DNA from: Klebsormidium nitens
Taxonomy: Eukaryota > Plantae > Klebsormidiophyceae
Direction of reading: 5' to 3'
Length of the DNA: 64,000 nt
Assembly: GCA_000708835.1 (NCBI GenBank)
Contig: DF237092.1
Span: 85,365 to 149,364, forward strand
Position 1 is the stretch's first letter; every line of letters begins with the position of its first letter. Positions 1 through 64,000 of the stretch are shown here, piece after piece. The notes beneath the pieces are model-generated. The model saw nothing but the letters and a program-made list of their open reading frames with translations, was not told the origin of the DNA and searched no databases. Both the position numbers and the translations under genes were made by a program.

Positions 1-3000
1 CGAAAATTGCTATCCTGATCCAGTGTCTTATCTCGTGCGGCTTGGATTGTGTTTTCCCTAATCTTTATTTGCCTTCAAGCTTTTCCTTCTAAAAGCTGCT
101 AGGAGCCACTCTAGAGGGTGGAAATCCTAAATGACCTTTGCCTTGTCGCTTGGACTTGTTCGGGGTTTTGTTGAGTATATGTAATGTTGGGCAGCTTGCT
201 TTTGATGCATGGGCCCCCGCATGTGCACGAAGTGCCACAGATGATGTTTGCACAGCTGAAGCCAAAGCTTTTTCGTTCTGACATGATCAGTTTGTTTTCG
301 TTGTGACATGGGCCCGAAAAATACAACTCCTGACGTGACCTGAAATCTTGTATGCAGCCAGACTTCAATCCATCAGTATGCACACGTTCTGCGAAGCACT
401 TTGAGTAGATGCCTTTCCTTCCGGGAGTCACCCAGCCTTGATATATACCCTGCCAGTGTTGCTTATTACTTATATTGAAGCGTCACCTTATATTGTTCTG
501 GTGGCCGTGATGGAAACTAGAGCGGTGCTGTTTCCGGGCCGCCAGCAATGAATGCCGCTCCTGATGTCAAGCTTGTTGAGGCTGCTGAAAGGTGGAGAGC
601 GTGCGCTGAGGTCTTTTATATGTCCTGCTTCGAACACTTGCAGAGATAGATATGCAGACACGGATTTGGTTGAGTCTCTCCTCCGGCGTTCTCTAATTGA
701 ATCGGTTGAGGCTTGTCGCTTGATCGACTATGTTGGTGCTACCTTGAGTTGATCACGCTCTTAGATTTGCGACTATTGCCTGGCTTCCTCGATAGGAGAC
801 TCTTTAAGTAGGTATCTTCAGTTTAGGAGTCAAGTGTCTGGCTGGAGCGCCGGTCGGCCGTGATGGATCATGCTGATGCTCTGTTTCAGTGTGAGAGAAG
901 TCCTCTGCAGAAGCCGGAGTAGGTACTTTTGAGTCCACTCATGCCTTACGGTTCAAAGCACGCCTGCTTTCCAGCGGGTATTGAAGGTTTGAAATCCTAA
1001 AGGCAGTTTGAATACATACATTTGGTTGACATCAACCGGGATGTTGCGTCCTCTCCGCCTCAAACTGATGGGTTGTCTCCTCGGTCCACGCAACGGATGA
1101 TTTCGATGCACCCCCGTTCGGACTGAAGTTCCTGAAGCGATTGCGGGTTTGAGATCTATTTTATTGTTGTGCTTAAGGTCTAAGTCAATCTCCTGTTTCT
1201 GGTTTTTACATAAAACGCAAACGTAGCAACGAAGTACATCCTGAAAAAAAGCCTGGCTAGAATGGCTTTGTTAACGAGGTCACGCACTCATAGATGTACC
1301 TTGGGTCCCAGAAGCCAGGAGCCCAAGAGTGGTTCGTTTTCACTTTGCTTTGCTCTTTCCATGTTAGCTTCCTCTTGTCGCCAAGACCTTTTAAGTATAT
1401 TGCGTGCAGAAGGACATACCATGTCGCTTCCTGGACGTCCTCTTGTCTTCGTTTTCCAGCTTGCTTCCTCTGCTTGTTATATCTCATGCCACTCTTGAAA
1501 CGAGAGGATCGTGTTCCAGCAGAGACACTTCTGGCACCTCCGTTTGCCAGTGGACAAGCGCGTCAACAGCAGAAAGGCATCGATTTAATAAGTGTTCATG
1601 GGTGTGTTATTTCCGATAACATAGCTACCTGACACGCTTGGAAAACCCTGGCTATGACGTTAAGAGAACTGTGGCATCGCTTCAAGACTCATCGAAAACC
1701 AGATCAGAAGCCGGATTTCTGCATCTACCAACCTCCGATTGAAATGTCGATCGATTGCAAGACGGCTCTCTGGTTGCTGAGTTACTTTCTACCGTTGTTT
1801 TTCGAAGCCGTCCGTTTGGATGACTGTGTTCGTTCTCCATCCCTAGTTGCTAAAAACACCGGCGTTGCCCGGACTCTTGCTCTTTTCTGGTCACCCCGCC
1901 CTAATATTTTCGCTGCGGTTGCTTTCGTGTGAGTCACTGTTGGCAAGACTCGATGCTGAAAGTGTCCTGAAAGTCTTCCACTCCTTCCTACTCCGTCATC
2001 TTTCCTCAAACTTCGGGTATGCACTGCTGAAAAGCAGACGGGACTGTGATAATCTGCCGTTATCTCGTTGGGTCGACAACGAATGATTTACGTCCTGATG
2101 ATGCTCGTGAAATTTTTCTCACTCAGAACGAGCACACGTGCTCAAATTTGACGACCCGACCCGATGCCCGACTGAGAGCTGGTTACGCCATTTGTGCGAA
2201 GCGGTTGCTTGGCACAGACCAGCCCAGGATACCCTGCGCATGTTTTCTAGATCTGAAACTTGATGGTCGAGTCTCTCCCCTCCCCTCCCTTCTTGGTGCG
2301 CATGCTGTTCCATGGCAGCTCTTTAAAGACCCACCGAATCACTTCTTACGGTTCACTCGTTTTCTCGAGGTTTGAGCGAAAGGATTGTACCTCCGGCTAT
2401 GACGTCCTGCGAAGTCTTGCAAACAGGTTGCAACCAGACAGTTGCTCAAACAATTGGCTCAGCTGTTCAGCCCGTCAACTAAGCGCCCTGCTGCGGGTTA
2501 TGCTCGACATGTATGCAACGTAGGCGCCGCTAGTACATTAGTCCTTGCGCTTGGCTCTGTTGCAAGGTGCCAGTGATATTATCCTTGATGCTGAAGCCAG
2601 GATTGGTCGACACGTCCAGTGGCCTTTGCACTCGCCCTGTTCGTCTATGTCTCCTTAGCATGGTCACAACTTGCACTTTCAAGCTTCTTATGTTCCTCCG
2701 AATTCCCCACGTTCTGCAGTATGTCGAGGTCATCCCCAAGCTTGTTGCTTAAAGCAATGTTTGGAGGTGACATCCCCTGGCGTTTTGCCTTGGATCGGGT
2801 CTGCAAAGGACTGCAGCCGTGACCAACTAAAACCTTGAGGTTCCGGCCTCATCAAGCTTGCGACCATTCAGAAGCTGTTGCCAACGCGCTCGGATTGCCT
2901 AGCCAGGAAGTAACTCGATATGGAGCCTTGTAGCAGAGTGTTTGTTACATCGCGTCTTGTTTTCGAGCTTTTCGACCTTTGACTCGTTTTTCTAAAAGGT

Positions 3001-3965
3001 GCACAACTTTTTCCACAGTGGACGAAGTTAAGACTTTGAGCCGGTCTGGCCATGATGCGGAGCACTGCGCGACACTGTCGCATGGGGGTCTTTTGCGCCC
3101 GCTTTGAGGCCGTCCATTCCGGTTCTTCCCCTTAGATTGAGTCCTGTCCAGAAATCTGCATCGCAGGCCGTGATGGATCATGCTGAAGCTTTGCTTCAAG
3201 AAGTCATTGCTTGTCTCTGAAGCCGGAATATGCTGAGCTCGGCGCATGCCTTGGGGTTCACGCAAGTTGGTCAATACAAGAACACAACGGACGTAGATTT
3301 TAAAGGAGTTGTCCGAAGGTGCGGTGTTTGCTTGCCACTGCTTAATAGACGCGCTTCCTCCGCTTCAAGTTGCTGTTCACCTTTTTGCGAACGAGCGAAG
3401 CTTACGCATCCTTCGCTCAGGTGTTGCCTCCTCAAGCGACCGTCGATGCACGAGCTTGAATATGTGTTAGGGCTAGGTTCTTGAAGTTCAGGTGTCCTTC
3501 ACTTCCTTCCCCTCTTATCAAGCAGAATCCTGAGCCCAACGAAGTAGGCCCAACAATAGGGCTGGCTCGGATGGCTGTGTTGACGAAAGTTTTTGTCACT
3601 TAACGGCTTTCTTTCAGGTTTTCGGAAGCCAGCCTCCTCGTTGGCATGCTGAAAGCTCTCCTTTCAACTTGTGCTTCGTTATGTCTTTCCTTATGTCTAC
3701 GAGGCTTTCAATTATCCCCCCCCCGAAAGCGGATTTGCTTTCGGACGTCCTCTTGCACTACTGTTTCGATACGCTTCCGTCCTTATAACAAGTCAATCGC
3801 ATCTTCCAATGAAAAGCATTGTCCTCCAGGAGAGCATATGGTTTGCAGGTTGGTATCAGACCACCAGTCCCTGCATCTCATTCTTTCCTTACCTCTGGCC
3901 TGGAGTTGCATTTATTCATACGTGCATTTTCGATCACGCAGCTACTCGGCTCCGCTTGAAAAACT

Positions 3966-4026
3966 CAACCGGCTATGATGTTGTCTGGCATTGCAGCGTT
4001 GCCTCAGGCTTCTCAGAAGCTGGTTG
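3966..4026 (+). ncRNA. Candidate K-turn/C-D-like stem-loop element
   Basis: CAACCGGC-T-ATGATG...CAGA-A-GCTGGTTG: 8-bp terminal stem; internal GGCA/TGCC hairpin. Confidence 0.4.
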
Positions 4027-4890
4027 CACATATCTGTTGATCTTGAAATAATCGATCCGGCGTCTATGGATGCTAGGTCGAAGTGTGCTGCTGTTGACCG
4101 AAGACGTCCGGACGAGGTTGTGTATCCTTTCTCCATGATGACCATGTGAAAGAAACGGCCGGTTTTCCTTCCGGGTACACCGCCCTGTTCCCTCGCTGTG
4201 CTCAATTCTCTGACGACCAGATCCGATGCTAGATCCTCTTCAAAGATATTCTGCTGCCATCGTCTTCCCTTGAACTTCGGTACCTTCTGCTGAACGTTGA
4301 CGGGGTTCTAGGTGTTCCGCCGTCAACTTGCAGTTAAGCAACAGAATCTGCTAGGGTCAGTGCGCGTCTACTTTCCCTCAAACATACTTGACGAGCATAC
4401 AGTGGGTAAAGAGAGGACTTTACCACATACTGACCGCAAACTTGAGTGCTGTCGGGCTCCGCCGTCCGGGCAAACTTGCGAAGCTGGACGTTGTATGAAG
4501 ACCAGCCCAACCTTTGTAGATCAAGCTACGCTGTGCTATCTGCGTCAGACTCGAGCACTGATTGCTGAGAGCTTCTCTAACTGTATTTGGTGTATTCCCA
4601 CCCTGCCTGATGCGCATGTTGGCCTAGGGCCTCTTTTATACATCACCGAAACGGTATTCTTTCAATCAGCTTGTGTCTGAGTCCTGGTCGAAGTGGTTGC
4701 ATTGATTTCAGAACCCGGTGTAAGCGTCATAAATTGGTCTTTGGCACCTTTGCTTGGGCTTCTCGGAATTCGCGACCGAGTAGACTTTCAATCAGTCGGC
4801 TGCTGTCCTGTCCGTTCATCTACCGCCCCGTCTTTTCGTTGCCTGACACGCACTTAATGTAGGTGGCGCTTCCAGAAAGAAGTTGTGCGC

Positions 4891-4960
4891 TTGGCGATGA
4901 CAGTGCCACGTGTATCAGTACTGCCACGTGTTGATTGACTGGGGATACTTCTGAAGCCAA
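4891..4960 (+). ncRNA. Candidate K-turn/C-D-like stem-loop element
   Basis: TTGGC-G-ATGACA...CTGA-A-GCCAA: perfect 5-bp terminal stem. Confidence 0.35.
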
Positions 4961-6360
4961 CTTCCGGATCGACGCTTATCGGTTGCCTTTGCGCTAATTC
5001 CGGCCTTGCCAGTTCAGTCGCAACCCCATAATCGTGTCGGATATTCTGCGCCCTCATTATTGCCCCAGTTTGAACGACACCGAAAGGCCAGCTTCTTGTC
5101 TGAAGCACTCAAAGGCTATACTTCGTGACTTTGCCTTGGATGGGGTCTGCAAAGGTTTACAGCCGTGACGAGCTTAACTTGAGTCTTCTCCTCATGGAAC
5201 GTGCCTTCTGAAGCTGGTGCCTATGCGTTGCAGTTCTTGGGCCAACAAGTTAGTCAACGTACGCAGCCCTCTGAAAGAAATGTTTCTTCGTAGAGTGGTC
5301 CATTTCAACCCTCTCAGCTTTTGATCTTTCAAGGTGGTGGATAGAACGGCGCGCTCTCCTGTCCACATTTTAGCGATGTCGCAACTCTTCGCGGTGTGGC
5401 TGTCATACTGCGCTCAGTGCGACAACGAAGGATGATTGCTTGCAAGTCTGAGGCCACTCCGTTCTGAAATGGCATTCCTTTTAGATCCGTCCTGCCCAGA
5501 GCTTAGCACCCCTCAGCCGGTTAGGACGTCCTCGACTTTGCCAGAAGGTTTTTAGATCGACTGTGTTGGAAAAAAGGTGTCGGTTCTAAAGCCGGCTTGT
5601 GCGGTTCTTTTCGGCGCGCTTGAAGGGGTTCGCGAGTCTCAGCTCAATGGCTACTTACTCGGTGGGTGTGTTTTCTGCTTTCAGCTGGCGAGATTGGGGT
5701 CAAAGATGCTTTGCTTGTCTTTCGTGCAGCCTTTGTCCACGCCGAACTGAAAACAGTCTCTTAGGAATCATCCGCCTCATCGACTGCTCTACCTTAGGAG
5801 TAGAAGTGGGCTGAAAATCTGGCCCGATGTTGACAATTGGGCTGAAGATTTGGCCCGATGTTGACAGCCGTCTCTTCTACCAACGGATGTCCGGTTTGCT
5901 GTACAGTCCACCATTGAGCGATAAAAACATCGTCGTTTTATTTCAAACTTCCTGTGTGCCATGTGTGCATCTTAGTGGCCGTTTGTACGCCTAAGTACTT
6001 TAAGATTGTTTCTAGACGCCTGCTTTTGCGACTCGACTGTGCGAGACGGCCAGGATGCCAAGTTGTCATGGATCTTTGTGACATATTGCCTGTATCAGAA
6101 GCCGCTTCAAACCTGTTGGTCCCTTCAGACTGCTCTTAATCCAGTAGGCCTGTCTCGTATTCGCGCAGCTTTTGTCAGCTTTTTCCACTCGCCTTTGTTC
6201 GCGTCGGGGGTGAAGATACAAGCCGTTTTTGCATTGGCCAAACGCTGTGCTGATTGCGGCGACATGGTTCGTCTGCCCCTTCGTGAAGAAGTGGGATCTG
6301 CTTTGGGACAAGGTCTGTGGGCTTCGTATGTAATCCAAAGTACGGCGCTCGTGCGAAGCG

Positions 6361-6434
6361 CTGAGGCCGTGACAACATAAGCTGGCTTACCATAAAGCCA
6401 GCAGAGCGGTGGTAGAGCACCTGACGCCACTCAG
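6361..6434 (+). ncRNA. Candidate K-turn/C-D-like stem-loop element
   Basis: CTGAGGC-C-GTGACA...CTGA-C-GCCACTCAG; internal 8-bp hairpin GCTGGCTT/AAGCCAGC (6381-6402). Confidence 0.4.
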
Positions 6435-6865
6435 AGGGTTCATAGGATTGTTGCTTGATGATAAGCTCTTTGCATCGTTACGCCTGCATGTCATACCGTG
6501 CTAGCCTCTATTCTGCCTGTGTCTCGCAGCAGCGCCTTTGTTATTCAACCGTTCTGAGTTCTTCGCTGGTTCCAACGTCGTCACAATTGCTAGAGCTTCA
6601 CATCGGTCCGCTAGATGATCTGACGCCGAAAACCGTTGGTTCCCTGGTCTTTTGGCCTTCCTTGATCTTTCAAACGCCTCCCTTGTTGCAAGGCTGAATA
6701 AACAAGTGTTTCGTATCGGAGGGGGAAAGTGCTGAGGCGAAACAGTCTGTGCCAAGGGTGCTCTTGCCGCACACGTCAGATCTTGAAGAAACAAAGGTTG
6801 TAGTTCCATATTATAAGAGGGCTCCTTGCATCGGAACCTGGGCAAATTCCGACGTCCGGAACGGG

Positions 6866-6929
6866 CAGGCTGTGATGCAGAAATGCTTGGGAATTTTTCC
6901 TAGTGCAGGGGATGGAGTCTGACAGCCTG
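6866..6929 (+). ncRNA. Candidate K-turn/C-D-like stem-loop element
   Basis: CAGGCT-GTGATG...CTGA-C-AGCCTG: perfect 6-bp terminal stem; internal TGGGAA/TTCCTA hairpin. Confidence 0.42.
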
Positions 6930-7216
6930 GCCATGTGCTTAGATCCTCAGTACATTTCTCAGACATCTGACAGTGTGCGTTTGAGTCAATATGAGATGCG
7001 TTGGTCAGTGGCCTCCCAACCTATTCGGGCGCAGCCCGTCCGATCCAACCAGGTGCTTAACATTTGCTGGCGCCTTCCTTTGCAGGACGAGAAAGATTGG
7101 CTTTTATGATGCAATTGTGTCAGCCTCAAGTTCTTAGTACTAGCGGATGCTGACCTGACACATGCGAGTTGCCTCACGCCTCTTGTCTCCCCGAATTCGG
7201 CATGTTTTCTGGCGTG

Positions 7217-7280
7217 GGCTGTGATGAGAATTGCCTTGGCGTGGTTGTCAAGGACTTTCGTTTGCGTCATTCTCTGAGCC
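7217..7280 (+). ncRNA. Candidate canonical box C/D (K-turn) element
   Basis: GGC-T-GTGATGA (exact box C, 7221-7227)...CTGA (box D, 7274-7277)-GCC; stem II extended by AGAAT/ATTCT; internal 7-bp hairpin CCTTGGC/GTCAAGG. Confidence 0.45.
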
Positions 7281-7531
7281 GGTGCAAAAGCCGAAGAGGC
7301 GACAATGGCTACCAGTGGACCTTCGCGACTTTCTTTTGTTCAATTTTTATTTTCTTGTGCTGATCGTTGACGTGCTGCCAGTGATAAGGGTTGTGCAGGA
7401 CAAAGAGAGTCTGGGAGGCCAAAAAATGGGTTCGAGTCTCCTTATGAACAGTCGTCCTTTTGGCTGACTTTCTCCTGCAGGTACGAATGCAGCGGCAAAC
7501 ATGCCCTGACTTGTGTCTCGCTTTGTTGCAG

Positions 7532-10500
7532 GTAAAGAACACAAAGCCCCGGGCATCAAATTGGCGTACGGCTAAGAAGGACGGAAGCTCGTCCGGGGGT
7601 GACTCCGACCAGGGCACCTGGACCCCCCACGGCGAGGCAGGCTTTCCGATCCAGCCGGGGGTGACCGGGATCGAGCTGAGCAAGAAGCGGCTGGTGTTCA
7701 TGCTGGAGGACGGGCGGCTGATTGAGCGCTTCTTGAGCGGGGCCCAGGTGAGCTTTTTGTTGTTGTCAAGCGCCTTTTAGGGGTCTTGTAGATGCACATC
7801 AAGAAGGTCGGAAGGGTCAAAGTGTCCAAGCATGGGCTAGAGAAGAATTCTCATATTTCGGCTAATTTGAGTGGCCCGTCTCTTCTGCGTGGATCAAACT
7901 ACTTGGAAGCTGCAAGAGGTGCAGGGAAACGAAGTGCGATATATAAGCGGTTTTGCCCTGGCCAAAATACGGTCTCGATTGGCCGACCATCCAGTCATGT
8001 TAGGTCGATAGAGAAGTTGCGAGAAGTCCTTCGACGCCTTTCTTGCGCTTTCTTTGGCAGAGCAACCATGATTGGACTTTGCATGCGCTTGTCTGCAATT
8101 GCAGTGGAACACTCTCGGAAATCTGGTTGCAGGCCGAAACCTGGCTATCGCCTTTTTGAGTTACAGCGGTCGAAGGACATGCGAAGCCGGAGTATGGTTT
8201 TATGCCTGAGTTCGATCAAGTCGTAGGTGTGCCGGGCAAATGAGACATCAGCATTGTTTGTCGACGTTTTTCGAGCTCCTTTGAAGCGTGTCAGCAACGC
8301 GTCCTGGGGCTCTTGCTGCTTTCCAATTCTCTTCGACCTCACCACGATCTCAGGAGCGAGGAAAGATCCGAACAACGTCCAGAGTAGAGAGAGACGACAT
8401 TTTGAAGAGTACTCCTGAATGGCACCTCCGTTTCTCTCTCTCCACAGGTCAACGAAGGGTGGCCCAGCGACGCCTTTTGGATCATCGTGGAAGTCCCGGA
8501 GAGCGAGGGCGGGAACGCCGAGTACTGCTCCAAGGAGCGGGGGCCCTCAAATTGCTTAGACGGGGTCAAAGGACGCCTGGTAAAGACCCCCCCGCCACAG
8601 CAGCGGCAGGCCGGGGGGGGCAGGCAGTCCCCCCAGAACGCGAAGAAACGGACGGACATGCTCACTGGAACCGACGGGTCAGGGCCTGGGTTAGCGGCTG
8701 ACCAGAGTGAGTTAGGGTCTGACGACCCGGAGTTAGAGTACGATGATGAGGACGAGGAAGAAGATGAGGAAGTGGTTACGGAAAAGACGGGAGGGTTTGG
8801 GGGGCCGGTGGAAAGGGGTTGGGAAGAGATTGGAGGGGGGGAGAAGGTGTGCCAGAGGGGCGAGCTGTCGGGCCGGGGGATCCAGTGCAAGCGGGTTCCG
8901 AAAAGGTGAGGGAATGAGGAAGCTTTTCGTTCTTGTGTTTCTCAAGGTGAGACCAAAGAAATTGCGGCTATGTTTCTCAGGGTAAGAGCAGAGAAACCGC
9001 GGCTATGGATTGCAGGAAGAAGTCTCAACGGTCTTAGTGAAGCAACGTCTAAAAGGATGTCCGGACAAGCGGTCAATGTTTCCTGCACTATCTTGAGTGA
9101 TGACCCCCCCTCGAGCGCGGCACTGAGAGCTTGCCAGGATCTTTTCCAAGAATAGCAGTCTACAGTAGCATACTTGCCTTCGCGTCTGGCATCAAGCCCT
9201 GATGAGTGCACGTTTGTAAGCCTCGTATCTCGTCAGTCCTGATCCGCCCAGTCTCCAGGCAACCGTTCAAGCACTAGGCCAAACAGACAATCAGCCTCTG
9301 AACAAGTTGCAAACATTTTTCTGGACATTTGGTCAATTCACACGAGCTTGACGCGGGCTCCTCTGCAGGGCCGAATTCGAAGAAGTGTCCATTTCCGCTA
9401 TGGGGGGGCTGGGAAGTGTCAACCAGGCCGGAGGAAGCACCCCCCCGAAACAGGCGTGGAAGGATGCGTTCCAATTGCGGAGCAATCCGACTACTGGAAC
9501 GGTATACCTGGTCGGGAAAGATGGGCGGATTGCGGAAAAGCGATGGAAGAACGGGGCGTGGAGTTGGAGGACAGAAGACGACCCACAGTAAGCCCGCTGG
9601 AGCATTTTCAAATGTTTGTTGGTAACATTTGAATCTGTGTGCTTTTGACCTCTTAAAACGATTCCATTTGGATTGCCTGCGAAGTCGCTTCGTGGGCACG
9701 GCTAAAGAAAGTCTTTCGTTCTTAGGCAACAATCTCAAGACTGCGTGGCGATGCTAAAGATTTGTTTAAAAGCCAGGGCGATGAGGTGTTTTTCGTATCA
9801 TGTTGCGGGTGGTGCACGCCTCGAAAAGACCTTGTGACGCTTTGACTCGGAACCTCAAAGTTGCAAGACTTGTGTTTCCTGAGACGTCGTCATTATCACT
9901 TCAGCCGCAAGTCCGAGTTCGGCCAGTGCTGGAAAAGTGTTTGAGCTCACTTGCATCAATGTCGCAGCTAGGATTGGAACCAGCGAGTCGGGCGCTTTGG
10001 CTGAGCACCGCACACCGCAGATTGAGTCAGCATGACGCTGCTAGGATTCACGATGATCAATAACGAGCGTATTCAAGATCTCAGGACGATACCGAGTACG
10101 AAGTTCAACTTACCGTGTTCTGGGTCAGTCTGCACTGCTGGTGTGGTTGCTCCAAACGGTTCTACGGGGTATCTCCGCTCGACTATGCGGAAAAGGAGAA
10201 ATCTCAAAAGATGCCGCTTGCTTTGTCCGCTAAGTGTCAAGGGCCTCAATCTGAATTGTCTGGTCGGGTGTTGACGACTTTTCCGAAAGAACTCGTGCAA
10301 GCGACCGAAACTGGTGCTTTTACCGCCAAAACAGCTCCCCTCTGTTCCTGGGGTTCGCAAGTCTGCTTGTGTAGATTCGGGCGGGCTCATTAGTATACGA
10401 CAAAACGATCGTATCACTTCATGTCTTCAAACTGCTGTATCGATGTGTATCGATGCTGTTTTATTCAGCAGATTGCGAACCGACACGTGCCAGGCTTTCA

Positions 10501-13500
10501 GTGGCTGTGATGCCAATCTGCATTTGGGCGCGCTTGCCCAATGCTTGCCCAATATTGAGCTTTTTCCATTCAGAAGCCGCAGCCTTTTCGTCCTAAAGTT
10601 GTAACGCTATGAATGTTACGCGAAACTCGTCCTCCACTTATGGCTGCGTCCTTGTATTGTGCCTTTATGAGAACAAAACGCGCCGCACCCTCAAGTAGTG
10701 TGAGCTCTTTCTCTTGTACACTGAGCGTGGCGCTCGAAACATCGGTAGGCAGTGCATTTCCATCGCTCCTTCGTCTCTTCCATCTCGTCCAAGTTTTCTC
10801 TCAACTGTTCGTCTGCATCTCGTCCTAAAAGCCCTCGAGCTCTTAGATAACGTCCGGCCAAAACAGCGAACTTGCAGTAAGCTTCAGTTACAAACTTCAA
10901 ATCTCGAGCAATGATGCTGAAGTGGAAGCCGACGTGGGGCGTCTCTTAGCTTATGTCCCAAAAGGCCATCCGTTCCATCCTGACGTTGCATCCTGGTGTT
11001 TTTAAAACGAACTATTCGTCTGGTCAAACAAAGTACGGTCGATGCGCATCTTTCACGAGGTTATTGCTCCCGAGGTAGCCTGGATCGGTTACACTTGACA
11101 AATTATGAGGGGATCCCAAGGCTTACATGCTTAGAGTTTGCGAGTTGCCCACATTTATTACGCCCTCCTCCTCTATTGCAACGCTCTGTAAGGAAGAAAA
11201 GAAACATGCCCGGACGCCGTTTCTTGTAGGAAGCTTGCGACACCGCACAGGTTGTGCACTTCAGTGGTTGCTTTGGAACCTTCTAACAGTAAGTGCTGCT
11301 TGTTCTGTCGTTTGGGGCATCTGGGAACTCTATGGCGCTGGCAACGGCCGTGATGCTAGATGAACGTGGGGGGTGCAAACAAATTTCCCCACAACCACTC
11401 TCCGTGTGTTTGATGCCATAGCCACTCTGTGTCAAGCCTTGGGAAACCTTGATTGTCGATTGCATCTTCGCTGGGAGCGCAGAATTCTTTTGCCTTCCTC
11501 CCGACCAGCTGACACGATCCTGATCTGTCCTTTGCATTCCATATGAAAGCTTGGTCCTGGGTTCGAGCTTTCGTACCCTTGAAAGCGAAACTTACGTCCG
11601 AAGTGCTAAGGGTGATTGTCAGCATCCCTGCCATTCCTTTTCTGTTGCCGTGGCCGACTCATTTTTGAGACCTACCTGAACCATTTGAGATTAGGCACCA
11701 TGGTGAACGTTCACATGGTTGATGCGCAAGCAGGGACGCAGTCCGACCTCCCAAGGAAAGGCCTCTCGCAGGTTGTTTTAGGCTGACAGAAAGCCCACAA
11801 GTGCATCCATTTGGTATGGTCGTAGCTCCGCTTGCCACTAGCCCCGGGCTTGATTCACACGTTATGCGCTTCAAAGCATGGATGTGGTCTGACTTTTGGT
11901 TTCTTGCGAGAGATGACGTCTTGGGGACGCCTCAAAACGGGCCAGGATGCGGCAGATGCTGAGGTCAAGATCCTCATGATGTAGCTTGGCGAAATGCTGA
12001 CGCCATAGTTTCACTTCTACGGAAAGCCCAAGGCAAAGCGGTGTCCTTGTCAAGTGGCAGAAAATAAGGTGTCCGTTTGTATGAGGGGGAACCGCCTGTC
12101 CTTGTTCGGGCCTCATCTTTCAAAGTCTTGCGAAGCGATCCGATGTCAAGTCGTCAATTTTTTGTAAGTCCGACGGGAGATGACTCTTGCACTTCATGTC
12201 TCTTGAATGTCCGATGATTGGGGCGCAAGCGGACGTCTGCTCCGTTACATTAAGGCGGTGATGTTAATAGTGACGCTGGGAGGGTCTCTGACCCGTTCAG
12301 ATCTTCTCTCTCGACTGAAGCCACATTTATATAATTTCGACTCCTATAACTAACTTGTGAAAGGCACAACGCTTCCGTTTTGTAAGTTGTGCTGACCCTG
12401 CAAAGGAAGGGTGAGCTCAAGATTCGCTTTCGGATCTTTTCAACGGAGGAGACTCGGTTTCTGGGTTGCACTAATTGGGAACGCTTGCAGTTCAAGAGGC
12501 ATAAGCTCTTCCTTGCGACAATTGTAACCGCAATCTCGTCTTAAATAAACATTGCCAGCTTGTAGTGAGAAAGAGCACTTTGACAGCGCCCACGATTAAG
12601 AGGGACGCTAGCTGGAGCTTTATATCGAAGGCAAGGACTCAGTAGTGAGTTGCTTCATGAAACAATACGCAACAGTGTTTTTAGCGGACCCCACTGCAAA
12701 CTGTTTGCTTGTTGCTGCTGAATTTGCACTTTCCTATAATACTGCTCATGGCGGAATCGTCTTCCGAAGCGCATCTGCATCTGAGGCGAAGACCGTCGTT
12801 TACGTTAATGAGAGGCACGTGTAAGTCAGGCAAACGAGCAAGGATGTGACCGGAGCCTTGGGGCATTCCTTAGGCGTCAGTAATCTCCCGCCGCGACACT
12901 GACTGGCTGGTGCGTACACTCCGCCGTGCAGATTCCGAGTGGTGCTTGAGGGCTTTCTTGATTCGACCCGCTTTATGTGATGCTTGTTCCCTTCTTTCGT
13001 CGTTTGCTCGTTTCTTGATGAAGGAGGGGCCTCGATGCCCCTTTTCGCTGGGCTTTCTCCGCAGCTGCGCAACGTCGGATCGGACTTGTCAACGAGGGGG
13101 GTACCGTTAGGAAAGCTGGCCGCGGCACTTTGCAACGTCTTCAGGCACGGTGCCTACTGTAGTCCGTTGGTTGCTATCAATCAAACTACAAACTCAGAAC
13201 TGCTGTCGTGCTGAGTTATCTCATGGGTCGACACAGCGGCACATTGAAGCAATAGAATCTGCACATTCTGACTGGCGGACGTAAAGGGAAGCGGCCGCGC
13301 ACTCTGCAATTCCGTTGTCCGTTGTTTGGTGAAGAGCAGAATGTAGATCACAATCAACGTACATCACGATTAATGTAGATAACAATCAATCCCCCCAGAT
13401 ACCTCTTTCTTCACGAGATGACCGCCAAGTTGATTGGGATTCGTTGCCGGTTTTGGTGTAAATGGATTTGAAAGTGATGGTGTGGAAAAAGCAAATGGTA

Positions 13501-16500
13501 TTATGGTCTGCTCTTGTTTTGGAGAACGATCTGTGATGACTGCCTATCAAGTGGCTGTAATGTGCTTATCCTTTTGGGGTGTGTCTGGACACTGCCCAAG
13601 GATATCCGCTCCGTGCTGACGCTCTTCTCAAACTTTTGTCTCAAGCTAGATTGTGGTGTGTGCTGGTGACGAACAGGTTGTGATGCCTAAGCTTTCCGGG
13701 GCGTGTCTGGACACTGCCTCACAAAGTCTTCGTATGGAGCTGATGCCCGTCTCAAACTCTGAGTCTCAAGCCAGGTTGCGGTATGTGCTGGTCACGCACA
13801 GGCTGTGATGTGCTTATTTTGGGGCGTGTCTGGACACTGCCTCACAATGAATCCCTGCTGCACTGATGCTCCTCGCAGAATCGTTTCAAGCCGGATTGTG
13901 GTGTCTGCTGGTCTTGAACAGGCTGTGATGTGCTTCCCTGTCTGGGGCGTATTTGGACACCGCCTCAGAAGTTCCTTGAACTGGACGTGCTGACGCTCTT
14001 CTTAGACTCTTGTCTCAAGCCGGAATGTGGTGTGAAGCCGGAACGTGGTGTGTGCTGGTGACGAACAGGCTGTGATGCGCTTTTTTTTCTGGGGCGTGTA
14101 CGGAGAGCCTTCAGATGCACCTTGAGCGAACGTGCTGACGCTTTTCTTAGACTCTTGTCTCAAGCCGGAATGTGGTGTGAAGTCGGAACGCGTTGGATGC
14201 TGGTGACGAACAGGCTGTGATGCGCTAGTCTTCGTGGGGCGTGTCCGGACACCGCCTCAGAGGTGATTCGCGAGCGCTGAAGCTTCTTCGCAAATGATTG
14301 TCTCGAGCCAGATGTAGGATGTTATTGGACATTGCGGACAAGAAGGGAGGATGCGTGTATATTTTGGGGCCTATTTGAGAACCCCAATTGTAGGGTTGGA
14401 AGAACGCTGATCCTGTTTTGTTGTTTTTTTTCGGTTCGACTGTCTAATCTCTGTCCAGAATCGAAGCAAGGAAAGGTCATTAGCAGGTCAAAAGACGCCT
14501 TAAGTGGGCCAGATTGCCATGCCGACGTGCTTTCCTGGTTTGACTTCCATCAGACGGCGTGCTCCTTTACAAGCCAACGTCAATGAGCAATCACATTCCG
14601 ACCCTAACGTTAAAAAACAGATTTGGAAAGATTTGAAGGGGATTCTTCGAAGGGATATCCAAACGCGCAAGAAAAGCTTACAATAAGCTTGACCACATAT
14701 TGCGGAATAGTCGAGCTTAATCGCGCTCGAGCGGCCCCAGTGTAAACAAAACAAAATCTTCCTTGCCAGCCCCGGTGTTCTCAGAGATTCCTTGAGGGTA
14801 CCTGAAACAGCGATGATACCCTGGTGAAAGCCGACGTGGGGCGCTGCTTATCTTGCGTCCCATGGTCGGTCCGTTCCCTCGGACGCTATATTCCCGTGCT
14901 CTCTTCGAGATTCAAGAGCAGATGTTCAGTTGACTAAAAAGGGTGCGCGCTCCTAGGTGTTGCGCGTTACTTGCTGCTGTTGCAGCTCTTCCCGTAAGTT
15001 GCGTAGGTTGGGATTGAAACTCTCCAAAGCGACACCATGCTGGGAATCTGTAAGGTCTATTTGTTGCCAGATTGTTGCACGCTTTACTTTAGCGCTTATT
15101 TGTTGGTTATTTTAACAGCGCTTTGGGCTGGTCTTGTCGTGGCTCCCCCTGTGCCATCAACGAAGCCGGTGGGAAGCGCGCAATCTCATTCGCACCACCT
15201 TTGAAAAACCTGGTCCTCTTATCCTTTTTCGGAGTCTGGAGCAAGGACCGTGACGCACTTCTAGGGCATCCCGTTGCATGTGCCCCTAAAACAAGATACT
15301 CGTTGCCTGATATGCTGCTTTGTTCGGACGCTATGGCGCAGACCACCCAGCTTGCAGCGGCAGTGATGCTAGATGAACGTGGGAGTGCAATCAAACCATT
15401 CCCCACACGAGGTGTGGTTGGATTGATGCCGTGCTATCCTTTTCTTGTTAGCTTGACAATCCTTCGCCTGGAATGCATCTTCGCTAAATGCTGAGAAGTG
15501 TTATCTTTGGTTGACTCGGTTTTGGTCCATTCTGCCGTCCATACGCCAAGTTGGTCTTTTCTGATTGCGACCTGGACGACGATGTTGATTTGTCCAAGGT
15601 GCTTGTCTGTGCTGTTATTCTTTTTCTGCCATGCGTTCCAATTGGTGCAGCTTACCCATGCTTGAGACCTGATTTTAGACCTTATTCAGTTGCTTGGGTG
15701 CACTCCCAGTTCGTAGATGCACAAGCCGGACGCAATATGTGTTCGCTCGAGAAGACCTCTTGCACGGGTTTCGAAAGTCATGAAGCTTGTTGCTGCAAGT
15801 GTTCAATATGAATCTTGCGCTTCTCACTGCTTTTGCTGCTTGAGGTACGGCTTGCAAGCCATGTGGACCAAATTAGAATCGGTCAATTGGCTTTCCGCAA
15901 AAAATGACCGTTTAGTTGAGTTCTCAGAGATGGCGAGGATGCGGCAAAGGATGAGGTCCTTAGCCTTATCCTGATCTGTCAATGTTGATGCCCTCTCAAG
16001 CTTCATCGAGAAAATGTGACTAATTGGTGTCCTTTAAGTGGGTTTCTGTATGGCATCCAGCATGTTTGTTTGTCAAATCATTAAAGGCGTTTATAGAAGA
16101 CCTAAAAGGGCCTCTCTAAGCAAATTGCTGAGAAAACGAGGATGGAGTGTGTCCCCATTATATGAAGGGATCTGGGTCTGTTGGACATACGGACGTCAAT
16201 CAGGTACTGATAGCCTCGGAGTCGGGCCCAGGCGGACTCTTCTTTCGTATTCAGTGGCAGTGATGCTTGGTGATGATGAGAGGGATCCCAATCGAATCCG
16301 CTCAACTCCCGTCGGCAACTTGAAGCCACAGAACAGCCGCGCGTGGTTTGCAATGGGTAGCCCGATGCTTCGTCATTCCGGACGCAGCAGTTTGCTGCCA
16401 GATTTGTGAAGGAGTGGTCATTCCCAGAGTCGCCCGGCGTGTCTTCTCAGTGGAGGAAAGTGTTTGCTGGGGCTGCATTGGTCTAACTTAAATCACTTGA

Positions 16501-19500
16501 CGAGAAGAAAGCATGGGGCTTCATGCCACGGTTTATCGAACGGCGTGTCTCTGCGGATATTCTCCATAGATAGAATAATGTCTGCTTGTGGGTTTAAAAA
16601 GCTGCGGCAGCTCCCAAAGCGCCCTTGGTAGAGGCCTTTGTCGCAGATCGTCCTCTTCGGTCGTGCCTGTCCCTTTACTGGAAGAGGGGCCTGACGAAGG
16701 TCGTCGCCAAACCTTCATTTCAAGAATCTGAGGAGTCGGTTGGCATGATCACAACGGTTCTCAAGAAGAGCGAGTGGAGATGTTGGAATGTTCATCGCCT
16801 TTTGGGCATGGTGCCCAGACTTCCCGTTGCTTTCTCATTTTCCAGACCGACTGCTGGTGTGCTGACTCGCTCGACTGCTTCGAATCAGCAGCATCTGTCA
16901 ACGAAATGTGAACTTGCTTGTTCAATCGGCGGACACAAACTGTACGGTACGTTTCGCGCATTTTGCCCACCGCGTAGTCCATCATGTGAAAGAGGATAAT
17001 CGAGTCGTGTTCGTGGCGTTTGGCATGCTCCAATCAGAACCCCCTTGACACGAACTGAATTTTCTTTTCACGTTCTGCTTACATTATACTGAGAGTGATA
17101 AGTCTCAAAGAGGTCAACGGTGTTCTCATATTCCCGGAACAAGCCGGAATGTGGTTTGTTCTGGTCGTGAACAAGCTGTGATGCGCTTGTCTTTTCGAGG
17201 CGTGTCTGGACACTGCCTCAATGGCACGTGCCTTGTAAGTGCTGACGCTCGTTTCTCAAGCTTGTAAAAGAAGGACGGACGTATCTTGATGCCCGAAGTA
17301 GAAGTCTCTCAGCAGCGAGGCGGTTTTCCAACCGACGCTTCATGCTTCGTTATTTCTGCGAAGGCTGACATTACTGGGGGTCGTGGAATAACAATGGCAG
17401 TAGTCAAGGGGATCGATATGCAGCTCAACTTACGAAACATCGGTATTCTTTTAAGAGAGAGATTATTATGGCAGAAGCAGTGCGCTCTTATGCTTATCAA
17501 AGAGATCTATTGTCTGCCTACGGATGTGTTGCTAAGAGCACTCGCATGATCCCTTTGCGAGAGCATATGCAGCAGCTTTTCTTCCAGCCCTTCGCTGTGC
17601 TGATGTCAGGCATCATCGGTTCTTGTGGCACGTGCCCAACGGCTTCGTCTCTTGACTGCACTCCGGTCTGGTCTTGTCGAAACTTCACCCGCATTACGAC
17701 ACTCACCCGCTTCAAAGACGAACCCATGCAAGCAATCGCAACTCGGACTCCTTTGTACGGTTCACTGCCCTCACATTTTACAGAAATGACCAGTAGAACA
17801 TGCGAAGCTCTTACTTGGGCCGTGTATTGCACCTCACGTCGAAAGTAACTTGTCTTCCTTTATGCTTCTTTTGTTTTATCGGAGATGTTATGGTGCATCT
17901 CGCTGGTTCAGGCTACCAAATTTGCAGCGGCTGTGATGCTAGTGGAACTGGGGCGCGCACTTAGGTTTTCCCCACAGATGGTTTGGTCCAAACGCTTGAT
18001 GCCAACGCCCGCTTTCTGGTTAAGCTTCAATAGTTTGTTGCTTGATGCAAAGAGAGTGTCTATTCAAGGCGCTGCAACAAATCACGGCCAGAATCGGTTT
18101 TTCTGCTGAATGCAAGGCTCAGTGGGTGAAGTGCTTGATTGATGTTCTGTTGCAATCAGTATCTTTTCTTGGTCTGCAATGAGTTGGGGCAAGTTTGATT
18201 TAGCCAAACGGCCAAGGACGTGCGCGCAGCTGAAGGGCTTCCTTGAGCTTTGTGTATTTTCCGTGTCACTGACTGGCTGGTGCATATGGCCTGCTGTAGA
18301 CTCCCCTATTTTTAACCGCGCTATTCGCCGGTTGGATTTGCTGAGACCTCAGTGCTTGTCATCTTTTGTTGTGCTCGCATCTTCACTGACAGAAGAAGGG
18401 GCCCAACTCGCTGGTGTTGCCAACCTATGGTGTTGCCAACCTATGCAGTTCAGTCGGTTCCGACTCACCAGCAAGGCGGTAGCCAACAGAAGTGCTGGAG
18501 ACGTTGAGAATCGCTACATCCCCTTCAGGCGTGGTGCCTGCAATATGCGTTGCTATTTTCATGGAAAGGACCCCCGGTGCTGACGTGCTTGACCGCTCAA
18601 AGCAGCGGCATTTCTGGACAGCTCTTGTGTGTGGCTGTTACGACGGCGGATTCGGAAGGGACCTTCGTTCACCTTCCGCACCATCCCGTGAAAGGATAGG
18701 AGTTGTCGAGCTTTACAGCACTTAGCTCTTTCACCGAAAGCTTCTCCTAGAAGTGGCAGCCGAAACGAACTGGATTCTGTCGCAACGTTCTTCATATATG
18801 AATGGAGAGTCATAATTTCTGCAGAGGTGAACGGTGTTGCTTTTGTTGTAGAGATTGTGAATGCCGTGACTGCTAGTTGCCGAAAAGGCTGTGATTCGCT
18901 TTTGTTCCTGGGGCGTCTCTGGACACTGCCTCAAAGCAACCCGCTTGTGCTGATGCTCTTCCCGGGCTCTTGTCTCAAATCGTATTATGGTGACTGCTGG
19001 TCTCAGGAGAGGCTGTGATGCGCTTGGCTGTCTGGGGCATCTCTGGTTACTGCCTCAAATGCGCCTGGTGAAGAGCTGACGCTCCTTCGAATGCTTGTCG
19101 CGAGTCCGGGTAGCATGCAAGGTTCCGTTCTATCGCCCACGACAGGTAAAAGTTTCTGAGCAACGGGGCTCTTTCCAAGTCGACGCTTCATGCTATATTG
19201 GTCCAGCAAAGGCCGGCACTGCTAAGGAATACGTGGAGCGATGAGTGCACCAGCCAAGAGATACTGTTGTCGTCAGTCAGGCTATTAAGCGCAAATGCGC
19301 CTTCACTTTCCAGTGGCCGCTTCTTTTATATGAACAGAAAAGGTGGATCATTTGCGATCATTCGTCGAAGACAAGGGCTTGAAAAAGCTTCCGGTACACC
19401 CTCTAGAGTCACCGATTATCGTTCAGCCGGCGTTATCCGCGTGGTTCGTCTTCCTACTTTGTACTTCGTAAGGATGAGGTTGTTTCGTGGGAGCAAGGAT

Positions 19501-22500
19501 GTAGAGTGTACAGCGACCATTTCGATGGGGCCTCGAAAGACCGCCGCCTCAGTAGATGGTCCTTGTTTGATGCTGCCATTGTCTCCGCTGCGGTTTGCCT
19601 TCTTAGCAGCGATTTCCGCTGCGGGTGATTGAAGTACCTTGTCAATCGAAAAGGTCCGTCTCGAGTTGGCGGTTCGCACTGTTTGCTTTTACCTTCCACT
19701 TCCTGTCAACGACGAACTGACATTTCTGGGGCATTTTGAGGCTGCTTTGGACGTGTTGGGGATCTGAGGCCTGGCAATCTGCTGAACACTCTATGTCCTG
19801 CCGTGCCCCCATCTGCTGTAGTTTGTTCGCAAGCTCCGGTCGCAGCCTAAGCTTGTCAACGTAAAGCACGGTATCTTGATTGCGTTGATAAAACGACCAT
19901 ATGTTCGTGTGTGGCGGTGATGTGCCTGCAGAAGCGAGCAGTGTTGATGTATGCTCAATCCTGACTTGTGGAAGCGACAACTGATGCCAATCTCCCACTA
20001 AAAGGATTGTAAAGTCCTTCGAGTGGGCTGGTCTTGACAGGGGGTCAAGCGTTTCTGCGAGAGAAACAAAGCAGTGAGGAGGCGTTTACTTTGACAGATT
20101 TCGAATACGCTCGAACTTGCGGTGGCTTAGATGCGTTTCTCTCATTTGGTCTCCCCTTCTCTTCATGAATAGAACCCGGCTTTCTCTTCATAGATCAAAT
20201 GCATCTGATGTTTTCTCCTTATTTTTTCTATGATCCGTTAGGGGATTCTTAGGTTCCGCTTGATCGAGCCTCTGACGACTACCGTCACGCTTCCATTCTT
20301 TGTTCTCCTGCTCGTGTGCACTGTACAATGCTGCTAGAGCCCGAAAACGAAGTCGCCTGCTCCGATTGTCCAAGTCCGAGCGTGAAAAGTGACCCGCAGC
20401 GAGTCTGCCCAATTTTGACAAGGCAGTGATGCGCGTTTGTGGCTGAGGCTCTTTCCTCAACCAACCAGGACTTGCTGACGCTGTCTTATGCTTTTTGGAA
20501 GTAGTAGCGCCTCGACTTGACTCGGTCGATTGCTTTGCTTCGAACAGAGTCGCCTGAAATCAATCATACGAATACCGAATGGCAGCATGATCCGCTATTC
20601 ACTCCTTAACGTCTGAGATGAAAGCGCACACACTCGCTACGTTCCAACCCTTGGCGTTTTCAAGCAACTTTCGGCCGCCTGATTTGGTGAATACGTGAGT
20701 GTCAATCTGGAAACGGTCGTTGAGAATTGCATGTCCTGCAATACACTTCTGAGTCTCTTCCTACATTCTGTCCCTATCAACCTCTTTCTTTGAAAGTACC
20801 AGTGGCTTCGAATGTCCTGTAAGGAAAAAATCTTCCTGTTCTCAACCCTGCCAGAATCAAATGCCAAAACCCGTTCTCCTCTCTCCAGGACCCAAACGGC
20901 CGCCCTCTCCGCTGCGTTCAACGGCTCACTATTCACCGTCGATGTTGCTGGCAACCTCTGGCTGCGGGAGCGCATCTCGGGGGGGTGGAACTGGCAGGAC
21001 GTCAGCCCCCCCAACGGGTCCGAAGTCAGGGGCGCTTTTCCGGTCGACTGGCCACCTGCGGCGAATAAGAACAAGGAACAGCCGGAGGCGCCGCTGTACT
21101 TTGTCAGCGAAACCGGCAACCTTATGGAGTTTGAGGTGAGCTGATTCAAATCCAATACCTCCTTTTTGGTGACCGGTAGAGAGCGCCGGTCTTAGGGCAG
21201 TGCTTATTGCCGGTTGAATTCCTCAAGAGTCGAAAAGCGCAGAGCTTGACTTGTGCTAGGTTAAGATGACTGGAAGTTCGTTGGTGGGTGAGGGGCACAG
21301 ATGTGTGTGCTTAGTCGAAGCCTTCCAACTCAGATGTGTTGCATTGCTGGGGACGCTTCACGTGTCTGCAATCGAGACGCCGTGAGCTTGTGCCCGGTGC
21401 AGAGCAAGCACCCAGGTGTTCCTGGTCTGGCGCCCTATTAAACCTCAGAAGAACCGAGGGTATTGGGGAACGCTCTCCGGACTCGTTGCAGACTTCTCGT
21501 ATTTCTGGACGGATGGGGCGCCTCAAGAACAAAGCAAAACATAATAGCGAAATATCGCGCCCTTAAAGACAAAAGCTCTCAACGCAGAAGCATAAAGGAG
21601 AAAGGTAAGAAACTCACTGTTTGGAACCAGCAGAGGACTGAGTCGCTCCCGCTTCTGCAGCTCGACGAGGGGGGGCCGCGTTGGCACGACGTGGGCACAC
21701 CCTGGGCCGGAGTCTCCGTTGCCGGTATCGCAGACCACGGGAATCTGCGGGTCCGGAGCGTGTTTTGCGTTGGCACCGATGCTCGGATTTACCAGGTAAG
21801 CTTGCAGCGGTTCGCTCTTGATCCAGCCTATGATTCCCCTCAAGGTTACCGAAGCAGATGCTTGAAGCCGTGTCTCTGTGACTCCGTGTAATTGCTTAAG
21901 ACACAAAAGTTGGCGGGATGCTGGGGCTCAGGATGCTAGACTCAGGTGCCGTTACTGCTGGCAGATTCTACATACAAGGCTCTTGGTTTCCATATTGCGA
22001 GTGCAAGTCCGATTGTTCTGAGCTCGGTCCGCAGAACCCCCTCAAAATGCGCACTATATGGAGATCCCGAGCGCTTTTCTGTTGTTGTCACAGTCGCAAG
22101 ACGGCATCGAAGTTCTTGGGGAAAAGACGTCGCGACGTCGGTGCATGTGCCCTCACGCACTGGATGCAAAACCGAATGCTTTTCTTGCTGCCTCCAACTG
22201 CGTCTCATCTACGTCACTCTTCTATTCTGCCAGCCCTCGCACCTCCCTGCTTTGCTGGTTATAACCCAAGTCTGGAACATCGCGAGTGTCAAAACTCCCA
22301 GCACTTTCTGGCCCTGTGAATGGACCAATCGTCCTTTCCCCCGCAGCTCAACCCGGTGGTTCAAAGGTGGCTCTTCTTCCCCTAGCCCTCGTACGGCCTG
22401 CTTGGCTAGATTATCATTCGACTTCGGAACACCTGAAAACTAAGGTAACAACGCTTTTCGGCCCTGATCAACAAGACCGACCCTGCTAACGAAACCGATT

Positions 22501-24568
22501 GTGTTTCTGCACTTGCAGTTCAACCCGGTCGTTCGCAAGTGGCTCTTCTTCGGCCAACCCTCCTACATCCAGCTCGCCCCCCAGCCCGGCGCCGTTCTCC
22601 GTCCCCCGGGCACCACCAAGGGCTCCCTTTTCCTGCGCTCGGAGAACCGGGGACTCGTCGAAATCCTCTGGGGGGGTACCGCGTGGAGCTGGAACGAGCA
22701 TGGGCAGATTCCGGGGCGGGCGGTATTGGTTGCGGCGCCGGTCGGGCCGGCGGTTGCCCTTCCGGGGGGGGGCGTCTCGATACTGGTTGTGGGCTCCAAT
22801 GGGGAGGTGTACGAGCGGCGGAAAGTTGATGAGGTGAGTTTCCGTATTTCCTTTCTTTTGAGGGTTTTGTGCTTGGTTGATATCACATGCCAGGGCTTTA
22901 CTATTAGCTTCAGCACTGTTGTTAAGCACGTGTGAGATAACTCTTTCTCGCCGGAAAAAGGCCTGCTGAAGGGGTTGCCGGAAACTAGATTCCGAGTATG
23001 CAAGCTTTCTTAGACTCCTATGTTTCTACCCACGATGGTAAGCAGTCGAATTCTGGCGAAAGTTTTCGAGTTGCTGTGATGCCTCACGTCATGTTTCTGG
23101 GTAACCAAAGACCACTCTTCCCTTCCGAAGCGGACGAAACAAGGATGGTTGCTCGTCTTTCGAGAGTTCGACATTGCACCTTTTTGGCTTAAAATGTGGA
23201 GGATTGTCAACGCAACCCTAATCTTGCAAACGCAAACACGATCATGGGATGATGTTTCTTCGATTTCCTCGACCTATAGGGTGCTTCAAGAATCGGACGA
23301 CCGTACTTTCTGATGCTCACTTTCCGCGACGGTCCAGTATTGGACGTGCGCTGCTAATCAGAAGCATGCTACATCTCTCAGCTTGACTGCATTGACCTGG
23401 TTTTGCAAGGATTAAGGAAGGGACACTGCAGACGTGCAAATAAGCTGAACTCTACAAATTGTACAAGAGAATTTCCAGGTTGCGCCAAGGCCCACTTTTT
23501 CCGTTCTGCTCCTGCAGGGCTGGTCGTGGATTAGCCACGGTTACCCGAACGTGGCTAATCTGCCCGCCGACTCCGGCTGGCTGACCGCTTTCCAACGACG
23601 GGACACCGGTTCGTCAAAGTCCGTTGCGCGAACAAACGGAGCGGCGGACCCACTTCTTGACCCCGTATGTAACCCAACGGTAAGCCCAATGCTGGCAGAT
23701 AATTTTTATTAGACCTGTTGGTTACTAGCTCGATGTAGAGTACGGGAGGGAAAATCGTAAAGGTCCCGCTACTTTGCAAGTTGCTATAACACAGTAGGAT
23801 CCCCATTCCGGAGATGTCTGAACATCTTGCCAGCACCTTAGAAGCTGCTTGTACGCTTTTGCCTGTCGCTTTCTCGGTCCAATGCGCCGAACCTTCGTGC
23901 AGACTCGCAAGAGTTGCACGTGCCAACAGCAGCCAGCGGAATAAATGAAAGCGCTGCACACGTCCTTATACCAAGTCCAGTCAGAAATATTTAAGTTCAA
24001 AGCAATTTCAAAACTTTTTATCCAGCCTTTGACTACTCTTTTCATCGCAGGTCGCGCCATCCCGGCCCCTTTCCGTGAGCCCCACGTCCGCCGTCTACCT
24101 TCTCAGGGATGGAAGGGTGAGGAAAACCCCATCGTGTCTGTCTCCGTTACTCTTTTCTTGCGCCTCTACTTCTGCCAACCCGCAGAGCGCTCGCTCGCTT
24201 GCTTCAGCAGTCTGTTCGCTTCGACTTCCACTGCCTGAACCTAAAACTGCTGCCGGTCGGCTTCTTGATTCGCCAATCATGCTGTTCGTCAATAATGGTT
24301 CGGCTTAAACAGTAGAGAAGTTTGAAGAAGCCTGCACCCTGTCCCGTCTAGGACATCCCAACCTGTACTTTGGCTTCTTTGCAACAGTTCTGTCGATTTG
24401 TCGTGATTCGCTTTTTGAAAGAAGGGATCAGCTGTCTCCATCTAACGGGCCTTTTCGGCTTTGTTGCAGTTGGCCGAACTTCGATTGAACCGGGACTCGT
24501 GGGTCTGGGTTGCTGTAGTAACAACGCCCTTTTCGACCTGCCCCGACCAAGCTCGAGAGAAAAGATAA
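7532..24568 (+). CDS. 3' part of an uncharacterised Trp-rich, beta-propeller-like repeat protein (resembles the plant At3g26750-like family from memory, unverified); 5' exons lie upstream of the window
   Basis: GT-AG exons with continuous phase: 7532-7747, 8448-8905, 9369-9587, 20889-21135, 21661-21795, 22519-22833, 23518-23664, 24051-24116, 24470-24568 (TAA). Repeated propeller-like blades, e.g. VYLVGKDGRIAEKRWKNGAWSW, LFTVDVAGNLWLRERISGGWNWQDV, LFLRSENRGLVEILWGGTAWSWNEHG, VYLLRDGR|LAELRLNRDSWVW. About 630 aa visible. No upstream exon recognised in 1-7500. Confidence 0.8.
13550..14310 (+). repeat. Tandem array of 6 units of 120-147 bp, each carrying the C/D-like stem-loop motifs
   Basis: Unit starts GG(C/T)TGT(G/A)ATG at 13553, 13677, 13801, 13921, 14068, 14213. 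Each contains GGGG(C/T)GTGTCTGGACAC(T/C)GCC-like, CTGA(C/T/A)GC and TCAAGC(C/T)(G/A)G-like segments. Confidence 0.9.
15927..15997 (+). ncRNA. Candidate K-turn-like stem-loop element (AGGA variant)
   Basis: GAGATGGC-G-AGGATG...TTGA-T-GCCCTCTC; internal 9-bp hairpin AGGATGAGG/CCTTATCCT. Confidence 0.35.
16254..16329 (+). ncRNA. Candidate K-turn/C-D-like stem-loop element
   Basis: GTGGC-A-GTGATG...TTGA-A-GCCAC: perfect 5-bp terminal stem. Confidence 0.38.
17140..17262 (+). repeat. Dispersed single copy of the 120-147-bp array unit
   Basis: caagccggaatgtgg...gaacaagctgtgatgcgctt...gaggcgtgtctggacactgcctca...gtgctgacgctc matches the 13550-14310 units. Confidence 0.85.
18884..19100 (+). repeat. 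Two further tandem copies of the array unit
   Basis: ggctgtgatt..ggggcgtctctggacactgcctc..gtgctgatgctc (18887) and ggctgtgatg..ggggcatctctggttactgcctc..gagctgacgctc (19011), period 124. Confidence 0.85.
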
Positions 24569-27027
24569 GAGAACTGTCCGTTGCTCCCGGTAAGCTACTG
24601 AGTTGTCTAGTTGCTTTTGAAGTGAAGGTAACTCGTATAAGAGCAGAAGCCGTTATAGTTTGGCTGCGTAGCTTAATGCACACGGATCAACGATACTTGC
24701 GCTGATAGCCAGGAAACCCCTCCTAACATTGCACAATTGCATCCGATGACTCATCCTGGGATAGAGCATAGGGCTAGGTGCCCCAGGTCTGGTATGCGCT
24801 GCTCCGGGGTGCGTTCCATCTTAACCACACACGCTTCGTGTTATTCGCGGAGCGTAGCACAGTTGTAAGACCAAAAATCTGATTACTGAAAGCCAGGTAC
24901 AAAACAATAAAACACTAGTCAAGTGGCGACGCTAACAGAACAGTCACGCCTTGTAAGCTGTTCGGCGAAGTCCGTCTTCTGTCCGTTCCAATTGCCGCTT
25001 TCCAATCAACACCAGCACGCCAAATGATGGCTGACTCAGTTAACCCCGAGCGTGCCCATGGTGATAAACCCATTTCTCTTTGGTGTCTGTTTTTTCTTGT
25101 TTGACTGCTTTTCGCGTAACGACTCAACTTGAAAGGAATTAATGGGAGCAGTGCGCATGGAAGGTATGCTGCAGACGGAAGCAGTTGGTGACAGTTACAA
25201 GCTGCGTCTGCTGTCGTGTGAGTTCCAGATACGCTGTTCTTTTAGCCCGAGGTTCTGTCTTTCGTGAAACGTTGACCTGGCCCGTAACAATCGAATCCCA
25301 CGCTTTTCCCTTCCGGTGGTCTTTGATTGCTACGTTGCTTTCCTTCAACTTACCTGCTGCAGTAACGAAGGTGGCTGCGATATGTGCCAGCTGCCAGTCT
25401 CGGCAGACATTTTTCTCCTTGATGCCGTGTTGTGTGTCGCCTGAGGTCAACATGGGCCCATGCTCGGTCACAAAGATAATTCGTCTGGTTACGCAAGCTT
25501 ATTGCAGCGGCGAGAGAAACAAGGTTTCTTTCAGTATGATCACGCAACTCATTGCTGAGAGCTCATTTCAGTTCCTCAAGTGGAGGCGAACTGCTGCTTT
25601 ACGAGTTGTTATCGTGGTCCAACTCACATTGATTCGGCTTTCTCATTGTGGAACGGGCTGGCTGTGAAGACAAATGGCCTTAGAGGTCACACCTCAAATT
25701 CATGCGGAAGCCGTCGCTTGACATGCATTATTGTTTGGGTTTTTGACAATCCCATAAGGGGAGGCGAAGTGCGCTTTGCGAATTGCTATCGCTGGTCCTA
25801 CTTGCGTTAATTTCGCATCTGCTTCCGGAACGTGCTGGCGGGGAAGACAACTGGCCGACGAGGTCACACATCCAAAGATTGCAGAAGCCGGCGCTTGACG
25901 TGCATTTGCTTTTTGATCTGTGAACTTCGACTGACAGGAAGCCCACATCTTTGAATACTCGCTTACAACATTGCCATGCCCTTTGGACGGAGGCCAGAAA
26001 CATTTAGAGATGAGGTTGGCTTGCCTGGCATCTGAGATGTCGAAGTGCTTGCACTTTGTTGGAACGCCATCCGCTGTGAAGCATGCCGGTGCACTGCTTC
26101 ATTTCGAGGCAGGCATTTGTGAACTGAAGCTCTTTCGGTGTTGAATTTTACACGAGGTTCCTGTAGAGGTTTGCAGGATATAGTTTCATCCAGATGAACG
26201 CAAGCATGCGCGTTTGCTCCTGTTCAGAAATTTGGGTTCCTGCGCTTCTTGAATTCTTCATTGCTGTCCTTGTCTCAGTTGACTTGGCGCAATGGATTTG
26301 ACCTCCGCTGTCAGCAGCTAAGAGCGGACTGCGCCCCTGGTACCCGAAGGGGCCGGCGCAAGCGCTTCTTAGGTCCATATACAATATTCTTGGATGCTCT
26401 CGGATAGAATGGTCGGCCATGACGAGAGTCGCAGTGCGGACTCCGCACATCCGTTTCAGTTCCTGTCTCCGAGGCCCTCGAGTCTGCTGGTCGCTACAAG
26501 TAGACGGTCACGAATAGGCCCACGTCTTAGTGACGTCAGCTCGGACAAGCAAAATGTGGCCTTGATGGGGAGAGCGTCCGCCGTTTGCACTTGCTCCTGC
26601 TTACCTTGCTTGCTCACCTTGCGAATTGATTGACTTGCTCATGGTCACCTTAGCGTTATGTTGACCTTCGTTGCTGCGCAAGAGCTGTGATCGACCAGCT
26701 CAACGATTTTAAGTTCTTCGCCAAACTGGCCGCCTTGTGGGTTCAGAACTATCTGATTCCCCTTTCCGCCAACTAAACGAGCTCAAGAGCAAAGGGGTCG
26801 CTGCCTGAGCCCCTGTTACATTAGAGAGGAAAAGGCCCGGCGAACAGCCCCGAGGAGCCACCGTCTTAGTCCAAGCGACTGTGCGGGTGCTAGGCTCGTC
26901 CATGCCTAAATCGTCCTGATGTTGAATTGGTTCGAAAACACTGGCAGTGATGCACTACCCTGAAGCCCTGCTTTAAGCAACAGCGAACACCGATTGACAG
27001 AACTTTGGTTCGCATGCTAGTTCATGT

Positions 27028-27128
27028 CCGAGTCTCGGCGTATGATCTAAGTCAATTTGTGATCGAGTCTCAGCTTATGGTGGAGTCTCAGCTTATGGTC
27101 GAGTCCCAAAATTACGGTCGAGTCTCAG
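27028..27128. repeat. 18-bp minisatellite, about 6 degenerate units (TCGAGTCTCAGCTTATGG)
   Basis: gatcgagtctcagcttatggtggagtctcagcttatggtcgagtcccaaaattacggtcgagtctcag. Confidence 0.85.
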
Positions 27129-27258
27129 TCAGTTTGCTCCACGTGGGTCCCCTGGGCTGTCAAACGCTTTGAACAATTCCTGAATATCCCTCAAGTTGAA
27201 GCAAAGAGCGAAGGGGTCCACTGAAAGATTAAGTTGCCGGATGTGGACCGCATAGAAG

Positions 27259-27332
27259 GGCTGGCTGTGATGGGATGCTCGCAGAGGCCCTGCTTCAATC
27301 ATCAGGAAGATTGTCCGTTGCGGAAGCCGGCC
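27259..27332 (+). ncRNA. Candidate K-turn-like stem-loop element
   Basis: GGCTGGC-T-GTGATG...CGGA-A-GCCGGCC: 7-bp terminal stem. Confidence 0.38.
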
Positions 27333-30300
27333 GTTCATTGTGTCTAGGTGCACTTACAAACCAGGCGCTACGGTGGCAAAGCGTTGTTGCTCGGCAGAAG
27401 CCGTGGTTCTTTGTCTGCTACTGTGGTTGTTGTTTGTGCTTATGCGCGTCTGTAAAACGTTCGATTCATCCGGCTAAGGTCACTTGGAATGTGGCGTAAT
27501 TCCAGTACACGACGATGACGGAAGACTAAACCCGTACACTTAAGTTCGTGTGGATCAATCTAGTAAAGAACAAAATGATGTCTCTGGTCCGGTTGCAAGG
27601 GCAGCCCATCAGACGATCTCAGGGCTGAAGTGTATGACCAAGTTTGTCTTATTGGCTGCTTCCCTATGTCTCAAGCTTGACTAGAAATGGTGTCAAAAAC
27701 GATGGCAACGATGGTTCACCCCCTGCGTGCTTTTTCGCGGGCCACATCCGGAGAATCCAGCGGCGCCGGTCGATACTATTCAAGTGGCAAATGGATTGCC
27801 ATCTGTATTTATGTCTATCTCGTGCATGCTGTTGTCGTCACGTGTTATGCTACGGCGTAGCCCTTTCCTACAAGTTGCTTGCATTCCGAGTCACTCTTTC
27901 CTTCTAGACTCTGCACGCTTTGTGAAGCTACATGTCGAATACGCTACCCTCAATTTGAAGACCGCCATGTCTGAAGAAATTTGTCTGCAGTTTCTTTGAT
28001 CATGCATGCCAACATGGTTTTGATGCAAGAATTTGGGCATGTGCTGGCACGAAGGGCCACAAGTGTGGGCGGTCATGGCTGATGCTAGACTTTCTATGCA
28101 AATCAATAGAGCATAGCCAATCAACCCTTTCCATCGCCTGAAGTTAACCCGATGGCTCTCTCGTATACGGTTCTGAAGCAATGACTGCCGTGAAACGTCG
28201 TTTCACAAGCCCCTACCTCGTTCTCATTCTGAAGCCGGTGCGTACGTTTTTGACTTCAGGTCCTCCTCCTAGTTATGACGAACCAAACTTGTCGAGGAGT
28301 TCGATAACGGTTTCTCCAGTTGGATTGCAACGGTTCGGCTCCTTCTCCTATTCAGGGAGCTAGGAAGGCGCGTCGCCTCATCCGGTTTCCCTGAAGCTTT
28401 GTCCTGGTGTGAACTTGCAACCGCGCACCAAAGTTCGTGTCGCCATGAACTCCTTCGCGCACCTGCTTTATTCCAGATCTCTTTTCGAGTTTTTGCCTCA
28501 TGTCAATGCCGGTAAGATTTAACCTTTCTGCTTTTGGCATCCTTTTATTAAGCGTCGCAAATTAGTCATAGCTTTGGATCAACTCCTTTGACTGTCTGCT
28601 CGTCACGTCTTTCCTGCGAGATTGTGAACACTTCGTCTTTCTTGAATTCGAGATTTCGAGCACGAGCTTCATGGCCAGGGAGAAGCTCCGCCTGTTTCTT
28701 CTACATTTCGGGTCTCGCTCCGGATTGCGTATGTTCTAGGCTGCTACTTCAGCTTGTTGAGCTTCTGTGGAAGAAGTTTTGCCCGGCCGCTTCGGCTCCT
28801 TCATCTTCCTTAGATTGGACGTTCTAAGAGTCCTTGCTCGACCTCGTCAGATTTCCGGACCCTGCAACGCTGTTTCGAAATTGAAGGCGAAAGGATCAGC
28901 TATGATAGTACCGGCAATAGGCTCCGACCCAGCCATATTTTCTCGAAGCCATATTTCCTCGAAGCTGCTATGTTCCTTCCTTCGGAATGCTATACTGAGA
29001 TTACTGTTGGTCCAGTCTCAATCAAACCATGTTAAGTCGGGAGACATTACGCTCCTGAGCAGAGTGGCTTGGGCAACCGGTTGTATTGCTACTGTTGTGA
29101 ATTCCGTCGCTAACTCCAGTAGGTTAGCGTGTCGCCACGTGTCGCTAGGCTCTGACATACGTCTCGTTGATGAGGATGCCGGTGGCAATGCTTGCTTGGG
29201 AGAGTGGCCGAGCTGATGATTATCTTGTTTCTAATCACGCTCCAAAAGTGCTGCAACAATCTACTATTCAGCATAAAAATCATGAAAACAACAGCATTTT
29301 CTGAGTGCAACGCATCGATTTGCTGGCAGCGATGGATCGTGCTGGAGCTTTGCTTCAGTCACCCCTTGTCTTTCTTACAGAAGGCGGGATACCGTCCGAA
29401 TCGCGCATGCCTTGGGGCTCAACGGACGGTTGCTCTTATCAACTTCCTGGACTTGGGCTTGCTGGAGAAAATGTTGGATTCGTGTAGAAGGCTTGCAACT
29501 GCCGTATGTCACCATCCCTTCGCTTCAAGCCGAAGGGCTGTCCCTGCGCTAACGCATGCGGCACTCAGGTTCAAGTTCCTCAAGCAACTGCCGGTCTCGA
29601 ACCGTTGTATGTGTTTAAGCGAGGGTCCTGTAATGAGTTGTCTTTTTCAGTGATCCCTGCCCTTTTCAATCACAGAAAACGATAAAGTAGGTCCCACAGA
29701 TAAGGCGGGCTCGGATGGTTGCTTTGATGAGGTCTCAATTTTTTCATAGATCAGGAGCCTCTCCAGATGCCAGCCGTTCCATGGTTTTACCAAAGGCTCG
29801 TCGTTTTTTTGGTGCCTCTTTTGTCTTTCAACTCAACATATTATGTCTACCAGGCCCTTCTTGTCTTCCCCCACAAGTGGACCCACGTGCTTTCCAGACG
29901 TCCGCATCCCTCGACTTTCCGCTTGCTTTCCGTGCGTGTACCCAGCCTATGGCATGTGCCGCATCAAAGAAGTCTTTCCTAAGAGAACCGAAGGATTGCA
30001 GTAGTCCACAAGCCGCTGTTTCAGACTTCCCAAAACTCAGACAACCCTTTGGATCCTAAGAAACTGCGGTTGTTGACGTGTGTAGTTCTGATAACGAAGC
30101 CTCGATGGAAACTGGCAATGATATGAAAGGCCTCTGCGGCGTTGCCGCAAGTCTTTTCGTTGAAGATCAGACGCTGGTTGTGCCAATTAAGCAAACGCAG
30201 ATTTTTCAATCGTGGCAACTTCGTTCGTTGGTTCTGAGACAGGTGCTTTGAAGCTGAGGATCCCTACTACATCCTCTTTGCAAGCAAGGTTCGGCTTCTT

Positions 30301-33300
30301 CAAAGTTTTCTTCTGTTTGAGGTGCTGCTGCGCGCGCAATTGCACTTTGCTGTGTGCACCGAAATGACGAAGAAAAAGAAGGCCGGGATGCTACTGAGCG
30401 TCATGACGAGGCTATGCCTCAATAGGCGATCCATGTAGACAATGCTGACAAGCCAGTCGGTAAGTGGACCCATTAACATGTGCCGACAACGTTCTCTTTT
30501 GGAACCTAAACCGTTTCCTCTTCTACTCTCCCATTACCTTGACCCAGTACTCCAATAATCGTTGGCAGCAAAAAGGTCAACGCGCTTGGCAAAAGTCCTC
30601 GTTTGACGCGCTTGGCAAAAGTCCTCGTTTGCATGTTGGTCAGGCAAACCCGACCGCACAACTCAGGGTATGATATACACCTGTTTCTGTTTGGGCATGT
30701 GGGCACCTACTTATCTGCTTCTATGCTGAGCTTTCTGTACAGGACGTGTACCAGCGTAAGCGAGAATCTGCAGAACGCCTTTGTAGCCGAGCGGGTTGCA
30801 TCGGCGGCCTCGTATGTGAAAGACTAGGCATCATCTTCTTAGCCCGGGCAAGCCCTTTGCTATCACACTGTTTAGGGCGGGTGATCACCATCCTGAAATT
30901 TTGGTATATGCATGTCCAGTCTGCTACAGTCCCATGATTTTAGAGAGAATTGCACCTCGTCAGACGGATGTCTCATTTGGTTTGCTTCTGCACAATGAAA
31001 TCTTCCCCTGCGCTTCTCTCTCTTAGGTTCTTCCCTTAAGGCACGTTGTGTCCGAGCGAATCACTTTGAAGATTGCACACGGCAGCAAAATTCATTTGCG
31101 TTCAGTCCTCTTTCTGTTACGCCATGCACCTGATACCGTCGCCGATGACCTCAATCTATTTTGGTAACTGCCCTTAAAATACAAACTCCGACTTTTGTGT
31201 AGTTTGCGCGCTGTATTGGGTCGCGTCCGTTGAAAGCTCGTCTACTTCCGTGTTCTCAGGGGACGTGCTTCTGAAGTCTGTGGCTGTGACGTGAAACAGC
31301 GCTCTGCACGTATTTGCAGATAGGAGGTTGAAGCGTTTTATTCTACTGATGCCAAGAAGTTATGACTTACAAAAGCTAGCCATAATACCATCGTGCCATG
31401 TGATCATATCCATGTAATTATTGGATGATGGCACAAAACCTGCAAGTGGGCATTGATTCGAAGAAAGCTGAACCTTCGGCCCAGATGTTTTTCCTCCTTT
31501 TTCCTCCGCTTTCAAGAGCTGGTGCGAGGTATTCTCTGTAAACCGCTTTAGACACACTCTGCAACATCTAAGCGCTTGGCGGTTTTTATGTTTTCGTCCC
31601 CCTTTCGGAGGTCAAGGAGTCCTCCTCATTCTGGTCCCGAAAGAAGTCCGCAACAGTATCCAGGTCATAGTTGCTTTTCGTAGAAAACAACGAATGTGCC
31701 AACTCGGGTGTGGGTCACAAGGCGGTGATTCCTGCGATATGCTTCAGCCATTTGCTTGGCAACCCACACTCCAGGTCTGAGCCGGATTGAGCCGGATTCT
31801 TCCATCGGTTGCCCCTGCCACGATAAAAGTGGACTCTTTATTAACCAGGGCCCGGGCTTATTGTTGGTTCAGATATTATTTGTTGGAATTAGCAAGTTTC
31901 TTTCAATCCTGGATGCGCTCTTCCTTTCGTTCCTGACTGTGCAAGTGTTTCGACCTGAGAATGTGCTGAAAGAATCCAAAGTTGGTGTATCATCAGGGTA
32001 GCAAATGAGAAGGCCCGTCATCAATTTCCATTGCCGATCCATCCGTTTCAGGCGAAGCCGCGTTTCGATTATTCGGAGTGGCAACCCACCCGTCTGCAAA
32101 TCATAAGCCAAGATGTCGCGCTTTCACGCTCTGAATGAAGACCCACCGCCAGTCGTAGACTTGGTCCCATTGCTTTACCAGGGTATGTATGCCGGGTCAT
32201 GTTCAACGCTCCATTTGTTTCCGGTCCCCTGTTTATCTCCCTTTTGCTTTTGCTTTCTGCTTTACGATGGGACTTTCTATTCGTGTTTTTTTTGGACTTT
32301 CTTCTGACCGTGATTTGATTGCGGCCATAGAGCGGAATGTGACAGAAGTCTCTCTTTCGAGGAGGTCAATAAGTTATTTTTCATTACGTGCTTTCATCCT
32401 TGGCCAGACGAAGTCTCTGTAGAGATTTCTATCGGATAACGTGTTCCGCTAAAGTGTGCAAGGCAACTTGGCAACGAAGGATGTCCGCTCCGCGGGCTCG
32501 ACACTTCTCAGATTGTGGACGACTTTCTCAGCAGAGCCTGCCACACACATTCATTTTTGGATTTTTCAAGTAAGCACCGCTTAGTACGCTTTTGGAAGCC
32601 GCTGACTGCGGTCAGTTGGGGAATCGATATCGTACGCAGCAAAGCAGCGGGTTGTCACCTCTGCGGGTGGGCTAGCTTGCTCGAAACCCGGATGTCAAAT
32701 ATTAACAGCTTGATTTCAGGACAGCTTTTCTTAAGTTGGCAAGTACGAGGAGTCCATAGTAGGCCCCTCTGCGTTCAGGGGGCGTGAAACTCTGATCCAA
32801 TCGTAAGCGGTCAAGCAGGACGCATTTACGGATCTTTTAAGTTAGCTGGAGGATTGTGCAAGGGGGATGTGTTGTAAACGTTGACGTGGTGCAGACGTTT
32901 TGTCCTGCCAAAACGTGCCAACTTGAAGGTGCAATTCAGACAAAATTCTGTACATACGTAGAAAGATTCCGATATCATATTGCCTTACCGGTGAAGCTTT
33001 GGACCTCGGGTTTGAAAAGCATCACCGAAACAAGTCAGAAACTTGCCTCTCACTTGACGGTATTTCCGAGACCCTCCCACGGGTTGGATCCGAGTCAAGC
33101 CTTGTCGCGCAGACAATCTAGGCTGATCTGCTACTGGTAGAAATCAAAGGCTGCTGAACAAAGCTTTTCAAATGCACCAGATGGGCAGAGGGTACATGCG
33201 TGTTTGGCTGTGAGAAAACTCAGGATGAGGATCTCGGCGCCTCATCACGGTCCGTCGAGAGCCATGCAATTAAGCAACGTCGGCGTTCAAACATAACAGT

Positions 33301-36300
33301 CGTACGGTTAGTTTCTCATGCCGCTTCTAATTTTCGTTGACTCGTACGTATGGTCTGTAGGGCTAGCGACGGCAGTCAATTGTTGCATGTTTGGCGGACG
33401 GACGAGGCGTCGAATTGCGCCGGTGATGCCAAGAACGCATCCCGACGTCGATCCAACAATTAAAGAAAGATGCATCTCTCATACGTCTATAAGCTTTCTT
33501 AAAGAAGCGTGTCTAGAAAACGTGCGTCGTCGAAAGATTTAAGCCGTTCTGGGCTGCAATACGATCCCATCGTCCTCAAGTTACGACACAAATATTCTTC
33601 TGAGTCCTAAATTCATACTGCGCTTGAGAGCGGCTGTGAGGACTCACCGCAGTGACGCTTGCCTCTCGTCGTGTCGACGTCACCAAGCTGTGCCGTCTCC
33701 GTTGAAGCCGGCGATTATACGAAGTAAAGCAATAGTTGACGGTCGGTTTTGTGGCTTACTTCCACGAATTGACGCAGCACTCCTTGCCGAGTTGATATGT
33801 CTTCCGGATCTTTCGGCCGCTAGAATCGAGTTCGGCGCCACCAATTTTTATAACTAATACATTCGCCTGTCGATTGTGGCCGTGAAGAAGAGCTTTGACT
33901 TGGTTTCCAGACGCCTCGGCAAGCCATGCTACTGATCCATATGCTTTGAAAGCGTCCGATGCCACCTTTGACTTCAATCTGCCCCAGTGCAGCTAGTTGC
34001 CAGATGCTTTGCTACGATCGATATCTTGCATGGCCGGCACGGAGCAGCAACTCAAAACTCGATGAAAGACTTTGCACACATACTTGTACGTATCAAACGG
34101 CGCGCTAAGCAATTCTTCAAGGGAGCTGACGGCCAACTGTTTTTCGGACTGTGTTTCGGGCGTTGTGTTTTCGGAAATTTGTTATTGACCCCTATTACAG
34201 CAGATTGTTATCGGGCTAGCCCACTTGGGGGTTGCCCGGCAACGGCTCACCCAGGGATCCGACTCTAGGGCCTCTTTTTAATGCCGCCGCTATGCACGGG
34301 CGCATCCAAACTTCCTGAGAATTCGTCACCCCAATGACTTCTTCCTTTCTCTCCCTGATTTATCCGTGCGACGTGGTCGTGGGACGCTTGTCTAGTCTCA
34401 GCCCACCAAATAAAGATGGGAGTGTTACAGTCGCGGCTGTGATTTCAAAGAGCGCACTAGTCTGCGATAAGGTTGCAGAGTTTGGCTTTGAAGTTCCCTG
34501 AGGCCCTGTAAATTGCAGATTTCAAACCTCTGACGTAACAGTGCCCTCAATTCAAATTCTCAGCATAGTGAATGTAGCGCCCGTTAGGGGATGAAAGCGT
34601 GCAGTGCTCAATCCGACCACGTTTTAAACGTTTCCTCTCAGTTTCTCGAATGACTTATAGAGCTTCTCAAAGGGGGCAAAGGGTGAATAGCGTTTCACTG
34701 TCAGTGCCGATGCTATGGAGACAAGAGTCATCAAAAGGCCATATGCCCAACGGGTACATTTGGAAAGTTTGGCTGCTAACAAGGCCGTTCACCAGGCTCG
34801 AGCCTCAAGTCATTGGACACTGAACCGGGCTGTTCTCATGCTCTTTACCGCCCAATGCAAGTCTGGTTATCGGACAGTTAACCCTTCTGTATCGGCGCAT
34901 AGCCAGCCCATTATAACCAACTATGGTTACGGGCCCAAAACTGATGTGCGCGCAACGGCAGACAAAGGCGCTCTAGGTGGGCTTGTGACCGCGAAACGCT
35001 TTCGTCGTCAGCCTTTCAAAGTTGTGTTCGAGCCTGGCTAGGCGACCCCTCGTCGGGACTGGATCAAAAAATCTGACGTTTCCCAGGCTTCTTGGTTTCT
35101 TCGTGTTCGAGGCAAACGGTGTTATCCGGAGCTGCTGAGATTTACGTTGTTGAATGCCGTTGTGACGCATACTGCGAGTTCAGATTGCAAGCGGTACTGG
35201 CTAGATCAGCAACCACTGATATCTTTGCTCCTGGGAAAGAGTGCAAATCCGAGGTCTCAATTCTTGCTTCATGATCGCACTCACCTTATGCTCAATCGGT
35301 GAGTTTGGAGGCTGTGACTTCGATCTATGGTACGCTACATGCCACTCAAAGTCACGGTGGCACAGGAGCATCCATTACACGTCTGAGCCACATAGGCCGA
35401 TCCTGACACCGTAAAATTCCTTCCAATTGGTTTTGATTCATCATATTCCAATGGGCCGTACTGAAACTTATGAGTCGAGTTACTCGGGATTCTCTTAACA
35501 TCTAGGCAGAAAACTCGTTTTCAGATGCATTCTGCTTTTACCTCTCTGGTGGGAAACTTATGCAAGTGGATACTACAGTCGGTAAGTTGATCTTACAGTC
35601 GGCGTCTATAAGCTCGTTTCTATCGTCTCCTTGATTGTGCAGTCTTCCGAAAGGGGTGCTTCCGCTTGCAAACGACTCAAGGTTTTGCGCTCTTCGTCGG
35701 TAGAAGCTCGAGTCTGCTGTTCGAGTCTCGCTAGCAACAAGACTTTGTCTGCTTCTCGGATCGAAACCAACTATTACTCGTTCTTCTCACGAATATGTTG
35801 TAGCCGATAGATTGAGGGGACAAGCGTTTCTACAGGAATAAAATTATCATCTTACCCCCATATGGTCATCCTTGGCCAGACTGGATTTCCAGAAAGCTCT
35901 CGCTGCCCCGAAGTCCCACCAAAAACTGATCTTTGCAAGGCAATGAAGGGTGTTATCTGCGGCGGGCTTAACATTTTCCGCAGGACTGGACAGCCGTTCG
36001 CCTCATCAGAGCCTTGCTTTTTCAGCCATGTTCACTCTTGACCAGGTGACTTGAGAAGTTGCCGTTCAGTACACTTTCAGAAATGCTGAGTGCGATCAGC
36101 CATCTGTGATTTGAAACTTAGACATCAAGGCGCGCCGAGGGGTTTGAATTCTTGAAAGCGGGGACGCATGCCTTACTCGTGCTCGATTCAAATTCGTGGT
36201 TCTTTTGAAGTTCCTGCCGCGCTTGAAACTGTATGATTTGTGCTTTTTGGAGCGCCCCTCCCCCTGCACCTAGTACTCCTCCATTCCAGAGATACAAGCA

Positions 36301-36427
36301 ATGGCTAGGTAAAAGGCAAGGGATGGGGGGAAAAGGATTGATGCCATCATACAAGGCCCAAGAATGACCCGGCAAGCTTTAAGATTGACCACGAGGCAAA
36401 TTTCAGATTCGCGAGCATGCCAAGCAT

Positions 36428-36497
36428 GCGGCTGTGAGGAAACACGACATCATGAGGGCTTCCCTCAGTCATTGCGACATCGGTGCTGAATTGCCGC
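36428..36497 (+). ncRNA. Candidate K-turn/C-D-like stem-loop element
   Basis: GCGGC-T-GTGAGG...CTGA-ATT-GCCGC; internal TGAGGG/CCCTCA hairpin. Confidence 0.35.
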
Positions 36498-37970
36498 TTC
36501 GAAGAGCGCACAGTCACACTCAACCCCGGCCCTTGTGAGTGACCATTCTCGTGGTCGCATTTTCAGGAGTCTTTAAGGACATAGATGAGCGCTCAAAGGA
36601 CATAGGTGAGCGCTCAGCGGCCGAAATTGCAATGCGCGTACGTCTGGCGATGTTTGCCTTGTTGCGTCTGGAATCGCTGTAGACAGCCGTATTTTGCCCG
36701 TATTTCAAATCGCTGGCCCTTCCCTTAGCTTCACCGGGACTTTCCCAAAGATCGATCCAACTTCAATGTCTGTTGAACGTCGAGGACCTCATTCTGCTCC
36801 GATAAGGAGGCACGCGCTCTGCTGATGACGTGCAAAGGAGCGTGCCAGGCCTAGTGGGCGGTTCAAGGATTTTGGCTAAACACCAATCCAAAAGGTCGCT
36901 AGCGGGGCAGATTGGCTCTGTTCACCACATGGGTGTCCACGCATTAGCTGCTCGTCTGAAGCCAGTTTCCTTGCGGACGCAGCACAGTGTGTTCCTCCCT
37001 TACCTCAGAAATCAGTCTCCTTTGGTTTTTGCATTCCGGCGTTGACATTTTCGTTCTCTCTGCGGCTTACATCGTTCCCCTCCTTTTGCTGAGATTGGTC
37101 ATCTCCATAGTCTCTAGAAATGGTTTGGCTCGCAGTGTCGCCACTTTCGGATGCGGCTCCTGACACTTTTCTCGTGTTGTCCGAGAAATACCAAGTCTGA
37201 TATAATGTTAAGCGACGTCGATGAATGTCCTCTCTGGTATGATCGAGGTCGTACCGTTAATCCTGGCCGTGACGCACCAAAGCAAAGAGGTCGTGCCCGA
37301 CCCTCAAAGCTCACCACCCTTGTTGCAATCTGAAGCCATGAAGTCGGCAATTTGGAAGTGCGGCTGCTTTACGATCACACAAAGATCTGTTTCATTGCAA
37401 GCCTCCGCAATGTATGTTGATCACCTGAGCTGGTTGGTCACTTTCAAATCAAACAAGGTGCCCAAAGTGGGTACAGTGAACCAAATTCTTTGATTGTCGA
37501 TACAGACGCCAGCCCGGGTTCTAAGCCACGTGGCTGATTCTCTTTTACGGCTGGTAAAAAAACGAAAAATTCACGTCGCTGCCCCTTCTCGGCAATTCAA
37601 CGGCTTTTCTCCATTGGGCCATTGTTTTAGAATCCAGTGGACTGTACGTCGGGAAGAGTCTGCCCGTTCAACATCTGCGCCACGCTAGGAACTTGCAAAC
37701 AAGCGTGTCTGGTCGTTGCGATCATCAGTTTTGATGAGTACCCCATCGAAGATTACGGGGACAACACCAGAAGGCTCCATAGGCCGTGATGGGGACTGCA
37801 CGTTGAGCGGGCTGAGCCTCACACGTCGGCAGATTGTTCCGTCTGACTAATCCTAAGCTCGTCTTAGCTATTCCTTCTAGTCAATCTTGATTACCTTGCC
37901 GGCAAGTCTGGATCAAGGATAACGTTCTGCGCACCAGCCCAGAAGATAATTCGCTTAAATCTTTGAATGA

Positions 37971-38054
37971 TACGGCTGTGATGCCTGCCAAACTATAGTA
38001 CGCTTGTTGCCACTTCAGTGGTAAACGCCATACTTCAGGACGTCTGAAGCCGTA
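37971..38054 (+). ncRNA. Candidate K-turn/C-D-like stem-loop element
   Basis: TACGGC-T-GTGATG...CTGA-A-GCCGTA: perfect 6-bp terminal stem; internal TTGCCAC/GTGGTAA hairpin. Confidence 0.42.
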
Positions 38055-40137
38055 CGAGATGGCGGTCCAAGTTAGCAGTCCTGCCACGTGTTTGTTGTAA
38101 GGCCGTTTCCGGGGACGGTCGGGGTTGTTTAGGTCGTACGAAGATACGAAAGGGCAGAGACCTCAGTTGTCTATCCCTGATTATGCAAGAGTCTGCAAAA
38201 TATTCTCAGAAGTGACGGATTTTAAATGCAAGTGTAACTTGTCTTGACCACGACGAAGAAACTCCTTTCGAAATTTCGACTTGTCTGCGCGGTAGCGTCT
38301 CCATCCGACTGACTGTCCATGCATTGATCGTTTGCAACCAGAAAGGTCTTGGCTTGTTTTCGAAGCTTTCTGCTTGTTTTCTACACAATCTTTGAATCTA
38401 ACAAGGACTCGCCGGCGTTTCCATCGGTTGTTCGTCATTACGATTTTCGCATCCAATACCCGGAATACTTGAAAGCTTGTGGTCACTGTCCGTCTTCAAG
38501 TTATCCTAGCCAAATTTAACTAGCTTTGGGGAAAGCTTCCAACGTACCCATCCTTTATATGCAGATTATGAAAGGCAATGAAAAGCGTCTGCTTTTTGCT
38601 GGGCTTGCCAGTACTTCTTGGTCCGCACAAATTCTCCCAGAGACCACCGAGCCTGCCAGCCACTTTGAAACGACTCGTCGTAAGCAAGCGGCGGAAACCA
38701 GCTTTCAAAGTCGCTCACTGCGCGTGTATATAGTGCCTTTAGAAACCTTGAAAAGGGCATACGTGGCAGTACGGAGGCTTACAAGAGGGGGCCCCGTCCG
38801 CGGGTTCTCTTGCCCGGCTCAAAGCCGTGCGTGCGTTAGATGTTTTGCCGCGCTGGCGTGGTAGCTTTGCGTTTTCTCACGACTTCGAAGAGGAGATGGC
38901 GGGATGCTATTGCGCTGATGAAGTGCGCCTCAGCACATTGAAATGATGCTGAAAGCGCGGTTGTTTTACAAATGTTCTACACGTTTATTTACATGTCAAA
39001 GACATGCACTCTCTTCGTCACCTTTTCCTCTCATCCTTCGTTTCTTTGCAGGCAAAAAATCCCAACTAATAAGGCCGCTTATGGACCCGCAGCAGCCCAG
39101 GTGGAATGTGTTCGACTCTAATTCTGCACAACTTACTCAAAGGTGGTTGCAAGCCGAATCTAATGATCGCCCACCAAGGGTCCTCTCGTTTCTGTTTTGG
39201 CATTGGGCACTCTCAATCCTTACTTTACTCCGTTGCTGAGTTGTCTGCCAAGGACGTATTCAATGCGAAGTCTTTTGGATTCAACTCGGAGTCAAGCTAT
39301 TTGTATCATGCTGCGTCGTACGTGTAACCCGTTCCGAAACTTCGTATCGTCGTCAAAGTCATGTTTCACCCAATCGACCCTGTTCAGATCACATGATTAT
39401 GTCGAAAGCAGGCTCTGCTTACGGGCTTTGCACCACAAGTTTGCAGCGCCTATTAATCAAGCTGTCATGTACCGTGTCATGTTTTCAGCGTCAGCTTAAA
39501 GGACGGCTGTCCTTTCCACTGCCCTTTTTCCCTGGCTTTGCCCCTCTAAGTTTGGTGGCTTGAAATATCTCCACGAAAGAGCTCCAGTTCCTTTTCCTGA
39601 TGTCAGCGGAAGCGAATCCGGAACAGACCGCGTGAGTATCTGCGCATGCGCGTGACTACGACCATTGTGCGGGGCACGAAGTAAAGACGTGTCAGGCCAT
39701 CCTGACTCTCTTGTCATCCTACTAGGAAGTTATAGCTTAATTCCGCCTGGTCGCGAATGGGCTATGCGTTTCTCTCTGTCTTGCTTTGATCACTGCTGAC
39801 TCGCCCTAGCTTGAAAACCAAGTAAAATGGTGAGAGGAAAGCGTGAAAAGAAAAATTTTAACGGTTCAGCATCGTCGGTAATCATCTGACTTCCAAAGGT
39901 ATGCTAGCCAGCGTTCTGTCTGTGGTTCAACGTGCCAACAAAAGCCTGTGTTTTTGTTGCAGGCTCGTTAGGTTAGCGCAGAGAAAGTGCGGTGGCTTGG
40001 CGGCGGCTCTGCGTTTGTGTCACGACACCACGATTCACATTAACTGCAACCGCTCAAAGGACAGGATCATACTCTGAACCCTCTGCATCGTGCTTTATCT
40101 TCTTCAAATCACTCGGAACCAGATATGCGCCATCCGA

Positions 40138-40203
40138 GTGGCCGTGATGCAATTTACTGCGTTGGGCCGTTGAAGGCCCAGCTAAGCAGGGACCCGAAGC
40201 CAC
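40138..40203 (+). ncRNA. Candidate K-turn-like stem-loop element
   Basis: GTGGC-C-GTGATG...CCGA-A-GCCAC; internal TGGGCC/GGCCCA hairpin. Confidence 0.4.
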
Positions 40204-43200
40204 GTCATTTGTAACTTCCTGGATGCATGCAGCAAAGCCCTGCCGCCTGTTTGGTGCGAAGCACACGACCGACGTATAAATACCCTTGCAGCCTTGATAA
40301 CCTTGAAGCTTATGGCTGCGCTGTGTCCGTTGATTTCTTTTTGATCTCTCTATCAAAATGCAAAACAGCTGCCGTCCGCGTCGGCTTGTCCTGAAACAAA
40401 ACCTGAACCTGTTGCACTTCTTCGGTTTCGGTCGTCGGTATCAGCGGGCTCAGAAGTTCACCGATAGCATAGCATAGCATAGCCTTCAAGCTGCTCGATT
40501 GGTTTTGGCGAACAGTAAAAGAGGTCTCAATAAGTGGATATTACTGCGGTGTATATACCCAAAATTGCCTCCTCCGGGCCGCAGTGCACCCGGCGAAACG
40601 GTTTTCGTTTGTATGGGCGGCGAAGAGTGCATTTCCTCTTCCGCAGTCATTCGATTAAGATGGGCCAGACAAGCTTCTCATCTTGGTACATGAGCGCTCG
40701 AAGGATATTACTGTATCGTCCACCGTCTAACAGAAACACTACTGCTTTCGATCTTATTTGCCTTCTTTGTTTTGAGCAAAATGGCAATGATGAGCACCAA
40801 AACTGACCGCCAGTGCTGGCAGGTCAAAGGTAGGGGTGTGTATCCAACAGCCAGCGGACTATAGAAAGACTTAAAAGACCGGAAGGAATTGAAAGGCTTG
40901 AAAGCCTTGCTGTAATTTCGAATACGTACGTAATCATGTTGAGGGCTTTCGATTGCGGTTGTGAGGGAACACAACATGAGAGCTTCTCACATTCGTTGTT
41001 GTTGCATTGCCTCTAAACTGTCGCTAGCTTCAGAGAGCGCACAATTCTATGTGGGTGATATATCTTGCCTTCCTGGCTCTTTAGAAGACAGCCGGCCGCT
41101 GAGTAGACGCGATCTGCGTGCGCTTCTGACGCTTTTGCGTCTTCCCCGCCTTTTCAATTGAGACACCTTTCACGAGGACGTTTCGCACACTTCGTCAGAT
41201 GTATCACAACGTCAAAACGCCCTGTCACAGATTGGAGCCGCTGAATCTATCGTCTCATCTTCTGGGCGATCAAACGGCGCCGCTTCAATAAGCCTGGCAG
41301 TTATGTGTGCGACGCAAACCTTTGAGCTGCTCGTGGGCGCTTCAGTATCCTCTTATTTGGGCGCTCCCTCCTCTCAGCAAAAGTGGCGAAGCCCCTGTGC
41401 CCAAGTCCAGTTCTTGCGGATAACTTCTACGAACCAGCTCTGAACGATAGGCCTGGATTAGCTGGCGCGAGCTTTACGAGCAGCCGTGGAGTAACCTCGC
41501 CCAGGTTCATCTCGAGATCTTTGTCGGTTCTAGAGCCGGGCAGCCGGGACATGTTTCCGCTGCCAGGTCTTTCCGGGTCTCCATCGCCAATAGAGACGAT
41601 TATGTGGATTTGTACTTTGGATAACTTACCCGTCGGGCGTGGAAAAGCTGTGAGAATTGTCTAGACGACGCTCCGTCTCATCAGCGTTTCCGGGTTTCGG
41701 ACGCTGCTTCCCCCGATGTGCCCCAAGGACTTTGGCGTGTCAGCAGATTTTCCCTTCCTGGTAAACTGTCTCATTTTGAAGTAAGCGACGTCTCAGCGTC
41801 GAAACGAGCTTGCTCCTCATCAAATTACGATCTTGCGACAATTGGTGTAGGCCTTTCTTCGACCACTGTCTGGGACTGAAACGGAAAAACCCTGAATACA
41901 CGAATGTATCGTTGAAAGAGGAGCTGCGGCTTGCGTCATCTTTGTCTCTTCGCGCACATCTTGTGATTGCATAACCATCTGAGCTACTCGCGTTCCCACC
42001 ACGTTTTCATGCGCCTGCCAACACCATCTGAAATCCATCAAAGTCTGTTCTTCTATAGCGCAACTTCTCTACGTAGATCTCTCCTTGAAGGTGAAGTTGT
42101 ACGATGACTTTTGGCCGTGAAGCTGCAAAGCAATAAAGTCATGCGGGTCCCTTACACTTTGACCCGGACCATGCTTGTTGCAATCACTAGAAGCCATGTA
42201 GATATCGTTTTTTGAGATTTTTGGTTCTGGGCTCACCCAAAGATGCATTACTGTGTCTAAACACACTTCCCACAATTTATCTGACAAATCCGCCCATTCT
42301 TCACGTATGCAATCTCTATATACTGCCCAAGTAGCTGTAAGGTGCCGGTAGACTGATCTCCTTGATCACCCAGACGCCGGCCCCGGATTGCCATCCGTGG
42401 ACCTCGGTAATAATATTGGTCCACATCGGTGGCCCCTACTTGAGAGTCAACGATTATTTATCGTCGCTGAGCCATCTTCATGCATTTCGGAGCGTCGAAA
42501 CGACGGTCTGCTCTGTGAAAGTTTGCGCACCGCCGATAACATGCAGAACAAAGCGTCAAAAAGATTGGTATGCATTTACTTTGAGGAGCCACGGCGGGAA
42601 AGCAGCTAGCTGGCCGTGATGGAGATCGAACGTCGGGGCACGCACCTGAGCGCCATTTGCCTTCTTGACCGCTCCTGAAGCTGGTTTGAGCCTTTCTTTT
42701 TTGCCGTTTACTGAATCTCGTCATTCTCTTGATCCAAACGGATCCGAGTCCTTGCAGCCCGCAAGGACTCGGAATTCCTCTCCAATCAGTCGAGCAGCCT
42801 TGTGACGGAAGTGACTTTCGGGTCCGAACGTTTTGGTGAGCGTCGACAAAACGTTGCGGCTGACGAAACCCATCTAATTGGGCTACACGGTGCGGCCGCC
42901 TGATTCTGCTTATTCAAGGCAAATCCGATCTACATGCTTCTATGATATTTGTGAACGAGTAGCTCAGCGTTCTCAGGTACCACAATCTCAATCGTCCCTG
43001 ACGACTATTCACGCCTAATAAGTATTAATCTACGGGTCGCTAAGGAACATTCTGAAGATACTTTCCTACAGACAAGCCATGGGCTCAGGTTGAAGGTTCT
43101 GAAGTGCGGCTGGGACGAGCCACAGCGGGGTCTTGCCTTCTTCCGCTTCAATGCCCTTTTGGGCAGTGTTTGTTTGCAAATGGATCGAACGCCCGCTTGA

Positions 43201-44983
43201 TTTTGCACTAGAAGCACGCAATCGTACCCCTGATCATGGGCTCCTGTGAGCTGCGAGCTCATGCTAAGCAAGTGATGCAGAGACCTCGTCCGTTTCGTTA
43301 GATGTCAATGCTTAATGCAACTAGGTCTTGGGAGCGGCTCGTTATTCATGAAGGTCCGGTTTGTATGTATCAATCGCACTGCGCAGACACCCCCGGGGAT
43401 GGCCGGAACTGTGTTTGCCTGGGGGCAAACAGCCAAAGTCAAAGACAGTACAAAGTGTCTGTGCCATTTCGGAGTCTCCACGCGCCTTGATTCATTTCAG
43501 CGCAAACTTTGATCACGCAAGTGCCCATTGAAAGTTTCTACTTCTACCCTAAAACGTCCGCGCCTTCGACCAGTGCGGTACTTTCGCGGCCGGGTTTGTC
43601 AGTTGCCGCTTTTAACATAGGCCAAGGTTTGTTCGTACTTTGTTCTGCTTTTATGCTGAAGCAGAGACGCTGTTATACTGGCATCAAGTTGAAGTCTCGC
43701 TCCAAGGTGGAGCAAGGAAGTGCCTATAAATCATCCTTGAAGCCAGCCCAAAATGCACGACGTCGAAGTGAATCGTCCCAGCGTATTGACAGGAACAATA
43801 CTGTCTAAGCCGATTCGGTTGAGCTCACTGATCCTTGTTCAAGGACTGAAATATAGAGATTGCAAAAAAGCACAAAGAGGATTCTCTGACTGCGCCAGAT
43901 GATATTCAGCGCTCTGTGCTCTGAGCTCGTGCAGTAAAAACCCTGATGATTAGTGCCGATTCGCCCACGCTCCTGAAAAAGGTACTTTGAAGAATACGTA
44001 CATCAAGAAATCTCTCACTGATAGTCTGCTTCTTCGTTGTTCAGAACGACGGCCGCCCTCGCAGAACGTTACTGAGCAAGCCGAGTGCCCTTCAATCGAA
44101 TACGTGACGGCCCGATCGTTCTGGCTACACCTGCATTTCTCAGGCAAACGGAAGCGTTCTCACTGAGACAGATCAAAGCCCGTCAACTTCTTTTACCGAC
44201 TGCTGGACAGCTGTGGGCTCTCAAACAAAACTCATTGAGTCGGACAACTTTTCTGTAGGGGTTCGCGGCCGCGCAACAAGCAGCCGTCGCTGCGCGAGCG
44301 CGCGAGAGTATTCACCTGGTTCTAAAGTTCGTCCTGACAATTACAAACACATCGCCTTGTATTTTGACGCCTCTTTGGATTTGCCAACTATCATCAGCAG
44401 GAGGCGGGATCCGCATATAAATGATCGTCTTACGTCCACAGCTTGAAAGGCTGAACCACATTACCAGATTGCTAAGTCCTGACCAACTCTGCGTGCTACT
44501 TTGTTCTCGTCATTGGGAGCAACATCTGCGTTTGTCTGCAAGCTGTCAGAGCTACGTCTCTCGAGGGGCGGAGTACTGGGGACATTGCATGTTCAAAACA
44601 GAATCTTCCCATACTGGTTCGATTTCGGGCAAACGTTCGTGATTCGACAATCTTGCAAAAACAAAATAACCACGGAGCGCTAGCGAAAGCCCGCGTTCTG
44701 TAACAGATTTTCAGTAGATCTAAGCGGCTCCACATAAGTTTTGAACAAGCAGATATGCGTGCCAGTATCCCGTGAACAGGAATTTGAAGCACCGGTTTGG
44801 CAACAGTCTGAAATTCATCCTTGCTGAGACGCCCAGTCGGGCGCCCAGCTAATTTGTTGCCCGTTTGTTGCACGAACTGCTCTCGGGCGTCGCTGAGATG
44901 ATGCGAGTCAGCAGTAAAACTTGCCTAGAGATCCGTGGCTCATGCTCCGTGTAAAGCACTGTATCATCCTGGCCGTTTCGCAA

Positions 44984-45067
44984 ACTGCCGTGAAGCTTTG
45001 TTCCCACTTTGTCCTTGAGATGTGCTCAACGGAGTCGCGCTCACGGAAAGTCGACCTCTGAGGCAGT
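44984..45067 (+). ncRNA. Candidate K-turn/C-D-like stem-loop element
   Basis: ACTGC-C-GTGAAG...CTGA-G-GCAGT (stem sequence differs from other copies but still pairs); internal TTGAG/CTCAA hairpin. Confidence 0.38.
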
Positions 45068-46024
45068 GGGCCGTTGCTGATCGACAGATCCATATCGCGA
45101 ACGATCGTACCCTTGAGACGGGTGCATATCTTGCAAATGGAAAATTGCAAAGCCGTAGATTAGGTAAACAGGTTCCGTTCGGTTGGCTTGGAAGGGAAAG
45201 CCTCACTAGGCGTTCGGAGATTCAGACAAGTGCATGTGCACCTACCGCGGGACGCTTTCGCAGTACCGTCCATGTTCCATTTCGGGCGCCTCGAAAAGAC
45301 GGTGGTTCAAGTCGAGCACGGCTATGATGCATGTCATGATGGGACGCAATCTGCTGCACTGGCCGAGTGGTAGTACAGTGCATCTTGCGGTCCTCGCTAA
45401 AGCTCCGCTAGTGATATACGAAGAGGCATTTTCATGAGATTTGGGGGGCCGACTGCAGCTCCGGGGCTTCGAAAGTCTCCACGAGGTGGCTGTCACAATC
45501 GGAAAACAGCTGTGTCCTGCTTTTACGCTCAAGATCGCGCTTGTTCGGCTTGACCCACCGCTTGAGTGAAGCCAATCGTTTGCTTTCGGCGTACAATGCG
45601 ATGCCCAGACATTTATGGGTGTGCCACCTGCTCTTTGATTCAAACTCGGCATATCATATTGAAACCATTTCGAAGAAAGTTAAATCGACTAACCTGACTG
45701 ATCAATAAATCGCGCACCATGATGTATTACAAATCCTAGCCTGCAACCTGGCACACCCCAAAAGGCGCATTGCAGTTGGTGCGCATACGGTCATGCATGC
45801 GTTCTAGCCCGGCGGGTGGCGTATACGGTTTCATGCAACAGCTAGGCGAATTACGTGTTCCAGCAAATGATACATGAGTTTCTTGATCGATCCAAGTCAA
45901 TGCTTCTCTAAAACTCGACCGACGCAGCTTAAAAGCAACTTCATTGCGGCCCCTAGCTAATTACATGCACGGCAGATGTTGCTCAGTCTATTGGCGTAAC
46001 CTTTGTCACTTGTTACTTAGTAGC

Positions 46025-47731
46025 CTAGCTATAGCAACCAGCCAGCCACACTTTGTGCCGTTCCTCAAGTCCAATTACATTCAGGTTCGTAACCCTAAGC
46101 TCAGCGTCAAACACATTGAATGTGCTGAACGCTTGATCGGGACTTACATGTATCTTCCAGCAGCACCCACAAGCACTCTGTAAAAAGCCTGTCCTTGACC
46201 AAAACCCAATCAAATACGGCCAGTATGATGGCAACTGCAACTACCAGAACTGCTGGGACAAGAGTGTAAACCAATTGTACGGTGTATGTGTTGGCGGTCT
46301 TCAAATGGGAGACGAGGCCTTCCTTGTTGTTGATAATGGCTGCCACGTTGTTTGCTATATTTGCGCAATATGCGGAGGAGTCGAAGATAAGCTCTAGGTT
46401 GGTCACTGGCGTATACACACCTAGGTCGGGCACTCTAGTCTCGAAACCTGGGGCCAGATATGCTGAGTTGCAAGAGGACAGTATTCCAAACCCCTTCCAA
46501 ACGTAACAACCTCTGAGATGTTGGGCGACTTACGTGCTTCAATCTGGACACTCTCTCGAAGCTGGTATATAGACCCCACTTGTGCAGTACAGTCCAGGTA
46601 ATCTTTTGTCGCAGGCCCGGTGGGCAGCAGACTGCCTAACAGGCCGCTTAAACCAAAGGTACTGCTTGGATCAAAGGTGCTGCTTGAACCAAAGATGCTG
46701 CTTAACCCAGAGGTGCTGCTTTGTCCAAACCCGCAGGTTACCATTGCAAACACGCCTGGTGCGTTGTTCACATAGAACCAGTAGCTTTTACCAAGAACCC
46801 CTTTCTGAAAAACATACTGATAGGCAGCCGTGAGGTCATCGGCCCGCGCTATCCCAGTCACATTCTGCGGATAAACCTTGAACTTCTGGTACGACATCCC
46901 AGACAATAGCGACTTGGGCCCTATCCCAGCTTGTGTAATCTAGTAGTTAAACAAGGCTTGTGCTATCGAAATATTTGCTCCGCCCGGCTGCCTGAACTGG
47001 AAAGGGGGCGGGACCTTTGGTGCGGCCGCCGGGTTGGCAACATTTTGGAGCCAATAAGTAAGAGGATCGAGATTGTAGGGCAGTGCCTCTAAGATGTCGA
47101 TATTCCCCAGAACCGTGAGCTTGCCCTTGCGCAGAATCTGCTCTAGGGTTTGACCCGTCTCAAGGTGGACTATATGGCTTCTGTTCAAGGTGATTGGTGT
47201 GACACCTGCACTGGCCTGCCTAAGGGGCACTGAAGGGGAATCTGCCAGCAAGCTTGCTGGCCCAATAGCGAGCCCCGAGAACAAAACATTCAGCAGATCA
47301 CACCCTGTCAGTCCCGAACAGGCGTCATCTAGAGGCTGCCACGTGAGAAGGCTCGCTTGTGGAGTCTCACTGATGCTCCATCAACCTCCAGATTGCCCAC
47401 AAACTCCGTTTCACGACTGACACTAGAAGATACGCGCACAGTCTGCCACATGAGGGGAGGGAGCGCCGTGACTCCCAAGGAAAGTACAATCAGAATCACG
47501 ATAGGGTTGGCTAGATGTTTCTTTCGCCACAGGTACCGGCTTAGAGGGTAGACTCCAACCTCCCGAGCAAGGAAAGATTCAGTCCTGCACTGCCCCAGAT
47601 TGGCTGCTGAATGGAAGATGCGCAGCAGAGCTAGCGAGATGCTCATACTGAGGACATAGAAAACGAAGGAGACCACCGACGGGCTTGCGATGGTCACGTC
47701 CATGCCTGCGCCGTGTGCTAAGATGATATCC
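46025..47731 (-). pseudogene. Disrupted multi-transmembrane protein gene of unknown family; possible further upstream exon near 48100-48210
   Basis: Consecutive protein-like minus-strand ORFs (47329-47784, 46940-47284, 46421-46906, 46107-46433, 46025-46240) joined by a frameshift near 47350, an in-frame TAG at 46940-46942, a frameshift (or 71-nt GTAAGT..CAG intron 46533-46463) and a frameshift near 46150. Hydrophobic helices: VVSFVFYVLSMSISLALL, IVILIVLSLGVTALPPL, LVPAVLVVAVAIILAVF. A pyrimidine-rich acceptor precedes 47731. Confidence 0.55.
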
Positions 47732-48808
47732 CTGAAGGAAGAAAGAAAGAAGTCCCCAAGATGTAGATAGGAACGAAGAAACAAAGAGACTGGTCACAAC
47801 GCACCTATTAGATTAATGATGGCCTGTCCAGGCTACGGCACCCTCCCCCATGTACCGCTCTGCGCCACCTATAATGGACAGCCAACCCTCATGGGTGCTT
47901 GCACACAGTGCCAGCCTGAGTGCACACTGCAGACTGAAAGCAGCGACTGTGGCAGCTTCTCCCCTGCATCACTGCATGTGACGTAGCCAGCTTAGGGAAC
48001 TGATACCTATGTTGATACGGTATGCAAGTAGGTACCGTAGGACCTGGTAGGTAGCTGGTAGGTACGTACGAAGTTGCGACAATTGCATGGCTTCAATGTC
48101 TGCAATATTCTGTTTGTGGTACCAAAGAAGGCTCTGTCGACATATCAGGCCAAGAGGCACTCCCTTTCCAGTCCAAGGATGCTTGATCGGTCGGCCATTG
48201 TGATGATGATGCAAAATGGATCATGCAGACTGTGCTGAGGAAATTGGCTCCCCGGAACCCGGGTGGCCGGTAAATGTTCAATCCCGAGCCTGTGAAATCT
48301 AGCCTCTAGCTAGGATAGGGGCCTATTCGGGTTTTTATTTAGGTAATAGCGACCGGTAAATTGCTCCCGATTGACAATCACAATGACCACATGGTTCCTC
48401 TAAGAAAGCGCCGCATTGCGCAAGCTCTCATCTGCACAAAGGGAGGGGATTGAGGGAATGCTACCTACATCAATCATTTGAATGACACAGTCTGAACGTC
48501 CCCGGGGCCCTTCTTACCGTAGCTGGACACCTGGCGAGCCTGAGCCAACTGGTGGCACGGTCCACCCCCTTCGGGCCCCGGGGTGGGTCGATCGGTCGGA
48601 GAACACAATAATGTTATAAACCGGCCGGAACTGCTACGTCATCAGCTTTAGCCCCAGCGCGGCCCAGCCGACCGGTCGGCGGTCATGGCATGTGGGCACT
48701 GGGTACCCCGAAAAGTACGTCGCCCGTTTTCCGGGGCCGGCCGCAAGGCACGCCCGGTCATTCTGGGCCAAGCCTCGGGAGTCGGAGCCATAAACCACGT
48801 ACTACCGG

Positions 48809-48845
48809 TAGGAGAGGACCGCCCGAAGGGCGGTCCCCCTCCTAG
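48809..48845. other. Strong GC hairpin with GAA triloop followed by CTAG
   Basis: TAGGAG-A-GGACCGCCC-GAA-GGGCGGTCC-CC-CTCCTA-G: perfect 9-bp inner stem plus a 6-bp outer stem. Confidence 0.8.
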
Positions 48846-49502
48846 CCCACAACTACCTACCTCGCTCGATCGATCGTAGGTTCATGGCTCACGCTATGGC
48901 CTTTAAAAAGAAGTATGGTTGTATGTATGGACTTATGTATGTATGTACACATGTATCATGACGGGGTGGATACCGTACCTACATGCAATCGTCCGTCTCT
49001 CATATATTCATGCGAGTGTCGCGTCCAATGTACGTATGACTGCATGAATTCCATTGTTGCCAATCATCCAATTGCAACCTATGGCATGATGTGTTCTTCG
49101 GGTTGCTGCAGACTGGAATCGGGTTCAACTAGGATAAATTAGGATAATGCCGGCGTTCGGCAAATTGCAGGCAGTCAGTCAGAATGAGGTTGAACAAGAT
49201 CCAATACCGGTGAGACCACACCGGGCGCCTGCGATGGTTAAAAGGACCAGATTAGCTGGTGCGATCGTTGGATCGGTTCTTTAGAAAAATCGAGTCGAAG
49301 CGGCCGATCAATAAATGAGTATCTCATATGCGGCCAGGCCACGTATCAGAAGCAATTTGCCGGCGCTACCAAAGCTATCACATTTGTAGAGAAAGGTTCT
49401 CGTCAGGCAGTCAGAGCTAAGTACCCTGGGGTAACGAGCCAACAGCTTTGCTTGACACCGCACTCTACGCTTCTGCTTGACGTTTCAGCTCGAGTCTATG
49501 TT

Positions 49503-52500
49503 CTAGCTACTAGGCAAATTCAGCCGCTCAGCGCCCTCGGTAATCCTGGCTGATTGGATTACGTCGCCGGTTTTGAACTGGGACAACAACTCGATCCCTT
49601 TAGTGATGTACCTGCACACAGTCGAGCACGGCTACGATATCCTACGGAAAACAATGGATAAAACCATAAGGCCATCAATCAATGCGTTGCCAACCAGATC
49701 CTTAGGTCAACACAGCACATCTTCTTGACCGTGTCCTACAAAATGTGGTGTTAGATCGAACTAGCGCCGCGTCCAATCAGTATCTCCTAACGAGCTCGAG
49801 TGCGCAAAATTGACATCTCATATAACTTCGTACGCCCCAAACGACGACGTCAAACAAGACGCGGCTTTGTGAAAAGCGACAAGCTCGACAAATGCATAAG
49901 GGCGTCTCACCCAAACACCGAAAATTGACCCTCGTCAAAGGAGAGGCCTCCAAGCCCAGCCTGCAACGTGAGTCAGAGAGTGTTCAGCACTTCGAATTCC
50001 TCGAAGCTTTTAAGGAGGGCGTACTAGGACCCATAACGCCTGACGTCAAAAGCGGCATCACAGTACAGGTCTCAGGCTCATCGTCGCTGCGGAACACGTC
50101 AGCAGCGGAACACGTCAGCAGATTTTGTCGCAGCGACCACAACAATAGAATTGGCACTGATCGTGTCTCTGCAATTCGCGGCGACCTGACGCCCTTTTAA
50201 TTTCGACTAACGACTTCCTGCGGGTTGCTTTCCGCTTGAGCTTGTGGTTTCAGAAGATCTCATCGAGGGTCGAGAAATCGGTCAGGTCATGGACCGAGCA
50301 GGAATGAAGGTTTTTGTGTCGTTTTGCAAAGATGCGCCAACGACTGCATCTCAGGATTCTGTGGTCTTAAGAAAACGGCAAAACTATGGTCTTAATTCGC
50401 AAAAAAGCCACCCGGGCGCCTAAATCTCGTTCCGCTCTAGTTTACCCCAGCCCTGATCGCGCTGAGCCGACTTTGGACTCGGTCCGCGTGTCCAAAGAAC
50501 TCATGGCAGACATGTTGGAGCAACATACTACACGTGAGCCAGAAACGGCTGCTCGCCGAGCCAGTATCCGGATGCTTCTCCACTCCTCACTACGGTTTCA
50601 AAGAAGCACTCCGCACCACAGGTCTGAATTGGCGTCTCGTCACTACGGGTTCAACAGACGCAAAAGGCCCTGTAGACGTGGCATTTGTACTCACGAATTT
50701 CCGATCGTAAAGGTAGAAGAACATCTGGGACGCGCTGGACAGGGCCTCCGAGCTGGGGTCGTGGGCTGCGACGACCGCGCCGTACACCGAGATGGGCAGG
50801 ATGGGAATCTCGCCGCCCTAGTTCGAAGAGACGGAAAGGGAGGTTAGACTGTCCCCGCCCTAGTTTGAAGGGATGCAACACGAGGTTGGGATCTCCCCGC
50901 CCTGATGTGAAGGCTTGCGACAAGAAGTTAGGACTTCCCCGCCCTAGTTTGTTGAAGGATGCAAAACGACGAAAGCGCTGAAGCTTCGAGGAAGGTGCTG
51001 GTTTTGAGATGGGCGAAGTCGAAACTGCGCCACCCTAATCGGAAGAAGATGCAAAACGGTTAAGCTGATGGGAGGCTTAAGAAGATGTTGATTGCGTGAG
51101 CAGATGCTTTGGGTCCGCCGCTTGATAATGGGGCATGCACATGCCGTACTGATCGGCGCTCCACGCTGAAATTGCTCTGGACTCTCCGTCGGTTTAAATG
51201 GCGTCGCAAGAGGGTGGCTGCAACGCGATGACGTCAGAGAGCAAGGAGCAGATGCAAAATCTCATTAACAGTGTTGACAAAAGTCACGAAGAGGGTCTGT
51301 GAAAGACCCTGCACGGTGCAGAAGGTTGCTGTAAGCTGAACGCCTCGAACCATGTTGGGGAAAGCCACGCTCCGCAATTCTGCTGTCGCTGAACGAGTGC
51401 ATTCAACCACCGGATCTCGAAACGCTCAACCCTTTAATGGCAGGTATCTCTTTCCAATATAAAGTCATCCGGAACAGATCGAAATTCATTCGGCTGACAG
51501 CTCGTTCAGTGGTCCTTTGGGCTCGTCGTAGACAGTTCCTTCCGACGGAAGCCGGGTATTTGGTCGAAAGAACCAGAAAAGAGGTTAACTTAAACTGAGG
51601 CGGTAACCGCTCTCACCTGCACGTCTACTTGCGTCCTGTACTCCGGCTCAAACTCCCCCGCCACCTTGATCTCTAGCGGCAGCACCCGCCCCTGAGCCGC
51701 GGGAATGTCGCCCTTGGTGATGATCGACTGCTGGCCCGCTATGAGCTGGACGCCGTCAAACGCTTGCCGGGAGATCTGCAGAACAAATAAGAAGCAATAC
51801 AAATCTAGAACAGGAACATGCTACGGAAAAGAAAGAAAGCAAGATGAGCTCATGAGAAAGCGGAATTGTAATCCAGCTACAATCAGCAGATATAGCAGGC
51901 TGATGTTAAGCGGACTCGGGTTTAAGACCAGATTCGTGGCAACAATAACGGTTGTAGTGCCGCGTTGCGTTGAGAAGGAGAGTAGACGGCTCAACGGTCA
52001 ACTCGTTTGATTTCACATGCACTTGATGGACGCTCACGAATCAAGTAAGCCCAGCTTTGCGGACTTTGGGAAAAGTAGTCCGCTGCGAAACAGGTCCCTT
52101 GACAACACAAGTCATTGGTGTGGTCAGACTGATGCGGCAGGCCCCGTGATACTTGCACCCTCGGGGACCCAAAAGGAGCAAGAATTCCCCGGTCAAATCA
52201 GAATCGTAACGCCATGATCGGAATCGGGTCCAAAGTGCCCAGTCATTCTCTTCCAACGCCTGGGTGCTTCGGTGTGAGTCCACTGACTCACCAGATCCGC
52301 AAAATTCCCGGCTGTGATGGGCGCCGAGTATCCGTCCAGCACTAGTTCAAGCGTCGCTGTGTCTTTGGCGCCACCTCCCGCTTTCAGCACGAACTTGTCT
52401 CCGCCCTTGCGGGCAATCTCTAACGCTACCGTGGCCCTACCGTTCAATCTGCGCAGGAGAAAGCGCCGATTTTGCATGACACCTGAAACGCCCCCCATAC

Positions 52501-55500
52501 GTCGTGAGATCAGGTAGTTGCTCACGGCATTCTCTTACTTGCCCCTTTTTTAAACAGAGAACCAGCCGACTTGTCTGATGATACGTTTTGTTCGCCGGAC
52601 TTACATCAAAGTCCTGTCTGAACTTCATGGTTTGGATACGGTCCGAACTGGTTCAACAGGTTTATTGGTCGTCATTACAGGTTTGATGCCAAGGTTATTT
52701 GCAAGGTTCCCCTGATAGATTGCTTTGTAGAAAGGTTGATAAGAAACTTGGATGGATTCTTCGATGGCCCTGCAGAAAAGGACGCTCAAAAGGCACCCTG
52801 TCGTTCAGCTCTGAGCAGCTAGTAACGCTTGCTCGAGACCGCGGCAGCACTTTCTGTGAGCATACAAAGAATCCTACAGCGAACAGAGTTAACGCGAAAG
52901 TGATATTCCCCCTCCGATATGTCTGTCTGCCAGGGTTTCGCCAGGTGGCTGACCTCGGAATGTTGCTGTACTGCCACGTGTCTCGCCTGGAGAGATTTAC
53001 TACTGCACACGTGTCATACAATTTAGGTGCCACGTGGTTTACCTGGGAAGGTTGCTGTATTGCGCTGGGACCGTGAAAGGCAGCGCCGGCGCCTGTAGCA
53101 GCTCAAGTTGCGCGAGGTTGTTCAGCACCGCTTGGATGCGCACTGAAGCCACGTCAGCATCCTGGGCGTCGATGGCCTCCAAGAGACCCTTGTAGCTCGT
53201 CTGTAGGGGAAGAGCACTTTCAGTAGGATGCTACCTCGAAGCATCCTTGAGAAATTTGTTTCGCGGCTATGGATTGTTACAAAAGCCGCGAATGAGAGTC
53301 GCTCAAGTGGGCACAATTGCCTTGATTGTAATCCAACTTTGTTTATGGCAAACCTTGAGCGGTTGCACACCCAATGACAGCCACCAATTTCGAACTTTCA
53401 TTATGCACGGCGCCAAGCTTCTTCTAACTCAGGAAATCCGGACTGGGTACTTTATGAAAGAAGTGAAAGGCTATGGAAGTCAGGAAACTGGTAAATGGAT
53501 GAAAGAGGCATCAACAAGATCCTTGGTTGACATAAGAAGAGATAGCTGTGCAAACGATTTTCGCATATTCAACTCTTAAAAGATCAATTGAAGTCCTCAG
53601 TGCCGATATCTACCACGAGCACTTTTCCATCTATGCAGAGCTGGCTCTTGTAGGCAGAAGTCAAAACGAACTTCGTTAAATTGCATGCAAAGTAGTCAAA
53701 GACGTGCTTTCGACTCAATCCCAGAGTATACTTCCATAAGGCGCTAAGCAACGACCTCGAAGCTGGTAGCTTCATGTGAATCACCGCCTCGAAGCTACTT
53801 CAGGGGTGTGCTCGTGCTTTCTAAACTTAACCAGGATTGAAATGAGTTGGGAGATAGAGCACATTCTGGAGCACCGCCACATCATTTACACTGTTACACT
53901 TTGAGTTTGAATCCGACTTTTCCACCAGCCCTGTCTTTAAGACATAGGCTCAACTACAACTCCCACCAAAGCTAATCCCTGGTTGCACTCCGGTCCCTAA
54001 GAAGTCCGAGTTTCTCAAAATCAGCACTTTTCCATAACCTGGCACGGTAAGTTGTGAAGCTGCCCGAAATTCCATCTAGCGCTTGAAGCTCTACGGATCT
54101 GCGCTGCGGGTCCAAATCTACTCAGCGTAAAAGGATGCGCGTACACTCACCCTGCCCTCTATTAGGCTGGCATAGATACCCTCGGCCTGCTGTCGAAACT
54201 GCGGCCCCACAGCGTTCAGAATGGCGTCCTTGCTTTTGGTTGCAATCTGCAGCACAAGAAGGAAGTCCCCTTTCACTGGAAGATTGCTGGTCACGCCACC
54301 AGAGAGACTCTAATTCTGGGACCCCACTGAAGATTTTGGTGTTGGACGACCCCAAGCTATAGAAGAGAGCAAGCCTGGCTGGAATGTCAAAGCCTCGAGA
54401 CCTGAGCAGTTGCACTAATTGAAGTGTCAAGGGCAAGCTCAAAGCTGATCACAAATAGCTGGCACAGGATCCCATTTGCGAGGGACCCAGGTGCAAAGAT
54501 GAGCAAGAGACAAATTCGCGCACCGCCTGGCGAACGGCCGTTTCCAAGCTTCTCAGAAAGTTAGTAACAAAGCGAACCAGGGGTAGCATATTGGGTGCCA
54601 GCATGTCGATCACAAAGCCTAAACGAGGCAACGGAGCTTTTGAGTTCACGGTGGAAGAAAAGGAAGAAGCGGTTACCTCTAGCGCCTCCTTTGTGTTTTT
54701 GGCCATGCTGCCGTAGGGCTTCCTCTGTGGGATCCGAAGAAGGTAGGACAGCTCTTCGATCAACTCCTGCAAAGGAAGCACCAGCAATCTTCTAAAAAAC
54801 TGGATCAACTCTCGTTACTTTGCAAGGCATGCCCTTGGGATACATACTTGTCAAGAGGTGCGCTTCTATCACTCTTTAGCACAACCGCCGATGAGTCAGG
54901 CTATCAGTGTTGGAGACTGCTGGATGAGAACGATGCTTTTTAGGCCCTTGTGCATGAGGTACATTGTCCGGATATCGACGCCAGGATGCCTAGCGTACTC
55001 CAGTGATTTTGATCAACTATGCAATAATCACGTCAATCTCTCACAAGCTTTGCTGAAGGTGTCAGGGACGCATTACATGCTTCGAGGGCCTTCCACCACC
55101 CTCAAAGTAAACGTGTTGATGGACTTAGAAAGAAGATGGCCCACATGGCGTAAGCAAGCCAGGTCCAAGTATGATAGAAGCTAGTGAAGAGGTTCCAATC
55201 TAAATGACTGCATGGGGATTCAGAGCCTACCAATCCTTCACAGCTCGTCCGCCTCGACTTGTGGTGATGCTAGACGTCTTGGTTGACGATGATGAGAATC
55301 CGTTCTACTTTTGATCGTTACAGAAGGGTGCGGTGCTCTGGAGGTCCACTTGCAGGCTGCTTTGGCCGCGTAATTGGATGTTTGATACGTGCATTGGTGG
55401 TACATCAGATGATCAATGGTCCTGAACCAAGCTAGATAGCCTAGCTGCTGGACTCCCTGCACTTCAATCCGTACACTCAGTATCCTGTTTTTCACTTTTC

Positions 55501-56011
55501 TGATATGCTAACTCACCTGCATTTTCTTCGTCTCAACATTCAGAGCAGGAATTGCTCGTCGCAGGGCGACATCACCCGCTTTCGGGATTCTCGTGTTCGG
55601 GTTCGTCAGCACCGCCTCTGCCACTGGCACACTCCCTCCAAACACATCCACCGGCGTCATAGGCGCCACGCTTTGAAGCACCGCCAGAACTAGAGCGGCC
55701 ACTTTGCCTTTCGCCCAACTTCCGGCTGGCGCCACATTCTGTTCACGCTTGATCAAAGGCGACTCACTGTTAGCAGCATTTCTGTGCGTGTCGCTGGATT
55801 TCAACGACATTTCAACGACGCCAGGTTTGCATGAACTACTGTGCCACCGTACATTGCCTGCATGATGCTGCAATTGATGAGGAACACGCTTCCCAAATGT
55901 GCCACCATTTGAAGCGCTCTGCAAGGGATTCCGGCGCCGCTCTGTCTTCCCTGCCCTTGCCCTGATGCATGACAAGCAGGCCCCCTCCCGCACCAACACG
56001 GCAGACGCCAT
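49503..56011 (-). CDS. CYP37: Thylakoid-lumen cyclophilin-type peptidyl-prolyl isomerase, CYP37 orthologue (~478 aa)
   Basis: Exons 56011-55517, 54766-54677, 54246-54151, 53200-53043, 52448-52292, 51775-51617, 50817-50695, 49960-49911, 49611-49503 (TAG), phases consistent. Diagnostic segments: RIPKAGDVALRRAIP, ELSYLLRIPQRKPYG, LDGYSAPITAGNF, LPISVYGAVVAAH, FFYLYD, GLGGLSFDEGQFSVFGY. The N-terminus looks like a transit peptide. The start could be 56062 instead of 56011. Confidence 0.92.
50818..51052 (-). repeat. Tandem degenerate copies of the CYP37 exon-7 acceptor junction
   Basis: Plus-strand cgccgccctagttcgaagag (true junction) recurs as ccccgccctagtttgaaggg (50853), ccccgccctgatgtgaagg (50895), ccccgccctagtttgttgaagg (50937) and gcgccaccctaatcggaagaag (51027). 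Confidence 0.8.
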
Positions 56012-56513
56012 TGCTTCTTGCCCCGTGCTTTCAATCCATGCAACCAACAATTGCCCGTCCACCCCTTGTCTGAGTTATTCTTGCTGCTTAGAGTCAGACA
56101 GTTTGTCCGACAAGACGACCATCATCCTCTAACACCTATAAGCAAGAAGTCTGTCATCGAAATATGAGCGACCTATTATTCTTATATCCAATACCCACAT
56201 ATGTCAGGAAACTTTTGACAGATTTGTAACAAATGCAAGGAGCAAGCGCGTATTCCTGGCTTATTCCCAAGAGCGTATACCAACTTCAAGTCGTGTCATA
56301 CAACGGTTTCCTTCCGCTCGATCTTCCAGACTTGTCTCCGGGCTTTCGGTCCCTGCCAAACGAGAACTACAGTACATCGTGGGTTGCGGGTGAGCTTTTG
56401 CCGGGCTCGCGCCTCTTTCCTCTTCCTCTTTCGCCAGGCGTTGGCTGCACACGCCGGGCTGGGTACGCAGGGAGGGCTTGCAGCTTGCCAGGCGTTGACC
56501 GTGGTCAGCCATC
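56012..56513. promoter_or_regulatory. Short shared upstream region of divergent CYP37 and RPS3a, with a TOP/TCT-like pyrimidine tract at 56412-56432
   Basis: ATGs are ~500 bp apart on opposite strands. CCTCTTTCCTCTTCCTCTTTC lies ~80-100 nt upstream of the RPS3a ATG. Confidence 0.55.
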
Positions 56514-59500
56514 ATGGCGGTCGGGTAAGAGATCCTCCTTGGCCGGGTCGTTTTGCGGTCCAGTTACGGTACTCGCTCAAATTTGAGGATGGGCGCTGAA
56601 CTTGAAAGAGGTTTATATGCCGGCGTGGATGGGAGTGGTTTGAGCAAGGGCAGGGATGCAATACTAGAGGGGATGCTGATGAAGGGATTTCTGATATTTG
56701 AAAGTAGTCTGAGACAAGAGGGGAGGGGGCGTATGCAAGGAAGTGTTGAAGTTGCAGCTAGCGCTAAGAACGTTCATCTGTGTTGCGTTGCTGATTGTAG
56801 GCCCGCAATACGGATGCTCAGTTCAGGATTTCTTGCTAAGCCGGGCCCGAAAGCAGTACTGATTGTGGGACTTTCTACGTGTGCAGCAAGAACAAGCGCA
56901 TCTCAAAGGGGAAGAAGGGTGGCAAGAAGAAAGTGTGAGTATCTAGCTTTCCTCTACTCATGCCGATTGTACAACTAGGGATCTGTTTTCAAAGCGTGCC
57001 AGTTAGATTGTCAAAGGCGGGTTGCTCTGTCCGGTGCTGTCAACCATTACCATTTCTAATCAGCCATGTATAGTTCATGGAGTAGGCTGCAACACCGGGC
57101 TTTGTGGGGCGAAGACTCTGCGAAATGCAGTGTTGGTCAACCATTACCATGACCAGTCAGTTTGTAGGCAGTCAGTCTGTTGGCAGTTGATTGAACAGGT
57201 GCATAGAGGCCGTTACCATCTTGATGGGAATGGTTGAGCAATGCAATGGAGGGCCCTACGGCATGAAGCGACCGGTCTGCAGCAGTCGTACAGCAGCAGG
57301 TTCCGGTCTTTCTTGTAGCATGTCCATAGGATGTGGTAGAGGTTCCTCGGGAGACGACAGTATAGCAGCGTCGGCGGGGAAGTTGATGAGGATTATCTAG
57401 CCACAGCAATTGGCAGCATCAGCAGAAGCGCTCTGAGTCAAGAAAGCGTGCAAGCTTTCTCAGGTCTGGAGTGAAAGCTGGTAGTGCCAAGCTCCTGCAC
57501 ATCTTGCTCCCCGTCTGCATCGGGATATTTTCCATCGAACCAGACTGCAAAGATGCATCTGGGGCTGTAAGGCTGTCAGATGGTGCAGCTGGATGTTGCC
57601 GTCCGGAAGTACCTCAGAAAGTCAGCTTTATTCCAGGATAGGAAAGCCTTCTGACACCTTATTCTCGGCTCAAGTAGCTTGGGTTTTCTGGCCCCATACA
57701 AGCCCGGAAACTGCGCATTCGCATAGGCAGCCTGAAGCGGGGCTGTGACAGCATCAGTTGGGGTTGGTTGGGGCGTCTTCCAGGCGCTTCTTAGGCACAG
57801 AGACTCTAGCGACCAGCGAATGTTTCTCTCTTCTATATCTGCGCCTTGGCTCTTAGACCGTTGTTTTGCTTGCAGCTCCGACCCCTTCGCCAAGAAGGAT
57901 TGGTATGACATCAAGGCGCCGTCCGTCTTCTCCCAGAGGAATGTTGGCAAGACCCTGGTGACGCGGACACAGGGAACAAAGGTGCGCTCCGCGTCCTTGG
58001 CCCTTGACTATTTGTGCAATTGCAAATGGTTCTGATCATGAGTTTCATGAGGGTTGAGCAAGAGCTGGATCAGCCAGCGAGCTGGTCTGGAGCGAGCATA
58101 CTTCCGTCATGGAATGAGGAATGATTCGTGTTTGGATGCAAAGCGTTACGCAAGAGCTGGCAGTACAAGCTACTCTGACCTCAATAAAGCGATCGCTTGC
58201 AGCAACGCTTTACATTCAAAACGAGCTACGAGCTTGTCTTAGACTCCCGTCTCTGCTCGCTTCATTTGAGCATCATCAAGGAAGGACTTGGGGGGCTTGT
58301 ATCGTCAGCAGGTTTTTTATCAAGCCATTTGTCGGGGTTAGGGGCCGCCGGCGTAGTTTCACTAGCACCCTAAGTACAACCTAGGTCGCATTTCGTATCA
58401 AATGCCCAATTGCTGTATGTTTGCAGATTGCTTCCGACGGGTTGAAGGGCCGGGTGTTTGAGGTGTCGCTGGCGGACCTGAACAACGATGAGGACCAGGC
58501 GTTCAGGAAGATGAAGCTGCGGGCGGAGGACGTGCAGGGCAAGAACGTGCTCACCAACTTCTACGTGAGCGCCGAACTCATGTTCACCAGCATTTTCTGA
58601 TTTTCTTAAATCTCAAAAGTGGTTTGCTGATGCTAAGCAACTCCCCGAATCCAACGCTATTATCAATGTTCAAAGGTGGTTTGCTGGTGCCAAGCAACTC
58701 CCTGAAGAACACCCAGTTGTCAGTTCCAGATTGGTTTGTAAGCATTGACCTAATGATTAAGTTGTTATCCCACCCCGAAAGCACCATTGGGCACAGGGGG
58801 CATGCAATTGCAAGCGGTGAATCGATCTTTCTTTTGGGGTTCAGTCTTTCATATGGAAGCTTGCTGAGGTTTGCTGGCCGGATGATCAGTCCAGGATTGT
58901 TGGGTACTGCAGCTTGGGGGCAGAGCAGAGCTGGCTATCACGGCAACATATGCATTGCAACCAACTGCACTAGCTTTGCACCTCAAGGTCCTGCTGATTC
59001 TTAGCTTTTTGACTCCGACCAGAACTAGAATAAGAGATATTTCCCCTGGTTGAAAGTCTGTGCTTGTAGACAAGCCCCGCTGCAGAGCGCTATGACATTA
59101 GTTATTTGAACAGGATGGATATTCGCCACTTTGGCACCAATCTCAAGCGCACTTTCACAATATTCGTCTGTTGAAAGCCGTCGAATAGTTGTCCTCTCTG
59201 ACAGCCTTAAACTTCACGATAAACGGGACCACCGTTCTTTCCCCTTGAGGTTCACTTCGAATAAAGCAAGGCAGTCAAGAAGAACTTCTGGACTGACATC
59301 TTCCATTGTGTTTTCTCAGGGCATGGACTTCACGACCGACAAGCTGCGGTCGCTGGTGCGCAAGTGGCAGAGCCTCATTGAGGCGAACGTGGACGTGAAG
59401 ACGACCGACAACTACACGCTGCGTGTGTTTGCCATTGCCTTCACCAAGAAGCGCCAGAACCAGATCAAGCGGACGTGCTACGCGCAGACCGCCCAGATTA

Positions 59501-62500
59501 GACAGGTGAGACGCGCAAAATATTGGTCAGAAGTTCGTTTTGAGACATTTTGCCTTGCTTGTTGTCCTCTCCCTACTTCACCTCCCTACTTTTGGAAGAG
59601 AAGGGCAATGGGGGGTATGCATGCTTTAGTGCTTGGATATCATTCTAGCAGAGAACTGAGGTGTGTCGTCTTGAAAGTCCCTGATGATGACGGTCCAGGC
59701 CCGTTGACAAGACTGTCAACGGCAGTTGCAACGCAGAGGGGCGTTGGTGAGATGCAAGTTGCATATCACGCCAGATACATATGCAGTGCGCCTTCAATTT
59801 CTTCAAGTCGCTGTATGCAGAACTGTTACGCAAATCCATTTTTCGTTGTGTGCATCCTGGATTAGTTGGTTCTGTCTTGAAGAGAGAGGTCCTCTACTAA
59901 TGGTTTCCGAAACAAGTCTTGCTCGTGTGAGCCCGCCCACCATTGAAACGAAAACGACGGCTAAATGTGAGCCGCTGTGTTTGTCATCGAAGTCGAAGTG
60001 ATACTATCTTGTTAACGACCCATCAAGGTATTCAAAGGCTTTGAATCTTCCGGGGCTTACTGGATGGGTTTTCTTTTAAGTGAGTGCTCTGGTTGATAAG
60101 ACACTTTTCTCGAAGTTTTTGTTGGACTTCCGTTCTTATGCTGGAGGTGTTTCTCTGTTCATGAGGCGGATGTATGCGTTTCCTTTTGCAGTCAACTCGG
60201 GTGGAGGGTTTTTTAGATCTTATGTTCCATGTATTTTCCGTATTGGATCGTTGTGCCCTCCCTTGACCCGTATCTGACTTTTCACCGCTTTCTTGGGGTG
60301 GGACGAAAGAAGTGGAAAAAGTAGAGCTTTTGCTGATGCGACTCTGCTTCGTTGCAGTCGGTCATTGCAGCTCCTGCTTTACTCCCGCGTGACGAGGCAC
60401 ATGGACTGGCTGAGAGCCAGCTCTCGTTGTTTGGTCTGTTGCAAGAGGGGCTCTTTCAATATGCATCTTTTTCGGTCGAAAGGGTGCACACAAAGGGTTG
60501 GCGCCTCCGTCTGGGTCTAGTTTCTAAGACAAGCAAGACAACACTCTGTTGGCAGCAGGGGGCCTAACAAGCCCCTGCATGTGGCCCGACAATTTCAGTT
60601 CTTGCAACAGCATATCGAGGCTACTCACCTGCGCACAAGCTCCTTGATGCTGCGGGCCTTTCGCTATCGGCACATTTCAATCCTTTTCTTATTCTGACAA
60701 GGACACCAGATTTCGGACATTGGGTACCTTTGAAAGTATCTGCTCGCCCGATTTCCCAGTTTCTTGAACAGACGTTGCATTCATATCTTAAGACGTGTGT
60801 GAGTGTGATACGGATCCTAGAAAGAGGGCATCGCACCTTGTATCGTCTCGGACCCGTTCAAAACGTCCACCACCCTCGAATGTCTTGAAAAGGAGCTTGC
60901 TCGCTTTGGCTGATCTCAAACATGCCATCCACTTGCAGACGTCCGCAGCCCTCCATCCTGCCCCTGCGAGAACCTAGAGATGCAGATTGTAGTTGATATC
61001 TGAGCCGCTCACCTCCCGCCTAAGTGCTGACACTGGATTTGTTTCACAATTCTTCCTCCCCTTTGCACAGATCCGCAAGAAGAGGTGGAGTTCATGACGC
61101 AAGAAACGCCAGTTTTTTCCTCGTTCTGGATTGGGAACTTCACATTTCGTTCCCTCTACGCGCAGATTCGCAAGCCGAACTTGGAAATCATCACGCGAGA
61201 ATGCAGTCTCCTGATGGTCCGGCACCTCAGATCCTCATAAATCCCCCCCCCTTCGCTGCACAGATCCGCAAGAAGATGGTGGAGATCATCACGCGGGAGA
61301 CGCAGAGCTGCGACCTGAAGGAGCTGGTCCAGAAGTTCATCCCCGAGGTGATTGGCAAGGAGATCGAGAAGGCGACCGCCGGCATCTACCCCCTGCAGAA
61401 CACGTTCATCCGCAAGGTCAAGATCCTCAAGTCGCCCAAGTTCGACCTGGGCAAGCTCATGGAGGTGAGGCTTCTTTCGCGGCGGTTTGTTCTCGGTGCT
61501 TTGCTTTCGTGATCCTCCGGGGGTTGGGGAGAGGGGTATAGTGAAGTTGTGATTCTCAAGTCGCCCAAGTTCGACCTGGGCAAGCTCATGGAGGTGAGGC
61601 TCTTTTATTTCGGTGTCTAGCGCTTAGTCTTGGGTTTTTATGGGTTTTCCTTGGGGAGTGGAAGTGAAGTTGAGATTGTCAAGTTGAGACCGTCAAGTCG
61701 CCAGGTTCGACCCGGGCAAGCTCATGCAGGTGAGGTGTCTTTCCTTTCAGCGTTTTTGACTTTCTGCTTAGGGCACGTGGTTTGACGATTTAACAAACAA
61801 ACAATACGGCCAATTGTTGGAGTTGAGGCTCTCCTTGCGGGTGGGTAACAAGACCTTTGCTCTTTCATGCACGAGGTGAGGATCTTTGAAGGCACAAGAT
61901 AGTGGAGAGTCTTCGAGGGGGTTTGACCAGGGTCTTTGTCTATTTATTGCCTGATAAGATCGTTTGGAGATGGAGCAAGGACTGAGTGACAATCACAGAT
62001 ACAGTTTGAGTTGTTCTCTGTTTCGATCACTCTGCGGTGGGGTAGTTTGGGCACTCCTTGTCAAGCAGTCGTTCGCCTGCCCGTGGCGGGATGGCTGCCG
62101 CGGGGTGCCCACAGGAACGCGGGGCGAAGATGGTGGGCGGCAGCCTTTCAAACTGCCGCTTTACTATAAAGGCCGGCAACAGATCGTTCTTCCCGCCCCA
62201 ATCTTGTGAATTACGTTACTTCCCTCTTGTTGTCAGAGTGGTCTTTTGGGTGATACGCAACAGGACCGGGGCTCTTGGATGCGAGTTGGTTGTCAATCCG
62301 TGGAGTTGGCTCCAGCGTTTGCAGACGGCAACGTCCTCAGCGTGTTTGGTTCTGTAACACGAGGAAGTACGGTGCTCTAAGAGTTAGTAGAGCATTGTTT
62401 TCTAAACAGGGAGGTTCATTGCTGCTCGTCTGATGGGATTGTCTGCTTTTCAGGTTCACGGAGATTACTCGGAGGACACGGGGGCCAAGATCGACCGGCC

Positions 62501-62564
62501 TGTCGGGGACGAGGCTGCTGCGGAGGGCGAGGCCGCCGAGCCTCAAGAAGTCGTCGGTGCATAA
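56514..62564 (+). CDS. RPS3A: 40S ribosomal protein S3a (eS1), 266 aa
   Basis: Exons 56514-56524, 56887-56934, 57876-57981, 58427-58564, 59320-59505, 61264-61464, 62454-62564 (TAA), total 801 nt. Translation [35 protein letters not shown]...[22 protein letters not shown]...[15 protein letters not shown]. Confidence 0.97.
61061..61740 (+). repeat. Degenerate duplicates of both edges of RPS3a exon 6 in the flanking introns
   Basis: Acceptor echoes tttgcacag|atccgcaagaagaggtggag (61062) and cgcag|attcgcaag..aaatcatcacgcgaga (61161). Donor echoes ctcaagtcgcccaagttcgacctgggcaagctcatggag|gtgagg (61555-61599) and tcaagtcgccaggttcgacccgggcaagctcatgcag|gtgagg (~61693-61735). Confidence 0.9.
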
Positions 62565-64000
62565 GTGCAAACAACCGTTGTTTGTCAAGAATTTTGGCAC
62601 CTTTTCTGCTGACTTTGTGTACTCTCATGTGTGGTGCATCCATTCAATCCAATGCGCGCTGCATGCCGACGCGCATGACGGCGACTCTGCGTGCTTGACT
62701 GGGGCATTATACGCCATGCCAGACGCCTTGCTGGAATGGAGATGTCATGCCGCCTGAGTCTGGTTCGGGCCACATGTGATGGTGGGAATCTGCAGGTCAT
62801 TATGACCTTTACGTGAAGTGTCTACGTAGCTTGGTGCGACTTACTTATAGCCTGTCCCAGGACTCCGGGATGTATCTGCATACACCGAATTAGAAGGATT
62901 CATTTGCGTACATAGATACTAACAGAGCCATACTGAGTAACTACGTGTCAGTTAAGTTCTGGCATGTGAATGTGATCGGATAGTGTGACTGAGCTTGCTG
63001 GGGCAGCCCGGCCTATAGCCATTCGTGACCTTCACTAGTGACGATGCGCATGCATCACATGCGCTATAGCAGGGCATTCCAATGCGGCATCGTACTGAGG
63101 TACTAGTGATGTTCGACTAGCCCATGGGGCCATCCCCGCAGTGCAGCTCCGCCTTGCAGTGCCAATGATTGGGCACCGGTTGGCGGTACCGTCGATCTGC
63201 ATAAATGTTCCGACAACAAAGGTGCAGGCCGCGCAGCGGCTAACATTGAAAGTAACATATATATACACAATATAGCATTCGCATGATATTAATTAAGGCC
63301 CGTGCGACATGCTGGCAATATCTTGCGACAACCGTCTCAAGGCTGACTCACCAAAACGTATCTCGAACGTACCTCAGCACTATGTGCTAACTTGAGTGAA
63401 GATCGCTGAATTGACCGACTCAGACGAGGCTTTATTCTGAGCCCTTGACAGCTTAAAATGCCCATTCAGCACGCAGTGACGCGGTGGCTTATAGCATGCG
63501 CTCTCGACGTCACACACTACGTCATGGCATCGACCGTGTTGGAACCACTCTATTCCTCATTTCCATTGAATTGAACGCTGGAGAACGTATCTTGCCCGGC
63601 AAGCTACTCAAGGCGGGCAGCTGGTCACCCAGCGTTCAAGTTCGATAGACAATAGTCGGCAGATTTGGTTTGCAATGAATCTGTAATCTGTATGGCCTCC
63701 CAGCCGGCACCGACAAAACCTGCCATTCCTCAGCGGGGTCCACGTGCAAAGCTGTCAAACTTGTCTTTGATGATATCTCCTTGCTCGAAAAGTACATGCC
63801 AAGCTATGGTTGGATTCGTGAAGTATAAGACACCCGCTTTTTCCATACGGGAGCCCCTTGATAGGGGCCATCGTCAACCATGGTCTTAGTCGCCGTCGTG
63901 TTCCCTTGTGGAATTGAGAGCTTGCTGTAACCATGGAAGCTCCGAAACTGGTGTGTCCAAGCCAAATACAAGTGAACCTGCAAGACCGCAGATGAACAGA

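Follow-up and report, generated by a model that had tools for sequence, protein, structure and literature searches.

A tandem, single-orientation array of probable box C/D-type small RNA genes in Klebsormidium nitens

The window, by which we mean the whole 64-kb stretch of Klebsormidium nitens DNA that was analysed, holds an S3Ae ribosomal protein gene and a long array of short structured units. The S3Ae gene lies outside the array, 12 kb downstream, and gave the sole Pfam match among 20 ORFs; the 12 ORFs within or overlapping the array region contain no Pfam domains, and a tRNA scan found no tRNA genes. The array is a real feature and probably a variant of the box C/D type.

498-45409, plus strand: whole box C/D-like array, delimited with covariance model R1; at least 50 firm units and about 60 in all, at a median spacing of about 500 nt

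The units are locked to one strand. Across the whole window the 10-mer GGCHGTGATG has 23 matches, all on the plus strand, against a mean of 0.42 and a maximum of 2 in shuffles. They comprise the 22 positions listed in a preliminary description of this DNA and one further copy at 52310, which has no box D partner; the minus-strand count is zero, as had been judged there by eye. GC.GTGATG occurs 27 times on the plus strand and once on the minus strand, CTGA.GCC 22 times and once. Downstream lie, as proposed, YUGA, CAGA or CCGA, one nucleotide and the complement of the 5' flank, and a descriptor of box, partner and a stem of at least 4 bp is enriched on the plus strand (19 sites, versus 4 on the minus strand and 3.5 in shuffles). 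A looser core descriptor gives 78 plus-strand sites, 29 minus-strand sites and 22.9 in shuffles. The seven stems offered as examples (6866-6929, 37971-38054, 40138-40203, 16254-16329, 27259-27332, 3966-4026 and 44984-45067) are all present, and the majority of the copies that had been reached by relaxing the first box were recovered by the descriptor or by the covariance model. This model, R1, was built from the units and scanned over both strands with filters off, a comparison that had been suggested as a check. Between 498 and 45070 it finds 50 plus-strand sites of at least 16.6 bits; the minus strand (best site 11.6 bits) and 255 kb of unrelated eukaryotic DNA taken as negative control (best site 15 bits) stay under all of them, and 59 plus-strand matches rank ahead of the first minus-strand one. 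More of the array may lie upstream of the window. A candidate unit in an S3Ae intron (58808-58876, 12.6 bits) was rejected because its score falls short of the noise in the negative control.

A unit measures 55-90 nt. Its stem leads into box C (GUGAUG), and some 10 nt further on stands a hairpin; roughly another 15-20 nt separate this from box D (YUGA), after which one extra nucleotide precedes the other side of the stem. The median layout is 10 nt from box C to a hairpin of 7.5 bp and 15 nt from there to box D. As in box C/D snoRNAs, box C is near the 5' end and box D near the 3' end, position 7 of box C being the deviation. In the 46 units that satisfied the descriptor, for which the GA of box C was a requirement, the R position is G in 35 and A in 9, and the following U is present in 40; after GA comes U in 31, then G in 39, and position 7 is A in just 9, which departs from the canonical RUGAUGA. 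In the same units box D starts with C (38) or U (8), followed by U (28) or A (10) and then GA. The boxes face each other with the signature of a kink-turn: the G.A/A.G pairs do not vary, U.U follows them in 21 of 46 units, and the pair beyond that is G-C or G.U in 39 of 46. The kink-turn proposed in the preliminary description is supported by the tandem G.A pairs, the U.U pair and the covarying stem. It would be non-canonical: the canonical form has a 3-nt bulge and a stem that adjoins box D, and here one extra nucleotide, which does not covary with its opposite, stands between box D and the stem and would give a 3+1 loop.

The terminal stem combines an invariant GGC/GCC with 0-5 variable pairs, and its varying sequences do keep pairing: 68.8% of cells are paired versus 59.3% in shuffles (none of 500 reached 68.8%), the figure falls to 31-45% when the partner is slid, and the covariation score is 0.325 versus 0.19, with double changes at six pairs. 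Helix 2, above the quartet, is only 59% paired and absent in most units; in family A the helix is prolonged inward beyond the boxes by at least 4 pairs, which cover the nucleotides at which a box D guide ought to begin. The internal hairpin is found in most units; it is not wholly of unrelated sequence, as had been supposed, since CCUCA recurs in 13 of 46 unit interiors versus 1.6 expected. It is often opened by UGA, a clear CUGA or AUGAUG is seen in a few units (11935, 3161), and a C' box is missing from most. The units and families that illustrate this range are the following.

851-920, plus strand: unit with paralogues at 3161-3229 and 29319-29392; 5' half 86-91% identical, flanks unrelated
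3559-3635, plus strand: unit with an 8-bp terminal stem and paralogues at 1250-1321 and 29703-29776 (descriptor, R1 27.7 bits, block alignment)
3966-4026, plus strand: unit with box C AUGAUG, an 8-bp stem and paralogues at 1645-1717 and 30109-30180 (R1 29.6 bits)
10498-10583, plus strand: unit with a CAGA box D (R1 38.2 bits; fold)
11341-11422, plus strand: family B unit with paralogues at 15354-15435 and 17924-18008 (alignment)
11935-12009, plus strand: unit with clear D' (CUGA) and C' (AUGAUG), read from the sequence; paralogue at 15927-15997
13548-14289, plus strand: sub-array in which six family A units follow one another head to tail, repeating every 123-147 nt (Tandem Repeats Finder, alignment, consensus fold)
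16251-16332, plus strand: unit with stem GUGGC/GCCAC (R1 26.9 bits)
17169-17254, plus strand: dispersed copy of family A (R1 45.7 bits)
19006-19088, plus strand: family A unit, best-scoring of all (R1 46.8 bits), with a neighbour at 18882-18962
25655-25717, plus strand: short unit with a tandem paralogue at 25832-25894 (R1 34.7 bits)
27258-27333, plus strand: unit with a 7-bp stem (R1 32.0 bits)
37260-37342, plus strand: unit whose pre-box-D segment is shared with 42108-42200; in pairwise alignment CUUGUUGCAAU is kept and the hairpin differs
37969-38056, plus strand: unit with a 6-bp stem (fold z-score -3.06; R1 32.5 bits)
40135-40206, plus strand: unit with a CCGA box D (R1 28.7 bits)
42607-42687, plus strand: unit with a 7-bp stem (R1 34.2 bits)
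44981-45070, plus strand: last firm unit, stem ACUGC/GCAGU (R1 16.7 bits)

Some of these relationships belong to larger duplicated blocks.

760-2000, plus strand: three-unit block with syntenic paralogues at 3070-4310 and 29226-30466 (three-way alignment)
10900-12330, plus strand: block of several units with a second copy at 14800-16330 (matching offsets of about 3.9-4.0 kb for repeat families D15, D17 and D19)

The three syntenic blocks preserve the order of unit types; besides the units themselves only a few short islands show identity, and the spacers cannot be aligned. These old multi-kb duplicates have kept the units alone, and the intervening DNA has drifted. Self-BLAST of the window returns just direct islands of 33-563 nt centred on units, with no inverted matches; one such pair joins 25578-25729 to 25756-25906 at 76% identity. 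Interiors are unique by BLAST in 49 of 61 units. The family B copies have in common their hairpin and the segment that follows box C, and the segments ahead of box D are unrelated. In recent copies change is faster in the variable segments than in the spacers, and this suggests something beyond a mere lack of constraint. Searches of the unit flanks found no shared promoter or processing boxes (TCAAGC-like words occur without strand bias), no poly(A) tails and no target-site duplications.

We consider it probable that the region 498-45409 was amplified in tandem, in a single orientation, and comprises about 50-60 box C/D-type small RNA genes. The predicted pathway, which covers the strand of transcription, protein binding, processing and any guide role, would run as follows: 1) the array would be copied into a long unspliced precursor RNA; 2) the ends of each unit would pair, and box C GUGAUG would meet box D YUGA as a kink-turn; 3) Snu13, a protein of the L7Ae family, would bind the kink-turn, followed by Nop56, Nop58 and fibrillarin; and 4) the particle would shield the 55-90-nt RNA while nucleases trimmed away the spacers, as happens with the polycistronic snoRNA clusters of plants. 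Transcription receives weak support from contigs assembled from public runs of three studies, which are colinear over 13.2-19.2 kb with no splice joints; their library type is guessed, they carry no strand information, and no record identifies the runs as RNA. These features of the contigs weigh against the reading, as do the lack of an Rfam match, the variable position 7 of box C, the extra nucleotide after box D, the inward helix of family A and a complementarity to rDNA at control level. The preliminary description had offered three functions, of which only snoRNA-like or guide-like small RNAs fit the anatomy. Its second, scaffolds compacting long introns, has no support: the contigs are colinear over 6 kb of the array without a splice joint, and we found no flanking exons. 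The third, a structured retroposon, is taken up below.

The single-stranded segments after box C and before box D are the positions of antisense guides in C/D snoRNAs. Guide complementarity was sought in 120 eukaryotic metagenome rDNA loci, a sample found by 5.8S pattern. In these loci, which are mostly fungal-type by their 5.8S signature and are not this alga's own, exact 11-13-mers, ungapped duplexes allowing G.U and the segments conserved between paralogues all stood at control level. The 46 units gave three 12-mers against these mostly fungal-type loci (controls gave 1 and 0), none in guide position, and the best-duplex score against the same loci was 31.8, versus 31.8 for reversed and 31.0 for antisense controls. 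Antisense elements such as a modification guide would need, at least 10 nt long and ending next to box D or D', showed no excess over controls against the 120 mostly fungal-type loci. Two outlier duplexes were dismissed as they overlap hairpins and each occurs in a single locus; an exact 10-mer of family B to a conserved large-subunit site is within chance (about 12 expected) and has no D' box after it. Unit interiors are complementary to the rest of the window only in scattered 12-mers. We call the units orphans because almost every unit has different segments, which correspond to no conserved site in this mostly fungal-type rRNA sample. We also entertain, as a rather improbable extension, that they form a rapidly diversifying guide library framed by the kink-turn. 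Diversifying selection would then act on the antisense segments, and these would guide snoRNP binding or 2'-O-methylation to non-ribosomal targets, for instance mRNAs, transcripts of transposons or further non-coding RNAs.

The units could instead be ordinary methylation guides for the alga's own rRNA, pre-rRNA spacers or snRNAs, with the targets missed and the alga's own sequences lacking from the sample. The architecture and segment lengths fit, and certain segments are kept between old paralogues (CUAGAUGAAC in family B, CUUGUUGCAAU in the units at 37260 and 42108), which suggests a real target. Methylation sites fall mostly in universally conserved rRNA cores, yet complementarity to the mostly fungal-type loci did not differ from controls, and at least 50 extra guides at one locus would exceed the usual number of sites; we find this reading unlikely. 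No curated Rfam family matched the units at its gathering threshold, and relaxing E to 5 brought up none of relevance, SECIS included. This blank is uninformative as to ordinary guides because land-plant snoRNAs generally lack identifiable algal homologues (PMC5122169).

Quite unlikely, in our judgement, is a role without any guide, in which the units would be kink-turn modules that bind protein, either as processing or stability signals of a long non-coding RNA or as a sink for Snu13 and other snoRNP proteins. Such a role would find an analogy in the long RNAs with snoRNA ends from the Prader-Willi region of mammals and would agree with the non-canonical design, the long colinear contigs, and the fact that just kink-turn, stem and hairpin are kept while interiors vary (49 of 61 unique). 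Against it, interior segments stay near guide-like lengths, certain segments are conserved between old paralogues, and segments outpace spacers in recent copies.

Spread by transposition as a structured retroposon, SINE or MITE is highly improbable: many copies with conserved termini might suggest it, but every firm copy lies in one orientation at one locus, the duplicated blocks conserve unit order, the tandems are head-to-tail, no inverted matches or terminal inverted repeats exist besides the unit's own stem, and the flanks bear neither tails nor target-site duplications, so the earlier view that these are not MITE terminal repeats holds. SECIS-like or other non-snoRNA kink-turn elements are scarcely credible, since the RUGA/GA quartet with its closing helix, continued above the quartet in family A, is offset by the lack of that upper helix in most units, of coding sequence upstream and of any Rfam SECIS match, and fifty consecutive copies would make no sense for recoding.

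Taken as box C/D-type genes, the units resemble four known systems, and we found no published description of such arrays in K. nitens. With the polycistronic C/D clusters of plants and green algae they share a common strand, short spacers, no sign of a promoter per unit, and boxes with a terminal stem. Plant clusters and their paralogy have been described and grow by tandem duplication, as here; those itemised in that description contain between two and four snoRNAs, whose rRNA targets are known (PMC5122169). The array differs in size, with at least 50 units in 45 kb, and nearly all of these have unique interiors for which no target was detected. It differs too in its fixed GGC/GCC clamp and in the nucleotide added behind box D. 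The array is also like SNORD115/116 and SNORD113/114, in which tens of C/D units without rRNA targets lie in tandem and in one orientation within a long non-coding unit. In the mammalian arrays each copy has an intron to itself and is almost identical to the others of its family, whereas here the interiors differ nearly throughout and the contigs are unspliced in the 6 kb tested. The mammalian loci have been called the two sole known snoRNA gene clusters of mammals (PMC2766290). Large arrays of orphan C/D RNAs are known mainly from imprinted mammalian loci, where their function is debated; an independent and far more diverse set in a streptophyte alga near the land-plant lineage would make a tractable orphan-snoRNA system.

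The snoRNA clusters of Euglena and trypanosomatids are large, tandemly amplified and polycistronic, and gain new guides through duplication and divergence; most of their snoRNAs have mapped targets in a heavily modified rRNA. Tandem amplification is common to them and to the K. nitens array, and the link to rRNA targets is theirs; the array would show how new guide specificities arise through duplication. The predicted 3+1 loop of the kink-turn, together with the fixed GGC/GCC clamp, is a testable variant for the rules of recognition by Snu13/L7Ae. Archaeal C/D sRNAs have a similarly compact order (C, about 12 nt, D', loop, C', about 12 nt, D) and a G+C end clamp; the present units differ in being eukaryotic and nuclear, with C' mostly replaced by a plain hairpin and a second segment that is longer and variable.

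The array (498-45409, plus strand, about 50-60 units of 55-90 nt) is best read as a set of putative co-transcribed small RNA genes of the box C/D kink-turn type. The motif GGCHGTGATG occurs 23 times in the window, always on the plus strand (0.42 expected from dinucleotide shuffles); these copies include all 22 reported in the preliminary description, whose example stems were also correct, and one more at 52310. Its partner motif, CTGA.GCC, is equally polarised (22 plus, 1 minus). The comparison with shuffled and minus-strand sequence proposed in that description gave a clear plus-strand excess. A descriptor made of a stem, one free nucleotide and R-UGAUG, with GA, one nucleotide and the stem complement downstream, found 19 sites on the plus strand, 4 on the minus strand and 3.5 in shuffles for stems of at least 4 bp. 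A looser core (GC-N-NNGA ... GA-N-GC plus at least one further pair) gave 78, 29 and 22.9, or roughly 50 sites in excess.

The covariance model R1 was built from A2, an alignment of 46 clear units selected for their innermost three stem pairs, the outer five not being required. Run without filters over both strands of the window, it returned 59 plus-strand matches, 13 of them outside the training set, ahead of the first minus-strand match (E = 0.83). The negative control, unrelated eukaryotic rDNA contigs totalling 255 kb, gave no match above 15 bits. The scan thus bears out the proposed family, with 50 units at 16.6 bits or more, all on the plus strand between 498 and 45070.

Unit starts in the array
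Plus strand, R1 score at least 16.6 bits: 498, 851, 1645, 2810, 3043, 3161, 3559, 3966, 4888, 5156, 6043, 10498, 11341, 11935, 12249, 13548, 13671, 13796, 13916, 14063, 14208, 15354, 15927, 16251, 17169, 17924, 18882, 19006, 19908, 20417, 23067, 25655, 25832, 26410, 26938, 27258, 29703, 30109, 31277, 33627, 33873, 34430, 36425, 37260, 37969, 40135, 41641, 42108, 42607, 44981
Weaker candidates: 1250, 5393, 6360, 6863, 7212, 14339, 14804, 29319, 35934, 37777, 45315

In the 46-unit consensus, a variable stem of 0-5 bp is followed by GGC, one nucleotide and G-U-G-A-U-G; then come about 10 nt, a 5-9-bp hairpin and about 15-20 nt; the 3' half reads C/U-U/A-G-A, one nucleotide (A in half of the units), GCC and the 3' half of the stem. 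Many of the hairpins read UGAGG...CCUCA, and CCUCA is found in 13 unit interiors against 1.6 expected. Beyond the opposed GA dinucleotides, 21 of 46 units have U.U, and 39 of 46 next have G-C or G.U; judged from sequence, this pattern is the box C/D kink-turn signature. Covariation supports the stem as well: across the terminal stem and four inner pairs 68.8% of cells pair, against 59.3% when partners are shuffled (none of 500 shuffles reached the observed value) and 31-45% when the partner is slid, the covariation score is 0.325 against 0.19, and stem pairs 4-6 each lie above shuffles (p = 0.0005, 0.008 and 0.02). Signature and stem support the claim of K-turn modules in part; the units depart from the canon in three ways: box C position 7 is not an invariant A, a nucleotide that does not covary with its opposite (17/46 pairable) separates box D from the stem, and in family A, the unit type with six head-to-tail copies at 13548-14289 (plus strand), another helix, of 4 bp, extends inward of the boxes.

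Self-comparison of the window gave direct matches only, of 33-563 nt and centred on units. Repeats recur at offsets of about 2.3, 2.6 and 4.0 kb. Three unit types follow one another in identical order in blocks 760-2000, 3070-4310 and 29226-30466; only the units and some short islands show identity, and the spacers are unalignable. Since this comparison is independent of the motif search, it offers unbiased evidence that the units are, by alignment, under constraint while neighbouring DNA drifts. The interior sequence is unique in 49 of 61 units, and in the recent family A copies identity differs by part.

Identity among the six head-to-tail family A copies
Box/stem scaffold and hairpin: 0.82-0.89
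Inter-unit spacers: 0.54-0.74
First internal single-stranded segment: 0.44
Second internal single-stranded segment: 0.30

The would-be guide segments thus change faster than the spacers; with six copies and a gapped alignment there, diversifying selection is no more than a possibility. Older paralogues tend to retain the segment that follows box C, with the one before box D replaced. The array would have grown by repeated tandem duplication, retaining a protein-binding scaffold while antisense segments were quickly replaced; family resemblance suggests protein binding, processing and guide activity. Two invariant islands between units of the three blocks, about 190 nt apart, are mutually complementary (UGCCUUGGGG with CCUCAAGCG) and may represent a second class of structured RNA.

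Complementary island pairs (approximate)
941-953 with 1128-1140
3246-3258 with 3428-3440
29406-29418 with 29576-29588

The snoRNA- or guide-like reading, also advanced in the preliminary description, fits the box C/D-type anatomy but gains nothing from rRNA complementarity. The targets were 120 eukaryotic rDNA loci from metagenomes, picked by 5.8S pattern and not this alga's own, which we take from that signature to be mostly fungal-type with a few green-type. They held three exact 12-mers complementary to units (1 and 0 in controls), none in guide register, and no exact 13-mer; best duplex scores equalled those of reversed and antisense controls, and paralogue-conserved segments gave chance-level 10-mers only. 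The units are therefore orphans as regards conserved rRNA cores, as judged against this mostly fungal-type set; targets may lie in lineage-specific parts of rRNA, in pre-rRNA spacers, or in snRNAs or mRNAs. Two outlier duplexes proved spurious. The third suggestion, a structured retroposon family, fails: self-comparison, free of inverted matches, and the flanks lack the characteristic features of transposons. Rfam gave no relevant match, at gathering thresholds or at E up to 5. This is weak evidence, as homologues of land-plant snoRNA families can generally not be identified in green algae (PMC5122169). Pfam found no domain in 12 ORFs within or overlapping the array region, and a literature search no paper on such arrays in Klebsormidium nitens.

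Parts of 13.0-19.2 kb are present in ten runs from three studies; that these are RNA libraries is a guess. Their contigs are colinear with the genome and show no splice-like joints over this interval; single pieces reach 2.7 kb and cross several units. Because contigs total about 41-45 Mb per run and cover is patchy in two studies, we infer that these runs resemble transcriptomes more than genomes.

The sole gene recognised among the ORFs (Pfam) is that of ribosomal protein S3Ae (eS1), at about 57.8-62 kb on the plus strand, 12 kb past the array. A unit-like hairpin at 58808-58876 (plus strand; 6-bp stem GCAAGC/GCUUGC, boxes GUGAAU and UGGA) scores 12.6 bits, under the negative-control ceiling; it follows an S3Ae-like coding stretch ending at about 58570 and probably lies in an S3Ae intron. 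At 44-52 kb the AT skew reverses, and a series of minus-strand ORFs at 44.5-47.8 kb drew no Pfam hit; an unrecognised transcription unit, convergent with the array and marking its edge, may lie in 44000-56000. Tandem repeats lie between array and S3Ae (18 nt x 4.2 copies, 46646-46721; 42 nt x 3.3 copies, 50813-50951). Two S3Ae exons have degenerate partial copies in adjoining DNA, those of the second retaining its 5' splice site.

Partial copies of S3Ae exons
Exon 61262-61320: copy 61065-61103
Exon end 61422-61465: copies 61551-61606 (95%) and 61687-61742 (71%, frame broken)
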